NCBI GenBank assembly: GCA_044377715.1
Contig: JBILYN010000001.1
Location: forward strand, 13,892-77,891
DNA from: Aquabacterium sp.
Lineage (GTDB): Bacteria; Pseudomonadota; Gammaproteobacteria; Burkholderiales; Burkholderiaceae_C
Length of the DNA stretch: 64,000 nt
Reading direction: 5' to 3'
Part shown: in pieces, positions 1-64,000 of the stretch
Numbering within the stretch: the first letter of the stretch is position 1
Layout of the letters: the number at the start of each line of letters is the position of its first letter
Translations under genes and position numbers: made by a program
The notes under the pieces: generated by a model
Told to the model about the DNA's origin: nothing
The model's database searches: none
Seen by the model: only the letters and a program-made list of their open reading frames with translations

Positions 1-807
1 CACGCCGTCACTTTTGCCGCCGGCCTGGCCTGTGAAGGGCTCAAACCGGTGCTGGCGATTTACTCCACCTTCTTGCAGCGCGGTTACGACCAGTTGATCC
101 ACGACGTGGCACTGCAGAACCTGCCGGTGGTGTTCGCGCTTGACCGCGCCGGTCTGGTCGGCGCCGACGGTGCCACCCATGCCGGGGCTTACGACATCGC
201 CTACCTGCGCTGCATCCCCAACCTCAGTGTGCTGACACCCGCGGATGAAGATGAATGCCGCAAGGCGCTGACCAGCGCATTCCGCCAGGATCATCCCGTG
301 GCGGTGCGCTACCCGCGCGGTGCAGGCATCGGCAAGGCTGTCGAGCCCGGTCTTGCCGAACTGCCTTGGGGTCGAGGCGAATTGCGACGTCAATCCGCAT
401 TGCCGGTTGGATCAGGCCGGCGCATTGCGATCCTGGCTTTCGGCACCTTGCTGTACCCGGCCTTGGCTGCAGCAGACAAGCTGGACGCCACCGTGGCCAA
501 CATGCGTTTCGCCAAACCGATCGACGCCGCACTGGTGATGGAACTCGCGCGCAGCCACGATGCACTGGTCACGGTCGAAGAAGGTGCGATCAGCGGCGGT
601 GCCGGCAGCGCCGTCGGTGAATGCCTGGCGGCCGCGGGCCTCACGCTGCCGCTGCTCCATCTGGGCTTGCCCGATGAGTTCATCGAGCACGGTGATGTAA
701 GCAAGCTGCTGATGGGCTTGGGCCTGGATGCCGCAGGCATCGAGGCCGCGGTACGCAAGCGCTTCGGTGGCCACCTCTCGCTGGTCAAGCCAGCGGTCAA
801 CGGGTGA
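1..807 (+). CDS. dxs: 1-deoxy-D-xylulose-5-phosphate synthase, C-terminal part (5' end lies outside the window)
   Basis: Frame 1 is open from base 1: [62 protein letters not shown], then AVRYPRG and LPDEFIEHG. These are characteristic Dxs motifs. Confidence 0.96.
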
Positions 808-850
808 GCAGCGCTCGCTTGCCTGGGTTGTGGAGCATGGCGCTGTGAGC

Positions 851-2092
851 ATGGGCGCTGGCTTGATCGACGCCGCGGTGCACGACGCGCAGGCCATGCG
901 CCGGGCCGATGCCGGGCTGCTGTCGCTGGCGCTGATGGACGCTCGCAACCGCACCTTGGGTTGGCTGGCGGCTTTCGAAGGTCTGCCGCTGGATTTGGCC
1001 TTCGATGGCTTTGACCCGCCTTGGTGGCTGGCGGGGCAAGCGGCCTGGTTCCAGGAGTTCTGGGTCGCCCGCCATGTGCAACGAGGCCGCGGCGAAGCTG
1101 CTGACCCGGCAGGGCTGCGCTTGGCGTCCGTCGAGCCGCGCGCCGACGGCTGGTTCGGTGCCCGAGCCAGTGGTCGCTCGCAGCGCTGGCAGCAGTCTCC
1201 GCCCAGGCTCGACGAGCTGCAAGCCTTTCTGGCGCTGACGCTGGAGACCACGCTCGACTTGCTCGACAAGGCAGAACCAGGCGACCAGGGCTTGCATGTG
1301 TTTCGCATGGCGCTGCTCAACGAGGACAGGCTGGGCGAGACCTTGGCCGTGCTGGTGCAGGGCTTGGCGTTGGGGCCAGAGCGCTACCAAACCTTGATGG
1401 AGCGCGGCTTGTGGCCCAGTTTGCCGAGTCGTAGCCGTCGCGACCCGCTGCACCTGCCGGGTCAGATGTTGATGCTGGGTTCGCCCCCGGGTGGCGCTGT
1501 GCCTGACGCCGAGAGGTGGGCGCACCAGGTGCAAGTGCCTGAATTCGAGATCGATGCGCAGCCCGTGACCTGGTCGCAATTTGTCGAGTTTGTCGATGAC
1601 GGTGGCTACGACGACAGGCGCTGGTGGACCCAGGCCGGTTGGACGGCGCTGGCGGCCAGCACCAGGCGCTCGCCGCGCTATGTTGAGCAAATGGCAGGCG
1701 GCGTGCTGGCGCGCCGTCAGGGCCGACTGCAGCGACTGCCGCTGGCACAAGCACTGGTGCATGTCAGTGCGCACGAGGCCATCGCCTGGTGCAACTGGTC
1801 CGGGCGACGCTTGCCCACCGAGGCCGAATGGACCTTGGCGGCTACCACTGCCAGCGCCCGCGGCTTTGCCTGGGGTGAATTGCTGGAGTGGGTGGCTGGC
1901 CAGGCCGGGCCTTACCCTGGGAATCCGGGCGGACCGGCGGCTTTGGATGCGCAGGACTTTGTAACGGGCTGGCGCGTGTTGCGGGGTGCTTCGGCTTGGG
2001 GCAGTCCGCGCCTTCGCCACCCGCAAGCCCGCCGCTTCGCAGCCCCCGAGCGCGACGAGTTGTTTGTCGGATTTCGCAGCTGCGCGGTGTAG
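851..2092 (+). CDS. SenA/EgtB-like DinB_2 + FGE-sulfatase domain protein with degenerate iron-binding triad
   Basis: N-terminal DARNRTL..PPWWLAGQAAWFQEFW; C-terminal FGE-fold motifs EIDAQPVTWSQFVEFVDDGGY, RRLPTEAEW, RVLRGAS, GFRSC. Start could be GTG 845 or ATG 851. Confidence 0.8.
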   Translation: MGAGLIDAAVHDAQAMRRADAGLLSLALMDARNRTLGWLAAFEGLPLDLAFDGFDPPWWLAGQAAWFQEFWVARHVQRGRGEAADPAGLRLASVEPRADGWFGARASGRSQRWQQSPPRLDELQAFLALTLETTLDLLDKAEPGDQGLHVFRMALLNEDRLGETLAVLVQGLALGPERYQTLMERGLWPSLPSRSRRDPLHLPGQMLMLGSPPGGAVPDAERWAHQVQVPEFEIDAQPVTWSQFVEFVDDGGYDDRRWWTQAGWTALAASTRRSPRYVEQMAGGVLARRQGRLQRLPLAQALVHVSAHEAIAWCNWSGRRLPTEAEWTLAATTASARGFAWGELLEWVAGQAGPYPGNPGGPAALDAQDFVTGWRVLRGASAWGSPRLRHPQARRFAAPERDELFVGFRSCAV

Positions 2093-2213
2093 TGGAGCCC
2101 GTTGCTGGCGGACAATTTTGGCTGTTTCGGCCATGAGCCGACCTGAAGTCGCGTGCTGGAAAACACAGGATTGGAAAACAGTTCTGCGCAGTCGCTCCTT
2201 CGCCCTTTCAGCC

Positions 2214-4379
2214 ATGAAACTCGCCGCTGCAATGTTGATTCGCCTGACCAAGCCCTGTGTTGCGGCTTGTCTGGTGGCTTGTCTGGTGGCTTGGCAGCTG
2301 CCAACAGCCTGGGCCGCCGAGGTCGTCGTCACCGGCTCGGCACGGGCGCAGCAAGTGCTCGACGCACCATTCGCCATCACCGTCGTCGACGCCTCGGCGC
2401 TGCGTGACGCTGGGCCGATGCTCAACCTGTCCGAGGTGATGGCCCGGGTGCCGGGGCTGGTGGTCAACAACCGCAACAACTACGCCCAGGACTTGCAGAT
2501 CAGCTCGCGCGGTTTTGGCGCCCGGGCGGCTTTCGGCGTTCGCGGGCTGAGGCTTTATGCCGACGGCATCCCCGCGACGATGCCCGACGGTCAAGGCCAG
2601 GCGGCGCATTTTGACCTCGCTGCGGCGCAACGCATCGAGGTGCTGCGCGGGCCGTTCTCGGTGCTGTATGGCAATGCCGCCGGTGGCGTGATCGCGATGT
2701 TCTCGGCGCCGGTCAAGCAGGCCCAGACCGAGTTGTCGCTCGATGCCGGCAGTTTCGGTCTGCGCCAGCAACGCTTTGGCGTTGCCAGCCCACTGGACGG
2801 CGGCTTCGACCTGCGCGCCAGCTACGCCGACCTGGATGTCGATGGTTTCCGACCCCAAAGTGCTGCGCATCGCAGCTTGGGCAACCTGCGGCTGGGCTGG
2901 CAGGGCGGCGCCGACAAGCTGACGCTGCTGGTGTCCGACCACCATCAGCGGGCGCAGGACCCGCTGGGGCTGACCGCAGCGCAGCATGCCACCAACCCGC
3001 GGCAGACCACGCCTGAAGCGCTGGCTTACGACACCCGCAAGACGATTCGCCAGACCCAGGCCGGGGTCAACTGGCGTCATGATTTTGGCGACGCCAGCGC
3101 GTTGCGTGAGAGTTTATTGACGGTCTACCACGGCTCGCGTGGTGTCACGCAGTGGCAGGCGATCACGCCGACTGCTCAAGCCAATGCCAAGAGCGGCGGT
3201 GGCGTGGTCGATTTCGACCGACTCTACGGCGGCGTCGAAGGCAAGCTGACGCTGCAACTCGGCGCCACCGACCTGGTCGCCGGCGTCAGCGTCGAATCAC
3301 TGCGCGACGACCGCCAGGGCTACGAGAACTTCAGCGGCCCATTGGCCACGCCGACCGTGCTGGGCATCACCGGCAAGCTGCGACGCAACGAGCTCAACCA
3401 TGCCACCACCACCGACGGTTTCGTGCAAGCGCGCAGGCCGTTTGCCGAAGGCTGGGACCTGACCGGCGGCATGCGCGCAGGTCGGGTCGAACTCAGCACC
3501 GAGGATCGCTTTGCCGTCAGCGCTGCCAACCCTGACGACTCTGGCAAGTTGTCCTACGCCTACGCCAACCCGGTGCTCGGCCTGCGCTGGACGCCTGCGC
3601 CCGCTTGGGCTCTGCATGCCAGTGCGGCGCGCGGTTTCGAATCGCCCACCTTGGGCGAATTGGCTTACAGCACGGCGTCGGCGGGCGGATTCAACAACGC
3701 GCTCAAAGGTCAAACCAGCCGTCAACTTGAGCTCGGTGCCAAATGGCGCAGCGCGGCGCTGGAGCTCGACGCCGCGTTGTTCAAGGTCGCCACATCGAAC
3801 GAGATCGGTGTGCTGTCGAACGGCGGCGGTCGCTCAATTTACCAAAATGTCGGGCGCACCCAGCGCTACGGCGCCGAACTCTCAGGCTTGTGGCGCCCGG
3901 CGCCCGGCCTGCGCCTGCAGGCGGCGCTGTCACTGCTGCATGCGCAGTACCTCGACAGCTTTCCGACCTGTACCGGCACACCTTGCAGCCCCACCAGCAA
4001 CGCGGCCACTGTGCGGGCTGGCAACCAGATCTCGGGCACCCAAAAGGCGACCGGCTGGGCCGAGGCCGCTTGGCGACCGGGTACGGTCTTGGCCGGATTT
4101 CCAGGCGAGCTGGGGCTGGAGTGGCGCGGCATCGCGCGTACGCTGGCCAACGACACCAACAGCGCCGTGGCGGCAGGCTATGCGCTGGCCAACTTGCGCT
4201 GGAGTGGCAGCCTGCCGCTGGGTGCGCAGGACTCGATCGAGGCGCTGGCGCGGATCGACAATCTGTTTCACAAGGCATTCGTCGGCAGCGTGATCGTCAA
4301 CGACGGCAACAGCCGCTTTTTCGAGCCCGGTGCGCCGCGCAGCGCGCTGGTGTCGCTGCGCTGGCAGCATCGCTGGTGA
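2214..4379 (+). CDS. yncD: TonB-dependent receptor, YncD/PqqU family
   Basis: Plug motif NLSEVMARVPGLVVNNRNNYAQDLQISSRGFGARAAFGVRGLRLYADGIPATMPDGQGQ and IEVLRGPFSVLYGN closely match E. coli YncD as recalled. Signal peptide present; C-terminal aromatic residue (HRW). Confidence 0.8.
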   Translation: MKLAAAMLIRLTKPCVAACLVACLVAWQLPTAWAAEVVVTGSARAQQVLDAPFAITVVDASALRDAGPMLNLSEVMARVPGLVVNNRNNYAQDLQISSRGFGARAAFGVRGLRLYADGIPATMPDGQGQAAHFDLAAAQRIEVLRGPFSVLYGNAAGGVIAMFSAPVKQAQTELSLDAGSFGLRQQRFGVASPLDGGFDLRASYADLDVDGFRPQSAAHRSLGNLRLGWQGGADKLTLLVSDHHQRAQDPLGLTAAQHATNPRQTTPEALAYDTRKTIRQTQAGVNWRHDFGDASALRESLLTVYHGSRGVTQWQAITPTAQANAKSGGGVVDFDRLYGGVEGKLTLQLGATDLVAGVSVESLRDDRQGYENFSGPLATPTVLGITGKLRRNELNHATTTDGFVQARRPFAEGWDLTGGMRAGRVELSTEDRFAVSAANPDDSGKLSYAYANPVLGLRWTPAPAWALHASAARGFESPTLGELAYSTASAGGFNNALKGQTSRQLELGAKWRSAALELDAALFKVATSNEIGVLSNGGGRSIYQNVGRTQRYGAELSGLWRPAPGLRLQAALSLLHAQYLDSFPTCTGTPCSPTSNAATVRAGNQISGTQKATGWAEAAWRPGTVLAGFPGELGLEWRGIARTLANDTNSAVAAGYALANLRWSGSLPLGAQDSIEALARIDNLFHKAFVGSVIVNDGNSRFFEPGAPRSALVSLRWQHRW

Positions 4380-4410
4380 ACTGATGGCGACCGTTCGGCC
4401 GGATTGATGC

Positions 4411-5892
4411 ATGCAGCTGGACCTACCGCGCCTGGTGATGCGGCGAGCCGGCTCAGTTGCCGCAGCGGTGCTGTTGTTGGCGCTAGGCTTGGGTCTGGCG
4501 CGCATGGGCGCGGACATCGACGACGAGGTCGATGCTGCGGTCACGCTGGCCCAATGGATGGCCAAACTGACTGCTGCGGCGCCGCTCGACGACGCCGCCG
4601 CTTTGGGCGAGCTGCGCAAGCTCTTGGCCGATCACCCGCCGCGCCATCTGCTGCTCAGCGTGCAAGACGGCGACGGCCGATTGCTGCTGGTGCCACCAGC
4701 GCCGCAGCCGACCACAGCGCTGGACGGACTGCTGGCACTGCATCGCCGCTTGCTCTCGGCGCCTGACGCGCGTCAGGTCAGCTGGGACCTGCTGCGGCCT
4801 GGCGGCGCGCGCTGGACCGTCACGCTGACGGCATCGCACGAGAGCGAACGCCGCGAGGCGATGGTCAACCTGGTCGGCACGCTGGCGCTGCTGCTGGCCT
4901 GCATCGCCGGGCTGCTGCTGGCGATGCGCTGGAACCTTCGCCGGGCACTGGCGCCGTTGGACCGCTTGCTGGCGGCGATCGACGGCATCGAAGGCCATGA
5001 TGCCCAGGCTGTTCAGGCCTTGCCGGCGATGCCGGTTCGCGAACTCGAGACCTTGGCTTCAGCCTTGCGCCATCTGGGTGGCGCGCTCGATGCCGCACAA
5101 GCACAGCGGCGCCTGCTCAGCCAGCAAGTGCTGACGCTGCAGGAGGACGAGCGCGCCCGATTGGCGCGCGAACTGCACGACGAGTTCGGGCAGCGCCTGA
5201 CGGCTTTGCGCTTGGATGCGGTCTGGCTGTCGCACCAAGTTGCAGGACAGCCCTTGCTCATGCCGGTGGTCGAGGGCATGGCACGACAGTGCGCGCTGGT
5301 CCAGCAAGACATCCGCTCGCTGCTGTCGCGGCTGCAGCCCTTTGGTCACGACGACGATGCCCACAGCGAGAGCCTGTTGCGACTGGTCTCCTTGTTGCGC
5401 GCGCTGGTGGCCAGCTGGATCCAGCCTGGTCGTGGGCAGGCTACGGTCTGCCGGCTCGATCTGCGCTGGCTGGATTCGGACGGCCAGCCCATCGCCTGGC
5501 CCAACGACGATGCCGCAGAGGACTTGCGGCTGACGGGCTCGCTGGCGCTGGCGATTTACCGCATCAGCCAGGAGGCGTTGACCAATGTCGCCCGCCATGC
5601 GCAGGCCAGTGTTGCGACGCTGGCGCTCAGTTGCCGGGGCGACACCAGGCCTGGCGCGCCGCTGCGCATCGATTGGTCGGCCAGCGACGACGGCGTCGGC
5701 CTGATTGATGCCGAGGCAGTGAGCCAGCGCGGCAAGGGCATCTCCGGCATCCAGGCGCGGGTTTGGGCCCAGGGCGGCGAGCTTTGCTGCGAGCCCTTGC
5801 AAGCCGGCAGCGCAAACCCCGGTCTGCGGCTGTCGGCCAGTTTCAGGAGCACCTGGTGTACGAAGAGCGTGCTGCGGGAGGCCCACCCATGA
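4411..5892 (+). CDS. Membrane sensor histidine kinase, HisKA_3 (MoxY/NarX-like) with HAMP
   Basis: Two TM segments, HAMP-like LAPLDRLLAAI, H-box LARELHDEFGQRLTAL, N-box IYRISQEALTNVARHA, DDGVG, GKGISGIQARV. Confidence 0.9.
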   Translation: MQLDLPRLVMRRAGSVAAAVLLLALGLGLARMGADIDDEVDAAVTLAQWMAKLTAAAPLDDAAALGELRKLLADHPPRHLLLSVQDGDGRLLLVPPAPQPTTALDGLLALHRRLLSAPDARQVSWDLLRPGGARWTVTLTASHESERREAMVNLVGTLALLLACIAGLLLAMRWNLRRALAPLDRLLAAIDGIEGHDAQAVQALPAMPVRELETLASALRHLGGALDAAQAQRRLLSQQVLTLQEDERARLARELHDEFGQRLTALRLDAVWLSHQVAGQPLLMPVVEGMARQCALVQQDIRSLLSRLQPFGHDDDAHSESLLRLVSLLRALVASWIQPGRGQATVCRLDLRWLDSDGQPIAWPNDDAAEDLRLTGSLALAIYRISQEALTNVARHAQASVATLALSCRGDTRPGAPLRIDWSASDDGVGLIDAEAVSQRGKGISGIQARVWAQGGELCCEPLQAGSANPGLRLSASFRSTWCTKSVLREAHP

Positions 5893-6035
5893 CCGTCTCG
5901 GTGATGCGGGTCGACGAACATGCTTTGGCGATGTCGGCTGATCGGCGCCGGCACTCGCTCGATCGGGTCCTGCAAACTGCCCGATGCCGTGGCCTGGATA
6001 CCTGCTGGTCAAGCTGTTTGACCGTTGAAGCTTGA
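5889..6035 (+). pseudogene. Probable remnant of a NarL/LuxR-type response regulator
   Basis: ATG overlaps the kinase TGA (ATGA). MTVSVMRVDEHAL resembles a receiver N-terminus (MxIxVMLVDDHAL). The ORF stops after 48 codons. Confidence 0.45.
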
Positions 6036-6045
6036 GCGTTGAGGG

Positions 6046-6121
6046 CTCTCGAGTAAATGTGGCTTGGCCACTTTGCTTGACCCCCCATGGGGGGCGGCCG
6101 GCGTCGGCCGGCCTCGGGGCG
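6046..6121 (-). repeat. 75-nt triple-hairpin dispersed element, copy 1 (76 nt, most diverged)
   Basis: Reverse complement is CGCCCCGAGGCCGGCCGACGCCGGCCGCCCCCCATGGGGGGTCAAGCAAAGTGGCCAAGCCACATTTACTCGAGAG; matches copies at 15140, 40002, 50122 and 56319. Confidence 0.95.
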
Positions 6122-6136
6122 CTCAGTGCCGCGGGC

Positions 6137-7126
6137 TCAATCGGTGGCGCCAGCCAGCCCCAGCCGTTCGACCACCCGCCGCTCGCTCTCGTAGGCGGCG
6201 CGCAGCGAGCGGGCATAGTCTTCCGGGCCCAGGTAGCTGATCTCCTGGTCGTAGAGCGCCAGCTCGGCCAGGTGTTCGGGGGCGTTCATCGCGCTGCGAA
6301 AGGCGTCGTGCAGGATCTGCACGACATGCGGCGGGATGCCGGCAGGCCCGGCGATGCCGTAGGGTGAGCTCGCGACGATGCCGTGACCCAGCTCTTGCAG
6401 CGTGGGCACGCTGGGCCAGCGCTTGGTGCGGTACTCGCCAAAGGTCACCAGCAGGCGCAGCCGGCCGCTGTCGACGAAGGGCGCGAAGCCGTTGGAGTTG
6501 ACCCCGACCATCACCTGGCCCGACGAGACCGCGATCATCTGCTCGGCTGTGCCTTTGTAAGGCACGTGGATGTAGCTCAATCCCCGCTTGCCGAACAACT
6601 CGTCGACCACCCCATGCGGCGTGGTGCCGGCGCCGTTGGTGGCGATGGTCAGCGCGCCAGGGTGGGTGCGGGCATAGGTGAACAAGTCGTCCAAGCTGCG
6701 CAGGCCGCTGGCCGCTGGCACGACGATGCCGAAGGTCACGCCCGAGAGCTGGATGATGGGCGTGGTGTCGCGTATCGGGTCCCACAGCACCTTGCGGGTC
6801 CAGGGCGCGCGCAGCACGGTCTGCGGCATCTGGGCCAGCGTGTAGCCGTCGGGCGCGGCCTGCTGCAGGATGGGCATGGCCAGCGTGCCGCCGGCCCCGC
6901 CGCGGTTCTGTACCAAGATCTTCTGGCCGAGCTGGCGCGACGCGGCTTCGCACAGCACGCGAAAGCTCAGGTCGGTGGCACCGCCTGCTGGCCAGGGCAG
7001 CCAGAGATTGATCGGTCGGGTCGGAAAGCGTTGCGGCGCCTTGGCCAGCGCGGCGCCCCAGGCCGGTCCGAGTGCTGCGGTGGACAGCCAAGCCAGCAGC
7101 TGTCGGCGCTTGCCTGAGCGGTTCAC
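6137..7126 (-). CDS. Tripartite tricarboxylate transporter substrate-binding protein (Bug/TctC family)
   Basis: FPTRPINLWLPWPAGGATD, VQNRGGAGG, DGYTL, HVPYKGTAE, PSVPTLQELG. Confidence 0.92.
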   Translation of the reverse strand: MNRSGKRRQLLAWLSTAALGPAWGAALAKAPQRFPTRPINLWLPWPAGGATDLSFRVLCEAASRQLGQKILVQNRGGAGGTLAMPILQQAAPDGYTLAQMPQTVLRAPWTRKVLWDPIRDTTPIIQLSGVTFGIVVPAASGLRSLDDLFTYARTHPGALTIATNGAGTTPHGVVDELFGKRGLSYIHVPYKGTAEQMIAVSSGQVMVGVNSNGFAPFVDSGRLRLLVTFGEYRTKRWPSVPTLQELGHGIVASSPYGIAGPAGIPPHVVQILHDAFRSAMNAPEHLAELALYDQEISYLGPEDYARSLRAAYESERRVVERLGLAGATD

Positions 7127-7401
7127 GCCGGACTCCCGCTTAAGGTCAGTGCTTCGGCCTGCAATCGAGCTGGTGCGACGGTTATTTTCATGGGCGCTGT
7201 TTGTAGTGGCTCAGCCCACAACTGCAAAGCTTCGCGGATTGCTCGCAACCCCTTGCCGGACTATATCGGTCTGGTGCGCAAGCACTGGCCTGCCGCGAAA
7301 GTCGTTCGCCGTCGACAATGGCCGCTGGAGCGCCGGGCAGACAAGCCTGCGCTTGTCGTGTCGCCGTGGCACAGTCCGGTTCAAACCCCAGGAGAAAACG
7401 A

Positions 7402-8190
7402 ATGGATCTCGGAATTTCAGGCAAGTGGGCATTGGTCTGCGCGGCCAGCAAAGGCCTGGGCAAGGGTTGCGCGCAGGCGCTGGTTCGCGAAGGCTGCAAC
7501 GTCGTCATCACAGCACGCGGCGACGAAGCGCTGCAGGCGACTGCGGCCGAACTGCGGGGCATCAACCCTGCCGTCAAGGTGATCACGGTGGCCGGCGACA
7601 TCACCACGCCCGAAGGCAGGGCGGCGGCGCTGGCAGCTTGTCCGCAAGTCGACATCCTCGTCAACAACGCTGGTGGCCCGGCACCGGGCGACTTCAGGAC
7701 CTGGGACCGCGAGGCCTGGATCAAGGCCTTGGACGCCAACATGCTCACACCGATCGAACTGATCAAGGCATGTGTCGACTCGATGGCCGAGCGCGGTTTC
7801 GGCCGCATCGTCAACATCACATCGGCTGCGGTGAAAGCGCCTATCGACATCCTGGGCCTGAGCAATGGCGCCAGGTCAGGCTTGACCGGTTTTGTCGCCG
7901 GTGTTGCGCGTCAGACGGCGCTGGCTTCGCGCAATGTGACGATCAACGGCTTGCTGCCTGGTCCGTTCGACACCGACCGGCTGCGCACCACGATGGCGGG
8001 TGCGGCGCAAAAAAGCGGGCAGCCGATCGAGGCCGTGCTGGCCTCGCGCCGCAAGCTCAACCCGACCCAGCGCTTCGGCTCGGCCGAAGAGTTCGGCGCG
8101 TTCTGCGCTTTCATGTGCAGCGCCCATGCCGGCTACATGACCGGGCAGAACATCCTGCTCGACGGCGGCGCCTACCCCGGCACCTACTGA
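7402..8190 (+). CDS. SDR family oxidoreductase (atypical SNxxR active-site subgroup)
   Basis: MDLGISGKWALVCAASKGLG, DILVNNAGGP, GRIVNITS, LSNGAR, ITVNGLLPG-like segment, LLDGG. RBS GGAG upstream. Confidence 0.9.
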   Translation: MDLGISGKWALVCAASKGLGKGCAQALVREGCNVVITARGDEALQATAAELRGINPAVKVITVAGDITTPEGRAAALAACPQVDILVNNAGGPAPGDFRTWDREAWIKALDANMLTPIELIKACVDSMAERGFGRIVNITSAAVKAPIDILGLSNGARSGLTGFVAGVARQTALASRNVTINGLLPGPFDTDRLRTTMAGAAQKSGQPIEAVLASRRKLNPTQRFGSAEEFGAFCAFMCSAHAGYMTGQNILLDGGAYPGTY

Positions 8191-8197
8191 CCTGATG

Positions 8198-8226
8198 GCC
8201 TGGGCCCGCAGCCTGCGGGCCCAGGC
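8198..8226. terminator. Strong hairpin between convergent genes (possible bidirectional terminator)
   Basis: GCCTGGGCCCGCAG-C-CTGCGGGCCCAGGC is a 14-bp perfect inverted repeat; there is no clear U-tract. Confidence 0.55.
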
Positions 8227-8241
8227 TGGCTCAGCTGCCGA

Positions 8242-10755
8242 CTAAAGCCACAACACCTTGCGCCGCAACTCGAGGTCGCGCGACAGTTCGGCCGACGGAC
8301 CCAGGTAAGTGACCGCGCCGCGCTCCAGCGCGACGGTGCGGTCCGACAGCGCGAGCGCCAGGTCGAGGTGGTGGTCGACGATCAGGATCGCCACCTCGTG
8401 GCGCAGCTTGTCGAAGGCTTCGAACAACTCCTCGACGATGGCCGGTGCCAGACCCTCGAAGGGCTCATCGAGCAGCAGCACGCGGGTGTCACCCGACAGC
8501 GCCCGGGCCACCGCGACCATCTGCTGCTCGCCGCCGGACAGGTAGTCCGCAGGCGAGCGCCAGCGCTGCTTGATGCGCGGGAAGAAGCCGAAGATCTTCT
8601 CCTCTTCCCAGTGGATGCCGGCGTTGTTGCGCCGCTTCAGGCGCCCCAACTCCATGTTCTCGGCCACCGACATGCCAGCAAACAAGCCCCGACCCTGCGG
8701 CACATAGGCCACGCCGCGGCGCGCGATCTCGGCCGATGGGCGGCGCGCCAAGGTTTCGGTCCCCAGCGTGATCTGGCCGCTGGCCGGCGGGCTGATGCCG
8801 ATGATGGTCTTGAGCAGCGTCGACTTGCCCGCGCCGTTGCGCCCGAGCAGCGCAACAATCTCGTTGTCGTGCAGTTCGAAGCTGACGTCGCGCAGGATGT
8901 GGCTCTTGCCGTAGAAGGTGTTCACGCCTTCGACCCTTAGCAGGATGGTGTCGCGCGCTGCGCTCGGTCGCTCGACGGCCGCCAGCGCATGCGAGCCCGC
9001 ACCGATGTAGACCGCTTGCACCTGCGCCGAGTCGCGCGCATCGTCGACGCTGCCGTCGACCAGCACCTCACCGTCGTTCATCACCGTGACACTGTCGGCC
9101 AGCGCAAACACCCGGTCGATGTCATGTTCGACCAGCAGCACCGGCAGGTCGGCCGAAATGCGCTTGATCAGGCTGCCGACGCGTTCGCGCTCGGCCGCTG
9201 CCAGCCCCGCCAGCGGTTCGTCTAGCAGCAGCAAGCGCGGCCGGGTGGCCAGCGCGAGTGCCATGTCGAGCAGGCGTTGGCCGCCATAGGACAGCGACGA
9301 GGCCTGCGCCTGTTCGACGCCGGCCAACCCCATCGTGCGAACCACCTCGGCGGCGTCGCGGTTGACATCGTGCAGTGAGGCCGCATCGGCCCACAGCGCG
9401 AAGCGCTGGGGATGCCTCGCCTGGATCGCCAAGCGCACGTTCTCGGCCACCGACAGGGTCGCGAACAGGTTGGTGATCTGGAACGAGCGGCCGATGCCGG
9501 CTTCGGTCACTTGCTCGGGCGCGAGCCCGGCGATGGCCTGGCCGCCCAGTGTGATCGTGCCGCGGTCGGGCGCGAACAGGCCCGATATCAGGTTGAAGGC
9601 ACTGGTCTTGCCGGCGCCGTTGGGCCCGATCAGCGCATGCAGCTTGCGGTCGCGCAGGCGCAGCGACATGTTCTTGATCGCCTGGATGCCGCCAAAGCTC
9701 TTGGCCAGGCCCGTGGCCACCAGCACCTCCTCGGGGCCGCCTCGCGCCGGCTGCAGGAAGTCGGGCAGCGTCACCAGACCTGGCAGGCGCAGCGCCATCG
9801 CCGCGTCGTCCTCGACCGATTTGCGCCAGCGCGCTGTGGCGCGCTCGTACAAACCGACCAGACCGGTTGGCGAGAAGACGATGAAGGCGACGAACAGCAG
9901 ACCGAAGAAGAGCAACCAGTTCTCGGTCACGCGCGACAGCGAGTCGCGGAAGATCACGAAGAACAGAGCCCCCAGCGCTGGCCCCAGGAAGGACCGCATG
10001 CCGCCGATGATCACCATCGCCAGCAACTCGCCCGAGAACGCGACCGAGATCGGCTCGGCCGAGGTCATGCGGTTGTTGAATGCCAGCAGCATGCCGGCGA
10101 GTCCGGTCAGGCTGGCTGAGGCGACGAATGCGGTGAGCTTGACGCGGTTGGTCGGGTAACCGACGAAGCGCGCGCGCTGCTCGTTCTCCCGAATCGCCAC
10201 CAGCACGGTCCCCAGCGGCGAGCGGTGGAAGCGCCACAGCGCCAGCAGCGCGGCGAAGCTGATCGCCGCGACCATCGCGTAATAGGCTGCAGCGCTGTCA
10301 AACGACAAGCCGCCCAGCGTCGGCCTGACGATGCCGCCCAGACCGTTTTCGCCGCCGGTGAAATCGGTCCAGCGAAACGCCACCGAGTACAACATCGCCG
10401 ACAGCGCGAGCGTGAGCAGCGAGAAATACACGCCGCGCCGACGCAAGATCAGAAAGCCGAAAGCCCAGGCGATGGCCGCGACCAGCGCCAGGCCCAGCGC
10501 TAACGGGACGAAGAAAGCGCCTGGGAACAGGTCGCGCTGGACCATTGCCGCCGCATAGGCCGCCAGCCCGAACCAGGCCCCGTGGCCAAAGGAGGTCAGG
10601 CCGGAATAGCCGACCAGGATGTTCAGGCCCATGCAGGCCAGCGCGAAGATCACCACCTCGGTGGCCGATGTCACGCCCAGGCCCAGCAGTGACAGCGCGA
10701 AAGGCAGCAGCAGCAGCGCCAGCGCGGCAACGAGGAGGTCGCGTTTCTGAGGCAT
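8242..10755 (-). CDS. Fused branched-chain-type ABC transporter permease (LivM) + two ATPase domains (LivG + LivF)
   Basis: 837 aa from MPQKRDLL. Permease motifs GLTSFGHGAWFG, GGENG, AIRENEQRA, IIGGMRS; two Walker A motifs (GPNGAGKT, GRNGAGKS) and two Walker B motifs (LLLDEP). Confidence 0.92.
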   Translation of the reverse strand: MPQKRDLLVAALALLLLPFALSLLGLGVTSATEVVIFALACMGLNILVGYSGLTSFGHGAWFGLAAYAAAMVQRDLFPGAFFVPLALGLALVAAIAWAFGFLILRRRGVYFSLLTLALSAMLYSVAFRWTDFTGGENGLGGIVRPTLGGLSFDSAAAYYAMVAAISFAALLALWRFHRSPLGTVLVAIRENEQRARFVGYPTNRVKLTAFVASASLTGLAGMLLAFNNRMTSAEPISVAFSGELLAMVIIGGMRSFLGPALGALFFVIFRDSLSRVTENWLLFFGLLFVAFIVFSPTGLVGLYERATARWRKSVEDDAAMALRLPGLVTLPDFLQPARGGPEEVLVATGLAKSFGGIQAIKNMSLRLRDRKLHALIGPNGAGKTSAFNLISGLFAPDRGTITLGGQAIAGLAPEQVTEAGIGRSFQITNLFATLSVAENVRLAIQARHPQRFALWADAASLHDVNRDAAEVVRTMGLAGVEQAQASSLSYGGQRLLDMALALATRPRLLLLDEPLAGLAAAERERVGSLIKRISADLPVLLVEHDIDRVFALADSVTVMNDGEVLVDGSVDDARDSAQVQAVYIGAGSHALAAVERPSAARDTILLRVEGVNTFYGKSHILRDVSFELHDNEIVALLGRNGAGKSTLLKTIIGISPPASGQITLGTETLARRPSAEIARRGVAYVPQGRGLFAGMSVAENMELGRLKRRNNAGIHWEEEKIFGFFPRIKQRWRSPADYLSGGEQQMVAVARALSGDTRVLLLDEPFEGLAPAIVEELFEAFDKLRHEVAILIVDHHLDLALALSDRTVALERGAVTYLGPSAELSRDLELRRKVLWL

Positions 10756-10757
10756 GG

Positions 10758-11627
10758 CTACTCGAAGCGCTGGATGCGGTCGCCGAACAGGCCGCGTGGG
10801 CGCACCAGCAGCACCAGCAGCATCAGCAGGTAGATCGCGGCCTCGGAGTACTGCGAATAGCCCAGTGCCGTGACCACGCCTTTGGTCAGTCCCACGACCA
10901 GCGCGGCCAGCACCACGCCCCAGAACGAACCCAGGCCACCGATCACGACCACCACAAAGGCCGAGGTGATGATCTCGGCGCCCATCGCCGGGTGGATCGC
11001 GAAGATGGGCGCCAACATCACGCCCGCCAACCCGGCCAGGCCCACGCCCAGGAAAGCGATCGCCGCCATATAGGGTTCGAGCGAGATGCCCAGCGCCCCC
11101 ACCATGTCGGGGTTCTGCACGCCGGCCCGTACCACCCGGCCGAACGGCGTTCGCTGCAGCAGGTACCACAGTGCGGCAACACAGCCCGCAGCGACCATCA
11201 GCAGCAGCATGCGGTAGCGCGGGTAGACGAAGTCGCCGATGAAGATCTGGCCGCGCAGTTCCTGCGGTATCGACCACGCCAGCGGCGGCGCGCCGTAGAC
11301 CATGCGCAGCGTCTGCTCGGCGACCATCGCCAGGCCGAAGGTCAGCAGCAAGGACAGCGCCGGGTCTGCTTTGTAGAAGCGTCGAAACAGCAGCCGCTCG
11401 ACCAGCACGCCCAAGCCGCCGACCGCCAGCGGCGACAGCAGCACCGCACCGGTGAACCCGAGCGACTGCCCAATGCTCACGGCTAGGTAAGCGCCTATCG
11501 CGTAGAACGCACCGTGCGCCAGGTTGACGATGCCGCCGAGCGAGAAGATCAGCGACAGGCCGAGGGCTATCAGCAGGTAATAGGCCCCGGCCAGCAGACC
11601 GTTGAGCAGTTGTTGGATGAACAGCAC
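10758..11627 (-). CDS. Branched-chain-type ABC permease (LivH)
   Basis: QQLLNGLLAGAYYLLIALGLSLIF, VNLAHG, FVVVVIGGLGS, RPRGLFG; GTG start. Confidence 0.92.
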   Translation of the reverse strand: MLFIQQLLNGLLAGAYYLLIALGLSLIFSLGGIVNLAHGAFYAIGAYLAVSIGQSLGFTGAVLLSPLAVGGLGVLVERLLFRRFYKADPALSLLLTFGLAMVAEQTLRMVYGAPPLAWSIPQELRGQIFIGDFVYPRYRMLLLMVAAGCVAALWYLLQRTPFGRVVRAGVQNPDMVGALGISLEPYMAAIAFLGVGLAGLAGVMLAPIFAIHPAMGAEIITSAFVVVVIGGLGSFWGVVLAALVVGLTKGVVTALGYSQYSEAAIYLLMLLVLLVRPRGLFGDRIQRFE

Positions 11628-11659
11628 TTGGCGGGCGGGCGCGGGGTCAGGCTGTCATG

Positions 11660-11685
11660 GCAAAGGCCGAGGGGTCGGCCTTTGC
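11660..11685. other. Stem-loop just downstream of the binding-protein gene (likely mRNA stabiliser or attenuator)
   Basis: GCAAAGGCCGA-GGGG-TCGGCCTTTGC is an 11-bp perfect stem with no U-tract, between the SBP and livH genes. Confidence 0.6.
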
Positions 11686-11690
11686 GCTGT

Positions 11691-12935
11691 TCAGCTCATC
11701 TTGCACTCGGCTTCTTCCGCCGTGGTTGCAATCACCTCCAGCGATTCGTTGGCCGCGGGCACTGGCGCCGATGAGCGGAAGATGTCGTAGTTGTTCTTGA
11801 TCTCCGAGACCGGCAGCGCCTGCACCGTGTACATCTCGTGCATCATCTGATGGTCCGACTTGCGGAAGTAGCCCTCACGCGTCTTCATCAGGCCGAACTT
11901 CGCGCCTTTTTCGAAGTGCTCGACGAGTTTGATCGAGTCGGTCGACTTGGTCTCTATCATCGCCTGCGCGGTGAGCTTGATCGCGTTGTAGTCGCCCCAG
12001 GCCTGGTTTTCCGGGGGACGACCGTAGCGTTTGGTGAAGTCGGCGACAAACTTCTTGGTCGCCGGCGTGTCGATCAGGTGGTGCCACACCACCGGCCAGG
12101 TACCTAGGAAGTTGCCTCGACCCGCCGCCCAGGCCAGCGCGGTGTCGAAGCCGAAGCCGGCCACCGGAAATGCCAGGCCGAACTCCGAGTACTGCTTGAG
12201 GAAACTCGTGACTTGGTTGCCTGCCAAGTTGCAGATCACCAGGTCGGGCTTGGCGTTGCGGATTTCGAGCAGCAGCGGCGACAAGTCGGTCGCATCGGTG
12301 GGGACCAGTTTGTCGGCCGCGAAGTCGCCGCCGTTGGCTGTCATGAAGCGCTTGGAGACACGCAGCAAGTCGTGGCCGAATGCGTAGTCGGCGGTCAGCG
12401 AAAACCACTTCTTGCCCTTGACCAGTCCTTGCGCCATCAGCGAGCGTCCGCAGGTCTTGACGTACATCGAGTTCTGGCTCTCGATGTGGAACATGAATTT
12501 CTTGCAGCTCTTGCCGCGCAATTCGTCGGAGTTCGCGCCAGTGTTGATGAACAGCGTGCGGGTGCGTTCGGCGACCTGGCTGATCGTCAGCGCCGAAGCC
12601 GACGAGATCTCGCCGATGATGCACGACACCTTGTCACGCTCGATCATGCGCTCGGCCTTGGTCGACGCGGTCTGTGGGTTGACCGAGTCTTCCTTGAGCA
12701 GTTCGACTTTGCGGCCGTTGATGCCGCCGGCCGCATTGATCTCGGCCACCGCCATATCAGCGGCTTGCACCGCGTACTCACCCAGCGGGCCGAGGAAACC
12801 GGTTCGCGGTGTCAGGTGGCCAATCCGGATCACATCGGATTGGCCGCGCGACAGTGCGGGAAATCCGAGTATCGCGGCGCCGGCGGTTGCGCTGACCAGC
12901 AGATTGCGGCGACCGGTGTCGGTGGTTTCGCTCAT
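11691..12935 (-). CDS. Branched-chain-type ABC substrate-binding protein with probable Tat signal
   Basis: MSETTDTGRRNLL (twin-Arg), IRIGHLTPRTG, EINAAGGINGRKVELLKED, DYAFGHD. Confidence 0.9.
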   Translation of the reverse strand: MSETTDTGRRNLLVSATAGAAILGFPALSRGQSDVIRIGHLTPRTGFLGPLGEYAVQAADMAVAEINAAGGINGRKVELLKEDSVNPQTASTKAERMIERDKVSCIIGEISSASALTISQVAERTRTLFINTGANSDELRGKSCKKFMFHIESQNSMYVKTCGRSLMAQGLVKGKKWFSLTADYAFGHDLLRVSKRFMTANGGDFAADKLVPTDATDLSPLLLEIRNAKPDLVICNLAGNQVTSFLKQYSEFGLAFPVAGFGFDTALAWAAGRGNFLGTWPVVWHHLIDTPATKKFVADFTKRYGRPPENQAWGDYNAIKLTAQAMIETKSTDSIKLVEHFEKGAKFGLMKTREGYFRKSDHQMMHEMYTVQALPVSEIKNNYDIFRSSAPVPAANESLEVIATTAEEAECKMS

Positions 12936-13256
12936 GACTTGTCTCCTTGGGCCTGTGATGGGTAGCATCGACCGTGGCAGCGTTGGGCTAGAGGTAGCTG
13001 CAGTTGCGCTGGTCTGGCCGTGCTTTTCAAATGTTGTGGTCTATGTCATCCTGTATCAGATCGCCTGGCTTGTCCAGAGAGGGTCTTCACCGAGTGCACG
13101 CCGAACATGGTCTCGGTTGGCAATCCCAAGGTTCGCATATGGCGCCGGCTAATGGGTTAGGTGCTGAGTCGATTGACGGCTCTCAAGCTTCGATCGACGC
13201 GTCGTAGCCCAATGACTTGCCAAGCCACTTTCATACCGGCTTGCCAAGGAGAAACC

Positions 13257-13781
13257 ATGAAGATTGCAAGCATTTGCCAGCGCCGCATCGTCACCATCGA
13301 CCACGCCAGCAGCCTGGTCCAGGCTGCTGGGTTGATGCGCGAACACCATGTGGGCGCGCTGGTCGTCACCACCGAGTCATCCGAGGGGCCGCGGGTCACG
13401 GGGGTGGTCACCGACCGTGACCTGGTGATAGATGTGTTAGCACGCGGTCTGGCGGGCACAGCGGTGGCCATCGGTGATCTGGCGAGTCACCGTATCGCCA
13501 GCGTTTCAGAAGATGATGACCTCGACCAGGCGATCGCGGCGATGCAGGAAAGCGGGGTTCGCCGCTTGTTGGTCGTCGATGGCGAGCGGCGGCTCACCGG
13601 GATCGTCTCACTCGACGACCTGACGGCGGCATGCGCCAGGCAGGTCGCCGGCCTGTCTGAGGTGATCCGCAGCGGTATCGACCGCGAGTCGGCCGAGACC
13701 TCGCCCTTGCCGACGCCAGTCCAACCGATGCTGCGGATTCCGGCCATGGGCACATTGGCCTGGGGTCCGGCGTCAACCTGA
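13257..13781 (+). CDS. CBS-pair domain protein
   Basis: AAGLMREHHVGALVV..GVVTDRDL and MQESGVRRLLVVD..GIVSLDDL; RBS AAGGAG. Confidence 0.9.
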   Translation: MKIASICQRRIVTIDHASSLVQAAGLMREHHVGALVVTTESSEGPRVTGVVTDRDLVIDVLARGLAGTAVAIGDLASHRIASVSEDDDLDQAIAAMQESGVRRLLVVDGERRLTGIVSLDDLTAACARQVAGLSEVIRSGIDRESAETSPLPTPVQPMLRIPAMGTLAWGPAST

Positions 13782-13804
13782 ATCTGCCCGTCACCCACGC
13801 GTCC

Positions 13805-14767
13805 ATGCTGCTGTTCTCGATCGACCCTGAATGCAGTTTTGCGTCGGCGCTCGCCGACGCGCTGGACGAATCGCTGTCGCCGCACGAGGATCGCAGCTTC
13901 GAGGATGGCGAGCACAAGCTGCGGCCGCTGGTCGACCCGCGCGGCGCCGATGTCTATGTGCTGGCCAGCCTGCACGGCAGCCCGCGCTTCAGCCCGCACG
14001 ACCGCTTGTGCCGATTGCTGATGTTCGTCGCGACCTTGCGCGATCACGGCGCGGCCCGCGTGACCGCGCTGGTGCCCTATATGGCCTACGGCCGCAAAGA
14101 CCGCCAGACCCAGCCCTTCGATCCTGTGGCGCCGCGCTACCTGGCGCAGTGGTTCGAGGCCGTCGGGGTAGACCAATTGGTCGTGCTCGAGGCGCACAAC
14201 CTGGCCGCCTTCCAGAACGCTTTCCGTTGCCCGACGCTGCACTTGGCGGGGCATCGGGTCTTCGATACCGCCGTGTCGGCATGGGTCGGCGACCGACCTC
14301 TGGCGGTCGCCTCGCCCGATCCGGGTGGCGTCAAGCGCGCCCAGCTGTGGCGTGAGTCGCTGGCGCAGCGCCTGGCACGCCCGGTTGGTTTTGCGATGGT
14401 CGACAAGCGCCGCAGCGCCGGGCAGCTCAGCAGCCGCGGTCTGGTCGCCGGCGAGGTCGAGGGCATGACCGTGCTGTTGATCGATGACTTGATCGCCAGT
14501 GGTCAGACCTTGCGGCAAGCCGCGCAAGCCCTGCGCCAGGTCGGCGCACGCGAGGTGATCGGCTGCGCAACGCATGGCTTGTTCACCGGTCAGGCTGCCG
14601 AGGCGCTGGTCGACCCGGCGCTGTCTCGGGTGCTGGTGACCGACAGTGTGCCTAGCTTTCGGCTAGCACCCGATGCGCCGGTCCGCAGCAAGCTGCAGGT
14701 CGTTCCGGTGCTGGGTTTGTTCGCGCAGGTGGTCAGGGATTGCCGCGACTCGTGGTCAAGACGCTAG
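13805..14767 (+). CDS. prs: Ribose-phosphate pyrophosphokinase, accessory paralog
   Basis: FEDGE, VPYMAYGRKDR, VASPDPGGVKRA, VDKRR, LIDDLIASGQTL, ATHGLF. Diverges from housekeeping Prs (LEAHN in place of DLH). Confidence 0.8.
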   Translation: MLLFSIDPECSFASALADALDESLSPHEDRSFEDGEHKLRPLVDPRGADVYVLASLHGSPRFSPHDRLCRLLMFVATLRDHGAARVTALVPYMAYGRKDRQTQPFDPVAPRYLAQWFEAVGVDQLVVLEAHNLAAFQNAFRCPTLHLAGHRVFDTAVSAWVGDRPLAVASPDPGGVKRAQLWRESLAQRLARPVGFAMVDKRRSAGQLSSRGLVAGEVEGMTVLLIDDLIASGQTLRQAAQALRQVGAREVIGCATHGLFTGQAAEALVDPALSRVLVTDSVPSFRLAPDAPVRSKLQVVPVLGLFAQVVRDCRDSWSRR

Positions 14768-15270
14768 CGTCCTGGTGAGGCCTGCCAGCCGGTGCGCTGG
14801 CTGACGAAATCCACGATGTGCTCGATCGCCCGCCCCGACTCGGGCAGGAATGGCGTGACCTGGAACACATGCGGGGTTTCGGGCCAGATCGACCTCGACA
14901 TCGACACCTGCGGCATGGGCTTTGTGCGCGACGCGAACCGCTTCGTCGCGCAGCAACTCGGAGCTACCGGCCTGCAGCAACAGCGGCGGGAAGCCGATGA
15001 AATCGGCAAACAGCGGCGACACCTCGGGGTGGGTGTAGAGCGCAGGCGATGGCACATAGTGTCCTCTCAGCACCAACAGGTTGCTCAGTCGCAGCACCGG
15101 GTCGCTGTGCTGGTTGTCGACCATGCTCGGGCTGCTGAGCGCCCCAAGGCCGGCCGAAGCCGGCCGCCCCCCGTGGGGATCAAGCAAAGTGGCAAAGCCA
15201 CATTTGCTGGAGAGGGTGCAGTCCACCGCCGGTGACGGAGCACCGCGCAGGCCGGCATCGGCTCGCCGCG
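14764..15270 (-). pseudogene. C-terminal remnant of an HSL-family alpha/beta hydrolase (esterase), two frameshifts plus an in-frame 75-nt insertion
   Basis: Reconstructed as RGEPMPACAVL/SPAVDCT[insert]LSSPSMVDNQHSDPVL..VSPLFADFIGFPPLLLQAGSSELLRDE..AGVDVEV/IWPETPHVFQ. The HGGG and GDSAG motifs are absent. Confidence 0.8.
15140..15214 (+). repeat. 75-nt triple-hairpin dispersed element, copy 2 (inside the esterase remnant)
   Basis: CGCCCCAAGGCCGGCCGAAGCCGGCCGCCCCCCGTGGGGATCAAGCAAAGTGGCAAAGCCACATTTGCTGGAGAG. Confidence 0.95.
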
Positions 15271-15297
15271 CCCCGCTGATCAACGCCCAGGCGTCGA

Positions 15298-16596
15298 TCA
15301 GCCCATCTGCCGTGGCAACCAGGTGACGATGCCCGGAAAGAACCAGATCAGCGCGACAGCGGCGATCATCAGGAAGAAGAACGGCAGCGTGGCGCGGGCG
15401 ATCCAGCCGATCTCACGCCGCGTCATGCCTTGCAGCACGAACAGGTTGAAGCCCACCGGCGGCGTGATTTGCGCCATTTCGACCACCAGCACGATGAAGA
15501 TGCCGAACCACAGCAGGTCGATGCCGGCTTTCTGCACGGTTGGCAGGATCACGCCCATCGTCAGCACGACCATCGAGATGCCATCGAGGAAGCAGCCCAG
15601 CACGATGTAGAACAGCATCAGCGCGGTCAGCAGCGCGACCGGCGACAGGCTCAACGAGCCTATCCACTCGGCCAGGTGCCGGGGCAGGCCGATGTAGCCC
15701 ATCGCCAATGTCAGAAAGCTCGCGCCGGTCAGGATCAGCGCGATCATGCAGTACAGCCGGGTGCCGCCCATCAGCGATTGCTTGAAGCTGTCCCAGTTCA
15801 GCGAGCCTTGCAGCGCCGACAGCACCAGCGAGCCGAGCACACCCACTGCCGCGGCCTCGGTGGCGGTGGCCACGCCCGAGTAGATCGAACCCAGCACGGC
15901 GCCTATCAAACCGACAACCGGGATCAGGTGACGCGACTCGAACAGCTTTTGCTTGAAGCTCATCGGTGCGTCGGCAGGCGGCACGCGCCCAGGGTTGAGC
16001 AGGGCCCAGACCACCAGGTAGCCCGAGAACAGCGTGGCGAGCATCACGCCGGGCAGCACGCCGGCCATGAACAGCTTGGCGATCGACACGTCGGCGCTGA
16101 CCCCGTAGACGATCATGATGATCGACGGCGGGATCAACAGCCCCAAGGTGCCGGCGCCTGCCAGCGAGCCGATCGAGATGTCGTCGGGGTAACCACGCCG
16201 CTTCAACTCGGGCAAGGTCATCTTGCCGATGGTCGCGCAAGTCGCCGCGCTAGATCCCGACACCGCCGCGAAGATGGCGCAGCCGATCACGTTGGTGTGT
16301 AGCAGTCTGCCGGGCAGGGCTTGGACCCAGGGCGACAGGCCCCGGAACATGTCGTTGGACAAGCGGGTGCGGAACAAAATCTCGCCCATCCAGATGAACA
16401 GCGGCAGCGCGGTCAGGGTCCAGCTTGACGACGAGCCCCAGATGGTGACGGCCATCGCGTCACCCGCGGGCCGGCTGGAAAACAACTCCATGCCGATCCA
16501 TGCCACACCCGACAATGCCAGGCCGATCCAGACGCCGCTGCCCAGTATCGCGAACAGGGCTGCGATCAGCAGCGTGGTGATCAGCAGGTCGTTCAT
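15298..16596 (-). CDS. dctM: TRAP transporter large permease
   Basis: LTALPLFIWMGEIL, FAAVSGSSAAT, GTLGLLIPPSI, ITPPVGFNLFV. Confidence 0.93.
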   Translation of the reverse strand: MNDLLITTLLIAALFAILGSGVWIGLALSGVAWIGMELFSSRPAGDAMAVTIWGSSSSWTLTALPLFIWMGEILFRTRLSNDMFRGLSPWVQALPGRLLHTNVIGCAIFAAVSGSSAATCATIGKMTLPELKRRGYPDDISIGSLAGAGTLGLLIPPSIIMIVYGVSADVSIAKLFMAGVLPGVMLATLFSGYLVVWALLNPGRVPPADAPMSFKQKLFESRHLIPVVGLIGAVLGSIYSGVATATEAAAVGVLGSLVLSALQGSLNWDSFKQSLMGGTRLYCMIALILTGASFLTLAMGYIGLPRHLAEWIGSLSLSPVALLTALMLFYIVLGCFLDGISMVVLTMGVILPTVQKAGIDLLWFGIFIVLVVEMAQITPPVGFNLFVLQGMTRREIGWIARATLPFFFLMIAAVALIWFFPGIVTWLPRQMG

Positions 16597-16603
16597 GGCG
16601 GTT

Positions 16604-17128
16604 TCATTCGTTGTGCAGCATCTCGTCGCTGACGGGCGCGACGCGCAGTCCGCGCCACTCCAGCACCAACTCGTCGAGCAGTGCCAGCAGCAGGATCAGC
16701 GTGCCGGCGGCCATCGCGATCTGCGGCAGCCACAGCGGCGTGGCGTCGTTGCCGGTCGAAATGTCGTTGAAGCTGTGCGATTGCCAGGCCAGCCGAACGC
16801 TGTAGTACGCCAGCAGCGCGGCCAGTGCCGACGCGCCGGTCAGCGCCCACAGTTCGAGCGCGTGCTTGGCGCGGCCTTTCAGCGCGCCTAGCAGCAAGGT
16901 CACGCGGATGTGCTCACCGCGCTTGAGCGTGTGGGCCAGCGCCAGAAAGCCCGCGCCCGCCATCAGGTAGCCGGCGTAAGCGTCGGTGCCCGGCACGTGA
17001 AAGTGCAGCAAGCGGCCGACGATGCCCAGCATCACCATCACCAGCAGCGCCACCATGCACAGCGCGGCCAGCGCCGCTGCGCCGTCGAACAAGGCGTCTA
17101 GGGCGCGCCGGACGGCAGGGGTGGTCAC
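16604..17128 (-). CDS. dctQ: TRAP transporter small permease
   Basis: 174 aa, about 4 TM segments, GEHIRVTLL; lies between dctP and dctM. Confidence 0.9.
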   Translation of the reverse strand: MTTPAVRRALDALFDGAAALAALCMVALLVMVMLGIVGRLLHFHVPGTDAYAGYLMAGAGFLALAHTLKRGEHIRVTLLLGALKGRAKHALELWALTGASALAALLAYYSVRLAWQSHSFNDISTGNDATPLWLPQIAMAAGTLILLLALLDELVLEWRGLRVAPVSDEMLHNE

Positions 17129-18117
17129 TTCAGGAAAGCGTCGACCAGTGTCTTGCCTTCCGGACCGGCTTTTTCAAGCCACTCCTTGAGCATGGTGTCG
17201 CCGACCTTCTTCATGTCGGCCTTGAGCTGCGTCGAGGGCGGCAGGATCGTCATGCCGTTCTTCTTCAGCAGGTCCAGGTATTCACCGTTCTTGACCTTGG
17301 ACACGGCCCAACCGCGGGTCTCGGCATCGGCGCCGGCCTTGAGCAGCGCGGCTTGGGTCGGTTTGTCCAGCGCGTCGAATGCGGCCTTGTTGACCAGCAC
17401 CGCGTTCTTCGGCAGCCAAGCCTGGGTGTCGACAAAGTATTTCAGGTGTTCGAAGGTCTTGGTATCTAAGCCGGTCGAACCCGATGACATGTAGCTCTCG
17501 ATCACGCCGGTGGCCATGGCCTGGCTCAGTTCGGCCGCCTGCACGGTGACCGGCTGTGCACCCACCAGTTCGGCGATGCGCGAGGTGCTGGGGCTGTAGG
17601 CGCGCCATTTCACGCCCTTCAGGTCGGCCGCGCTGTTGATCGGTTTCTTGGCGTAGATGCCTTGCGGCGGCCAAGCCACCGAATACAGCATCAGCATGCC
17701 TTGCTCTGCCAGCTTCTTCTCGAGCAGTGGCTTTTGCACCTTGTAGAGCTTGGCCGCCTCGTCGTAGCTGTCGGCCAGGAAAGGCAGGCCGTCGGCGGCG
17801 TAGATCGGCCATTCGTTGCTGAAATTGGCGAGCAAGATCTCACCGATCTGTGCCTGCCCGCCTTGCACCGCGCGCTTGATCTCGGTGGCCTTGAACAGCG
17901 ATGCGTTGGCATGCACGGTGATCTTGAGCTTGCCGCCGCTGGCCTTGTCGACATCGGCGGCGAATTGCGTCAGGTTCTCGGTGTGGAAGTTGCTCGCCGC
18001 GTAGCCCGCTGGCAAGTCCCATTTGGTCTGTGCCTGCGCACTGGACAGGCTGGCGGCGACCAGGCCGACAACGGTGACCGTCGCTGCGGCGGTTTGGGTG
18101 AGGAATCGCTTGAACAT
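17125..18117 (-). CDS. dctP: TRAP substrate-binding protein, similar to pyroglutamate-binding DctP6/DctP7 of Bordetella
   Basis: TKWDLP, ASLFKATEIKRAVQGGQAQIGEILL, YSVAWPPQG, DLKGVKWRAYS, MSSGSTG, AWLPKNAV. Confidence 0.9.
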   Translation of the reverse strand: MFKRFLTQTAAATVTVVGLVAASLSSAQAQTKWDLPAGYAASNFHTENLTQFAADVDKASGGKLKITVHANASLFKATEIKRAVQGGQAQIGEILLANFSNEWPIYAADGLPFLADSYDEAAKLYKVQKPLLEKKLAEQGMLMLYSVAWPPQGIYAKKPINSAADLKGVKWRAYSPSTSRIAELVGAQPVTVQAAELSQAMATGVIESYMSSGSTGLDTKTFEHLKYFVDTQAWLPKNAVLVNKAAFDALDKPTQAALLKAGADAETRGWAVSKVKNGEYLDLLKKNGMTILPPSTQLKADMKKVGDTMLKEWLEKAGPEGKTLVDAFLK

Positions 18118-18275
18118 CTGTGGGCTCCTGGGCAGTCTGAGGGTGTCGAGGATAACGTCTGCTAGGCAGCATGCCATGGTCTATGTGCTGAATCCAAGCA
18201 AGACCCTGGCCAAGGCCTGGGTGGCCGATACTGCAAGTCTTCCACCGGAGCGGGCTGACGGGCCCGATCAGATTG

Positions 18276-22027
<3,752 letters not shown>

Positions 22028-22031
<4 letters not shown>

Positions 22032-22678
22032 ACAAAATCTTGCTCACCGGCTTCGAGCCTTTCGGCGGCGAAATGGTCAACCCGTCCTGGGAGGTGGCCT
22101 CGGCGCTGGACGGCGAGGTGATCGGCGGCGCGACGGTGGTGGCGGTGCAGCTGCCCTGCGTGTTCGCGTTGGCGCTGGGCGCACTGGACGCCGCGCGACA
22201 GGCACATCAAGCGCGCTGGGTGCTCGCGCTGGGCCTGGCGGGCAGCCGCTCATTGATCAGCGTCGAGCGCGTGGCGGTCAACCTGGTCGATGCCCGCATC
22301 CCCGACAACGCCGGCGCCCAACCGGTCGACGAGCCGGTGCTTGCGGGGGGCCCGGCAGCCTACTTCACCGGCTTGCCGGCCAAGGCCATCGTCGCTGGCC
22401 TGCAGCAGGCCGGCTACCGTGCCGAGCTGTCGCACACGGCCGGCAGCTTTGTTTGCAACCAGGTGTTCTACGGTCTGATGCACGCGCTGTCGCTTGGCGC
22501 CGGGTCCGGCGTCAGGGGCGGCTTCATCCACCTGCCGCCGCTGCCCGAGCAGGCCGACTGCCATCTGCAGTCCAGGCCGATGGCGCTGGACGAACAGGTC
22601 GCTGCGCTGCGGCTGGCGGTCAAGATGCTGGTGGCCGACACGCCTGAGCTGCATGTCGTGGGCGGACGCATCGACTGA
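22028..22678 (+). CDS. pcp: Pyroglutamyl-peptidase I (C15 family)
   Basis: [41 protein letters not shown] (catalytic Cys), GFIHLP. ATGA overlap with the oxoprolinase gene. Confidence 0.95.
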
Positions 22679-22851
22679 CCGGGCGATCTTCAGGCGCTGC
22701 GGCGCTTGGCCCGCGGCGCATGGCCCGCGCCGGCGCAGCAGCGGGTATTCACCCGAGATCGAGGCGGCGAACAATGGCATGATGATCCGTGGATAGGCTG
22801 TTGGCCGGTCTTGCTTTCCCCATCCGCTACATCTAGCCCTTTCGACAACCG

Positions 22852-23616
22852 ATGCCCACCTTTGCCTGCTACCCCAGCCTGCAAGATCGAACAGTGCTTG
22901 TCACCGGCGGCGCCACAGGCATTGGGGCTGCGCTGGTCGAACAATTTGCTCGGCAGGGCGCGCGCGTAGGGTTCATCGACATCGATGAAAGCTCGGCCGC
23001 AGGTCTGGTGACGCGGCTTGAAAATTCACGGCATGCGCCGGTATTTTCTGCCGCAGACCTGACCGACATCGGCGCGCTCGACGCTGCGATTGCAAGGCTT
23101 CGCGGCCAGATCGGACCGATCGCCGCACTGATCAACAACGCTGCCAACGACCAACGCCACGCCATCGATGCGACCACGCCAGAAAGCTGGGACGCCGGCA
23201 TGGCGGTAAATCTCAAGCACCAATTTTTCGCGGCAAAGAACGTCGCTGCCGACATGAAAGCAGCGGGCGCCGGGTCGATCGTCAACCTTGGTTCGGTCAG
23301 CTGGATGCTCAAACAAGGCGGCATGCCCGTGTACACCACGGCCAAAGCCGCTGTGCAAGGCCTGACCCGCAGCCTGGCGCGAGACTTCGGACCCTTCGGC
23401 ATCCGCGTCAACACCTTGGTGCCGGGTTGGGTGATGACCGACAGGCAACTGCGCTTGTGGGTCGATGACCAGGCGCGCGCCAGGATAGCGCGCGGTCAGT
23501 GCCTCGCGCGCCCGCTGATGCCTGACGACATCGCACGCATGGCCTTGTTTCTCAGCGCCGACGACAGTGCGATGTGCACGGCGCAGGACTTTGTCGTCGA
23601 TGGTGGCTGGGTCTGA
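22852..23616 (+). CDS. SDR, NAD-dependent D-xylose/aldose 1-dehydrogenase-like
   Basis: YPSLQDRTVLVTGGATGIG, LINNAANDQRH, YTTAKAAV, IRVNTLVPGWVMTDRQ. Resembles Caulobacter XylB-type dehydrogenases as recalled. Confidence 0.75.
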   Translation: MPTFACYPSLQDRTVLVTGGATGIGAALVEQFARQGARVGFIDIDESSAAGLVTRLENSRHAPVFSAADLTDIGALDAAIARLRGQIGPIAALINNAANDQRHAIDATTPESWDAGMAVNLKHQFFAAKNVAADMKAAGAGSIVNLGSVSWMLKQGGMPVYTTAKAAVQGLTRSLARDFGPFGIRVNTLVPGWVMTDRQLRLWVDDQARARIARGQCLARPLMPDDIARMALFLSADDSAMCTAQDFVVDGGWV

Positions 23617-23690
23617 GAGCGGCATCGCCGCTGCGATTCAGTTCTGCGGCACCCTTTCCGCTGCCCGTCAACCCCAACCCAAAGGCCGCC

Positions 23691-23849
23691 ATGCGCAGCT
23701 TCAAGAGCTTGCTGTTTGCCCTTTCTACCCTGCCGCTGGCGAGCGGCGCACAGGCTCAGGAACTGGCGATCGACACCTTCTGTGATGCCGACCCGCATCG
23801 CGGTGTCGACGGCGTGTGGGACAACTCGCTGGCGGTAGCCACTCTATGA
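23691..23849 (+). CDS. 52-aa ORF with a signal peptide (small secreted protein or truncated gene)
   Basis: MRSFKSLLFALSTLPLASGAQA|QELAIDTFCD...; AAAGG upstream; stop overlaps the next ATG (ATGA). Confidence 0.45.
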   Translation: MRSFKSLLFALSTLPLASGAQAQELAIDTFCDADPHRGVDGVWDNSLAVATL

Positions 23850-24748
23850 CTTCCAAATCTATGACTGCCAAATGGCGACTCGGCTTCATCGGCCTGGGTG
23901 TGATGGGCGAACCCATCTGCCGCAACCTGGCCCGCAAGTCAGGTCTGACGATGCAGGCTTACGACATCGACGGCGCTGCGCTGGCGCGTCTGGCGGCCGA
24001 CGCGGTCACTGGCGCCGGATCGATCGCCGAGTTGATGGCTTGCTGCGATATCGTGTTTCTCTCGCTGCCCTCCGGCGAGGTGGTGCAGCAAATCTCGCTG
24101 CAAGCAGGCGGCCTGCTCGAGGCTGCGCGCAGCGGGCAGGTGATCGTCGACCTGAGCACCTCGGCGGTCGACACGACGCGCGAATTGGCTCAGCGCTTCG
24201 CAGCCAAAGGTCTTGTGTTTGTCGATGCGCCGGTGGCACGAACCCGTGCCGCAGCCGAAGCCGGCACGCTGTCGGTGATGGTCGGCGCCGAGCCGGCAGT
24301 CTTCGATCGCTTGCGCGCTTTGCTGGCCACTTTCGCGAGCGACATCACGCTGTGCGGGCCGGTCGGTTGCGGGCAGGTCGTGAAGATTCTCAACAACATG
24401 GTGTTGTTCGAAACCGTGGTCGCGATCTGCGAGGCCAAGGCGATTGGCGAACGCGCTGGCGTCGATACCACGCTGCTGTTCGACACCTTGACCAAGGGTT
24501 CGGCCGACAGCTTCGCGCTGCGCAACCACGGCATCAAGGCGGTGTTGCCAGGCGAATTCCCGCAGCGCGCTTTCTCGGTCCGCTACGCCCGCAAAGACTT
24601 GGCCTATGCGCTGAAACTGGCTGCGGCCACAGGTGTCGATGCACGCGCCGCGCACACGGTTGACGATTGGTTCGGGCAGGCGATCGACGCCGGTCTGGGC
24701 GACGATTACCACCCGGTCATCAGCCGCCTGATCGGCGCTGCGCGATGA
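23846..24748 (+). CDS. NAD(P)-dependent oxidoreductase, 3-hydroxyisobutyrate dehydrogenase/tartronate semialdehyde reductase family
   Basis: LGFIGLGVMGEPI, IVDLST, FVDAPV, GTLSVMVG, GQVVKILNN (catalytic Lys), KDLAYA. Confidence 0.9.
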   Translation: MTSKSMTAKWRLGFIGLGVMGEPICRNLARKSGLTMQAYDIDGAALARLAADAVTGAGSIAELMACCDIVFLSLPSGEVVQQISLQAGGLLEAARSGQVIVDLSTSAVDTTRELAQRFAAKGLVFVDAPVARTRAAAEAGTLSVMVGAEPAVFDRLRALLATFASDITLCGPVGCGQVVKILNNMVLFETVVAICEAKAIGERAGVDTTLLFDTLTKGSADSFALRNHGIKAVLPGEFPQRAFSVRYARKDLAYALKLAAATGVDARAAHTVDDWFGQAIDAGLGDDYHPVISRLIGAAR

Positions 24749-24808
24749 GTTCCATACCATCCATCGGCCTGGGTCACCTGGACGGTCGACAGTCAACAAG
24801 GAGTCACC

Positions 24809-25615
24809 ATGCGCCATGACGATCCGGGCGAGTGCTACGAGGTTCATGCGGTCAGGTACGCGAACATGCCGCGCCGGCGGCGCGACAACTTCATGTCGGC
24901 AGATGATCACGATGGCCCGATGCCGATGGACTTCTTCGTCTGGCTGCTGAAATCGCCCAAGCGCACGATCCTGGTCGATACCGGCTTCAATGCGCAGACG
25001 GCCGAGCGCCGCCAGCGCCAACTGCTGCGTTGCCCGATCGACGCGTTGCGCCTGCTCGGGGTCGACCCTGATTCGATCCAGGATGTCGTGCTGACCCACC
25101 TGCACTACGACCATGCGGGCAACATCGCGAAGCTGCCGCAAGCGCGCTTTCACGTGCAGGACAACGAGCTCGAATACGCTACCGGCCGCTGCATGTGCCA
25201 CCCGATGCTGCGCCACGCCTATGGCGTCGATGAGGTGGTCGAACTGGTCCGCAAGGTCTACGCCGATCGGGTGGTTTTCCATGCCGGCGACGCGGTGCTG
25301 GCGCCCGGTGTCGAACTGATGCTGATCGGCGGGCACACGCGCGGCCTGCAAGCGGTGCGCGTGTTCACGCAGCGCGGCTGGGTGGTGCTGGCGTCAGACG
25401 CGAGCCATTACTACGAGAACATGGCTGAGGCGAGGCCGTTTCCGATCGTCTTCAATGTCGCCGACATGCTCGAGGGCTACCGCCGCCTGCATGCGGCGGC
25501 AGACTCGCCCCAGCATGTCGTGCCTGGTCACGACCCGGACGTGCTGCGGCGCTATCCACGGCTCGCCAGTGACCCGATCGGCACCGCGATCCTGCACCTG
25601 GCGCCGACTGAATAG
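24809..25615 (+). CDS. Metallo-beta-lactamase-fold lactonase (N-acyl-homoserine lactonase family)
   Basis: ILVDTGF, THLHYDHAG (HxHxDH), GGHTRG, LASDASH, VPGHDP. Confidence 0.87.
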   Translation: MRHDDPGECYEVHAVRYANMPRRRRDNFMSADDHDGPMPMDFFVWLLKSPKRTILVDTGFNAQTAERRQRQLLRCPIDALRLLGVDPDSIQDVVLTHLHYDHAGNIAKLPQARFHVQDNELEYATGRCMCHPMLRHAYGVDEVVELVRKVYADRVVFHAGDAVLAPGVELMLIGGHTRGLQAVRVFTQRGWVVLASDASHYYENMAEARPFPIVFNVADMLEGYRRLHAAADSPQHVVPGHDPDVLRRYPRLASDPIGTAILHLAPTE

Positions 25616-25677
25616 CGCGCTGTTGGCCGCCCGAGCAGTTTGGCGGCGATCTCGTCGGGGTGCATCGCGGGCGCGGG

Positions 25678-26046
25678 TCAGCGCGGGAAATCGGTCGGCT
25701 GCAGCACGATGGGCTGGCCGTGTGGCGTGCGGTCAGCGGCCTGGTCCCAGGCCTGCGCGCAGCGTGCGAGTTCGGCTGCGTTGGTCGCACCCTTGTCGGC
25801 GACCAGGGTCTCGAGTGCCGCGAGCCAATGCTGGTAATAGCTGTCGCCGAGGTCGGCGTCGCCACCGGCTTGCGCCGTGGCGATCTGTGCCGAGAGCGCC
25901 GCAGCCCATTCGGGCCAGCTGAACAGGCCGCGCTGGTGCAGTTGCAGCGTCATCGCGAAAGCCTGGGCCTGCCAGGGTTCGGCAAACACCGGCGCGTCGC
26001 CCGGCGGCAGGGCCGGGTCGTCGGGGCGACAGGGCAGGGCGCTCAT
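25678..26046 (-). CDS. Nitrile hydratase accessory protein
   Basis: PVFAEPWQAQAFA, FSWPEW, YYQHWLAALE, RTPHGQPI; coupled to nthB. Confidence 0.9.
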   Translation of the reverse strand: MSALPCRPDDPALPPGDAPVFAEPWQAQAFAMTLQLHQRGLFSWPEWAAALSAQIATAQAGGDADLGDSYYQHWLAALETLVADKGATNAAELARCAQAWDQAADRTPHGQPIVLQPTDFPR

Positions 26047-26720
26047 GCGGACGCCTCTGCGACGACGGCTTCAAGACAGCTTTCCCAGATGTCGATCGAC
26101 ACCTGCAGGCCGGGCTCAGCATCAGCACCCCATAGCGTGCTGCCATCGAACACCACGCCGTAAAGCCATTGCGGCTGCTCGCCCAGGCCTTGCGCGTGGG
26201 TGTCGGCAAACACATGGGTGCCGTGTACCCGCTCGATGCGACCAGGTTTGCCGCGCGCATAAGCCGGCAGCCGGCTGTGATGGTCGGGGACTTGCGAGCT
26301 CGCCGTCACTGCATCGCCGACCGCAAACCGCGCTGGCGCGGCGGCGGGCCGCTCGGTCGGTGATCCCTTGGCCAGCGCTGCAGCGACTTGCTCGGCCGCC
26401 AGCCTTCGAGGCAGCGGCAAGCTCGGATGCAGCGCATGGCCCGCGGCCAGCTCGTCGGCGCTGACCAGGCCTCGATCGGCCAGCAGGCGCTGCAGTCCGG
26501 CCAGCCAGATCCGGTAGTAATCGAGCTCGCCATAGTCGGCCAGGGTTTCACGCGCTGCGCGGCTCTGGTCGATGTTCCAGGCACCGGTCGCGCCCACCGC
26601 CAGCGTCAGCGCGAGCACCCGCGGTTCCCAGCGCGCATGCCAGAGTTCGCCTTCGGGCTCTGGCCTGACCGCGCCATGGCCTGGCCGGCCGCCCAGGTCG
26701 GCATGGGTTTGGTAGCTCAT
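26043..26720 (-). CDS. nthB: Nitrile hydratase beta subunit
   Basis: [50 protein letters not shown]; ATGA overlap with nthA. Confidence 0.92.
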
Positions 26721-27394
26721 GCAGAGGCTCCTGCATGGGCCACTGCCGGTAGCGATCCTGGCAGCATCGCCAGCCCGGTGCCAATCATCGAGTCGCGCGT
26801 GACCAGATCGGCCAGGCCGGCTTCGTCCAGGCTGTCGCTGCCTGCGGGTCGTTGCGGGATCACCAGGTAGCGAACTTCCGCCGTCGAGTCCCAGACCCGG
26901 ATCGAGGTGTCGGCCGGCAGGCTGACGCCGAAATCGGCCAGCACGCCGCGCGGATCCTTGACCGCTCGCGACCGGTAGGGCGCGCTCTTGTACCAGGTCG
27001 GCGGCAGGCCCAGCACTGGCCAGGGGTAGCAGCTGCACAGCGTGCAGACCACCAGGTTGTGTTGCGCCGGCGTGTTGAACACCGCGACCATATGCTCGCC
27101 TTGGCGCCCGGTGTAGCCCAGCGACGCGATCGCCGCGCTGGCGTCGCGCAGCAGCCAATCCCTGAAGCCTGCGTCAGCCCAGGCCTTGGCGACCACGCGC
27201 GCGCCGTTGCGCGGCCCGATCCGGGTCTGGTAGGTGTCGATCAGCACGTCGAGCGCAGCCGGGTCGATGTAGCCCTTCTCGGTCAGCACGGTCTCTAGCG
27301 CGCGCACCCGCAAGTCCATCGGGCCGAGTTCGCTGTGCTCGTGCTCGTGGTGATGGTCGTGATCGTGATCGTGATCGTGGTCGTCGTGGTTCAT
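26717..27394 (-). CDS. nthA: Nitrile hydratase alpha subunit, cobalt type, with His/Asp-rich N-terminus
   Basis: [22 protein letters not shown] (CTLCSC marks the Co type), [24 protein letters not shown]; RBS AGGAGG. Confidence 0.96.
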
Positions 27395-27431
27395 CGCATC
27401 CTCCTGGTGGACTTGTCGGTCGGGCCTGGCC

Positions 27432-29180
27432 TCACAGCGCGGCTTCGACCACCATCTGCAGCCGTTGCTGGCCCTGGAACTCATTGAGGTTGAGCCGGTA
27501 GGCCAGCCGCACCCTAGGTGCTACAGGCTCGACATGGCTGAACCAGATCGCGTCGCGCAGCTGTCCGGCATGGCGCAGCCGCAGCTTCAGGTGCTTCTCG
27601 CCGACCAGGCGTTGGGTCAGCACATCGACCTCGTCGCAGAATAGCGGGGCCTCAAAACCCTGGCCCCAGACCTGGGCATCGAGCTGGGCCACGGTCGCAG
27701 CGTTGAAGTACTCCAGCCCGAGCGGGCCGTCGGTGGCCAGGCAGCGGTTCAAGGCCTCGGGCTGCAGCCACTCGGTGGCAACTTGCTGCAGCGCGGTGGC
27801 GAAAGTGGCCAGGTTGGCTTCGTCCAGCGTGCAGCCCGCGGCCATCGCGTGGCCGCCAAAGCGGCGCAGCACGCCGGGGTGGCGTTTGCTGACCAGGTCT
27901 AGCGCATCGCGCAGGTGAAAGCCGGCGATCGACCGGCCCGAGCCCTTGAGCAGCCCGTCCTGGCCGCGCGCCAGCACGAAGGTCGGCCGATGCAACTGGT
28001 CTTTGAGCCTGCCCGCGACGATGCCGACCACGCCTTCGTGAAACTCGGGGTCAAACAGCACCAGCGCTGGCGGTGTGGCGCCGCTGTCGACTTGTCGCGC
28101 CAGCAATTGCTCGAGCAGCAGTTCGGCTTGCTGGCGCATGTCGGCCTCGACGACGCGGCGCTCGCGGTTGATCGCGTCAAGCTGGCCGGCCAGTTCGGCC
28201 GCCCGCGTGGGGTCGTCGGTGCTCAGGCATTCGATGCCCAAGGTCATGTCCGACAGTCGGCCCGCGGCGTTGATTCGCGGCCCCAGCGCAAAGCCGAAAT
28301 CAAAGCCCGCGGCTTGCTCGAAGGACCTGCCCGCGGCAACAAACAGCGCGGCCACGCCGGCCTGCATCCGGCCGGCCCGCACCCGCTTCAGGCCTTGGGC
28401 GACCAGCCTGCGGTTGTTGCCGTCGAGCTTGACCACATCGGCCACCGTGCCGAGCGCGACCAGGTCTAGCAGCGCGTCGAGCCTGGGCTGCGAAGCGGCG
28501 TCGTACAGCCCGCGGCTGCGCTGTTCGGCACGCAGCGCCAGCAGCACGTAGAACATCACGCCGACGCCGGCCAGTGACTTGCTCTCGAAGCCGCAGCCGG
28601 GCTGCGAGGGGTTGACGATCACGTCGGCATCCGGCAACTCGATCGCGCCGTCGGCGCCCAGCGCAGGCAAATGGTGGTCGGTGACGAGCACGCGCAGCCC
28701 CAGCGCACGGGCATGGGCCACGCCGGCGATGCTGGCGATGCCGTTGTCCACCGTCACCAGCAGTGCCGGTGGCTTGCCTGGCTGCCTGGCGATGGCCAGG
28801 TCGACGATCGCCGGTGTCAGGCCATAGCCGTGCACCGCCCGGTCGGGCACGACATAGCCGACGCTGGCCGGCGCGGCGCCCAGCATCACCAGCCCGCGCA
28901 GCGCCACGGCGCAGGCGGTCGCGCCGTCGCAGTCGTAGTCGGCGACGATGCAGATGCGCTGGCGCGCGGCGATCGCATCGGCCAGCAGCACGCCAGCCTC
29001 GACCGCGCCTTTCAGGCCTGAAGGCGCCAGCAGCCGGTTCAGCCCATCGTCGAGCTCGGCCACTGACTTGACCCCGCGGGCCGCGAACAGCCTGGCCAGC
29101 AGCGGGTGCACACCGGCTTGCTCGAGCGCGAAAGCCGCTCTCGGCGGCACGTCGCGAACGCTCAGCGACGGCGCGCTCAC
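27432..29180 (-). CDS. recJ: Single-stranded-DNA-specific exonuclease RecJ
   Basis: [24 protein letters not shown] (DHH), [26 protein letters not shown] start overlaps the upstream TGA. Confidence 0.96.
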
Positions 29181-30130
29181 AGCCCGCCCAGCAGGCCGTG
29201 CAGCGCGGGCTTGCGCCAGCGCGCCGACAACGCCTGCCACCATGGGCGGTCTTGGTGCGCCAGCGTCAGCGCGCAGCGCTCGCCGCACAGCGTCAGCCGC
29301 GCCGACGTCGGGTCGCTGGCCAGCGCAGCGACAGGCCCGGCGTCAAGCGCGCGCCAGGCCTCGCACCAGGCGGCCCAGTCCTCAGACAAGGCCGGCCCGC
29401 GCAGCCTGTCGTCGACCTGTGCAGCGCCGTCAGGCGCAGCGGCATGGGCCGGCAAGCTGCCGCAGCCGCTGAGCCAGAAAGAGTTGACCGTCGGCAGGCC
29501 TGCGGCCTCGCGCCGGTCGTTGACGCTGTGGGTGTAGAGCACCATCTGGACCTCGTTCTGCAGCCGCCGGATCAGCCGCGCGGCGCGCAAGTCGGGCAGC
29601 CAGGGGTTGACGTTGCGGCCGATCACCCGGTCCAGCGAGGCGCTGGTCATCGCATCGAACAGCGGATGGCTTGCCAGCCACTGCAGCGGTGCGGACCAGT
29701 GCAGCGTGAAGCCCTCGGACTCGAACAGCGGGCGGACGATCTCGAGCAGTTCGCGCGATCCGGCGTCGTCCAGCGCCAGCGCGTCGGGGTCGGTCAGGCT
29801 GATACCTTCGCTGCTGACCTGCAGGTGCACCGGCGTCAGCAGTCCCCAGGCCGCGTGCTTGTCGGGCGGTGCCTGCAGGCCGAGCGCGGCGGCGCGGGCC
29901 GCAGCAAACGGCAGGGCAGCATCGGCCAGGCTGGCGAGGCCATCGCCCCAGCCGCTGGCCTGGGCCAGCGCCTGCTCGTGCGGGGTGTTCAGGCTGAACT
30001 CGTCGCTGCCCAGCGCGGGCCCGGGCGACAAGCGGGCCAGCAGTTGCTCGAGGTGGGGCAGCGCGAGCGATTGCAGGGCTTGCTGGCCGGCCTCCGAGAC
30101 GGTGCCGGCGAAGGGGACGATGAGGTGCAT
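29177..30130 (-). CDS. Conserved protein upstream of recJ (phosphoglycerate-mutase-like, uncharacterised)
   Basis: 317 aa. LLTPVHLQV, SLDRVIGRN, RRLQNEVQMVLY, VNSFWLSGCG. Family and synteny recognised from memory. Confidence 0.7.
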   Translation of the reverse strand: MHLIVPFAGTVSEAGQQALQSLALPHLEQLLARLSPGPALGSDEFSLNTPHEQALAQASGWGDGLASLADAALPFAAARAAALGLQAPPDKHAAWGLLTPVHLQVSSEGISLTDPDALALDDAGSRELLEIVRPLFESEGFTLHWSAPLQWLASHPLFDAMTSASLDRVIGRNVNPWLPDLRAARLIRRLQNEVQMVLYTHSVNDRREAAGLPTVNSFWLSGCGSLPAHAAAPDGAAQVDDRLRGPALSEDWAAWCEAWRALDAGPVAALASDPTSARLTLCGERCALTLAHQDRPWWQALSARWRKPALHGLLGGL

Positions 30131-30169
30131 GTGGCGGTCATTATCCGGGCCCGACCGAGACGGCCAGGG

Positions 30170-31027
30170 TCAGCCCTTCGGTGCAAACGCCTGGTTCAAT
30201 GCATTGAGATCGAACCCGTTCACCCCAGGATGACCGGTGGCGTAGCAATACAGTGCTGCGGCATAAATGCCACCCAGCGCCGCATGCGCCAGCGCGGTCG
30301 TGACCAGCGCCACCAGCCAGGCCAGGAAACCCAGGCCGATCGCGATGGCGCCGGCGCCCGACGAAACAATGGCGTACACCATCGAAAAGCCGATCAGCAC
30401 GACCAAAAGATAGAGCAATCCAAAGACGGCACCGATGCCCGCCTGGCCGGCGATGTTCTCGCCCCAGGTTTTCTTCAAGATGGTCGCGCTTTCCTTGATC
30501 GCATCAATCGGCCCGATATCGCGCGTGACCAGGACCGGTACCACCAGGTAGGTCGCCACCGTCCAGCCGGCACCGAGCATGCTGACGATCAGCCGCCCGA
30601 GGACCTCGACGCGCTCCTGGATCGCCCGCAGGACCATGCCCACTGTCGCTGCGATGACCGCGTAGCCCAGGATGCTGCCGAGCTTGGTGTTGGCGACCCG
30701 CAGGCCATCACTGAGCGTCGGGTCGCCGCCACTGAAGCGGATCATCGCCGCAGCGACCAGCGCGACATTGAAATAGAACATCACGAAGTACAGGCAGACG
30801 TAGAACGCGAACCCGGCCAGCAGCGCAGAGGCTGACAGCAGGTTGCCGGTACCGCCCGACAGGTGACCGAGAGCATTCAGGCCAAAGACCGGCAGCGCAA
30901 ACGAGGCCATCACGGCCAGCGCGGCCAACCCCGAGATCAATGGAAACAACAACAGCTCCGGGTCTGCCCTGAGCACGTTCGTGCTCGCTTTGACCAAGTG
31001 CCAGCTTCTGACCAAGCGGTCGAACAT
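30170..31027 (-). CDS. Multi-pass membrane protein (DUF6159-like)
   Basis: MFDRLVRSWHLVKASTNVLRADPELLLFP, WTVATYLVVPVLV, DAIKESATILKKTWGE; RBS AGGAGG. Confidence 0.7.
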   Translation of the reverse strand: MFDRLVRSWHLVKASTNVLRADPELLLFPLISGLAALAVMASFALPVFGLNALGHLSGGTGNLLSASALLAGFAFYVCLYFVMFYFNVALVAAAMIRFSGGDPTLSDGLRVANTKLGSILGYAVIAATVGMVLRAIQERVEVLGRLIVSMLGAGWTVATYLVVPVLVTRDIGPIDAIKESATILKKTWGENIAGQAGIGAVFGLLYLLVVLIGFSMVYAIVSSGAGAIAIGLGFLAWLVALVTTALAHAALGGIYAAALYCYATGHPGVNGFDLNALNQAFAPKG

Positions 31028-31195
31028 GGGGTGCCTCCTGGATGGGAGGCCCGCGTTTCGCGCGGGCCGGCTGACGCTGAAACAGGACCGGTTGTGACGG
31101 GTTAACTGGCTTAAATTGTGAAACTGTTTTTTCAACCCGCATTAATCAGAAAAATCAAATGCCTGAATATTATGAGGGCAGAGGTGTTGAGCCTG

Positions 31196-32077
31196 TCAGC
31201 CGCCGGCCCGTTTGCCCAGACGCGGCACCAAGTCCAGCGTCAGCGCCGTCCCCACGATGATCACCGCGCAGGCTGTGATCATTCGCAGCGTGAGCGCCTC
31301 ACCCAGGTAGAGCGCGCCGAGGATCATCGTGACCACGGGCGTCAGGAAACTGACCGAGGTCGCCCGCACCGCGCCGATCCTGCGAATCAGTCCGAAGTAG
31401 AGCAGGAAGCCGCATCCCGAGGCGACGATGCCCATGAACGTCACCTCGGCCCAGGCGCGAAGGCCGGGGGCCTGCTGCGGCCAGTTCATCAGTGCACTGG
31501 GGGCCAGCACCAGCGCACCGATGCCGATGCTGCCGGTGGCCAGCACGATGGGGTCGACGTCGTGCAGCGTGCGCGCGTAGTTCGACGACACGCCCCACAA
31601 CACGGTGACCAGCAGCGTGACGATGATGGCCAGCCCGGCGTCACTGCGCACACCGATCTGGTCCCAGACCAGCAGCGTGACGCCTGCAAACCCGATGACC
31701 AGCCCCGCTGCACGCATCGGCGTGATCGGCTCCTTGGTCCACCAGCGGGCGATCAGCGCTGAAAACAGCGGCGCCGCCGACTGCAGGACGGCCAGCAGCC
31801 CGGCGGAGATCGAGCGCGCCGACCAGCCCAGCCCGATGAACGGCACCGCGGTGAACAAGGCGCCGTAGATCAGCAGCGGCTTCCAGTGCCGTATGAGCGG
31901 GCCTGGGCCAAATTTCCACAATGTGAGCGGCAGCAACACCAGCAGGCTGCCCATGGCCAGGCGAAGAAACACCATCGGTGCCGGGCCGAACGCTGGCACC
32001 GCTGCGCGCATGAACAGGTAGGCGCCGCCCCAGGCACAGGCGAGCATCAGGAGTTGGAGAAGGTCGGCAGGGCGCAT
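31196..32077 (-). CDS. DMT/EamA family transporter
   Basis: LMLACAWGGAYLFMRAAV, about 10 TM segments, LYFGLIRRIGAVRATSVSFLTPV, LGEAL. Confidence 0.9.
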   Translation of the reverse strand: MRPADLLQLLMLACAWGGAYLFMRAAVPAFGPAPMVFLRLAMGSLLVLLPLTLWKFGPGPLIRHWKPLLIYGALFTAVPFIGLGWSARSISAGLLAVLQSAAPLFSALIARWWTKEPITPMRAAGLVIGFAGVTLLVWDQIGVRSDAGLAIIVTLLVTVLWGVSSNYARTLHDVDPIVLATGSIGIGALVLAPSALMNWPQQAPGLRAWAEVTFMGIVASGCGFLLYFGLIRRIGAVRATSVSFLTPVVTMILGALYLGEALTLRMITACAVIIVGTALTLDLVPRLGKRAGG

Positions 32078-32315
32078 GTGAGCGGGTGGTGGACCCGTCA
32101 GGGCACCGGGTTGTGTCCTCGAAGAGGGGGCGTGCTCCCGCTCGACGGCTGATCGGGGGGTGCCTATCGTAGCGGAAGGCCCTGCAAGTGCCCGGCCGGG
32201 TGCCCATCGGTCGGCGTCGATGCGGGCGTGAGCACCTGCCCGCGCCAGTTGCGGCAAGCGAAGAAGCTCGCTGCGACCGAACTGGTCACCAACGAGCCCT
32301 GTCGCCGGAATGCTT

Positions 32316-33248
32316 TCAGCCGGCGATGTCCTTCTTGATCTGGAAGCCGAATCGCGGGAAATGCACGTGCACGGTGCCGGCGCGCGGGTCCTGTCGACGC
32401 AGGGTGACCGATTCAAGCGACAGGCCGACCAGCGTGCCGGCCACGGCGTCGCTGCCGTAATCGGTGGCGGCGACGGTGATCGCCTGGCCGGCATCGAAAC
32501 CCAGACCCGGTGCCACGCCGACCTGCGCATGGCCCGCGGCGCCGGCCGCCACGGCGATGGCGTCGGCGCTGCTCATCACGGTGTGCTGGTGGTGGCCAAT
32601 GGCCAGCAGACGGTCCAGCCAAGGTCCGATCGCCGGATAGTCACCGAGCAGATACGCCACCGGCTTGGCCAGGCGGATGAACCACAGGCAGTGTCCGACT
32701 GAAAAATCGGCGATGCTCGGCGACGCGCCCAGCAGCCAGGGACCACCCGCGGCGACTTGTGCATTCAGCGCGGCCAGGTGGGCCTTCAACTGCACCGTGC
32801 CGTCAGCCAGGGTCAGGCGTGGCGCGCCGACGCTGCGCATGGTGGCGCGGTCTGCAGCAAAGCCTTTCAGCACCTCGGGCGACGGATCGCCCAAGATGGC
32901 GGCGACACCGGCGGGTTGCATCGCCCAGCTGACCGCGGCGCCGAACAACATGCCGTCGGCCCATTGCGCCAGCAGCGGCGCCAACGGCATGTCACGCGGG
33001 TACAGGCTGTGGCTGGGTTGCGCTGCCTCCAGCACGCGGGCGATCAGTGCAGTGTCGCAATACACATCGGCACCAACCTGCAGCACGGGCGTCTTGCGGT
33101 AGCCGCCGGTCAGCGCCACCACGTCGGGCTTGGGCATCACTGGCGGGATGTGCACCGAGCGCCAGGCCAACTGCTTGTAGCCCAGCATCAACCGCACTTT
33201 CTCGGCGAAGGGGGACATGTCGTAGTGGTGCAGTATCAGTTCAGTCAT
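32316..33248 (-). CDS. Glutathione S-transferase family protein
   Basis: HHYDMSPFAEKVR, GGYRKTPVLQVG, DTALI, SIADF. Confidence 0.9.
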   Translation of the reverse strand: MTELILHHYDMSPFAEKVRLMLGYKQLAWRSVHIPPVMPKPDVVALTGGYRKTPVLQVGADVYCDTALIARVLEAAQPSHSLYPRDMPLAPLLAQWADGMLFGAAVSWAMQPAGVAAILGDPSPEVLKGFAADRATMRSVGAPRLTLADGTVQLKAHLAALNAQVAAGGPWLLGASPSIADFSVGHCLWFIRLAKPVAYLLGDYPAIGPWLDRLLAIGHHQHTVMSSADAIAVAAGAAGHAQVGVAPGLGFDAGQAITVAATDYGSDAVAGTLVGLSLESVTLRRQDPRAGTVHVHFPRFGFQIKKDIAG

Positions 33249-33531
33249 GGTTTTTTGGCTCCTGAGGGTCGGTGCTTGGATTCGAGGTCGATGCTCGCAT
33301 TCGGATCATCGGCAGGCCGCCCGGAGTGTGACAGGTCGCGATGTTCTGGCGGCAGCAGCTTGGCAATGTCGGGCGCAGGCGGTCTGGCCGGTCGCTGGAC
33401 TTGTCCTGAACGTGGAGCTCAGGGGTGAACTGCTTGAACTGTTTCTCCGTCAAGCCGAGGTGGGCATCGCCAGATCGAACTTGATAGCTGAAACAAAAAA
33501 ACCACCTAAGTAATTGATTTGTATAGGTATT

Positions 33532-33621
33532 TGGCGGAAGCGGTGAGATTCGAACTCACGGTGGAGTTACCCCCACGGCAGTTTTCAAGACTGCAGCCTT
33601 AAACCACTCGGCCACGCTTCC
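33532..33621 (-). tRNA. tRNA-Ser (anticodon UGA)
   Basis: Reverse complement GGAAGCG..GCAGT-CTTGAAA-ACTGC, long variable arm, GTGAG-TTCGAAT-CTCAC, CGCTTCC-G-CCA; 90 nt, class II. Confidence 0.97.
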
Positions 33622-33750
33622 TTCAATTTCGACGCCGTCGTCATGTCAGTGTTGCCTGCAGGCTCAGCCGCTCGGCCTTGCTTGCTTGCTTGCGGGCAGT
33701 ATTCTAGGCGCTCGGCAGGTCTTGCCTGCCCGGCGCCAGTTAGGCCGAAT

Positions 33751-34572
33751 TCAGCCCGGCGCTTGCGCCTGGCGGCACTGCACCTGCGCCACTTCGCGCC
33801 TGCCGCCGTCTACGCGCACAGCGGTCAGCGCGCCGCCCCAGACGCAGCCAGTGTCGAGCGAGAGCAGATTGGGTCGGTTTTGCAGGCCCAGCGTGGACCA
33901 ATGGCCGAACGCGATCGGCGTGTCACGGGTCAGCCGCGCTGGGTGGTCGAACCACGCGCTGTGACCTGCAGGTGCTTGGCCCGAGCCGTCCTTGGTGTCG
34001 AACTCCAGCGTGCCGTCGGGCGTGCAGTAGCGGATGCGTGTCAGCACGTTGAGCACCATGCGCCAGCGCCGCGGGCCGGTCAGCGCGTCGTCCCAGCGCG
34101 CCGGATCGTTGCCGTACATCACCCGCAGGAAATCCGCCATGCCAGGGCCGGCGAGCACGTCCTCGACCTCTCGGGCCAGCGCCAGCGTCTTGGCCGCGTC
34201 CCACTGTGGCGCGACGCCGGCGTGGACCAACAGCCAGCCCTGGGCCTGGTCGGCGAGCTTGCGGTGGCGCAGCCATTCGAGCAAAGCCTCGCGCTGTGGG
34301 CTGGCGAGGATGTCGTCTAGCGTGTCGCTGCGGTGCGGCTTGCGCGCGCCCACCGACAGCGCCAGCAAGTGCAGGTCGTGGTTGCCCAGCAGGCAACTCG
34401 CTGCGTTGCCCAGCGCCATCAATCGCTGCAGCGTTCGCAGCGACGCCGGGCCTCGGTTGACCAGGTCGCCCAGCACATGGACATGGTCGCGCGAGGGCGA
34501 GAAGCCGATCTCGGCCAGCAGCCGGTCGAGCGCATCGCAACAGCCTTGAGGGTCGCCTATCAGGTAATGCAT
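33751..34572 (-). CDS. apaH: Symmetrical bis(5'-nucleosyl)-tetraphosphatase
   Basis: LIGDPQGC, GDLVNRGP, LGNHDLH, VHAG, FGHWS, LDTGCVWGG. Confidence 0.95.
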   Translation of the reverse strand: MHYLIGDPQGCCDALDRLLAEIGFSPSRDHVHVLGDLVNRGPASLRTLQRLMALGNAASCLLGNHDLHLLALSVGARKPHRSDTLDDILASPQREALLEWLRHRKLADQAQGWLLVHAGVAPQWDAAKTLALAREVEDVLAGPGMADFLRVMYGNDPARWDDALTGPRRWRMVLNVLTRIRYCTPDGTLEFDTKDGSGQAPAGHSAWFDHPARLTRDTPIAFGHWSTLGLQNRPNLLSLDTGCVWGGALTAVRVDGGRREVAQVQCRQAQAPG

Positions 34573-34635
34573 GGGGCGATTCTGCTACGCTCGACCCCTT
34601 CTAGGTTTCGGGGGCGTCTTTCGCGGCGCCACTGC

Positions 34636-35952
34636 ATGGAAGTTGCGCTGCTGGTTTTTCTGATACTGGTCAACGCCTTGTTCGCGATGTCCGAAATGGC
34701 GCTGACCGCGTCACGCAAGGCCAGGCTGGCGGTGATGGTCGAAGCTGGCGAGCCTGGCGCGACAGCCGCGCAGGTGCTGCACGACGACCCGACCAAATGG
34801 TTGTCGACGGTGCAGATCGGCATCACCTCGATCGGGGTGCTCAACGGCATCGTCGGCGATGCGGCTTTCTCGCAGCCGCTGGCAGACCTGCTGCACCGGG
34901 TGTTCCCGCTGCTCGGCCACCGCGCGATGGACGTCACCGCCACCGCGCTGGTGGTCATGATCATCACTTTCCTGACCATCATCTTTGGCGAGTTGGTGCC
35001 TAAGCGTTTGGGCCAGATGTACCCCGAGCGGGTGGCGGTGCTGGTGGCGCGGCCGATGGACATGCTGTCCTCGGCGGTGCGGCCTTTCGTCTGGCTGCTG
35101 TCGGCCTGCACCCAGGCCACGTTGCGATTGCTGGGCATCCGCAACGCGCCTTCGCGCAGCGTGACCGAGGAGGAGATCGCCGCCAGCCTCGAAGAAGGGC
35201 TGGACGCCGGCGTGATCGAGGCCCAGGAGCACCAGATGGTGCGCAACGTGTTCCGCCTCGACGAGCGCCAGATCGGCTCGATGATGATCCCGCGCGCCGA
35301 GATCACCTGGCTGGCCCAAAACGCGCCGCTGCCCGAACTGCTGTCGCAGATGACGACCAAAGGCCACTCACGCTACCCGGTCTGTCGTGACGGCCTCGAC
35401 GACGTGGTTGGCGTGATCCAGGCCCAGGACTTGTTGCTGCCCTTGTCGCGCGGCGAGTCGCCGAATCTGGCCGAGTTGATGCATGCGCCAGTGTTCGTGC
35501 CCGAGACCTTGTCGGGCATGGAGTTGCTGGACCACTTCAGGGCCACCGGCGCTGAGCTGGTGTTCGTCGTCGATGAGTACGGCGCCGTTCAAGGCGTGAT
35601 CACCGTGCGCGATGTGCTCGAAGCCATCACCGGCGAGTTCAGCCCGCCCAGCGCCGACGATGCTTGGGCGGTTCGGCGCGCCGATGGCAGTTGGCTGATG
35701 GATGGTCTGATCCCGGTGCCCGAGATGAAGGACAGGCTGGAGATCCGCGAGCTGCCTGAGGAGGATCGAGGCCGCTACAACACGCTGGCCGGCATGGTGA
35801 TGCTCTTGCTGGGCCGGCTGCCACAGACCACCGATGTGGTGGAATGGGATGCTTGGCGTTTCGAGGTGGTCGACCTCGACGGCAAGCGCGTCGACAAGGT
35901 GCTGGTGAGCCGCATCGCACCAACCGACCAGTCTGGAAACAAGTCACCATGA
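34636..35952 (+). CDS. Hemolysin/CNNM family protein (DUF21-CBS-CorC_HlyC)
   Basis: FAMSEMAL, LSTVQIGIT, FGELVPK, MIPRAEI, HSRYPV, VVDEYGAVQG, YNTLAG, VVDLDGKRVDKVL. Confidence 0.92.
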   Translation: MEVALLVFLILVNALFAMSEMALTASRKARLAVMVEAGEPGATAAQVLHDDPTKWLSTVQIGITSIGVLNGIVGDAAFSQPLADLLHRVFPLLGHRAMDVTATALVVMIITFLTIIFGELVPKRLGQMYPERVAVLVARPMDMLSSAVRPFVWLLSACTQATLRLLGIRNAPSRSVTEEEIAASLEEGLDAGVIEAQEHQMVRNVFRLDERQIGSMMIPRAEITWLAQNAPLPELLSQMTTKGHSRYPVCRDGLDDVVGVIQAQDLLLPLSRGESPNLAELMHAPVFVPETLSGMELLDHFRATGAELVFVVDEYGAVQGVITVRDVLEAITGEFSPPSADDAWAVRRADGSWLMDGLIPVPEMKDRLEIRELPEEDRGRYNTLAGMVMLLLGRLPQTTDVVEWDAWRFEVVDLDGKRVDKVLVSRIAPTDQSGNKSP

Positions 35953-36689
35953 TCAACGAAAACCTGCACAAGCAAGCGGTCGCACTCGACCGCGTCAAAC
36001 ATCGCGAGCTCAAGCTCAATCTCGAACAGCGCGACCTCAGCGTGATGTCCACGCTGAATGCGTTCTTTGTCGCGGGCACCGAGTTCACCGACGCCTGCAA
36101 GGAATTCCCCGTGGTCTGGGTCAACGCCGGCAAGGACGATGCCGGCAAAGTGCAGGTCGCGCCGGTCGCGGTCTTTGGCTTGCAGGTCGGGCAGAACCTG
36201 TGCATCGAGGGCAATGCCTGGCGCGTGCGCTACGTGCCGGCGATGTTGCGGCTCTACCCCTTCGCGCTGGCCCGGGTGGCGGCCGACGAGATGGTGGTCT
36301 GCATCGACGAAGCCTGTTCCGGGCTTGGGGCCGAGGGCCAGGCCTTGTTCGATGCCAACGGCGAACCCACCGAATTCACCAAGACCGTGCAGCAGCAGCT
36401 CGAAACCTTTGAGTCCGAGATCGAGCGCACCCGCATGGCTGGTGCGCTGCTGGTCGAGAAGGACTTGCTGCGCGACATGCGCTTCGACGCGACCTTGCCC
36501 GATGGCACCAAGCTCGGGGTTGATGGCTTCCTGACGATCGATGAGCAAAAGCTCTCGGCGCTGTCGGACGCCGATGTGTTGATGCTCAGTCGCAACGGTT
36601 TGCTGGGTTTGATCCACGCGCACCAGATATCGCTCGGCAACATGGGCCGGTTGGTGGAGTGGCATGTCGAACGCCAAGCGGCGGCCTGA
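35949..36689 (+). CDS. SapC family protein
   Basis: EFTDACKEFPVV, PVAVFGL, YVPAMLRLYPF, IDEQKL, AHQISLGN; ATGA overlap with the upstream gene. Confidence 0.85.
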   Translation: MINENLHKQAVALDRVKHRELKLNLEQRDLSVMSTLNAFFVAGTEFTDACKEFPVVWVNAGKDDAGKVQVAPVAVFGLQVGQNLCIEGNAWRVRYVPAMLRLYPFALARVAADEMVVCIDEACSGLGAEGQALFDANGEPTEFTKTVQQQLETFESEIERTRMAGALLVEKDLLRDMRFDATLPDGTKLGVDGFLTIDEQKLSALSDADVLMLSRNGLLGLIHAHQISLGNMGRLVEWHVERQAAA

Positions 36690-36782
36690 TCCTGGGCCTA
36701 GCACCTACGGACTGGCGCTTAGACATGAAGCGGTCGTCTCCGCGCACAATCGCCCACGCTTAGACCTTCTGGAGATTCCACC

Positions 36783-37949
36783 ATGACGAGACGAAATCAC
36801 TTGCTGACCCTGGCCACCTTGTCGCTGGGCGTTCTGGCCGGCGGCGCAGTGCGGGCCGAGGACAGCGTCAAGATCGGCGTGATCCTGCCGATGACCGGCC
36901 CATCGGCGTCCACCGGCCGCCAGATCGACGCTGCGATCAAGCTGTGGATGGCGCAGAGCGGCGGCAAGGCCGGCGGCAAGAAGGTCGAGGTCATCATCAA
37001 GGACGACGCCGGTGTGGCCGACACCACACGCCGCTTGGCGCAGGAGTTGGTGGTCAACGACAAGGTCGTTGCGCTGGCGGGTTTCGGCTTGACGCCCTTG
37101 GCCTTGGCCACGGCGCCCATTGCCACCCAGAGCAAGACCCCGATGGTGGTGATGGCGGCGGCGACCTCGATGATCACCGAGGCCTCGCCCTACATCGTTC
37201 GCACCAGCTTCACGCTGCCGCAGGTGTCGATCGGCATCGCCGAATGGGCGGCCAAGAACAAGATCAAGAAGGTCGTCACGCTGGTGGCCGACTACGGCCC
37301 GGGCAACGACGCCGAGAAGTTCTTCTCAAGCCAATTCCAGCTCAACGGCGGTGTGATCACCGACAAGCTGCGCACGCCGCTGCGTGGCGCCGACTTCGCG
37401 CCGGTATTGCAGAAGGTGCGCGACTTGTCGCCGGACGCGTTGTTTGTCTTCCTGCCTTCGGGCCAAGGCGCGCAGTTCATGAAGCAGTTCGGTGAGCGCG
37501 GCCTGGACAAGGCCGGCATCAAGCTGATCGCCACCGGCGACGTCACCGACGACGACCAGTTGAACGACATGGGCGATGTCGCGCTGGGCGTGGTCAATTC
37601 GCACCACTACTCGGCGGCGCACAACAGCGCGGCCAACAAGAAATACGTCGCCGATTTCCAGGCGGCCAACAAGTTCAGGCCCAATTTCATGTCGGTCGGC
37701 GGCTACGACGGCATGCGCGTGATCTTCAAGGCGCTAGACACCACCAAGGGCGTCGGTGGCGACGCGCTGTTGGCGGCGATGAAGGGACAGATCTTCGAGA
37801 GCCCGCGCGGCCCGGTGCTGATCGACGCCCAGACCCGCGACGTGGTGCAGGACGTCTACATCCGCAAGGTGGAGAGGGTCAACGGTCAGCTCTTCAACGT
37901 CGAGTTCGACACGATCAAATCGGTGAAGGATCCCGGCAAGTTGAAGTAA
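36783..37949 (+). CDS. Branched-chain-type ABC substrate-binding protein, aromatic-acid (benzoate/hydroxybenzoate)-binding subgroup-like
   Basis: VKIGVILPMTG, GFGLTPLALA, MAAATSMITEASPYIVRTSFTLPQ, DYGPGND, FESPRGP; the subgroup call is from memory. Confidence 0.8.
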   Translation: MTRRNHLLTLATLSLGVLAGGAVRAEDSVKIGVILPMTGPSASTGRQIDAAIKLWMAQSGGKAGGKKVEVIIKDDAGVADTTRRLAQELVVNDKVVALAGFGLTPLALATAPIATQSKTPMVVMAAATSMITEASPYIVRTSFTLPQVSIGIAEWAAKNKIKKVVTLVADYGPGNDAEKFFSSQFQLNGGVITDKLRTPLRGADFAPVLQKVRDLSPDALFVFLPSGQGAQFMKQFGERGLDKAGIKLIATGDVTDDDQLNDMGDVALGVVNSHHYSAAHNSAANKKYVADFQAANKFRPNFMSVGGYDGMRVIFKALDTTKGVGGDALLAAMKGQIFESPRGPVLIDAQTRDVVQDVYIRKVERVNGQLFNVEFDTIKSVKDPGKLK

Positions 37950-37950
37950 T

Positions 37951-38025
37951 CCCCAAAGGCGGCCTGCGGCCGCTCCCCCCGAGGGGGCGACGCCAGCCCG
38001 GCAGAGCCGGTTCCGCGGCGTCTGC
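37951..38025. repeat. GC-rich multi-hairpin REP/MITE-like element (family 2)
   Basis: Hairpins GCGGCC-TGC-GGCCGC, CCCCC-CGA-GGGGG, and GACGCC..CCGGC-AGA-GCCGG..GGCGTC directly after the SBP stop. Only one copy in the window. Confidence 0.6.
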
Positions 38026-38073
38026 TTGCTGCGACGCCCTCAGTGTGCCTTCCGCGACGACCCGCCCGATCCC

Positions 38074-38946
38074 ATGCTGACCCTTCTCTTCGACGGCATT
38101 GCCTACGGCATGCTGCTGTTCGTGCTGGCGCTCGGGTTGGCCGTCACGATGGGCTTGATGAACTTCATCAACCTGGCCCATGGCGCTTTCGCGATGGCCG
38201 GCGGCTACATCCTGATCGTGCTGATGCAGCGCGCAGGCTGGCCTTTCCTGGCCTGCCTGCCGGCGGCTTTCATCGCCACCGCGGCCGCCGGCGCGCTGCT
38301 CGAGCGTCTGGTCTACCGACGGATGTACGGCAAGCCTCACCTCGACCAGGTGTTGTTCTCGATCGGCCTGACCTTCATGGCCGTGGCCTCGGTCGACTTC
38401 ATCATGGGCAGTTCGCCGCAGAACGTCCAGTTGCCGGACTGGCTGCGTCAGCGCTTCGAATTCGGCACGGGCGCGTGGATGCTGGGCATGGGGGCGTACC
38501 GCGTGTTCATCATCGCGACCTGCTTCGCACTGGCGCTGGGGCTGCAGGCGGTGCTGACCCAAACCCGTTTCGGCAGCCGGCTGCGCGCCGCAGTCGACGA
38601 CCCGCGGGTGGCTGCCGGGCTGGGCATCCCGGTGAACCGAATCTTCCTGCTGACCTTCGCGGTGGGCTCGGGCTTGGCAGGACTGGGCGGTGCGCTGGGC
38701 GCCGACATCCTCGGGCTGGACCCGAGCTTTCCTTTGAAATTCATGGTCTATTTCCTGATCGTTTGCGCCGTGGGTGGCACCAGTTCGATCACCGGCCCGC
38801 TGGTGGCTGCGTTGGTGCTGGGCATTGCCGACGTGATGGGCAAGTACTACATGCCCAAGCTCGGCGCTTTCATCGTCTATGTGCTGATGATCGCGATCCT
38901 GCTGTGGCGGCCGCAAGGCTTGTTCTCGCGCGAGGGCAAGAAATGA
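38074..38946 (+). CDS. Branched-chain-type ABC permease (LivH)
   Basis: LFDGIAYGMLLF, FINLAHG, FGSRLRAAVDD, VCAVGG, RPQGLF. Confidence 0.92.
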   Translation: MLTLLFDGIAYGMLLFVLALGLAVTMGLMNFINLAHGAFAMAGGYILIVLMQRAGWPFLACLPAAFIATAAAGALLERLVYRRMYGKPHLDQVLFSIGLTFMAVASVDFIMGSSPQNVQLPDWLRQRFEFGTGAWMLGMGAYRVFIIATCFALALGLQAVLTQTRFGSRLRAAVDDPRVAAGLGIPVNRIFLLTFAVGSGLAGLGGALGADILGLDPSFPLKFMVYFLIVCAVGGTSSITGPLVAALVLGIADVMGKYYMPKLGAFIVYVLMIAILLWRPQGLFSREGKK

Positions 38947-38947
38947 G

Positions 38948-39024
38948 AGCCCCGAGCTCACTGCGTTCGCTGCCCCAGGGGGCCTGCAGCCCCCTTGGGA
39001 CGACCCGGCGGAGGCTGCAATGAG
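38948..39024 (+). repeat. 77-nt palindromic insert (family 3) flanked by an AATGAG direct repeat, encoding a 26-aa relay ORF (38943..39023)
   Basis: AATGAG at 38942-38947 and 39019-39024; internal stems GGGGGC/GCCCCC and TGCAGCC/GGCTGCA; ORF MRAPSSLRSLPQGACSPLGTTRRRLQ*. Confidence 0.75.
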
Positions 39025-39996
39025 CCGCGCAAGCGCGACCAGCTTGCTGGCGCCGTCGAAGTGGCGGCTCTGGGAAATCGTCTTGTGGGCGGCGATCTGG
39101 GGCGCGACCATCGTGTTTGGCCAGCATGCGGCGCTGGTCAACGAGATCGCGATTCTGGCGCTGTTCGCACTCTCGCTCGACCTGATCCTGGGCTATGCCG
39201 GCATTGTCTCGCTAGGACACGCGGCATTTTTTGGCGTCGGTGCTTACGGCGCGGCGCTGTTCGCCAAGCATGTGATGCCCGATCCGATGGTCGGATTGGC
39301 CGTGGGTGCAGGCCTGGGCGCGTTGCTGGGTCTGGTCACCAGCCCGATGATCGTGCGCGGTACCGACCTGACCCGGCTGATGGTGACGATGGGCGTGGCC
39401 CTGGTGCTGCTGGAGTTGGCCAACAAGTTCGACGGCCTGACTGGCGGCACCGACGGGCTGCAAGGTGTGGTGATGGGCCCGTTGCTGGTCCCGTTCGTCG
39501 GTCGCTTCGAGTTCGACCTGGGCGCAAGGGTGGCATCGTTCTATTCGCTGACGGTGCTGTTCATCGCCTTCTTGCTGCTGCGCCGCATCGTCCATTCGCC
39601 GCTCGGCATCTCGCTGCAGGCCTTGCGTGATAACCGGCTGAGGTTGATGGCGATCGGGCTGTCGGTCAACAGCCGACTGGCGGCGGTCTACACGCTGGCG
39701 GCTGGGCTGGCCGGCGCGGCCGGGGCCTTGCTGGCGCAGACCACCGGATTCGCTTCGCTCGATGTGCTTGAATTTCACCGCAGCGCTGACGTGATGCTCG
39801 CACTGGTGATCGGCGGCGCCGGCTGGCTGTGGGGCGGGTTGGTTGGGGCGATCGCTTTCAAGGTCTTGCACGACTTGATCTCGTCCTTCACGGCCCAGTA
39901 CTGGACCTTCTGGATCGGGCTGTTCCTGGTGCTGCTGATGCTGGTCGGGCGCGAGCGGCTGTTCCGGCCTTGGTCCTGGTTCAAGCGGGGTCAGCC

Positions 39997-40000
<4 letters not shown>
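39020..40000 (+). CDS. Branched-chain-type ABC permease (LivM)
   Basis: GYAGIVSLGHAAFFGVGAY, GGTDG, ALRDN, LVIGGAG. Confidence 0.92.
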
Positions 40001-40867
<867 letters not shown>

Positions 40868-40875
<8 letters not shown>

Positions 40876-41578
40876 GAACCTGCTCGAGGTGCACGGCCTG
40901 AGCTGCGGCTACGGCGACGCCGTGGTGCTGACCGACGTCAGCTTCAGCTTGGGCATGGGTCGTTCGCTGGCTTTGCTGGGTCGCAACGGCACCGGCAAGA
41001 CGACCCTGATCGACACACTGGTGGGCGTGACGCGCCGCCATGCCGGCCGGGTCATGCTGGCCGGGCGCGAGATCCAAGAGCTGCCGGTCTACGCCCGGGC
41101 TGGTGCGGGTTTGGGCTGGGTGCCGCAGGAGCGCAACATCTTCAAGTCGCTGACCGTCGACGAAAACTTGAGCGCCGTGGCCAGGCCTGGGCCCTGGAAT
41201 GCCCAGCGCGTTTTTGAGCTGTTCCCCCGCCTGGCCGAGCGCAAGAAGAACCTCGGCACCCAGTTGTCGGGCGGTGAGCAGCAGATGCTGGCTTTCGGCC
41301 GCGCGCTGGTGCTCAACCCGCGCTTGCTGCTGCTCGACGAGCCGCTCGAAGGCCTGGCGCCGATCATCATCGAAGAACTGCTGCGTGCGATCCGCCGCGT
41401 TGCGCGTGAGGAAGGCTTGTCGTCTATCGTCGTCGAACAGCATCCGCACATGGTGCTGGGCGTGACCGACGACTGCATCGTGCTCGACCGTGGCAGCATC
41501 GCTTACCGTGCCGACAGCGCTGTCCTGCTTGACGATCCGGCGCCGCTGGATCAGTGGCTGGGCGTCTCGGCGCAATGA
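40868..41578 (+). CDS. ABC ATP-binding protein (LivF)
   Basis: GRNGTGKT, WVPQERNIF, LSGGEQQML, LLLDEP, VEQH. Confidence 0.92.
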
Positions 41579-42726
41579 ATCAACCATCCAAAATCCTGGA
41601 CACCAATATGACGCTTCGAACCAAACCGCCTTTTCGCGCCGACCATGTCGGCAGCTTTCTGCGCCCGAAATACCTGCTCGACGCGCGCGAGCAGTTCTTC
41701 GTCAAGAAGGAAATCACTGCCGAGCAACTGCGCCTCGTCGAGGACAAGGCGATCACCGAGATCGTCAATTTCCAGCAAGATGTCGGGCTTCAGAGCATCA
41801 CCGACGGTGAGTTCCGCCGCACCTATTTCCACATCGACTTCCTGGCCCAGCTCGGTGGCGTCAAGACCGACATCCCGGTCACGGTGCTGCGGCCTGACGG
41901 CACCGAGGAACTCGCGCCACCGGTGATCCGCGTGATCGACAAGGTGCGCCATACCAAGAACATCCAGCTGGCCGATTTCGAATACCTCAAGAGCCAGGTG
42001 GCGGTAGGCTTGACGCCCAAGGTGACGATTCCGTCGCCGACGATGCTGCACTTTCGGGGCGGGCGTGCCGGCATCAACCGCGAGGCATACCCCGAACTTG
42101 ATCCGGTTTTCTACGACGACGTGGCCGAGGCCTATGGCCAGGAGTTGCAGTCGCTGGCCGATGCTGGTTGCAGCTATGTGCAGATGGACGACACCAACCT
42201 GGCCTACCTCTGCGACGAGAAGATGCGCGAAGCCGCCAGGTCGCGCGGTGACGACCCCAACGAGTTGCCGCACCGCTACGCTGCGTTCATCAACAAGGTC
42301 GTGGCCTACAAGCCTGCTGGTATGACGCTGGCGATGCACCTGTGCCGGGGCAACTTCAAGAGCACGCACGCTGCGGCCGGCAACTACGAGCCTGTGGCCG
42401 AGGCCTTGTTGTCTGAGATGAACCTCGACGCATTCTTTCTCGAATACGACGACGAGCGATCGGGCGATTTCCGGCCGCTGCGCTTCCTGACCAAGGGCAA
42501 AATTGTCGTTCTCGGTCTGGTGACGACCAAGTTCGGCGAGATGGAAAGCAAGGACGCGCTCAAGCGACGGATCGACGAAGCGGCGAAGTACGCGCCGCTA
42601 GACCAACTGGCTTTGAGCCCGCAGTGCGGTTTTTCCAGCACCGTTCACGGCAACAACATCGCCGTCGAAGCCCAGCGCGCCAAGCTTCGACTGGTGATCG
42701 AGACAGCCCAGGAAGTCTGGTCCTGA
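41575..42726 (+). CDS. Half-size MetE-like Zn-dependent methyl/alkyl transferase (YxjH/YxjG-type, Meth_synt_2 domain only)
   Basis: PFRADHVGSFLRP, ITDGEFRR, MHLCRGN (HxC), FFLEYD, LSPQCGF. ATG overlaps the livF TGA; alternative start at 41608. Confidence 0.85.
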   Translation: MNQPSKILDTNMTLRTKPPFRADHVGSFLRPKYLLDAREQFFVKKEITAEQLRLVEDKAITEIVNFQQDVGLQSITDGEFRRTYFHIDFLAQLGGVKTDIPVTVLRPDGTEELAPPVIRVIDKVRHTKNIQLADFEYLKSQVAVGLTPKVTIPSPTMLHFRGGRAGINREAYPELDPVFYDDVAEAYGQELQSLADAGCSYVQMDDTNLAYLCDEKMREAARSRGDDPNELPHRYAAFINKVVAYKPAGMTLAMHLCRGNFKSTHAAAGNYEPVAEALLSEMNLDAFFLEYDDERSGDFRPLRFLTKGKIVVLGLVTTKFGEMESKDALKRRIDEAAKYAPLDQLALSPQCGFSSTVHGNNIAVEAQRAKLRLVIETAQEVWS

Positions 42727-42742
42727 GCCTGGGCCGGAAGGC

Positions 42743-43090
42743 CTATAGCGCGATCGCCTGCTGGTAGAGCCGGGTCGACCGCGCGCCCGAGCGGCAGAAC
42801 GCCAGCACCGGTGCTGGCAACTCGGCCAACAGACGCGCGAATTCGGCGATCTGCTCGGGCGATTGCCAGCCACCGTCGACCGGCAAGTGTCGGTACTGAA
42901 GGCCGGCGGCAACAGCCGCGGCTTCGACTGCCGCGCTGGCGGGCTGGTCGGGGCCATGCTCGAAGTCGGGCCGGTTGTTGATCACGCTCTTGAAGCCCAG
43001 GCGGGCCAGCTCGGCCATGGCATCGGGCATCAGTTGAGGGGCTACCGACAACTGGTCGGCGATGGCGCGCAAGGGCAGGTTGGTGTTCAT
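42743..43090 (-). CDS. TIGR01244/DUF442 family sulfur transferase or phosphatase-like protein
   Basis: VAPQL, GFKSVINNRPD, PVLAFCRSGARS. Confidence 0.85.
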   Translation of the reverse strand: MNTNLPLRAIADQLSVAPQLMPDAMAELARLGFKSVINNRPDFEHGPDQPASAAVEAAAVAAGLQYRHLPVDGGWQSPEQIAEFARLLAELPAPVLAFCRSGARSTRLYQQAIAL

Positions 43091-43101
43091 GGGGGCTGAC
43101 T

Positions 43102-43548
43102 TTACTTCGACAGAGCCGACTTGACAGCGGCGGAGATGGCGCCCATCTCGGCCTTGCCGGCAAGCTGCGCTTTGACCGCGGCCATCACCCGGCCCATGTC
43201 GCCGGGGCCCGTGGCGCCAAGACTGGCGACGATGGCCGACACTTCTGCGGTGACCTCATCGATTGACAGCCGTGTGGGCAGGTAGGCCTGCAGCACCAGC
43301 AGTTCGGCCGATTCTTTGTCGACCAGGTCGGTGCGGCCTGCGCTCTGGAACGCGGTGATCGAATCCTTGCGCTGCTTGATCGTCTTGTCGACGATGGCAA
43401 CGACGGAGGCGTCGTCGAGCACGATGCGCTCGTCGACCTCGCGCTGCTTGATCGCCGCCAGCAGCATGCGGATGGTCGACAAGCGAGCCGCATCCTTGGC
43501 GCGCATCGCTGTTTTCATGTCTTCGGTGATCTGGTCTTTCAGGCTCAT
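43102..43548 (-). CDS. GatB/YqeY domain protein
   Basis: MSLKDQITEDMKTAMRAKD, KQRKDS, YLP, DMGRVM. Confidence 0.93.
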   Translation of the reverse strand: MSLKDQITEDMKTAMRAKDAARLSTIRMLLAAIKQREVDERIVLDDASVVAIVDKTIKQRKDSITAFQSAGRTDLVDKESAELLVLQAYLPTRLSIDEVTAEVSAIVASLGATGPGDMGRVMAAVKAQLAGKAEMGAISAAVKSALSK

Positions 43549-43590
43549 CAGGTTTTCTCCAGCAAGAAGGCAAACAGGCGCAGCGCCATG

Positions 43591-43624
43591 AAAAACGCCC
43601 GCAGCGGTAGTCCGCGCGGGCGTC
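43591..43624 (-). terminator. Intrinsic terminator downstream of rpsU
   Basis: Minus strand reads ACGCCCGC..GCGGGCGT followed by TTTT. Confidence 0.7.
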
Positions 43625-43652
43625 GATTCGGAGCAGAAAAACGGCTTCGAGT

Positions 43653-43865
43653 TTAGAAAAGCTTTTTCGGCAGCTGCATGCTGCGAACGCGCTTGTAGTG
43701 ACGCTTGACGGCCGCGGCCTTCTTGCGTTTGCGCTCTGATGTGGGCTTTTCGTAGAACTCGCGGGCCCGCAGGTCGGTGAGCAGGCCCAGCTTTTCGATC
43801 GTGCGCTTGAAGCGGCGCAGGGCGACATCGAAAGGTTCGTTTTCCTTGACGCGAATCGTGGTCAT
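43653..43865 (-). CDS. rpsU: 30S ribosomal protein S21
   Basis: [35 protein letters not shown]. Confidence 0.98.
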
Positions 43866-44016
43866 TTAACTCCAAAGTCCTAAGGATTGTGCGCTCGGTG
43901 TTCCAGACTCGGCCTGCAGGGTCGCTGCATTCTGGCGCTCTTGTCGAGTGGGCCAGGCCGGGGAATCGACGCGCGGTTTACCAGCAAAGCGTGGATTCTA
44001 CTTCGAATTCTCGGCA

Positions 44017-45228
44017 TCAGACCAGAGACCGTGCACAGGCCGCTGCACTGGCCCAGGCCCACTGGAAGTTGTAGCCGCCCAGCCACCCGGTCACGTCGAC
44101 CACTTCGCCGATGAAGTGCAGTCCGGGTTGGCGCTTGCTGGCCATGCTGCGCGAGTCCAACTCGCGCGTGTCGACGCCGCCGGCAGTGACCTCGGCTTTG
44201 CGAAAACCTTCGGTCCCGCTGGGGGTCAGCGTCCAGTGCGACAGCGATTCGGCCAGACGCTGCAGGTCGCGGTCGCGCAACTCGGGCATGGGCTTGGCTG
44301 CGTCCATGCCAAGCCGGGTCAGCCAGGCGTCGGCCAGGCGTTGCGGCAGCAGCCCTGCCAGCGCGTTGCCGAGTTGGCGCTTCGATTGCTGTTTGGCCTC
44401 GCGCAGCCACTGCGCAGCGTCTTGGCCCGGCAGCAGGTCGATCGTCAGCGCTTCGCCTGGCTGCCAATAGCTCGAGATCTGCAACACCGCCGGGCCGCTC
44501 AAGCCCCGGTGGGTGAACAGCAAGTCCTCGCGAAAGCTGGTCTTGCGCCGCGCGCTGCCGGTGGCAATGTCGACTGCCAGCGACGCGCCCGCCAAGGGCA
44601 CAAATGGGGCCCAGGTCTCGGCGTCGAAGCTCAGCGGTACCAACGCGGGGCGCGGCTCGACGATCTTGTGGCCGAACTGACGTGCCAGGCGGTAGCCGAA
44701 GTCGGTCGCGCCGATCTTGGGGATCGACAGCCCGCCGGTGGCCACCACCAGTTGCGCCGCCTGCACGGTGCCGCGATCGGTGTCGATCTCGAAGCCTGCG
44801 TCCGATGCACGCAGCGCCGCTACCGTGCAGGGCTGCCACCGTTGCACCGCTCCGCTGTCGCATTCGGCCAGCAGCATCGCGATGATTTGCTCAGACGAGC
44901 CGTCGCAGAACAACTGGCCCTTGTGCTTTTCATGGAATGCGATGCCGTGCCGTCGCACCAGGTCGAGGAAATCGGCTGTGGTGTAGCGTGCCAGTGCCGA
45001 TCGGCAATAGTCTGGGTTGGCCGAGAGAAACTGTGCCGGCGTGGTGTCGCGGTTGCTGAAATTGCAGCGACCGCCGCCTGAGATGCGGATCTTTTCGGCC
45101 ACCTTGTCGGCATGGTCGATCAGCAAGACCTTCAGCCCGCGCTGGCCGGCGATGCCTGCACAAAACAGACCCGCTGCCCCTGCGCCCAGCACGACGACGT
45201 CGAATCTTGAGGGCGGGGGGCTGGACAT
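44017..45228 (-). CDS. HI0933/BaiN family NAD(P)/FAD-dependent oxidoreductase
   Basis: GAGAAG, KIRISGGGRCNFSN, VATGGLSIP, FTHRGLSGP, AEVTAGGV, GEVVDVTGWLGGYN. Confidence 0.93.
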   Translation of the reverse strand: MSSPPPSRFDVVVLGAGAAGLFCAGIAGQRGLKVLLIDHADKVAEKIRISGGGRCNFSNRDTTPAQFLSANPDYCRSALARYTTADFLDLVRRHGIAFHEKHKGQLFCDGSSEQIIAMLLAECDSGAVQRWQPCTVAALRASDAGFEIDTDRGTVQAAQLVVATGGLSIPKIGATDFGYRLARQFGHKIVEPRPALVPLSFDAETWAPFVPLAGASLAVDIATGSARRKTSFREDLLFTHRGLSGPAVLQISSYWQPGEALTIDLLPGQDAAQWLREAKQQSKRQLGNALAGLLPQRLADAWLTRLGMDAAKPMPELRDRDLQRLAESLSHWTLTPSGTEGFRKAEVTAGGVDTRELDSRSMASKRQPGLHFIGEVVDVTGWLGGYNFQWAWASAAACARSLV

Positions 45229-45270
45229 GGCGGGCGATTATCTTCGCGCGCCATCGCTGCTGAGCCAGGC

Positions 45271-46218
45271 TCAGGCCGCTGCCGGGTTGTGTGCAGGCAG
45301 CCGTCGCAAGGAGCGCATCAGCAAGTCGACCTGCCGGTCCAGCGGTGCCGGTCCAGGTTTTTCGCCTGCGACCACGCCCTGGATGTAGACCGCCACCGTG
45401 GCAGCGTCTATCTGTCTCGGCAACAGCGGCAGTTCTCCCAACACACCCTCTTGCAGCGGGCAGGACAGTTCGGCCTGCCATTGGCCGCCCAGCCAGACAT
45501 CGAGCTTGGGGCAGCGTCGCGGGTCGGCGACGGCCTCGCCTTCGGTGCCGCGCAACAGCATCATGTCGCCGGCGCTGCGCTCGGCGAACTCGGCCATCAG
45601 CTTGCCGAATTCGGGGTGGGTATGGCTGGCCAGGCGCAGCGCCGGCGCGCCTTGCACCGGTTGCAGCAGCTTGGCCACCGTGTGGCCCGAGTTGCGAAGG
45701 CCGACGACCCGGCGCACATCGAGCAGGCGCTGCAGCGCAGCGCACAGTGTGTCGGTCGTGACGAAAGCCGGTTCGTGGCGTTGCCAACGCTTGTGGATGC
45801 CGGCCTGGCCTTCGGCTGGCGGCAGGCCCAGCGCCTGAAAGATTTCGGCGCTGGTCACGCGTCCAGGGTCGTGAAGCGGGCCGTGCACCAGCACGCGTGC
45901 GCCTTCTTGCGTCAGGCGCATCGCCAGCAAAGGGGTCAGGTTGGGCAATCGACGCGCGCCGTTGTAGCTCGGGATCACGATCACCGGCAGGTCGCTCGCC
46001 ACCGCCAGGCAACGGGCCTGGGTGGCCTGGGCAAAGCCCAACAGCTCGTCGACCGTCTCGCCCTTGATCCGCATGGCCAATGCAAACGCGCCGATCTCCA
46101 GATCGCTGACCTGGCCATCGAGCACCTGGCCCATCAGGTCACGGGCCTGGTCGATGTCGAGCGACCGGGCACCTGCGCTGCCGCGGCCGATCTCCTTGAT
46201 GTATTGCGCGATGCCCAT
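45271..46218 (-). CDS. ybiB: DNA-binding protein YbiB (TrpD-like)
   Basis: MGIAQYIKEIGRG, MRIKGE, IPSYNGAR, LRNSGH, LRGTEGE. Confidence 0.88.
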   Translation of the reverse strand: MGIAQYIKEIGRGSAGARSLDIDQARDLMGQVLDGQVSDLEIGAFALAMRIKGETVDELLGFAQATQARCLAVASDLPVIVIPSYNGARRLPNLTPLLAMRLTQEGARVLVHGPLHDPGRVTSAEIFQALGLPPAEGQAGIHKRWQRHEPAFVTTDTLCAALQRLLDVRRVVGLRNSGHTVAKLLQPVQGAPALRLASHTHPEFGKLMAEFAERSAGDMMLLRGTEGEAVADPRRCPKLDVWLGGQWQAELSCPLQEGVLGELPLLPRQIDAATVAVYIQGVVAGEKPGPAPLDRQVDLLMRSLRRLPAHNPAAA

Positions 46219-46443
46219 TGCCTCAGTCCAGGTTGTTGGTGGTCCCCACCCAGCAAGTTCCGGGCCGAAGTACCGCGTGACCACCCTGTTCCGGTCGAAC
46301 TGAATTCGCCGGCATTTTGCGTCAACAGCCGGTGGCCACGCTCGGTATCATCAGCTTGGGGTCTTCGCCGCTTGGGTATGACTTCATAGTCTTGCCCTCA
46401 CGAACCGGTCTGATCACAGGATCTGCGCTTGCCGACCTATGCA

Positions 46444-47466
46444 ATGATGAACACCGCCGCTGCAGCAACCGAGGGTTCGATACCCGGCCCTGTGGCTGAC
46501 GAGTCAGTCGTCGATGGTGTGTTGGCGCAGTCATTGTTGGCCTGGGCGCGGCAGCAAGGGCTGGCGCTTGGTGTCAAGCTGGCCGATGGCGGCCGCTACC
46601 TGCTGGTCAACCAGGCGCTGGCTGAATTGCTCGGCCGCACGCAGGCCGAGATCGTAGGCCGCAGCGACGCCGAGTTGCTGGATCCAGCGGCGGCCGCACT
46701 GATGCGTGCCGCGGACCACACCGCGCTGGTGCAGGGCAGCGCGCTGGCCAGCATGCACCAGCTCGAACTGCGAGACGTGCGCCGTGAGTTCCAGGTCTTG
46801 CGGCTGGCCACCAGTGGGTCGGCGGTCGCTGACGGCCAGCGCCTGATCTGCAGCATCTGGCAGGAGCTGGGCCCGCAGCGCCAACGTGAGGCCGAGCTAC
46901 GGCGCTTGCTCGATCAGCTCGAGCAAGCGCAGCAGTCCAACCAGAGCTTGCGGCGCGAGTTGGCCCACCAAGGACCGCGTGAAGCGACCGGCGGCCCCTA
47001 CGACCAGGCGCAATTTGACGACCAGTTGCGCCGCGAACTCGATCTGTCGGCCCGCGAGCACCGTGAATTCGCATTGGTCTACATCACGATCGACACTGAT
47101 CAGCCCGGCTTGCCGGCGCACGATCGGATCTGCGAGGCCATGGGGAGCTTGCTGCGCGGCAACACGCGGGCGATGGACTCATCCTGCCGTGTCGGTCAAC
47201 AGCGTTTCGCCGTGTTGTTGTCCGGTGTGGGCCTGGCGACCGCGCATTCGCGCATGGAGGGCTTGCGCCGTCAATGCGCGACCCAGATCGTGGTGCTGGC
47301 TGGCGAGGCGCTGCGTTTCAGCGTGTCGATGGGGGTGGCGAGCTATCCCCACACCGCGAGCAGCCAGGCCGAGCTGATGGCGGCCAGTTCAGCCGCCTTG
47401 GAAGAGGCCCAAGGCCGTGGTGGCAACGGCGTCGCGCTGGCCCGCATACGCTTGCAGATGGACTGA
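46444..47466 (+). CDS. PAS-coiled coil-GGDEF protein with degenerate active site
   Basis: PAS-like YLLVNQALAELLG; coiled coil; GGDEF fold with RAMD-SSCRV-GQQRF and SVSMGVASYP. Confidence 0.82.
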   Translation: MMNTAAAATEGSIPGPVADESVVDGVLAQSLLAWARQQGLALGVKLADGGRYLLVNQALAELLGRTQAEIVGRSDAELLDPAAAALMRAADHTALVQGSALASMHQLELRDVRREFQVLRLATSGSAVADGQRLICSIWQELGPQRQREAELRRLLDQLEQAQQSNQSLRRELAHQGPREATGGPYDQAQFDDQLRRELDLSAREHREFALVYITIDTDQPGLPAHDRICEAMGSLLRGNTRAMDSSCRVGQQRFAVLLSGVGLATAHSRMEGLRRQCATQIVVLAGEALRFSVSMGVASYPHTASSQAELMAASSAALEEAQGRGGNGVALARIRLQMD

Positions 47467-47556
47467 AACCCGAGTTGGGTTGCCGCGTGACGTCAAAATA
47501 CGCAAACCGGCTAGCTTGATCGCCTTGACCGAATGCCTTCTCCAGGATCTCCTCCG

Positions 47557-49083
47557 ATGTTGCCGACCTCCCTGAACGACCTGCTGGCCACCGGCGCTGC
47601 CGATGCGCCCGCGATTTCGGCCCCTGGCCGTGCAGCGCTCGACTTCCGGGTGCTGCGCGCCTTGATAGTTGACACGCTGGCCAGCCTGAACGCCTGGGGC
47701 ATAGGCCGCAACGACCGCGTGGCGATCGTGTTGAACAACGGCCCCGAGATGGCTGCCTGCTTCGCAGCCTGCGCCTGCGGCGTCACCAGTGCGCCGCTCA
47801 ACCCCGGCTACCGCGGCGAGGAGTTCGAGTTCTACCTCGCCGACCTGAACGCCAAGGCGCTGATCGTCGAGCAGGGCAGCAGTTCCCCCGCGATCGCTGT
47901 GGCCGAGAAGCTGGGCCTGCGCGTGCTCGACCTGGTGGCCCGTGCCGACCAAGGCGCCGGCAGCTTTGTGCTGCAAGCCCGTGACCAGCGTGATGCGATG
48001 CCCACCAAGGTGGGCGGCTTCGCCCAGCCCGACGACATCTCGATGGTGCTGCACACCTCGGGCACCACCTCGCGGCCCAAGATCGTGCCGCTGTCGCAGC
48101 GCAATCTGTGCGCCTCGGCCAGCAGCATCGCCCGCACGCTGCAGTTCGTGCCTGGGGACTGTGGTCTCAACATCATGCCGCTGTTCCATATCCACGGCCT
48201 GATCGCCGGCGTGCTGGCGCCGCTCGCGGCCGGCTCGCAGGTGTTCTGCACCCCGGGCTTCAACGCGCTGAAATTCTTCGCGTGGATGGACGAGGCCAAG
48301 CCGACCTGGTACACCGCCGTGCCGACGATGCACCAGGCCATCGTCGGGCGTGCCGGCAAGAACGCCGAGGTGATCGCGCGCCATCCGCTGCGCTTCATGC
48401 GCTCGTCTTCGTCGTCGATGCCGCCGCAGGTGATACGCGAGCTCGAAGCTGTGTTCGGCGCGCCGCTGATCGAGGCCTATGGCATGACCGAGGCGACCCA
48501 CCAGATGACCTCCAACCCGCTGCCGCCGGCCGCCCGCAAGCCCGGCACCGTGGGCCGGGCCGCTGGCCCCGAGGTGGCGATCATGGCCGGCGACGGCAGC
48601 CTGCTGCCCGCCGGCGGGGTCGGCGAGATCGTGATCCGGGGCGACAACGTCACCGCCGGCTACGAGAACAACCCATCCGCCAACGCCGAGGGCTACCGCG
48701 GCGGCTGGTTCCGCACCGGCGACCAAGGCGTGATGGACGACGAGGCTTACGTCAGCATCACCGGGCGACTGAAGGAGATCATCAACCGCGGCGGCGAGAA
48801 GATCAGCCCGCGCGAGGTCGACGAGCTGCTGATGGACCACCCGGCGGTGGCCCAGGTGGTGTGCTTCGGCATGCCGCATCCCAAGCTGGGCGAGGAGGTG
48901 GCCGCAGTGGTGGTGCTGCGCGAGGGCCAGGCTGCCACCGAGCGCGAGCTGCAGGCCTTCGTCGCCGGCCGGGCCGCCGACTACAAGGTGCCCAAGAAGA
49001 TCCTGTTCATGGACGAGATCCCCAAGGGCGCGACCGGCAAGCTGCAGCGCATCGGCCTGGCGCAAAAGCTAGGCCTGGGCTGA
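47557..49083 (+). CDS. Acyl-CoA synthetase, oxalate-CoA ligase (AAE3/Pcs60/Oxs)-like
   Basis: LHTSGTTSRPK, PLFHIHGL, YTAVPTMH, EAYGMTEATHQMTSNPLP, WFRTGD, INRGGEKISP, PKGATGK. Confidence 0.85.
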   Translation: MLPTSLNDLLATGAADAPAISAPGRAALDFRVLRALIVDTLASLNAWGIGRNDRVAIVLNNGPEMAACFAACACGVTSAPLNPGYRGEEFEFYLADLNAKALIVEQGSSSPAIAVAEKLGLRVLDLVARADQGAGSFVLQARDQRDAMPTKVGGFAQPDDISMVLHTSGTTSRPKIVPLSQRNLCASASSIARTLQFVPGDCGLNIMPLFHIHGLIAGVLAPLAAGSQVFCTPGFNALKFFAWMDEAKPTWYTAVPTMHQAIVGRAGKNAEVIARHPLRFMRSSSSSMPPQVIRELEAVFGAPLIEAYGMTEATHQMTSNPLPPAARKPGTVGRAAGPEVAIMAGDGSLLPAGGVGEIVIRGDNVTAGYENNPSANAEGYRGGWFRTGDQGVMDDEAYVSITGRLKEIINRGGEKISPREVDELLMDHPAVAQVVCFGMPHPKLGEEVAAVVVLREGQAATERELQAFVAGRAADYKVPKKILFMDEIPKGATGKLQRIGLAQKLGLG

Positions 49084-49106
49084 TCCCGCACAGGGACTGG
49101 GTTGCG

Positions 49107-50120
49107 ATGAACATGAAGATCGCCATCGTCGGCGCGGGCGCCATCGGCGGTTACCTGGGCGCGAGGCTGGCTGCGGCGGGCGAGGACGTCACGTTCATCG
49201 CCCGCAACCGCAACCTGGCCGCCATCAACGCCCATGGTTTCAGGCTGATCCTGGAGGACGGCAGCACACTGCACGCGTCCAAGGTTCGCGCGGTCGAGCA
49301 AATGGCCGATGCTGGGCCACAGGACGCCGTGCTGCTGACCGTCAAGGCACACCAGGTTCGCGATTTGTTGCCGGCGCTGCGCGCGCTGTTCGGTCCACGC
49401 ACGCTGCTCGTGACGATGATCAACGGCGTGCCCTGGTGGTATTTCCAGAAGCTGGCCGGGCCTTATGAAGGCCGGGCGGTGACCCGCGTCGACCCTGACG
49501 GCGTGCTGGCTGCGGGCATCGAGACCGAGCGCATCATCGGCAGCGTGGTCTACCCGGCGGCCGAGTTGGTCGAACCGGGCTTGGTGCGGGTGATCGAGGG
49601 CAACCGTTTCACGCTGGGCGAGCTCGACGGCAGCCGCAGCGAGCGTGTCGAATCGCTGTCGCGTGTCTTCATGAATGCCGGCTTCAAGTCGCCAGTGTCG
49701 CGCGACATCCGGGCCGAGCTCTGGGTTAAGCTTTGGGGCAACCTGAGCTTGAACCCGATTTCGGCGCTGACCCACGCGACCTTGGAAGAGATCTGCCGAT
49801 TCCCGTCGACGCTCGCGCTGGTCGAACGCATGATGACCGAAGGCCAGTCGGTGGCCGAGGCATTGGGTGTGCGTTTCAAGATCTCGCTGGCCCAGCGAAT
49901 CGCCGGCGCTGAGGCCGTCGGTGCGCACAAGACTTCGATGCTGCAGGATGTGGAGAGCGGACGCGCGCTGGAACTCGAAGCGCTGGTCGGTGCGGTGGTC
50001 GAACTCGGGCAGATCACCGGAACGCCGACGCCGACCATCGAAGCGATCCATGCGGTCACCAGCTTGCTCGGTCGAACGCTGACGCAGCGTCATGGGCGGC
50101 TGGCGTTGCAGCCGATCTGA
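49107..50120 (+). CDS. Ketopantoate reductase family protein, probable oxalyl-CoA reductase (PanE2-like)
   Basis: MKIAIVGAGAIGG, NGVPWWYF, WVKLWGN, HKTSMLQDVE, LELEAL; start 49107 or 49113. Confidence 0.8.
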   Translation: MNMKIAIVGAGAIGGYLGARLAAAGEDVTFIARNRNLAAINAHGFRLILEDGSTLHASKVRAVEQMADAGPQDAVLLTVKAHQVRDLLPALRALFGPRTLLVTMINGVPWWYFQKLAGPYEGRAVTRVDPDGVLAAGIETERIIGSVVYPAAELVEPGLVRVIEGNRFTLGELDGSRSERVESLSRVFMNAGFKSPVSRDIRAELWVKLWGNLSLNPISALTHATLEEICRFPSTLALVERMMTEGQSVAEALGVRFKISLAQRIAGAEAVGAHKTSMLQDVESGRALELEALVGAVVELGQITGTPTPTIEAIHAVTSLLGRTLTQRHGRLALQPI

Positions 50121-50121
50121 C

Positions 50122-50196
50122 CGCCCCAAGGCCGGCCGAAGCCGGCCGCCCCCCGTGGGGATCAAGCAAAGTGGCAAAGCCACATTTGCTTGAGAG
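50122..50196 (+). repeat. 75-nt triple-hairpin dispersed element, copy 4
   Basis: Begins 1 nt after the panE2-like TGA stop; lies between convergent genes. Confidence 0.95.
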
Positions 50197-50221
50197 CGAT
50201 CGCCGCTGCTGGCTGCGGAGC

Positions 50222-51043
50222 TCAGGGCTCGCTGAGCACGCGCCAAGCCATGTAGCTGCCCAGGCCGTACAGCAGCACCGCGAACACTCTTTTCAGTTGT
50301 TGCGTGTCCAAGGAATGCGCGAAGCGCGCGCCCAGCGGGGCGGTCAGCATGCTGGCGACTGCAATCACGCCGAGCGCGGGCAGCATCAGGTAGCCTGACG
50401 CGCCGGGTATGACGGCGGGCAAGTTCCAACCGGCGATCACATAGCCCAAGGTATTGGCCAGCGAGATCGGGAAGCCCAGTGCCGCGCTCGTGGCCACGGC
50501 CTGGCTCATCGTGATGTTGCACCAGGTCATGAACGGCACCGAGATGAACGCGCCGCCAGCGCCCACCAGGCCTGACACCAGACCGATCGCGCTGCCGGCG
50601 GCGCCCGCGCCTAGCGGCCCCGGCATTTGCCGGCTGGGTTTAGGCTTGCGATTGACCAGCATCTGGGTGGCCGAGAAGACGACGAAGCCGACGAACAACA
50701 GCGCCAGCGCCCGACCCTTGAGCAATGAGAAAACACCGGCGCCCGATAGCAGCCCGCCGATCACGATGCCTGGCACCAGTTGGCGCACCAAGTCCCAGCG
50801 CACTGCACCGCGCCGGTGGTGCGCTCGAACGCTGGAAAGCGAGGTGAACAGGATGGTCGCCATCGAGGTGGCGATCGCCATCTTCACGGCCAGACCTTGC
50901 TCGATCCCGCGGTGGTTGAAGATGAAGGTCAGGAAGGGCACCATCAGCATGCCACCACCAATGCCCAACAGGCCGGCTAAAAAGCCGGTGAACACCCCCA
51001 GCGCAAGCAACTCCAACACCAACATGGGATCGAGAAACGACAT
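50222..51043 (-). CDS. Sulfite exporter TauE/SafE family protein
   Basis: GFLAGLLGIGGG, AIATS, SGLVGAGG, AVATSA, APLGA. Confidence 0.9.
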   Translation of the reverse strand: MSFLDPMLVLELLALGVFTGFLAGLLGIGGGMLMVPFLTFIFNHRGIEQGLAVKMAIATSMATILFTSLSSVRAHHRRGAVRWDLVRQLVPGIVIGGLLSGAGVFSLLKGRALALLFVGFVVFSATQMLVNRKPKPSRQMPGPLGAGAAGSAIGLVSGLVGAGGAFISVPFMTWCNITMSQAVATSAALGFPISLANTLGYVIAGWNLPAVIPGASGYLMLPALGVIAVASMLTAPLGARFAHSLDTQQLKRVFAVLLYGLGSYMAWRVLSEP

Positions 51044-51516
51044 CAGGTCTCCGGGGGCAACAACAAAGCGATCACAGCCTGCCATTCGGTGGCGGTGACG
51101 GGGGTGATCGACAGCCGGTTGCCAGGTTTGAGCAAGACCATCGTCGAGAGTTCGGGTCGCCCGCGCATCTCGCGCAGCGACAGCAACCGGGTCTTGTCGA
51201 CCAGCCTGACGGCCACTTGCAGCCAACGCGGCGAGTCGGGTTGCGACTTGGCGTCGAAGTACTGGCTCGAAGGATCGAACTGGGTGGCATCCGGGCCGGC
51301 TTCGCTGACCACTTCGGCCAGGCCCGCCACGCCGGGCAAGGCGCAGGACGAGTGGTAGAACAACACGCCGTCGCCGGGCCGCATCGCATCGCGCATGAAG
51401 TTGCGCGCCTGGTAATTGCGCACACCCACCCAGCTCAGGGTCTGACCGGGTGCCTGTGCCAGATCGTCGATCGAGCAGTCTGCAGGCTCGCTTTTCATCA
51501 ACCAGTGGCGTGGCAT
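51043..51516 (-). CDS. EVE domain protein
   Basis: HWLMKSEP, WVGVRNYQARNFMRD, FYHSSC, DATQFDPSS, RLSITPV. Confidence 0.93.
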   Translation of the reverse strand: MPRHWLMKSEPADCSIDDLAQAPGQTLSWVGVRNYQARNFMRDAMRPGDGVLFYHSSCALPGVAGLAEVVSEAGPDATQFDPSSQYFDAKSQPDSPRWLQVAVRLVDKTRLLSLREMRGRPELSTMVLLKPGNRLSITPVTATEWQAVIALLLPPET

Positions 51517-51520
51517 GGGT

Positions 51521-51696
51521 GTCCGTTGCGAACCGTGAGCCGCATTCCTGATCCCTAAGGGAGGATCAGGTGGGCGAGGTCAGCGAAGCTTCGGGTTCAT
51601 CTGACGCGAGACGATCACACCAGCCTCGCAATATCCCAAGCCCTGGCTCAATGAGCATCGGATCAAGGAAATTAGACTCACGCAAACGCAACGGAC
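51521..51696 (-). ncRNA. ssrS: 6S RNA
   Basis: Downstream of zapA; closing stem GTCCGTTGCG/CGCAACGGAC; internal ATTTCCTTGA, GAACCCGAAG, GCCCACCTGATCC..GGATCAGG; -10-like TAGAAT at 51703-51708. Confidence 0.88.
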
Positions 51697-51753
51697 GATC
51701 CCATTCTAAGCATGCCGGCGGGGTGCCGGGCTGTTGAAAGGCTGCGAAAAATT

Positions 51754-52080
51754 TCACAGCAGTTGGCCGTCGTCGCCAAGTGCCTGGTCGATGCGGCGGA
51801 TCAAGTGGTCGACGTCTAGCGTGCCGGCTTCGGTCGCCACAGCGACGGCCGCACTGCTGGCCGGCAGCGGTGCGACATGGGCATGCTCTGCGCGTTGGTA
51901 TGCGAGGTTCAGCGCAGTCAGCACGGCGATTCGCTCGCGCGCCTTGACCTTGCCAGCATCGCGAATCAGGCTCATCTCCCGGTCGACGATGGCCACCGCC
52001 TCGCGCAGCAGGGCTTCGCCGTCGGGCGGACAGGACAGCATGTAGCTCTGGCCCAGGATGGTGGTTTCGACCTGCTTCAT
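51754..52080 (-). CDS. zapA: Cell division protein ZapA
   Basis: MKQVETTILGQSY, AVAIVDREM, ERIAVLTALN. Confidence 0.9.
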   Translation of the reverse strand: MKQVETTILGQSYMLSCPPDGEALLREAVAIVDREMSLIRDAGKVKARERIAVLTALNLAYQRAEHAHVAPLPASSAAVAVATEAGTLDVDHLIRRIDQALGDDGQLL

Positions 52081-52319
52081 GCGATGTTCCGGTCGGCTGC
52101 GCTGACTGGATCGGCCGGTTTGGGCGCCGCGTCGGTGGGCAAGCGGTCCAGCAGTGCGTCAATGCGGGCACGGGCCGCAGCCAGCCTGGATTTCAGGCTG
52201 TCGCGCTCGCTGCTCACGCTGCCCAGTTGTTGCTCGAGCAGCGCATTGGTGCGCTTGAGTTCCTCGTGCCGCAGCACCAGGCGTTCGATTCGCTCGGCAA
52301 GATCATCGAGTCTCGACAT
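52077..52319 (-). CDS. Small coiled-coil protein (ZapB/DUF904-like)
   Basis: MSRLDDLAERIERLVLRHEELKRTN..ERDSLKSRL; ATGA-coupled to zapA. Confidence 0.8.
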   Translation of the reverse strand: MSRLDDLAERIERLVLRHEELKRTNALLEQQLGSVSSERDSLKSRLAAARARIDALLDRLPTDAAPKPADPVSAADRNIA

Positions 52320-52414
52320 GGGCTGCAGCCGCTTCCAGTAGGTGAGCCTCATTGTAGGCGGCGGGTCGGGACGATCGACCCGCAGGTTTGCAACTCGGCG
52401 CCTGCGGTAGGATT

Positions 52415-52678
52415 GCCGCTGTTGGTGCTCCGGCCGCTTGTCAAAAGATGGCTGGGTTAAACGGGAAGCAGGAAGGCTGCCATCCAGCGGATGGCGAGCT
52501 TGCAACCAATCGGTCGCAGTCTCAACAGCCCAACCTGCGCTGCCCCCGCAACGGTAAGCGGACGGAATTTGACAGACCTTGCGGTCAGCCGATTCCCGCT
52601 CCTGTGTCTGACGCCACTGACCGTGTCCACGGTTGGGAAGGCCACAGGGGTTGTTTCCGCCAGCCCGGATACCGGCCA
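52415..52678 (+). promoter_or_regulatory. Cobalamin riboswitch
   Basis: GGTGC, TTAAACGGGAAGCAGG, CCTGCGCTGCCCCCGCAACGGTAAG, GCCACTG, TGGGAAGG, GCCAGCCCGGATACCGGCC, all upstream of btuB. Boundaries approximate. Confidence 0.92.
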
Positions 52679-52768
52679 ACAGGGGGCTGCACGCGCCTTG
52701 CGCGTGTGGCCACATTGGCCGGCGATCGCGGGGAAGCGGGAGCAGGCGGGCACGGCATTTCTTCTTCC

Positions 52769-54616
52769 ATGACTCCATTCCTCAAGGCGCGCTGCGTCAT
52801 CTCTGCGCTGGGCGTGTGCCTGACGTTTCTGTCTTGTTTCGCCGTCGCCGATGACGCCGCGACGGTGGTCGTCACTGCTGCGCGATCTCCACAGTTGCTC
52901 ACTGACGCGCTGCCTCACACCACTGTTTTGCTGCGTCAGGACATCGAACGCTCGCAGGCGGTGGACCTGCCAGCCTTGCTGGCCGCCGAGGCCGGTGTGC
53001 AGTTCGCCAGCAACGGTGGGCGTGGCACTGTGACCTCGTTGTTTCTGCGCGGTGCGCCGACGCGCCAGGTGCTGGTGCTGGTCGACGGCGTCATGCTGTC
53101 GCGCCAGGACGCGACGGGGCTGGTCGGCATTGAGCATCTGATGCTCGACCAGGTCGAGCGCATCGAAATCGTCCGTGGCAATGTTTCGGCGCTGTACGGC
53201 GGCGGGGCCGTAGGCGGCGTGATCCAGGTCTTCACCCGCCGGGCCGACGCCACACCGCAAGCCAGCCTTAGGATCGAAGCCGGTGCGCGCGGCTTGGTCC
53301 ACGGCGCGGCCCAGACCACCGCGCAATTCGGCAGCACCCAGGTCTCCTTTGGTGTGTCGCGTGTTTCGGACCAGGGTTTTTCTGCACTGGATCCGGCCCA
53401 GGTGCCCCCTGCCAACCCCGATCGCGACGGCTACCGCAACACCAGTGCGTCGCTCAAGCTGTCGCAGGCACTTGCCGAAGGGCATCGCCTGGGCTTGGCT
53501 TGGGTGCACAGCGACGGCAGGCTCGATTACGACAGCGCTTATGCCACCCCGGCCGACGTGCAAACCAGCCGTACTCGCAAGGACTTGCTGAGCTTGAGCA
53601 GCGATGACCAGATCACTGCGACCTGGTCCAGCCGCTTGAGCCTGTCGACCCAGCGCGATGATGCGCGCTACGACGAGAGCGGTGACTTCGGCTTTGCCGG
53701 CCGCTACAAGACCACGGTCGATGCGCTGAACTGGGCCCACAACATCAGCCTGTCGCCGGCCACGGCACTGAGTGCCGGCGTCGACTTGCAGCGCCAGCGC
53801 ATCGTCGCCGACGACGGTTTCGGCGGGACCTTTGACAAGTCGCGCCAGGTCTCGGCCTGGTTTGCCGGCCTGCAATCTCGCCTGGGCGACCACGATCTGG
53901 CGTTCAATCTGAGGCGCGACCAAGTCGGCGGCGTCGGGTCGCGCAGCAGCGGCAGCCTGGCCTGGGGCTGGCAGGTGGCGCCAGCTTGGAAGCTGATAGG
54001 CAACCTCGGCAACGCCTTCAGCGCACCGCCTCTGGGCTACTTGTACGCGCCTTTTTACGGCAACCCGGCGCTGCAGCCTGAGCTGGCACGTTCGGTCGAG
54101 GCGGGGCTGCAATGGGCGCTGGCCGGCCAGCGGCTGCGGGCCACGCTGTTCCAGACCCGGGTCAGCCAGGAATTGGAGTACGACACGGTCAGCAACAGTT
54201 TCGGCAATGTCGCGCGCACACGCAACCGTGGGCTCGAGGTGTCCTACAGCGGTCGTATTGGCCGCAGCGACCTTCGCGCCAGCCTGACGGCGCAGAACCC
54301 GATCGATGCCAGCAGCGGCGCGCAGCGCTTGCGCCGGAGTCAGTCACTGGCCTCGGCTGCGCTTTCGCAGGAGCTCGTTGGCGGCTGGCGCACTGGCCTG
54401 GCGGTCCGCGCGGTCGGTGCTCGGCCCGACAGCGGCGATGTAGCGCTACCGGCCTATGTGGTGGCCGACCTGACCGCGCAGTGGCACATCAACCGCGACC
54501 TGCAATGGTTCGGCAGGGTCGAGAACCTGGGCGATGCGCGCTACCAGACCGCCAGCGGCTACGCCCAACCCGGGCGCGGGCTGTTCACCGGCCTGCGCTG
54601 GCGGCTGTCTCTCTGA
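52769..54616 (+). CDS. btuB: TonB-dependent cobalamin receptor
   Basis: VVVTAARSPQ, SLFLRG, VLVLVDGV, IEIVRGNVSALYG, YQTASGYAQPGR; follows the B12 riboswitch. Confidence 0.88.
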   Translation: MTPFLKARCVISALGVCLTFLSCFAVADDAATVVVTAARSPQLLTDALPHTTVLLRQDIERSQAVDLPALLAAEAGVQFASNGGRGTVTSLFLRGAPTRQVLVLVDGVMLSRQDATGLVGIEHLMLDQVERIEIVRGNVSALYGGGAVGGVIQVFTRRADATPQASLRIEAGARGLVHGAAQTTAQFGSTQVSFGVSRVSDQGFSALDPAQVPPANPDRDGYRNTSASLKLSQALAEGHRLGLAWVHSDGRLDYDSAYATPADVQTSRTRKDLLSLSSDDQITATWSSRLSLSTQRDDARYDESGDFGFAGRYKTTVDALNWAHNISLSPATALSAGVDLQRQRIVADDGFGGTFDKSRQVSAWFAGLQSRLGDHDLAFNLRRDQVGGVGSRSSGSLAWGWQVAPAWKLIGNLGNAFSAPPLGYLYAPFYGNPALQPELARSVEAGLQWALAGQRLRATLFQTRVSQELEYDTVSNSFGNVARTRNRGLEVSYSGRIGRSDLRASLTAQNPIDASSGAQRLRRSQSLASAALSQELVGGWRTGLAVRAVGARPDSGDVALPAYVVADLTAQWHINRDLQWFGRVENLGDARYQTASGYAQPGRGLFTGLRWRLSL

Positions 54617-54631
54617 ACAACGCGGCATGAC

Positions 54632-55567
54632 ATGGGCTTGACCGCTACCCGTTTGAGCGTCTTGGCCGCGGGCTTGCTCGGGCTGCTGCTGCTCGCTGTG
54701 CTGGCGGGGCTGGCGCTGGGCAGTGCGGGGCTGGACCGCGAACTGATCATCGAACTGCGCGCTCCCAGGGTGGCGGCGGCGGTGGGCGTGGGCGCGCTGT
54801 TGGCGCTGGCCGGCTTGGCGATGCAGGTGTTGCTGCGCAACCCACTGGCCGATCCCTATGTGCTGGGCACCTCGGGAGGGGCGTCGGTCGGTGGCTTGTT
54901 GGCGCTGATGTCGGGATTGAGCCTGTGGCTGGGCGCCGGCCTGGGTGCGTTGTTGGCCGGCGCCGTGTTGCTGGCTTTGACCCGCGCAGCGCTGGCATCG
55001 ACCGATGACGCGTCGCCTCGGCTGGTGTTGACCGGCGCGATGCTGGCCTCGCTGTGCGGTGCGATCGCCACACTGCTGCTGGCGCTCACGCCCGACCAGC
55101 GCTTGCGCGGGGCCATCTTCTGGCTGGTCGGTGACCTGTCGGGTGCCCAGGGCGGCCTGGGTTGCGGCGCGGCTGCGCTGGTCTTCGCCGCTTGGTTGAG
55201 CTGGCGCGGTCAGGCGATAGACCGCTTGCAACTCGGCAGCGAAGTCGCTGCGCTGCTGGGAGAGCCAGTGCGTCGATTGCGCCTGCTGCTGCTGGTGGCT
55301 GCTTCGCTGGCCGCCGGCTTGGCGGTGGCCTGCGCCGGCGCGATCGGTTTCGTCGGTCTGGTGGTGCCGCAGGCTTTGAGGCTGGTGGGCGTGCAGCGCA
55401 TCCGCGACCTGGCCTGGATGAGCGCGGTCGGCGGCGCTGCCTTGCTCACGCTGGCTGATTTGCTGGCGCGCACCATCGTCGCGCCGCTCGAACTGCCAGT
55501 GGGCGCAGTGATGGCCTTGGTCGGTGCGCCGATGTTCATCGCGGTGCTGGCGCGGGGGCCGCGGTGA
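54632..55567 (+). CDS. FecCD/BtuC-type ABC permease
   Basis: ELRAPR, LLRNPLADPYVLG, GAIGFVGLVVP, ELPVG. Confidence 0.88.
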   Translation: MGLTATRLSVLAAGLLGLLLLAVLAGLALGSAGLDRELIIELRAPRVAAAVGVGALLALAGLAMQVLLRNPLADPYVLGTSGGASVGGLLALMSGLSLWLGAGLGALLAGAVLLALTRAALASTDDASPRLVLTGAMLASLCGAIATLLLALTPDQRLRGAIFWLVGDLSGAQGGLGCGAAALVFAAWLSWRGQAIDRLQLGSEVAALLGEPVRRLRLLLLVAASLAAGLAVACAGAIGFVGLVVPQALRLVGVQRIRDLAWMSAVGGAALLTLADLLARTIVAPLELPVGAVMALVGAPMFIAVLARGPR

Positions 55568-56316
55568 CCGCGACTGTGGCGCCAACGCCCTTGTTGCAGG
55601 CCTGCGGACTGAGTCTGCACGCGGCCGGGCGCTGCTTGGTACAAGGCCTGGACTGGCAGGTTCATCCGGGCGAGCGCTGGTGCGTGATCGGCCGCAATGC
55701 TGCGGGCAAGAGCACGCTGCTGCGTGCACTGGCTGGGCTGCCGGTTCCCGAGCGCAGCGGCGAGCTGCGCTGGCTGGGTCGTGGCCAAGCCGATTGGTCA
55801 GCCGCCGATGCTGCCTGGGCCCGTGCCTATGCGCCGCAGCAGGCAGTCGACCGTTTCCCGCTCAGCGTTCAGCGCCTGCTCGAGCTCTCGGTGGTCCGGC
55901 CTGGGCCGCGGCGAGCGGCCACGCTGCTGGCCGATCTCGATGCCCAGGGGCTGGCCACGCGCGGCGTGATGCAGCTCTCGGGCGGCGAGCGCCAACGCAT
56001 CGCACTGGCGCAATGCGCGCTGCAGGGCGCGCCGTTGATGTTGATGGACGAGCCGGTGTCGTTCCAGGACCCGGCGCACCAGATCCAGGTCGCGCGTTGG
56101 CTGGCCGGGCTGGTCGCACCTGGTACCGACGCTGCGTTGGTGGTCAGCGCGCACGACGTCAACTGGATCGTCCACACCGCGACCCATGTGTTGGCCTTGT
56201 CGGGCGAGGGTCGATGGGAGGCAGGACGCTGCGAAGACTTGATCGACGCGGCGATGCTGCAGCGTGTCTATGGCTGCGCTTGGCGCGAGGTGGGTGGTTT
56301 CTGGGTCGCTGCCTGA
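55564..56316 (+). CDS. ABC ATP-binding protein (BtuD/FepC-like)
   Basis: GRNAAGKST, LSGGERQR, LMDEP, SAHD; GTGA overlap with the permease. Confidence 0.88.
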   Translation: MTATVAPTPLLQACGLSLHAAGRCLVQGLDWQVHPGERWCVIGRNAAGKSTLLRALAGLPVPERSGELRWLGRGQADWSAADAAWARAYAPQQAVDRFPLSVQRLLELSVVRPGPRRAATLLADLDAQGLATRGVMQLSGGERQRIALAQCALQGAPLMLMDEPVSFQDPAHQIQVARWLAGLVAPGTDAALVVSAHDVNWIVHTATHVLALSGEGRWEAGRCEDLIDAAMLQRVYGCAWREVGGFWVAA

Positions 56317-56318
56317 GT

Positions 56319-56393
56319 CGCTCAAGCAAATGTGGCTTTGCCACTTTGTTTGACCCCCATGGGGGGCGGCCGGCTTCGGCCGGCCTCGGGGCG
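56319..56393 (-). repeat. 75-nt triple-hairpin dispersed element, copy 5
   Basis: Begins 1 nt after the btuF-like TGA on the minus strand; lies between convergent genes. Confidence 0.95.
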
Positions 56394-56394
56394 A

Positions 56395-57261
56395 TCAGTG
56401 CCGCGCGCGGTCTATCGCTTCGCACAGCGCTTGCGCGCCGTCGACGAACGCAGGTGTCATCCGCGCCAGCCGGTGGCCTGGCAAAGCCACCAGTTGGCCG
56501 CGCCGAACCGCATCGACGCGGTTGAAACGCCGCCACATGTCGAGCCGGGCCGGTTCGTTGGCCTCGGCGCCAGTGACGACGATCTGCGGGTCGGCGGCGA
56601 TCGCGGCTTCCCAACCCACCGTCGGGGTCTGCGTGGGCTGGCTGCCGAAAACGTTGACACCGCCGCAGGCGCTGATGGCCTCGGCGATCCCGTGCTTGTC
56701 GTTGACCGTCATCAGCGGCTCGTGCCAGAGCTGGTAGAACACACGCACGGGTGTCCGGCCGGCGTAGCGTTCGCGCAGCGCGGCCCAGCGTGACTCGGTC
56801 CGCCCGGCTGCAGCCTCGGCGGCTCGCTCGGTGCCAAACAAGCGTCCGAATTGACGCAGTGTCTGGGCAATGCCTGCCACGCTGCTGATCTCGCTGGCGT
56901 ACAGCGGCAGGCCTAGCGACGGCAGCCGCTGCTGTTGGCGCGGGTTGACGCCGCTGGTCCAGACCAGCAGCAGGTCCGGTCGCAGTGCGGCGATGGCCTC
57001 GAGGTTGATCGCAAACGCGTCGCCGACCACCGGTAGCTTGGTGGCTTCGGCCGGGGAGTCGCTGTATCGCATCACGCCGACCAGGCGGTCACCGGCGCCG
57101 GCGGCAAACACCAATTCGGTCAGATGCGGTGACAGCGCCACTGCGCGGCGCGCCGGGCCCGCGAGCGTCAGCGCCTGGCCGGCATCGTCTTGCAGCGTCA
57201 CCGCAGCATAGGCATTGGACAGGCCGGCCAGCAGCACGGCACCCAACAACCAGCACCTCAT
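56395..57261 (-). CDS. Cobalamin-binding periplasmic protein (BtuF-like)
   Basis: RRAVALSPHLTELVFAAGAG, LEAIAALRPDL, EAISACGGVNVF, WEAAIAADP. ATG overlaps the nth TGA. Confidence 0.82.
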   Translation of the reverse strand: MRCWLLGAVLLAGLSNAYAAVTLQDDAGQALTLAGPARRAVALSPHLTELVFAAGAGDRLVGVMRYSDSPAEATKLPVVGDAFAINLEAIAALRPDLLLVWTSGVNPRQQQRLPSLGLPLYASEISSVAGIAQTLRQFGRLFGTERAAEAAAGRTESRWAALRERYAGRTPVRVFYQLWHEPLMTVNDKHGIAEAISACGGVNVFGSQPTQTPTVGWEAAIAADPQIVVTGAEANEPARLDMWRRFNRVDAVRRGQLVALPGHRLARMTPAFVDGAQALCEAIDRARH

Positions 57262-57896
57262 CGTTTGAGGCTGGCTGCGCCGGTGTCGCACCAGGCCCGC
57301 AGCGCACAGTCACTGCACTTTGGCGAGCGCGCGGTGCAGACATAGCGCCCGTGCAGGATCAGCCAGTGGTGGGCATCGCGGCGGTAGGCCAGCGGTACCC
57401 GTTTGTCGAGCTGTTTTTCTACCGCCTGAGGCGTTTTTCCTGGCGCCAGACCGCTGCGGTTGCAGATCCGGAAGACATGCGTGTCGACCGGGTTGGTCGG
57501 CTCGCCAAACGCGACGTTGAGCACCACGTTGGCGGTCTTGCGGCCAACGCCCGGCAGCGCTTCGAGCGCCTCGCGGCTGCGCGGCACCTGGCCGCCATGC
57601 TGCTCGACCAGGATGCGGCAGGTCTGGATCAGGTGCTTGGCCTTGTTGCGGTACAGGCCGATCGTGCGGATCTGCTCGGCCACCGCTGCCTCGCCCAGCG
57701 CAAGCAACGATTGCGGTGTGCTGGCCAAAGCGAACAGCCGTCGGGTGGCCTTGTTGACGCTGACATCGGTGGCTTGCGCCGACAGCAGCACGGCGGCCAG
57801 CAACTCGAACACCGAGGTGTATTCGAGCTCGCTGGCCGGTTGTGGGTTGGCGGCAGCCAGCGTGGCGAAAAAGGGGGCGATGTGCTGGGTTTTCAT
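57258..57896 (-). CDS. nth: Endonuclease III
   Basis: LLSAQATDVSVN, LPGVGRKTANVV, VDTHVFR, CTARSPKCSDCALRAWC. Confidence 0.97.
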   Translation of the reverse strand: MKTQHIAPFFATLAAANPQPASELEYTSVFELLAAVLLSAQATDVSVNKATRRLFALASTPQSLLALGEAAVAEQIRTIGLYRNKAKHLIQTCRILVEQHGGQVPRSREALEALPGVGRKTANVVLNVAFGEPTNPVDTHVFRICNRSGLAPGKTPQAVEKQLDKRVPLAYRRDAHHWLILHGRYVCTARSPKCSDCALRAWCDTGAASLKR

Positions 57897-57905
57897 CGGC
57901 AGGGT

Positions 57906-58811
57906 TCAGGCCAGTCGGGTCTTGAGTTGCGGCAGCATCTGCACCGCGACGATGCAGGCCAGGATCAGCGCGCAGCCCGCCAGGCCGCTGGTCGTCAACC
58001 GGTCGCCCATCCACCAAGCGCCGAACAGCGCGGCAAACAAGGTCTCGGACGACAGGATGATCGCTGCGTCAGCCGGGGGTGCATGGCGTTGGCCGACCAC
58101 CTGCAAGGTGAAGGCCACGCCCACCGACAGCACGCCGGTGTAGACGATCGCGCCGGAGGCTGCGACCAAGCCCTCGACCGTCAGGGCTTCGGTGCCCAGC
58201 GCCAGCCCGGCGCTGAACATCGCACAGACCGCGAACTGGCCACAGGACAGCAGGAAAGCGCCACGCAGTCGGTTCGCCACCTGGCCCACCAGCAGCACAT
58301 GCACGGCCCAGGGCAGGGCGCTGAGCATGACCCAGACATCGCCAGTCGACAGGGTTTGCATCGATGCGCCGGTCAGCAGCCAGGTGCCGACCAGGCAGCC
58401 TGCAGCAGCGGGCCAGACCATCCAGTGCGGCGACTCGCGTTTGACAAGCAATAACAGTAGCGGCACCAAGGGCACGTAAAGAGCGGTCAGAAAACCGGCG
58501 TTGGTCACACTGGTCGTGACGAGTCCGATTTGCTGCATCACCACGCCGCAGCACAGCAGGCTGCCGAGCGCGACGACCCAGACCGCCTCGGCCCAGCCCG
58601 GTGATCGTCCGTCCGCTCGCAGCTTGTGCCACTCAAGCCAGGCCAGCGGCGCGACCACGGCAGCGCCGAGCGCGAAGCGCAGTGCGGTGAAGCTCAGTGG
58701 CCCGACCGTGGCCATGCCTAGCGACTGGCCGACAAAGGCCGAGCCCCAGATCAGCGCAGCCAGCAGCAGCAAGGCGTTGGCCTTGAGCCGAGTCATCGGC
58801 AGCGCTGTCAC
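57906..58811 (-). CDS. DMT/EamA family transporter
   Basis: LIWGSAFV, TNAGFLTALYVPLVP, FTLQVVGQR, IILSSETLFA. Confidence 0.9.
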   Translation of the reverse strand: MTALPMTRLKANALLLLAALIWGSAFVGQSLGMATVGPLSFTALRFALGAAVVAPLAWLEWHKLRADGRSPGWAEAVWVVALGSLLCCGVVMQQIGLVTTSVTNAGFLTALYVPLVPLLLLLVKRESPHWMVWPAAAGCLVGTWLLTGASMQTLSTGDVWVMLSALPWAVHVLLVGQVANRLRGAFLLSCGQFAVCAMFSAGLALGTEALTVEGLVAASGAIVYTGVLSVGVAFTLQVVGQRHAPPADAAIILSSETLFAALFGAWWMGDRLTTSGLAGCALILACIVAVQMLPQLKTRLA

Positions 58812-59524
58812 GGCTTGTCGCGCTCAGCCTGGCGTGCGCGGGCGCGTGCCAGCGCTGCGTCGATCACTGCGCGCTTGGCGCTGAGGATCGCCGGGTCGGT
58901 GTGGCGGCTGTGGGCTGGCAGGTCGGCCAGCTTGTGCTCGGCTTTGAGCACCAGCCTGTCGTCCTGCTCGCGCTGCAACCGGGCCGCGCGCTGCTGATGG
59001 GCGCCATAGCGCTGCCGGGCTTGGTCGGCTTGGGGCGTCGACCAGGCTTGCCAGCCACTGCGCTCGCCGGTCACAGGCACCAAAGCGATGCAGTCGACTG
59101 GGCACACCGGCAGGCACAGTTCGCAACCCGTGCACAGTGCGTCGATCACCGTGTGCATGCGCTTGGGCGCGCCGATGATGCAGTCGACTGGGCAGGCCTT
59201 GATGCACAGCGTGCAGCCTATGCACCAAGCCTCGTCGATCACTGCCAGTAGGCGCGGGCCTTCCAGGCCTCGGCTGCTGTCGAGCGGCAGCACCGGCCGA
59301 TGGGTGAGTTCGGCCAGCCTGGCGATGCCCTCAGCGCCACCCGGCGGGCAGCGGTTGATCTCGGCTGCACCGGAGGCCACCGCTTCAGCATAAGCCCGGC
59401 AATCGGGGTAGCCACAGCGTGTGCACTGGGTCTGAGGCAGCGCGGCGTCGATTCGATCGACCAGCGTTGCCGGGTCAGCCAGCGTCGGCGACCTGGCGGC
59501 GGATGGTTGAGCGGTGAAATTCAC
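58808..59524 (-). CDS. RnfB/RsxB-like iron-sulfur protein, stand-alone, no N-terminal membrane anchor
   Basis: LPQTQCTRCGYPDC..INRCPPGG; CIGCTLCIKACPVD and CTGCELCLPVCPVD. Confidence 0.88.
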   Translation of the reverse strand: MNFTAQPSAARSPTLADPATLVDRIDAALPQTQCTRCGYPDCRAYAEAVASGAAEINRCPPGGAEGIARLAELTHRPVLPLDSSRGLEGPRLLAVIDEAWCIGCTLCIKACPVDCIIGAPKRMHTVIDALCTGCELCLPVCPVDCIALVPVTGERSGWQAWSTPQADQARQRYGAHQQRAARLQREQDDRLVLKAEHKLADLPAHSRHTDPAILSAKRAVIDAALARARARQAERDKP

Positions 59525-59532
59525 CGCCTCGA

Positions 59533-60900
59533 TTATCTCTGCGCGGTCTTGCCCGACTTCCTGGCTGGACGCTTGGCTGATGCCCTGGCCGAGGGCGCAG
59601 CGGCGACCTGCAGCGCGGCTTCAGTGGCCATCTCGTCCTGGTGGGATTCGGCCTGCGCTGTCACGTTGTAGCGCGCGATGAAATCCCTGACCACCGGGTA
59701 GGCCATGTCGCGCCAGCGCCGCCCGGCGAAGATCCCGTAATGGCCGGCACCTTCGACGTCGTAGTGGAACATGCGATCCTTCGGGATGCCTGTACACAGC
59801 GCGTGCGCGGCGCGGGTCTGGCCTGCGCCCGAAATGTCGTCGAGTTCACCCTCGACTGTCAGCATCGCACTGGTCGTGATGTCTTGCGGCCGCACCTGCA
59901 CGCCGTCCTTGTACCAAGTGCCGTTGACCAGCGCGAAGTCCTGGAACACCGCCTTGATGGTGTCGAGGTAGTACTCGGCGGGCATGTCGAGCACGGCGTT
60001 GTACTCGTCGTAGAACTGACGGTGCGATTCGGCCGAGCTGTCGTCGCCACGGATCAGGTCGAGGAAGTAGTCATAGTGCGAGCTGACGTGGCGATCAGGA
60101 TTCATCGCGACGAAACCGGTGTGCTGGAGAAAGCCAGGGTAAACGCGCCGGCCCGCGCCGGCAAAGTTGTTCGGCACCTTGTAGATCACGTTGTTCTCGA
60201 ACCACTCGAAGCTCTTGGTGGTCGCCAGGTTGTTGACCGAGGTTGGCGACAAGCGGGCGTCGATCGGCCCGCCCATCATCGTCAGCGTGCGTGGCGTGAA
60301 TTCACCCTGGGTCGCCAGCAGCGACACGGCGGCCAGCACCGGCACGGTGGGCTGGCAGACCGAGATCACGTTGACCTCGGGGCCGACAAAGCGGATGAAC
60401 TCCTGCACATAAGCCACGTAGTCGTTGAGGTGGAACGCGCCAGCGTCGACCGGCACGGTGCGGGCGTCGGTCCAGTCGGTGATCAGCACCTTGTGGTCGC
60501 GCAGCAGCACCTTGACCGTGTCACGCAGCAGCGTACTGTGATGGCCTGACAGCGGCGCGACCACCAGCACGGTGGGCTGGTGCTTCATCTTTTCCAGCAC
60601 CTGGGTGTTGTCGGAGAAGCGCTTGAAGCGCAGCAAGCGGCAAAACGGTTTGCTGAGGGCGACCTGCTCCTGCACCGCGACCTCAACGCCATCGACCATC
60701 ACGCCGCGGATGCCGAACTCGGGCTTTTCGTATTCCTTGGCCAGCCGGTGCATCAGGTCCAGGCCGGCCGACACGCGCTGTGCCATCGGGGTGTGCGAGA
60801 AGGCCGACAGCGGGTGGGTGTAGAGCTTGGCCGAGGCGCTGGCGAACTCGGAGAACGGTGCCATCAACGCGCGTTGGGTTTCGTACAGCTGGTACAGCAT
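59533..60900 (-). CDS. phaZ: Intracellular polyhydroxyalkanoate depolymerase
   Basis: MLYQLYETQR, VAPLSGHHSTLLR, SVCQP, MGGPID, VEGELDDISG, GHYGIF. Confidence 0.94.
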   Translation of the reverse strand: MLYQLYETQRALMAPFSEFASASAKLYTHPLSAFSHTPMAQRVSAGLDLMHRLAKEYEKPEFGIRGVMVDGVEVAVQEQVALSKPFCRLLRFKRFSDNTQVLEKMKHQPTVLVVAPLSGHHSTLLRDTVKVLLRDHKVLITDWTDARTVPVDAGAFHLNDYVAYVQEFIRFVGPEVNVISVCQPTVPVLAAVSLLATQGEFTPRTLTMMGGPIDARLSPTSVNNLATTKSFEWFENNVIYKVPNNFAGAGRRVYPGFLQHTGFVAMNPDRHVSSHYDYFLDLIRGDDSSAESHRQFYDEYNAVLDMPAEYYLDTIKAVFQDFALVNGTWYKDGVQVRPQDITTSAMLTVEGELDDISGAGQTRAAHALCTGIPKDRMFHYDVEGAGHYGIFAGRRWRDMAYPVVRDFIARYNVTAQAESHQDEMATEAALQVAAAPSARASAKRPARKSGKTAQR

Positions 60901-60986
60901 GGTCTCGATTCTCCGAAAGTGGGGCAGGTCGTCAGCCGAAAAGCCTGTTCAACCGGCCTCGGTGCTGAGTCATGGGGTCAAAATTG

Positions 60987-60998
60987 TGCAGTGCAGCA
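60987..60998. promoter_or_regulatory. Candidate PhaR operator upstream of phaZ
   Basis: TGCAGTGCAGCA fits the TGCRNYGCASMA-type PhaR consensus recalled from alphaproteobacterial work. Confidence 0.4.
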
Positions 60999-61108
60999 AT
61001 TATGATCCCAATCGAGCCAGTTTGCACGCCTGACTCACCATGGATGCTCAGAAAAACGAGACTGAGGCTGTCCGATTCGGCCAGCCGCCCCAATCTTGGC
61101 CGTGCCGA

Positions 61109-62317
61109 TCAGATGACCTGGGCGATCGCAGCGACCACATGGTCGATGTTGCCGGTGTTGAGCGCTGCCACGCATATGCGGCCCGAATCGACGCCGTAGA
61201 CGCCGAACTCGTCGCGCAATCGTTCCATCTGCGGCTTGCTCAAGCCCGAGTAGCTGAACATGCCGCGCTGTCGGGTGATGAAACTGAAATCCTGCTGCTT
61301 GCCATCGGCTGCCAGCCTGGCGTTGAGCTTGTCTAGCAAGAGCGAGCGCATCTGCTTGATGCGCTGGCGCATCGTGGCGAGCTCCTGCTCCCATTGCGCG
61401 CGCAGCGCCGGGGTGTCGAGCACGGTGGCCACCACTTGCGCGCCGTGGGTCGGCGGGTTGCTGTAGTTGGTACGGATTGCCACTTTGAGTTGCGACAGCA
61501 CCCGGGCGGCCTCGTCGGCGTCGGCGCAGACCACGTTGAGCGCGCCGACCCGCTCGCCGTAGAGAGAAAAGCTCTTGGAGAACGAGGTCGCGACGAAGAA
61601 TTCCAGCCCCGAGGCGATGAACTGCTGCACCACCGCGCCGTCCTCCTGGATGCCGTCGCCAAATCCCTGATAGGCCAAGTCGAGAAACGGCACCAGGCCG
61701 CGTGATTTGAGCACCGCGATCACCTGTTCCCACTGCGCGGCCGTGATGTCGTAGCCGGTCGGGTTGTGGCAGCAGGCGTGCAGCACTGCGATCGTGCCCG
61801 GCGCTGCAGCCCTCAGGTCGGCCAGCATCGCGTCGAAACGAATGCCACGGTTCTGCACGTCGTAATAGGCATAGGTGCTGACCGTGAAACCGGCATTGGT
61901 GAACAGCGCGCGGTGGTTTTCCCAGCTCGGGTCGCTGATCAACACCGTTGCATCCGGGTTGAGTTTCTTGAGGAAGTCGGCGCCTACCTTCAGGCCGCCG
62001 GTGCCGCCCAGGGCCTGGATGGTCGCCACCCGACCGGCCTTGAGCACTGGACTGTCGGCGCCGAACACCAGTCGTTGCACCGCCTTGTCGTATGCAACGA
62101 TGCCGTCTATCGGCAGGTAGCCGCGTGGTTTGGCGGCGTCGTTGAGCTGCTGCTCAGCTGCCCTGACACAGGCCAGCAGCGGCAGCTTGCCTGCATCGTC
62201 GAAATAAACCCCCACACCCAGGTTGACCTTGTTGGCATGCTTGTCGGCGGCGAATTGCTCGTTCAGGCCGAGGATGGGGTCGCGCGGCGCCAGTTGGACA
62301 GCGGTAAAAAGCGTCAT
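61109..62317 (-). CDS. tyrB: Aromatic amino acid/aspartate aminotransferase (TyrB/AspC)
   Basis: APRDPILG, KVNLGVGVY, LGGTGGL, HACCHNPTG, DLAYQGF, SFSKSFSLYGERVG, SGRICVA. Confidence 0.92.
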   Translation of the reverse strand: MTLFTAVQLAPRDPILGLNEQFAADKHANKVNLGVGVYFDDAGKLPLLACVRAAEQQLNDAAKPRGYLPIDGIVAYDKAVQRLVFGADSPVLKAGRVATIQALGGTGGLKVGADFLKKLNPDATVLISDPSWENHRALFTNAGFTVSTYAYYDVQNRGIRFDAMLADLRAAAPGTIAVLHACCHNPTGYDITAAQWEQVIAVLKSRGLVPFLDLAYQGFGDGIQEDGAVVQQFIASGLEFFVATSFSKSFSLYGERVGALNVVCADADEAARVLSQLKVAIRTNYSNPPTHGAQVVATVLDTPALRAQWEQELATMRQRIKQMRSLLLDKLNARLAADGKQQDFSFITRQRGMFSYSGLSKPQMERLRDEFGVYGVDSGRICVAALNTGNIDHVVAAIAQVI

Positions 62318-62501
62318 AGCTCAGGTCCTGACATAGTCGTTAGCTTTGGGATGCGGGCTGAGAACAAGGTGTCGTGGAGGCCTGGGCTGGCATCAGCGTC
62401 TGGTCTGCGCTACCCTGTCGAGTTGCTCGTGGGCCGCCTGGCGGTTTCAAACACGAGGGCCAATTTTAGTGGCAACGCTCTACCACTCCAGGGAATCTTC
62501 G

Positions 62502-64000
62502 ATGTCCGACCTCACCGAGCTGCCTGACCCGGCGCTGAGCACCACTGCCCCGGCCGAAGGCTTGTTCGTCAGCTACCCCGACTCGCCGTTCCAGCTGTTC
62601 CAGCCTTACCCGCCGGCGGGCGACCAACCCACCGCGATCGAGCAACTGATCGAGGGCGTGCAAGACGGTCTGGCCTACCAGACCTTGCTGGGCGTGACCG
62701 GCTCGGGCAAGACCTTCACGATGGCCAATGTGATCGCCAGGCTGGGCCGGCCAGCGATCGTCTTCGCGCCCAACAAGACCCTGGCCGCGCAGCTCTACGC
62801 CGAGTTTCGCGAGTTTTTTCCGAAGAACGCGGTCGAGTATTTTGTCAGCTATTACGACTACTACCAGCCCGAGGCCTATGTGCCGCAGCGCGACCTGTTC
62901 ATCGAGAAGGACTCGTCGATCAACGAGCACATCGAGCAGATGCGGCTCTCGGCGACCAAGAGCGTGCTCGAGCGCCGCGACACGGTGATCGTCGCGTCGG
63001 TCAGCGCGATCTACGGCATCGGCAACCCGGCCGACTATGCGCAGATGCGATTCATCGTGCGCGTGGGCGACCGAATTGGCCAGCGCGACATCATCGCCCA
63101 GCTGATCCGCATGCAGTACAGCCGCAATGACGTCGACTTCTCGCGCGGCAGCTTCAGGGTTCGCGGCGACACCATCGACGTCTTCCCCGCCGAGCATTCC
63201 GAGCTGGCGGTGCGGCTCGAGCTGTTCGACGACGAGATCGAGAGCCTGAGCCTGCTCGACCCGCTGACAGGGCGCGTGCGCCAGAAAGTGCCGCGCTTCA
63301 CGATCTACCCCAAGAGCCATTACGTGACGCCGCGCGAGCGGGTGCTGGCCGCCATCGAGACCATCAAGGCCGAGCTGCGCGAGCGCACCGCGCACTTCGT
63401 CGCCGAAGGCAAGCTGGTCGAGGCCCAGCGCATCGAGCAGCGCACCCGCTTTGACCTCGAAATGATGCAGGAGGTGGGCCACTGCAAGGGCATCGAAAAC
63501 TACAGCCGGCATCTTTCAGGCGGCAAGCCGGGTGAGCCGCCTTCCACGCTGGTCGACTACCTGCCGCCCGACGCGATCATGTTCTTCGACGAGAGCCATG
63601 TGCTGATCGGCCAGTTTGGCGGCATGTACAACGGCGACAAGGCGCGCAAGACCACGCTGGTCGAGTACGGTTTCAGGCTGCCCAGCGCGATGGACAACCG
63701 GCCGCTGAAGTTCGCCGAGTTCGAAGGCAAGATCCGCCAATCGGTCTTCGTCTCGGCCACCCCCGCCGCCTACGAGCAAGAGCATGCCGGCGCGGTGGTC
63801 GAGCAGTTGGTGCGTCCGACTGGCCTGGTTGACCCGATGGTCGAGGTTCGGCCGGCCACCCACCAGGTCGACGACGTGCTGCAGGAGATCCGTGACCGGG
63901 TCGTGATTGGCGAGCGGGTGTTGATCACGACGCTGACCAAGCGCATGGCCGAGCAGCTGACCGACTACCTGACCGACAACGGCGTCAAGGTGCGCTACCT
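62502..64000 (+). CDS. uvrB: Excinuclease ABC subunit B (3' end lies outside the window); not listed in the supplied ORF track
   Basis: My translation gives [80 protein letters not shown]. Confidence 0.97.

Follow-up and report, generated by a model that had tools for sequence, protein, structure and literature searches.

What is the 75-nt sequence that recurs five times within 64,000 nt of a freshwater Burkholderiales genome, each time behind a TGA, and how did it come to be there? Here, we propose that it represents a family of small, structured bacterial repeats that has not been described before and is unusual in how often it sits behind stop codons, and that its members are quite probably small non-autonomous mobile DNA elements.

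Five copies in the window

An earlier note, made from the letters of the window (the whole 64,000-nt stretch that was analysed), had listed five copies flanked by TGAG (three times), TGAC and TGAT. All five are where it placed them, the one at 6046 being 76 nt long:

40002..40076, + strand: reference copy, 100% identical to the consensus, between the stop of a LivM-type permease gene and the body of a LivG-type ATPase gene
39998..40001, + strand: its target word TGAG, whose TGA terminates the permease gene (39020-40000); sister genome G002 already has TGAG in its empty site
15140..15214, + strand: copy with one mismatch, antisense and in frame in the remnant of an alpha/beta-hydrolase gene
15136..15139, + strand: target TGAG of that copy, not a stop codon
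50122..50196, + strand: copy matching the consensus at 100% identity, immediately after the TGA stop (TGAC) that ends a PanE/ApbA gene (49107-50120)
56319..56393, - strand: subfamily-B copy, 94.5% identity, immediately after a TGA stop (TGAT) in a convergent gap
6046..6121, - strand: older copy of 76 nt, 89.5% identity, in the 3' region of a TctC gene (6137-7126, - strand)

The copies at 15140, 40002 and 50122 have 0-1 mismatch to the consensus, where shuffled sequences lead one to expect 0 matches. The 50122 insertion is common to the source genome and sister species G014, and the gene upstream of the 56319 copy encodes a periplasmic binding protein (56395-57249, - strand). The TGAG of the 6046 copy lies at 6122-6125, 11 nt beyond the true stop of its gene (6137-6139); this copy has lost base pairs, an example of the decay of old copies, and its site is also occupied in sister species G218.

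Two copies had been described as lying inside coding sequence in opposite orientations, with the host frame restored by removing 75 nt. The orientations and the 75-nt shorter orthologues stand, and the hosts call for a more nuanced description. The hydrolase gene also has a ~650-nt 5' deletion in the source genome and is therefore a pseudogene remnant. The 40002 copy is positioned directly past the ATG of the LivG-type ATPase gene, where it spans an ATGA stop/start overlap; the ATG at 39997 opens in frame through the copy, and the ATPase gains 25 aa.

Structure and conservation of the element

The unit is 75 nt long and carries three hairpins, all distinct and in a single orientation. It opens with CGCCCC(A/G)A, followed by hairpin 1, then GCCCCCC-NNN-GGGG, which forms hairpin 2, then hairpin 3 with its bulged 14-bp stem, and closes with GAG. 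In the reference copy the hairpins are:

40010..40027, + strand: hairpin 1, GGCCGGC-CGAA-GCCGGCC
40029..40040, + strand: hairpin 2, CCCC-CCGT-GGGG
40042..40073, + strand: hairpin 3, 14-bp stem interrupted by one bulged A and closed by an AAA loop

The three-hairpin fold is as the earlier note drew it, with a predicted minimum free energy of -41.3 kcal/mol as RNA (z -5.7) and -27.2 kcal/mol as DNA (z -6.9). The two end hairpins, 1 and 3, are dissimilar and unrelated to each other, and neither element end, CGCCCCAAGG or GCTTGAGAG, is the inverse of the other, so that the element is without terminal inverted repeats. Four of the six frames of the 75-mer are stop-free, as claimed; once the TGAG prefix is added, a single forward frame stays open.

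Across an alignment of copies, 93.6% of cells in the helices are paired (94.8% in hairpin 2, helix 3 of the pairing analysis), and double changes occur at 12 pairs against 3.6 in shuffles, a value of 12 being reached in none of 500 shuffles. Hairpin 3 is the most conserved module, with compensatory changes at 8 of its 14 pairs and a 33-nt core (element positions 41-73, hairpin 3 plus one base) that is identical in several genera. At the first hairpin position, whole hairpins are swapped, and other genera have unrelated hairpins there. The element is found in most genomes of the genus and in 7 of 151 genera sampled from the family, with carriers that include cultured Rhizobacter, Ideonella and Pseudaquabacterium isolates; within the Rubrivivax/Rhizobacter group, 8 or more genera retain its hairpins. 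The Rfam query that the earlier note had suggested returned no matching family for the copies at gathering thresholds, and a permissive scan of one copy gave chance-level matches only (E of at least 2).

Copies across the genome

The expectation of many more copies was borne out by 158 HSPs and at least 106 near-full copies in the 5.26 Mb of the whole genome. Twenty-four copies have exactly the same sequence, and 28 agree with the consensus from position 1 to 73; copies that are otherwise identical differ in their last 2 nt. Tandem arrays run head-to-tail with an exact 75-nt period and the junction TTGAGAG|CGCC, and several subfamilies lie side by side.

In-frame entry into genes, as the earlier note supposed, does occur. 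One copy (C312) lies in frame within a CoA-transferase III (CoA_transf_3) domain that is 401 aa long where the profile has 366 positions, and alongside the 25 codons in LivG there are in-frame copies in the interior of a gene on C294 and near the C-terminus on C148, C377 and C599. Such intragenic copies exist but are rare, with ~5% of copies in called genes. This share, together with a 70-nt subfamily that also spreads although its length is no multiple of 3, weakens the reading of the 3n length as an adaptation.

Empty sites in sister species

Comparison with sister species, another check the earlier note had called for, gave empty sites at six loci, with exactly 75 nt missing at four:

livM/livG junction (40002 copy): empty in G014 and G002, exactly 75 nt missing
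hydrolase locus (15140 copy): empty in G218 (CTGAG|CGTGCAG) and G002, exactly 75 nt missing
C63 locus: empty in a sister species, exactly 75 nt missing
C37 locus: empty in a sister species (TGAC|cgcg), exactly 75 nt missing

This precise presence and absence between sister species, with the 24 identical copies, bears out the proposal of a recently active non-autonomous element. At the C513 locus the net gain seems to be 72 nt instead of 75. At 56319, G002 and G218 also carry a copy; G219 has an empty site there and TAG as the stop. At three loci, either different subfamilies occupy one site across sisters, or the copy is missing from a closer relative and present in a more distant one; these discordant loci need repeated hits on one site, precise excision, or gene conversion, the last of which could also inflate the apparent youth of copies. 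No insert-free allele at 40002 was found among the contigs of four of the lake metagenome runs that contain the locus, and hence ongoing movement within the population is not evident there.

Target word and junctions

The TGAN target given in the earlier note has to be replaced by a narrower one. Among 106 copies, flanking positions -4 to -1 read T in 92, G in 103, A in 99 and G in 100, and the preference extends to Y(-7) W(-6) Y(-5) TGAG; the Y-W-Y part is seen in stop-adjacent and other copies alike and is missing from background TGAG sites. In the genomes of other species, 44 of 60 copies have the TGAG flank. The flank logo and the six empty-site loci together indicate insertion 3' of a specific word, with no unambiguous target duplication at the loci with empty sites and no inverted termini. 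Essentially every copy has GAG at each of its two junctions, which leaves a 3-nt uncertainty over where the cut falls: a 75-nt insertion free of duplication and a 72-nt insertion accompanied by a 3-bp GAG repeat would look the same. With its TGAC|cgcg, the empty site at C37 is more easily explained by cutting after TGA than after TGAG.

The stop-codon habit

Among non-tandem copies outside called genes, 42 of 90 are directly behind a called TGA stop, TGA being the main stop codon of the source genome, and the stop is intact after insertion. Copies occupy 4.4-5.5% of stop TGAG sites and 0.65-1.6% of other intergenic TGAG sites, a 3.5-7-fold difference that is approximate, as the gene calls come from a crude caller that designates 82.6% of the genome as coding. 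With the motif YNYTGAG controlled for, occupancy is 7.3% at stops and 2.1% elsewhere (Fisher p = 1.3e-5). Copies are mostly 30-300 nt from the next start.

Might the elements then be kept for their usefulness, as has been argued for some REP sequences, for instance as RNA hairpins in 3'-UTRs and between cistrons that stabilise mRNA or act in termination at UGA, or as protein-docking sites? In E. coli, REPs near stop codons affect translation and mRNA decay. The strong enrichment of copies, in sense orientation, directly behind stops, the covariation, and the 33-nt core shared across genera are consistent with such a host function. Against it, intergenic copies away from stops are oriented equally with respect to transcription (9 vs 9), 11 copies lie in divergent promoter gaps, others lie in genes and in a pseudogene, presence differs at orthologous sites, and old copies decay. 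In addition, no U-tract follows any hairpin of the element, Rfam offers no match, and the covariation lies between subfamilies, which fits a constraint on mobility. We consider host function quite unlikely. The element is more probably selfish than host-functional, as the balanced orientations off stops and the base pairs lost by old copies suggest.

It is highly improbable that the element works with UGA as a recoding signal, whether of the SECIS type or for read-through. A stable hairpin does begin 9 nt past UGA, and the frame after UGA is open through the element; however, over half of the copies lie elsewhere than behind a stop codon, many are inverted, the host genes are functionally unrelated to one another, and the downstream frame is not conserved.

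Candidate mobilising enzymes

If the element is mobile and non-autonomous, which enzyme moves it? The earlier note had looked to RAYT or IS200/IS605-type enzymes, an attribution that fared badly in every test applied here. It would make the element a derivative of the REPIN or PATE kind, moved in trans by a Y1 HUH transposase (RAYT or IS200/IS605 TnpA) through a single-stranded DNA intermediate and inserted 3' of TGAG. The fixed 4-5-nt word upstream, the lack of duplication and inverted termini, the subterminal hairpins and the resemblance of the element's 3' end, (A)GAG, to the target, (T)GAG, would all suit such an enzyme, and the genome does have Y1_Tnp genes. Whole-genome scans placed no Y1_Tnp or Y2_Tnp on the contig of the window and found four Y1 loci elsewhere, one of them RAYT-like (C281). 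However, neither the element nor its modules are near any of the four, and the RAYT-like gene is bordered by its own unrelated repeats, GGGTCAGGTCTTG and CAAGACCTGACCC. Homologues of that gene occur in 126 of 151 genera irrespective of the element, which is in 7, and PF01797 was undetected at E<=1e-5 in carriers G053, G152, G186 (99% complete), G187 (100%) and G002 (61%). No parent IS with the element's ends was found. IS200/IS605 elements show a strong lagging-strand bias. No replication-strand bias was seen for the copies in this small sample, with skew taken locally on contigs: 20 of 38 are on the G-rich strand overall and 14 of 24 at strong skew, against a gene baseline of 57%. Neither the consensus nor its variants have a GTAG or CGTC tag beside any hairpin, inspection of the sequence revealed nothing resembling a guide complementary to TGAG on the 5' side of either hairpin foot, and the end hairpins are dissimilar. 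Mobilisation by a Y1 enzyme is thus an unlikely reading.

A small circle, 75-nt or multimeric, could instead recombine or be copied by rolling circle at the GAG core, through a tyrosine or serine recombinase or an IS91-type Y2 enzyme. The GAG at both junctions, the arrays of exact 75-nt period, the cut after TGA favoured at C37, and the variable last 2 nt would fit such a circle, and Y2_Tnp was found in several element-rich genomes and in none of 14 control genomes. Conversely, left and right junction ("core") variant bases do not covary among copies, Y2_Tnp is absent from carriers G219, G023, G075, G152 and G002, and in the seven genomes inspected no element modules were found near IS91-type genes (within several kb in G186, G188, G015, G053, G218 and G014, and likewise in G000). 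A circle junction would look like a tandem array in the present data. We regard the circle route, too, as doubtful. Among the enzymes tested, none could be tied to the element.

Comparison with known repeats

The REP, BIME and REPIN-RAYT systems of enterobacteria, Pseudomonas and Stenotrophomonas are likewise high-copy, short, G+C-rich hairpin repeats, mostly extragenic and often at gene 3' ends, and like the element they are non-autonomous, clade-confined and possibly modular (mosaic). A REP is a 20-40-nt palindrome with a conserved GTAG or CGTC tag at one end, the RAYT gene is single-copy and bordered by the repeat, and a REPIN has two inverted REPs forming one long hairpin. The element, in contrast, is tagless, has three different hairpins in place of an inverted doublet, forms head-to-tail arrays, follows a fixed TGAG, flanks no RAYT gene and does not co-occur with the RAYT-like one. 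Miniature IS200/IS605 elements (PATEs, "peel and paste") likewise have subterminal hairpins, enter 3' of a specific 4-5-nt word and show neither inverted termini nor target duplication; they differ in that the element has unrelated end hairpins, no parent IS, no strand bias and several carriers without detected Y1. IS91/ISCR elements and Helitrons also insert beside a fixed tetranucleotide without duplication and have a 3' subterminal hairpin near the end, but they reach kilobase size and code for a Y2 or RepHel protein, and no IS91-type gene here has the element's ends. A DDE-type MITE was rejected, the element having no terminal inverted repeats and no clear target site duplication of fixed length (junction bases do not covary).

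Rickettsia palindromic elements (RPE), the analogy drawn in the earlier note, are palindromic and add in-frame peptides, as the element does in CoA-transferase III, LivG and several C-termini. The element differs in its ~5% genic share, its unrelated sequence, host clade and size, and its defined target word; the likeness is a resemblance in behaviour, not membership. Mycobacterial MIRUs, for which insertion at start codons and a coupled small ORF are described (PMC12548453), are similar in their short units and tandem arrays, and perhaps in their position at gene junctions in operons with neighbours left intact (PMC12548453). The element, unlike them, targets TGAG, mostly follows stops, is usually far from the next start and has strong hairpins; the livM/livG copy alone bridges an ATGA overlap.

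A proposed mechanism and its meaning

The empty sites show that the element is added as a block directly 3' of a TGAG that was there before, the block being exactly 75 nt at four of the six loci. In the mechanism that we propose for this mobile family, hairpin 3 and the C/G-run motifs may be the features recognised by an enzyme acting in trans, and such recognition would explain their compensatory upkeep and their identity across genera. The closest chemistry would be single-strand nick-and-join carried out by an enzyme of the HUH type, or else a 75-nt circle recombining at the GAG core. Tandem arrays may arise by slippage between flanking GAG repeats, or by insertion of multimers.

In light of its position behind stops, could the element be seeking stop codons? 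An unrecognised system of mobilisation, lacking any detectable HUH partner of the Y1 or Y2 kind, would then read hairpin 3 and insert at UGA/TGA-G gene ends. We offer this as a tentative and rather improbable idea. If it is true, repeated independent hits on the same gene ends in different species would reflect site-seeking, not gene conversion, and the family would parallel, at stop codons, the MIRU-like elements that seek start codons.

A structured repeat dispersed through the genome

The earlier note had reported five copies of the element in the window, and sensitive blastn recovered all of them in the same places:

6046-6121, minus strand, element copy of 76 nt, 89.5% identity to the consensus
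15140-15214, plus strand, element copy, 99-100% identity
40002-40076, plus strand, element copy, 99-100% identity
50122-50196, plus strand, element copy, 99-100% identity
56319-56393, minus strand, element copy, 94.5% identity

Three of these are found by pattern search with at most one mismatch, compared with none in shuffled sequences. As first described, TGAN precedes every copy when read in the orientation of the element (TGAG three times, TGAC and TGAT), the three hairpins form both as RNA and as DNA (z of -5.7 and -6.9 against shuffled sequence), and four of the six frames of the 75-mer are free of stop codons. The expectation of many more copies genome-wide was also borne out, with 158 HSPs in the assembly containing the window (5.26 Mb in 603 contigs, about 66% G+C), and 106 near-full copies were extracted with their flanks. 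This copy count is a lower bound, since eight HSPs reach contig ends. Twenty-four of the 106 are mutually identical, 28 match the consensus over positions 1-73, and several contigs carry head-to-tail arrays of the element with a period of exactly 75 nt.

Within the genus the element occurs in most genomes, and across the family it was found in 7 of 151 sampled genera. A 33-nt core of the element (positions 41-73, spanning hairpin 3, the 14-bp stem) is matched exactly in public assemblies under the names Rhizobacter, Rubrivivax, Ideonella, and Pseudaquabacterium, as well as in many lake MAGs, some of which evidently bear the wrong label. Dozens of copies are found in lake MAGs labelled "Bordetella parapertussis" (CAMCTC01..., CALQBT02...; loci L001-L005 and others), a label that looks wrong, as the flanks of these copies match the Aquabacterium genus.

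Hairpins maintained by covariation

Variants from distant genera keep the architecture of the element and change its sequence. Hairpin 1 is swapped for unrelated hairpins (such as GGAAATGTC-TTC-GACATTCC and GGGCCGGGC-GGTG-CCCGGCCC), hairpin 3 shows compensatory changes (AAGG...CCTT for AAGC...GCTT; ATGAGC...GCTCAT), and in one variant hairpin 3 is wholly different with its bulged A kept (CTGAGCAGACCGGC-AAT-GCCGG(A)TCTGCTCAG). In an alignment of 48 sequences, 93.6% of cells are paired and double changes occur at 12 pairs versus 3.6 expected from shuffles, none of 500 shuffles reaching 12; eight of the 12 lie among the 14 pairs of hairpin 3. The hairpins are maintained by covariation, in at least 8 genera.

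Several subfamilies are found together in the Aquabacterium genome. One is 70 nt long, CG standing in place of seven bases in the 5' arm of hairpin 3, and has five identical copies at different loci; spread thus needs neither an intact long hairpin 3 nor a length divisible by three. Old copies, such as that at 6046, have lost base pairs, which fits a constraint on the element lineage and not on each genomic copy. Rfam gave no family match for the element, either at gathering thresholds or in a permissive scan. Elsewhere in the window, it identified the following:

33535-33621, minus strand, tRNA gene of 87 nt
51518-51698, minus strand, 6S RNA gene
52406-52694, plus strand, cobalamin riboswitch, upstream of a transporter cluster

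A fixed target word without target duplication

The 5' flank of the element is more strongly conserved than much of the element itself. Among the 106 copies, positions -4 to -1 read T in 92, G in 103, A in 99, and G in 100, and the ten copies with A at -4 are internal units of tandem arrays, preceded by ...AGAG. A weaker preference extends outwards (Y at -7, A/T at -6, Y at -5) in both stop-adjacent and other copies and is not seen at background TGAG sites. The TGAG flank also precedes 44 of 60 copies in public genomes of other species.

Empty sites, which the earlier note had proposed looking for in sister strains, were found in sister species of the same genus (G002, G014, G218, G219), and these show what is inserted. 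The livM/livG junction, filled as gccATGAG[75 nt]TGATGtggtg, is empty in G002 (gccATGAG|TGAGgtggtg) and G014 (gccATGAA|TGAGgtggtg). The 15140 site, filled as ...CTGAG[75 nt]GGTGCAG, is empty in G218 (GGGCTGCTGAG|CGTGCAG) and G002 (GGGCTGCCAAG|GGTGCAG). Further empty sites came from a search with a concatenated query of joined flanks: exactly 75 nt are absent at the site on contig C63 in G014 and G219 and at that on C37 in G218, and the 56319 site of the window and that on C513 are empty in G219, the best reading of the C513 site being a net gain of 72 nt. At four loci the net gain is 75 nt. The 50122 copy is common to the Aquabacterium genome and G014, so this insertion is older than that split. 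Many lake metagenome runs contain the 40002 locus; contigs from four runs carry the insert and none skips exactly 75 nt, and metagenome contigs break at the repeat.

The TGAG word therefore exists before insertion and is not duplicated as a 4-mer, and the element has no inverted termini. Because the left flank ends in GAG and so does the element, the cut point can be slid by up to 3 nt, and for canonical copies an insertion of 75 nt with no duplication looks the same as one of 72 nt with a repeated GAG. Variant bases at the left and right junctions do not covary, which argues against a true target duplication; with this and the net 75 nt at four loci, duplications of 2-5 nt are either rejected or undecidable. 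The C37 junction hints that the cut may fall after TGA, since its empty site (TGAC|cgcg) agrees with the final base of the unit (GAGAC) and not with the base preceding the unit (TGAT). Among the 28 copies that agree with the consensus over positions 1-73, four differ in the final two bases of the element (AG). Several empty sites deviate from TGAG at one to three positions, a pattern to be expected if the element enters only those lineages whose target is intact; at the empty G219 orthologue of window 56394-56397 (L173), the binding-protein gene ends in TAG-C, not TGA-G.

Three loci sit awkwardly with a simple history of a single insertion. The livM/livG site is filled in the Aquabacterium genome; the more distant G023 has a diverged copy there, and the closer G014 and G002 have none. 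The site at C37:4138 holds the 75-nt type in the Aquabacterium genome and a 70-nt type in G014 (L181), and that at C140:33885 holds the 75-nt type and, in G218 (L175), a 69-nt type. Any one of three processes could account for this: repeated hits on the same site, exact excision with later re-insertion, or gene conversion among copies. The subfamily differences at C37 and C140 point either to a new insertion at the very same position or to conversion of one copy by another.

Search for the mobilising enzyme

A fixed short target, a hairpin close to each end, and the absence of inverted termini and duplication are most like single-strand nick-and-join by HUH enzymes, and the earlier note had invoked mobilisation in trans by RAYT or IS200/IS605 enzymes. 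Four PF01797 loci are present in the Aquabacterium genome:

a frameshifted IS200-like gene of low G+C
C20, an IS605-type tnpA at a contig end
C394, a tnpA fragment related to the C20 gene, at a contig end
C281:1789-2631, a 281-aa HUH/Y1 RAYT-like gene with a C-terminal helix-turn-helix

The claim of RAYT or IS200/IS605 mobilisation fails on every association tested: Y1 loci, co-occurrence, and strand bias. Neither the element nor its modules lie within 1.2 kb of the four loci, and the RAYT-like gene on C281 is bracketed by its own unrelated inverted repeats and a tandem 31-nt direct repeat (GTGTGAAAACAAGACCTGACCCCAGGCTT). RAYT-like homologues occur in 126 of the 151 genera, so the gene does not track the element, and no PF01797 match at E<=1e-5 was obtained in the element carriers G053, G152, G186 (99% complete, 30 contigs), G187 (100% complete), and G002. 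With respect to local GC skew, neither orientation of the copies is favoured (20/38 overall, 14/24 where the skew is clear; gene baseline 57%).

Several carriers have genes of the IS91 type (Y2), others lack them, and the control genomes have none; no element modules lie near Y2 genes in seven genomes (the Aquabacterium genome and six others). In the Aquabacterium genome, IS91-family transposase genes occur only as fragments at contig ends, on C6, C539, C248, and C164; they belong to a multi-copy IS at which the assembly breaks. A longer version of the 75-nt element carrying genes was not found, and a larger autonomous unit was rejected because partial hits proved to be truncated copies, decayed copies, or 70-nt subfamily members and not the ends of such a unit. 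Genes between close pairs of copies are ordinary housekeeping genes. HUH-like chemistry is still the best analogy, though associations do not support it, and a model of movement through a GAG-core circle or rolling circle is equally consistent with the 75-nt arrays and with the ambiguity of the junctions.

Preference for stop codons

Genes were called in the Aquabacterium genome with a simple codon-usage caller built for it (4,297 genes, 82.6% of the sequence). Of 95 non-tandem copies, 42 directly follow a called same-strand TGA stop, 48 are otherwise intergenic, and 5 lie inside called genes, to be compared with 1,078 TGAG sites at stops, 6,268 otherwise intergenic, and 19,907 genic. Occupancy is 4.4-5.5% at stop TGAG sites versus 0.65-1.6% at other intergenic ones, promoterless convergent gaps included (Fisher p = 0.002 and 5e-8). 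When both classes are limited to YNYTGAG, it is 7.3% versus 2.1% (p = 1.3e-5). Away from stops there is no preferred orientation with respect to the neighbouring genes: co-directional gaps hold 9 sense and 9 antisense copies, and divergent gaps hold 11. Three of the five window copies adjoin true stops, with neighbours annotated by Pfam:

40002 copy, after the stop of a LivM-type permease gene
50122 copy, after the stop of a PanE gene
56319 copy, after the stop of a periplasmic binding-protein gene

The copy at 6046 begins 15 nt past the true TctC stop, and its TGAG is thus not the stop codon.

What might explain the excess at stops? Landing on TGA-G would preserve the stop codon and would place the element upstream of any 3' signals that follow, a sufficient if unproven reason for the excess. 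True targeting of gene ends is a possible alternative, and the more interesting reading. Most copies are probably neutral passengers. REPs of E. coli are reported to affect mRNA decay or termination, and by analogy strong hairpins directly after a stop may do so here. A SECIS or read-through role was rejected, given how the copies are distributed.

Copies within coding sequence

The in-frame intragenic copies anticipated by the earlier note include genuine cases on five contigs:

C312:3341-3415, antisense and in frame, within the CoA-transferase family III domain of an 810-aa protein, adding 25 residues (LSSKCGFATLLDRHGGRPALAGLGA)
C294, sense, internal to a gene
C148, C377, and C599, sense, near C-termini

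The C312 domain covers 401 residues against a 366-position profile, and the predicted element-derived peptide in the CoA-transferase is LSSKCGFATLLD(R/P)HGGRPA(L/S)AGLGA. In the window, the livG ATG that overlaps the livM stop (ATGA) opens a frame reading MSAPRPAEAGRPPWGSSKVAKPHLLES, followed by conserved DVVLQTHDLVKRF; the predicted element-derived peptide in LivG is SAPRPAEAGRPPWGSSKVAKPHLLE. For this LivG-type ABC ATPase gene (39997-40875), keeping the ATG requires 25 element-encoded codons first, the alternative being a restart at GTG (40081 or 40084). The 15140 copy lies antisense within an alpha/beta-hydrolase gene, whose G002 orthologue has the motifs HGGSF and GDSAGG. The gene carrying this copy is an esterase/lipase-type pseudogene (14756-15283, minus strand) which, relative to G002 and G218, has lost about 650 nt, including its 5' part and start, between CTCGCC microhomologies near 15267.

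A proposed family of structured repeats

We propose that the element represents a new family of small, structured repeats in bacteria, one that inserts at a defined TGAG target and favours stop codons; no description of it was found in Rfam or in such literature as could be searched. In its working it is most like REP/REPIN and IS200/IS605-derived miniature elements, yet it departs from their defining features (tag, doublet, flanked RAYT, cognate Y1, and strand bias). Within genes it behaves like the Rickettsia RPEs. Its tandem arrays and its placement at gene junctions recall in part the MIRUs, described in a recent review as elements that land on start codons and carry a coupled ORF (PMC12548453).

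Repeats of this small, structured kind influence how bacterial operons are built, interrupt assemblies, and are used for typing, and for most of them the mechanism of movement and the rule of insertion are unknown. The element is a clean case, with a fixed 7-nt target, exact boundaries set by natural empty sites, a several-fold preference for stop sites, and covarying hairpins, and its cultured carriers (Rhizobacter, Ideonella, Pseudaquabacterium) make experiments possible. As the obvious HUH transposases fail the association tests, discovery of the mobiliser could reveal a new enzyme-DNA partnership. The element also accounts for many contig breaks in MAGs of abundant lake Burkholderiales and is predicted to contribute peptides to proteins, including an ABC ATPase and a CoA-transferase.

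Follow-up and report, generated by a model that had tools for sequence, protein, structure and literature searches.

A BRE-related repeat at the livH-livM junction of an Aquabacterium genome carries a mini-ORF that may relay translation between the two genes

REP/BIME sequences are short, GC-rich palindromic intergenic repeats that often lie just 3' of stop codons and are associated with RAYT transposases; REPs can affect translation and mRNA stability. The REP itself is a single palindrome of 20 to 40 nt with a conserved GTAG-type head, is found in both orientations, and does not involve translation of a relay ORF. Rickettsia palindromic elements (RPE) insert inside genes and stay open in frame. 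Mycobacterial interspersed repetitive units (MIRUs) insert at start codons, where an internal ORF is coupled to the gene, which probably minimizes the impact on expression (2025 review, PMC12548453). For this statement the review cites Supply et al. 1997, and the subject is also covered in PMC3184786. The two sources describe the MIRU as a co-oriented operon repeat of 40 to 100 bp with a small ORF that overlaps the flanking stop and start codons, with short direct repeats and with both filled and empty sites, and preservation of translational coupling is its proposed role (PMC12548453, PMC3184786). A fourth repeat, the Beta-proteobacterial repeat element (BRE), is a dispersed, GC-rich sequence of 75 to 91 bp that lies mostly between genes, sometimes forms tandem arrays, and has no known function (Hot et al. 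2011, BMC Genomics 12:207, PMC3110155). It sometimes overlaps the ends of ORFs by a few bases, and small transcripts, BprJ1/J2, have been detected from a BRE locus (PMC3110155). The 2011 paper proposes no function for the BRE and reports neither relay ORFs nor co-orientation with genes, and our literature search for the core sequence described below, or for relay ORFs in beta-proteobacterial repeats, returned nothing beyond Hot 2011 and Delihas 2011, which both mention the BRE and neither of which mentions relay ORFs. The relay concept is already established for mycobacterial MIRUs.

We analyzed a stretch of 64,000 nucleotides from Aquabacterium sp. (assembly GCA_044377715.1, contig JBILYN010000001.1, positions 13,892 to 77,891 of the forward strand; referred to here as the window), in which two ABC permease genes, livH and livM, are separated by a short spacer with the following features.

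38026..38946, plus strand: LivH/UrtB-type ABC permease gene (TIGR03409, 2e-54; NF008011 LivH, 1.5e-21)
38942..38947, plus strand: left copy of the AATGAG direct repeat, holding the livH TGA and the mini-ORF ATG 38943
38943..39023, plus strand: relay mini-ORF of 26 codons plus TGA, read by translation, sharing ATGA with the livH stop at one end and with the livM start at the other
38948..39018, plus strand: body of a BRE-related repeat, between the AATGAG copies (42.7 bits with the family profile; E 1.7e-10 in a search of the whole genome)
38950..38983, plus strand: conserved 5' block CCCCGAGCTCACTGCGTTCGCTGCCCC (family consensus CCCCCACGCTCACNNNGTTCGCTGCCCC) and hairpin 1
38985..38994, plus strand: stem 2 left arm TGCAGCCCCC, pairing at 9/10 positions with 39010-39019
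38995..39009, plus strand: conserved stem-2 loop TTGGGACGACCCGGC (family TTSGGGCGGCCSGGC), with a small inner hairpin inside
39010..39019, plus strand: stem 2 right arm GGAGGCTGCA, with an SD-like GGAGG at 39010-39014, 5 nt before the livM ATG
39019..39024, plus strand: right copy of the AATGAG direct repeat, holding the livM ATG 39020 and the mini-ORF TGA 39021
39020..40000, plus strand: LivM/UrtC-type ABC permease gene (TIGR03408, 9e-31; NF008450, 1e-22)

The livH ORF as listed runs from TTG 38026 to TGA 38944-38946, and its true start is likely ATG 38075. Read directly, the 3' end of livH is aaATGA, and the ATG within it (38943-38945) opens the frame MRAPSSLRSLPQGACSPLGTTRRRLQ*, whose TGA (39021-39023) overlaps the ATG at 39020-39022, the earliest possible start in the livM frame. 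The geometry reported in the initial annotation, in which livH ends in A-TGA and a 26-codon ORF runs from ATG 38943 to a TGA lying over the livM ATG, is therefore correct. The AATGAG copies are spaced 77 nt apart, and excising 77 nt yields aaATGAGCCGC, the form of relatives with an empty site. In a promoter and terminator scan of 38700-39300, nothing resembled a promoter, and the insert contained no convincing terminator. For a single ATGA...ATGA duplication such as that at livH-livM, the chance of a relay frame is ~1 in 3, and the element is stop-free in its forward frames, so the locus alone is not significant; the significance of the frame match comes from the family to which the insert belongs. 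Upstream of the junction, the sequence encoding the livH C-terminal motif ILLWRPQGLF (38883-38923) has many 35- to 40-nt matches at 88 to 95% identity in relatives. The matches come from paralogous LivH-type permease genes and do not mark a repeat element.

The insert region (38940-39011) matches dozens of unrelated sites in genomes of the same genus. By BLAST, the insert is single copy in the window's own, fragmented genome; it could not be found there as a BLAST-detectable multicopy repeat, and a profile was needed to detect ~6 more, degenerate copies. Six copies from same-genus genomes were aligned to define a conserved core, and the exact 28-nt core pattern CCCCCACGCTCACNNNGTTCGCTGCCCC, which includes neither end of the element, was scanned in contigs from one genome per species. 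This pattern occurs at at least 120 loci across Betaproteobacteria. The genera among the matches listed include Burkholderia, Trinickia, Achromobacter, Rubrivivax, Ideonella, and Caldimonas, along with Ramlibacter, Rhodoferax, Thauera, Zoogloea, and Methyloversatilis and many MAGs. A family profile built from 74 canonical copies covers nearly the full length of the window insert. The same profile matches four Bordetella pertussis BRE sequences (Hot et al. 2011, List S1) on the reverse strand, at E-values of 1.5e-9 to 2e-6, in an alignment spanning ~70 positions (CCCCCACGCT...GCTGCCCCCCGAGGGGGC...CCTTGGGCGGCC). The link between the window and BRE is thus made in two steps, from the window to the profile and from the profile to BRE, with no direct pairwise match. 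The window insert resembles BRE in its GC-richness, its length (77 nt), its dispersed distribution, the occurrence of tandem arrays in its family, and its host group, the Betaproteobacteria; like BRE, which sometimes extends into the ends of ORFs, it reaches over the livH stop codon and the livM start codon. The Bordetella BREs differ in having two extra insertions (of 5 and 4 bases) in the first half. Their arms consist of A/T runs where the window's family has the GC-rich stem 2, and neither an ATG nor a TGA stands at their ends. From the profile matches, the 77-nt spacer is a copy of a small, structured, nonautonomous mobile repeat of Betaproteobacteria that is related to BRE.

Tandem arrays of the family have periods of ~72 to 82 nt, with L086 (1028-1367) and L150 (4637-4850) at 78 nt. 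Several arrays share this 78-nt period (L086, L150, L036, L048, and L105), and because it equals 26 codons, one frame can stay open across a whole array. With regard to the terminal inverted repeats and fixed-length target duplication of MITEs, the window copy has GCTCACTGC/GCAATGAGC, an inverted match of 8/9 positions, together with the AATGAG duplication. The flank common to the whole family is only ATG(A). We looked for a transposase between two inverted copies at one locus (L062), and the genes there encode an amidase and a TctC receptor. Three copies (L060, L107, and L135) carry the same nested insertion of ~105 nt (GACACCCGCGCGAGCAGGGCGAAGCCAAGGCCCGCAGGGCGCG...), located ~28 to 150 nt past the core; it resembles a second small element inside the first, and the relay frame is kept in two of the three.

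Two hairpins follow the conserved 5' block. Hairpin 1 has the family form GCCCCC-N3-GGGGGC, which in the window is CCCC-A-GGGGGC, minus 3 loop bases. Stem 2, of 9 to 10 bp, sits between hairpin 1 and the downstream start throughout the family, and in the window its right arm ends at the base preceding the livM ATG, and the SD is paired in the predicted fold; the predicted local fold of the window insert has an energy of -24.9 kcal/mol. The left arms of stem 2 are hypervariable, with 77 different sequences in 90 copies, yet they remain complementary to their partners: arms of the same copy pair at 8.3/10 positions, compared to 5.0/10 between copies. When 71 distinct copies are aligned without gaps, 91.5% of stem-2 cells pair, compared to 60% in shuffles and 34 to 52% with slid partners, and 270 cells have changes on both sides where 91 are expected. 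The covariation score of 0.716, against 0.159, was reached by none of 500 shuffles. The inner pair 13-22 switches as well, being C-G in 35 copies and G-C in 33. The hypervariable arms caused RNAalifold, with a MAFFT alignment as input, to miss stem 2, which anchor-based extraction recovered. Roughly one-third of stem-2 right arms (family copies L042-L161) resemble Shine-Dalgarno sites. In one relative carrying the insert at the same junction (G030), the arms of stem 2 have partly decayed to ~6 to 7 pairs out of 10, so the stem is not strictly kept in the lineage of the window.

The relay layout seen at livH-livM was analyzed in 95 nontandem copies with enough flanking sequence, all from other genomes and with gene neighbors called by a GC3-based frame caller. 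These copies are essentially independent loci, as they belong to 93 different flank clusters, and the ends of the element are unbiased observations because the search pattern includes neither of them. An ATG lies 3 to 12 nt 5' of the core in 98/123 copies. The element lies between two codirectional genes on its own strand in 71 of the 95, compared to five with both neighbors on the opposite strand. A relay, defined as a mini-ORF (median, 26.5 codons) that opens at or beside the upstream stop and whose own stop lies beside a start in the frame of the downstream gene, is present in 60/95 copies. The remaining copies run in frame into the downstream gene (11/95), have no co-oriented downstream gene (11/95), show another outcome (9/95), or have no start codon (4/95). 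Three junction offsets predominate at both ends: -1 (ATGA; 15 left ends and 15 right ends), +2 (TGATG; 12 and 10), and +4 (TGAnATG; 21 at each end). The left and right geometries match within the same copy in 22/54 cases, against 9.6 expected (p=1e-4), a pattern consistent with some copies having duplicated a target ATG(A) and with a terminal CTGA borne by the element. Of the seven degenerate copies in the genome to which the window belongs, six retain, on inspection by eye, the stop/ATG...TGA/ATG arrangement. The comparison across copies supports the relay layout as the rule across the family rather than an accident of the livH-livM insert. The view expressed in the initial annotation that the mini-ORF was created by this particular insert does not hold up; a mini-ORF of this kind is the usual design of the BRE-related family. 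The layout could have arisen through targeting of start codons by an element with its own terminal stop, through survival of only such copies in operons, or through both. At a LivH-type/LivM-type junction in Trinickia mobilis (L053, ~5690-5830), a family copy forms an in-frame fusion and not a relay.

We consider it probable that the insert at livH-livM acts as a translational relay, including a hand-over of ribosomes from one gene to the next. A ribosome ending livH would re-initiate at ATG 38943 and translate the element, melting on its way the ~10-bp stem in which the livM Shine-Dalgarno sequence lies and which borders the livM ATG; the ribosome would then terminate on the livM start codon and re-initiate there. 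The original coupling of livH to livM would in this way outlast the insertion. The peptide itself would be irrelevant, and what would matter is that the mini-ORF is translated. Relay coupling, as put forward in the initial annotation, is supported by comparison, both among the five orthologous insertions described below and across the family, and the re-initiation of ribosomes is a step that we infer from the geometry. Some independent initiation of livM from the GGAGG 5 nt before its ATG is possible.

The alternative that fares best takes this last point further: the insert would be tolerated because its own GGAGG starts livM independently, and the open mini-ORF would be a by-product of GC-richness and of the ATGA duplication. 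The GGAGG (39010-39014) is at ideal spacing from the livM ATG, and a frame match at a single locus has the ~1-in-3 chance given above. Moreover, each of the three forward frames through the element body lacks stop codons in 94 to 97% of copies, against 83% in shuffles, and because these frames are almost always open, openness alone says little. Agreement in frame between the left start and the right stop is more telling, because the distance from start to core ranges from 3 to 12 nt and that from core to stop from 38 to 192 nt. (Shifting the start by +1 or +2 is unsuitable as a frame control, since ATGA puts a TGA at the head of frame +1.) The two distances compensate modulo 3 (table [[27,8,5],[5,3,12],[2,13,3]]; chi-square, 36.8; p=2e-7), and the frame is shared in 52/78 copies (p<=5e-5 by permutation), including copies with internal insertions of 21, 27, 30, 90, and 105 nt. 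The per-copy count is inflated by subfamily descent: counted by distinct length combinations, only 25/50 are in frame against an expectation of 1/3, a weaker signal, and inheritance of an in-frame layout within a few subfamilies could account for part of the family frame signal. Neither the frame compensation nor the excess of relays over fusions (60:11) is expected if translation of the mini-ORF is irrelevant. In addition, base pairing within the stem (9/10 pairs) takes in the SD and the nucleotides leading up to the ATG, and an SD-like motif precedes the downstream start in only 19 of the 60 relay copies. Independent initiation as the whole explanation is for these reasons unlikely.

A second alternative holds that the element is mainly a structural module acting at the level of RNA or of single-stranded DNA, for example as an mRNA stabilizer, a processing site, or a transposase substrate. 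Stem 2 and the inner hairpin covary strongly, the 5' block is highly conserved across genera, and the small transcripts BprJ1/J2 come from a BRE locus (Hot et al.), all of which speak for a structural role. Such a role is compatible with the relay explanation and does not exclude it, and by itself it leaves unexplained the stop/start geometry at both ends and the frame compensation; an Rfam scan of 36000-42000 (E<=1) returned nothing. We regard a mainly structural module as quite improbable, and we assign a similarly low probability to its corollary, that the mini-ORF merely permits residence in operons and plays no part in the level of livM expression. That the mini-ORF encodes a functional small peptide is very improbable: five orthologues and most copies of the family retain the ORF, but the spacing from start to core varies from 3 to 12 nt and takes all three classes modulo 3, so the frame through the conserved core varies between copies and the peptide sequence is not conserved, and the mini-ORF peptide has no match in Pfam.

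The relay explanation presupposes an insertion into a coupled gene pair, and the history of the junction was followed in 60 related genomes, of which 17 gave the orthologous livH-livM junction in a search; these were aligned on the correct strands. At 12 same-genus loci there is no spacer, and the livH stop overlaps the livM start as ATGA or GTGA. These empty sites carry a single (A/G)TGAG(C), as in GGCAAAAAATGAGCGTC (G033), and the window's livM ATG 39020 aligns with the ATG or GTG that overlaps the livH stop in them. Four genomes without a spacer (G036, G026, G012, and G032) have longer, in-frame LivM N termini behind an ATGA/GTGA-type overlap. An insert of 77 to 80 nt is present at exactly the window's position in four relatives (G030, G014, G002, and G031), which with the window makes five filled loci. 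In all five, ATGA is found at both ends and the frame of the left ATG is open, ending at the TGA that overlaps the livM ATG. This frame persists despite ~13 to 40% divergence and a 3-nt indel in the loop; it is still open in G031, whose insert has only ~60% identity. The 6-bp target duplication proposed in the initial annotation is accurate for the window, where AATGAG flanks the insert on both sides. Across the filled orthologues it shortens: ATGAG is duplicated in the window, G030, and G014, the sixth base is shared by the window and G030 only, and ATGA alone is duplicated in all five.

As read from these alignments, the comparison shows that the insert landed exactly on an ancestral ATGA stop/start overlap of livH and livM, duplicating ATGA(G). 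Insertion at an ATGA junction, which had been proposed from the window alone, is thus borne out by the 12 empty-site orthologues. A maximum-likelihood tree built from flanking coding sequence groups the window with G030 and G014 in one clade (100/100 support), places the empty G009 as sister to this clade, and puts the filled G031 elsewhere, in a polytomy. Because of the placement of G009 and G031, the filled state needs two events, which could represent either two insertions into this junction or a single gain combined with a precise loss. Although one of these two changes may be a loss (the empty G009 lies inside the filled group), an ancestral spacer that the relatives lost, with no insertion at all, deserves almost no credence, as the 12 loci with a direct ATGA/GTGA overlap, against 5 filled, include all deep branches, the sequence belongs to a repeat family dispersed at unrelated loci, and a short direct repeat flanks the insert.

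A second case of insertion is provided by gatA-gatB. In Burkholderia ambifaria RZ2MS16 (L162, 470-620), the TAA stop of gatA is gone, and GatA reads through the element to end at a TGA 2 nt before the gatB ATG, with an element-encoded C-terminal tail of ~28 residues. Three empty relatives with 98% identical GatB (L163, L164, and L177) have the plain junction GTGTAAGC(AT/AC)ATG, and the B. ambifaria insertion shows no clean target duplication. An independent, relay-type copy lies at the same gatA-gatB junction in Achromobacter sp. MYb9 (L233); BRE-like insertions at this junction thus arose independently in two different families. It had been suggested from the window that elements keep coupling by two routes, a relay peptide or an N-terminal extension, the latter exemplified by livG. 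In-frame fusions do occur within the BRE-related family (11/95), and the livG case itself belongs to a different repeat family. A third route, judging from the reading frame at B. ambifaria gatA, is C-terminal extension of the upstream gene.

The livG-proximal repeat (D1) is ~80 nt long and lies right after the livM ATGA, at 39997-40080. Its copies are 92 to 98% identical and are also found at 15136-15218 and 50118-50200 and, inverted, at 6035-6126 and 56321-56398. ATG 39997 reads through D1 in frame into a LivG-type ATPase whose conserved domain begins near 40078, and GTG 40081 is an alternative LivG start. On the other side of livH, the spacer between the substrate-binding-protein gene and livH (37950-38074) contains a GC-rich hairpin element (GCTCCCCCCGAGGGGGCG...GGCCCGGCAGAGCCGG) that has only the hairpin-1 motif in common with the BRE-like family and resembles a copy at G000:C326. 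It shows no relay geometry, with no ATG near the TAA. We considered the junction elements at 37950-38025 and 39998-40080 as members of the BRE-like family, and the family profile does not support either.

Compared with the systems outlined at the outset, the BRE-related family is closest in layout to the MIRUs. It shares with them the placement between codirectional genes and co-orientation with them (71/95 versus 5/95 copies), the small ORF joining an upstream stop to a downstream start (in the window and in 60/95 family copies), and filled and empty sites with a short direct repeat, ATGA(G) at livH-livM. It belongs to another phylum, and the likeness that we claim is functional only, a relationship in sequence being probably absent. 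The family also differs from MIRUs in its strongly covarying hairpin over the downstream ribosome-binding region and in a 5' block common to many genera. The window unit differs from the REP type in combining a conserved block with two hairpins over 77 nt and in having no GTAG head, and its family, unlike REPs, shows a strong orientation bias. Coding absorption, as in RPEs, is seen in the 11/95 N-terminal fusions and in the C-terminal extension of gatA, but copies of the BRE-related family are located where two genes meet, and most of them form a mini-ORF of their own.

A broader reading, which we offer tentatively and with somewhat less than even confidence, is that BRE-type elements are mobile translational relay cassettes, spread across Betaproteobacteria, that target the start codons of operon junctions, are kept by selection, and impose strict coupling instead of only preserving it. 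If this is true, translation of a mini-ORF of irrelevant sequence opens a covarying hairpin in which the downstream ribosome-binding site is otherwise locked, and the element would be a portable regulator of subunit stoichiometry and a second, independent invention of the MIRU strategy.

These data provide BRE with a specific role that can be tested, and they illustrate how a mobile element may settle in operons without polar damage, by having ribosomes handed across it. Confirmation of the relay would add a second example of the MIRU strategy, unrelated to the first and extending over many genera, and annotators would then need to cease labeling such spacers as untranslated or fusing them into neighboring genes. 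The unit of hairpin and mini-ORF could also serve synthetic operons as a natural translational-coupling part.
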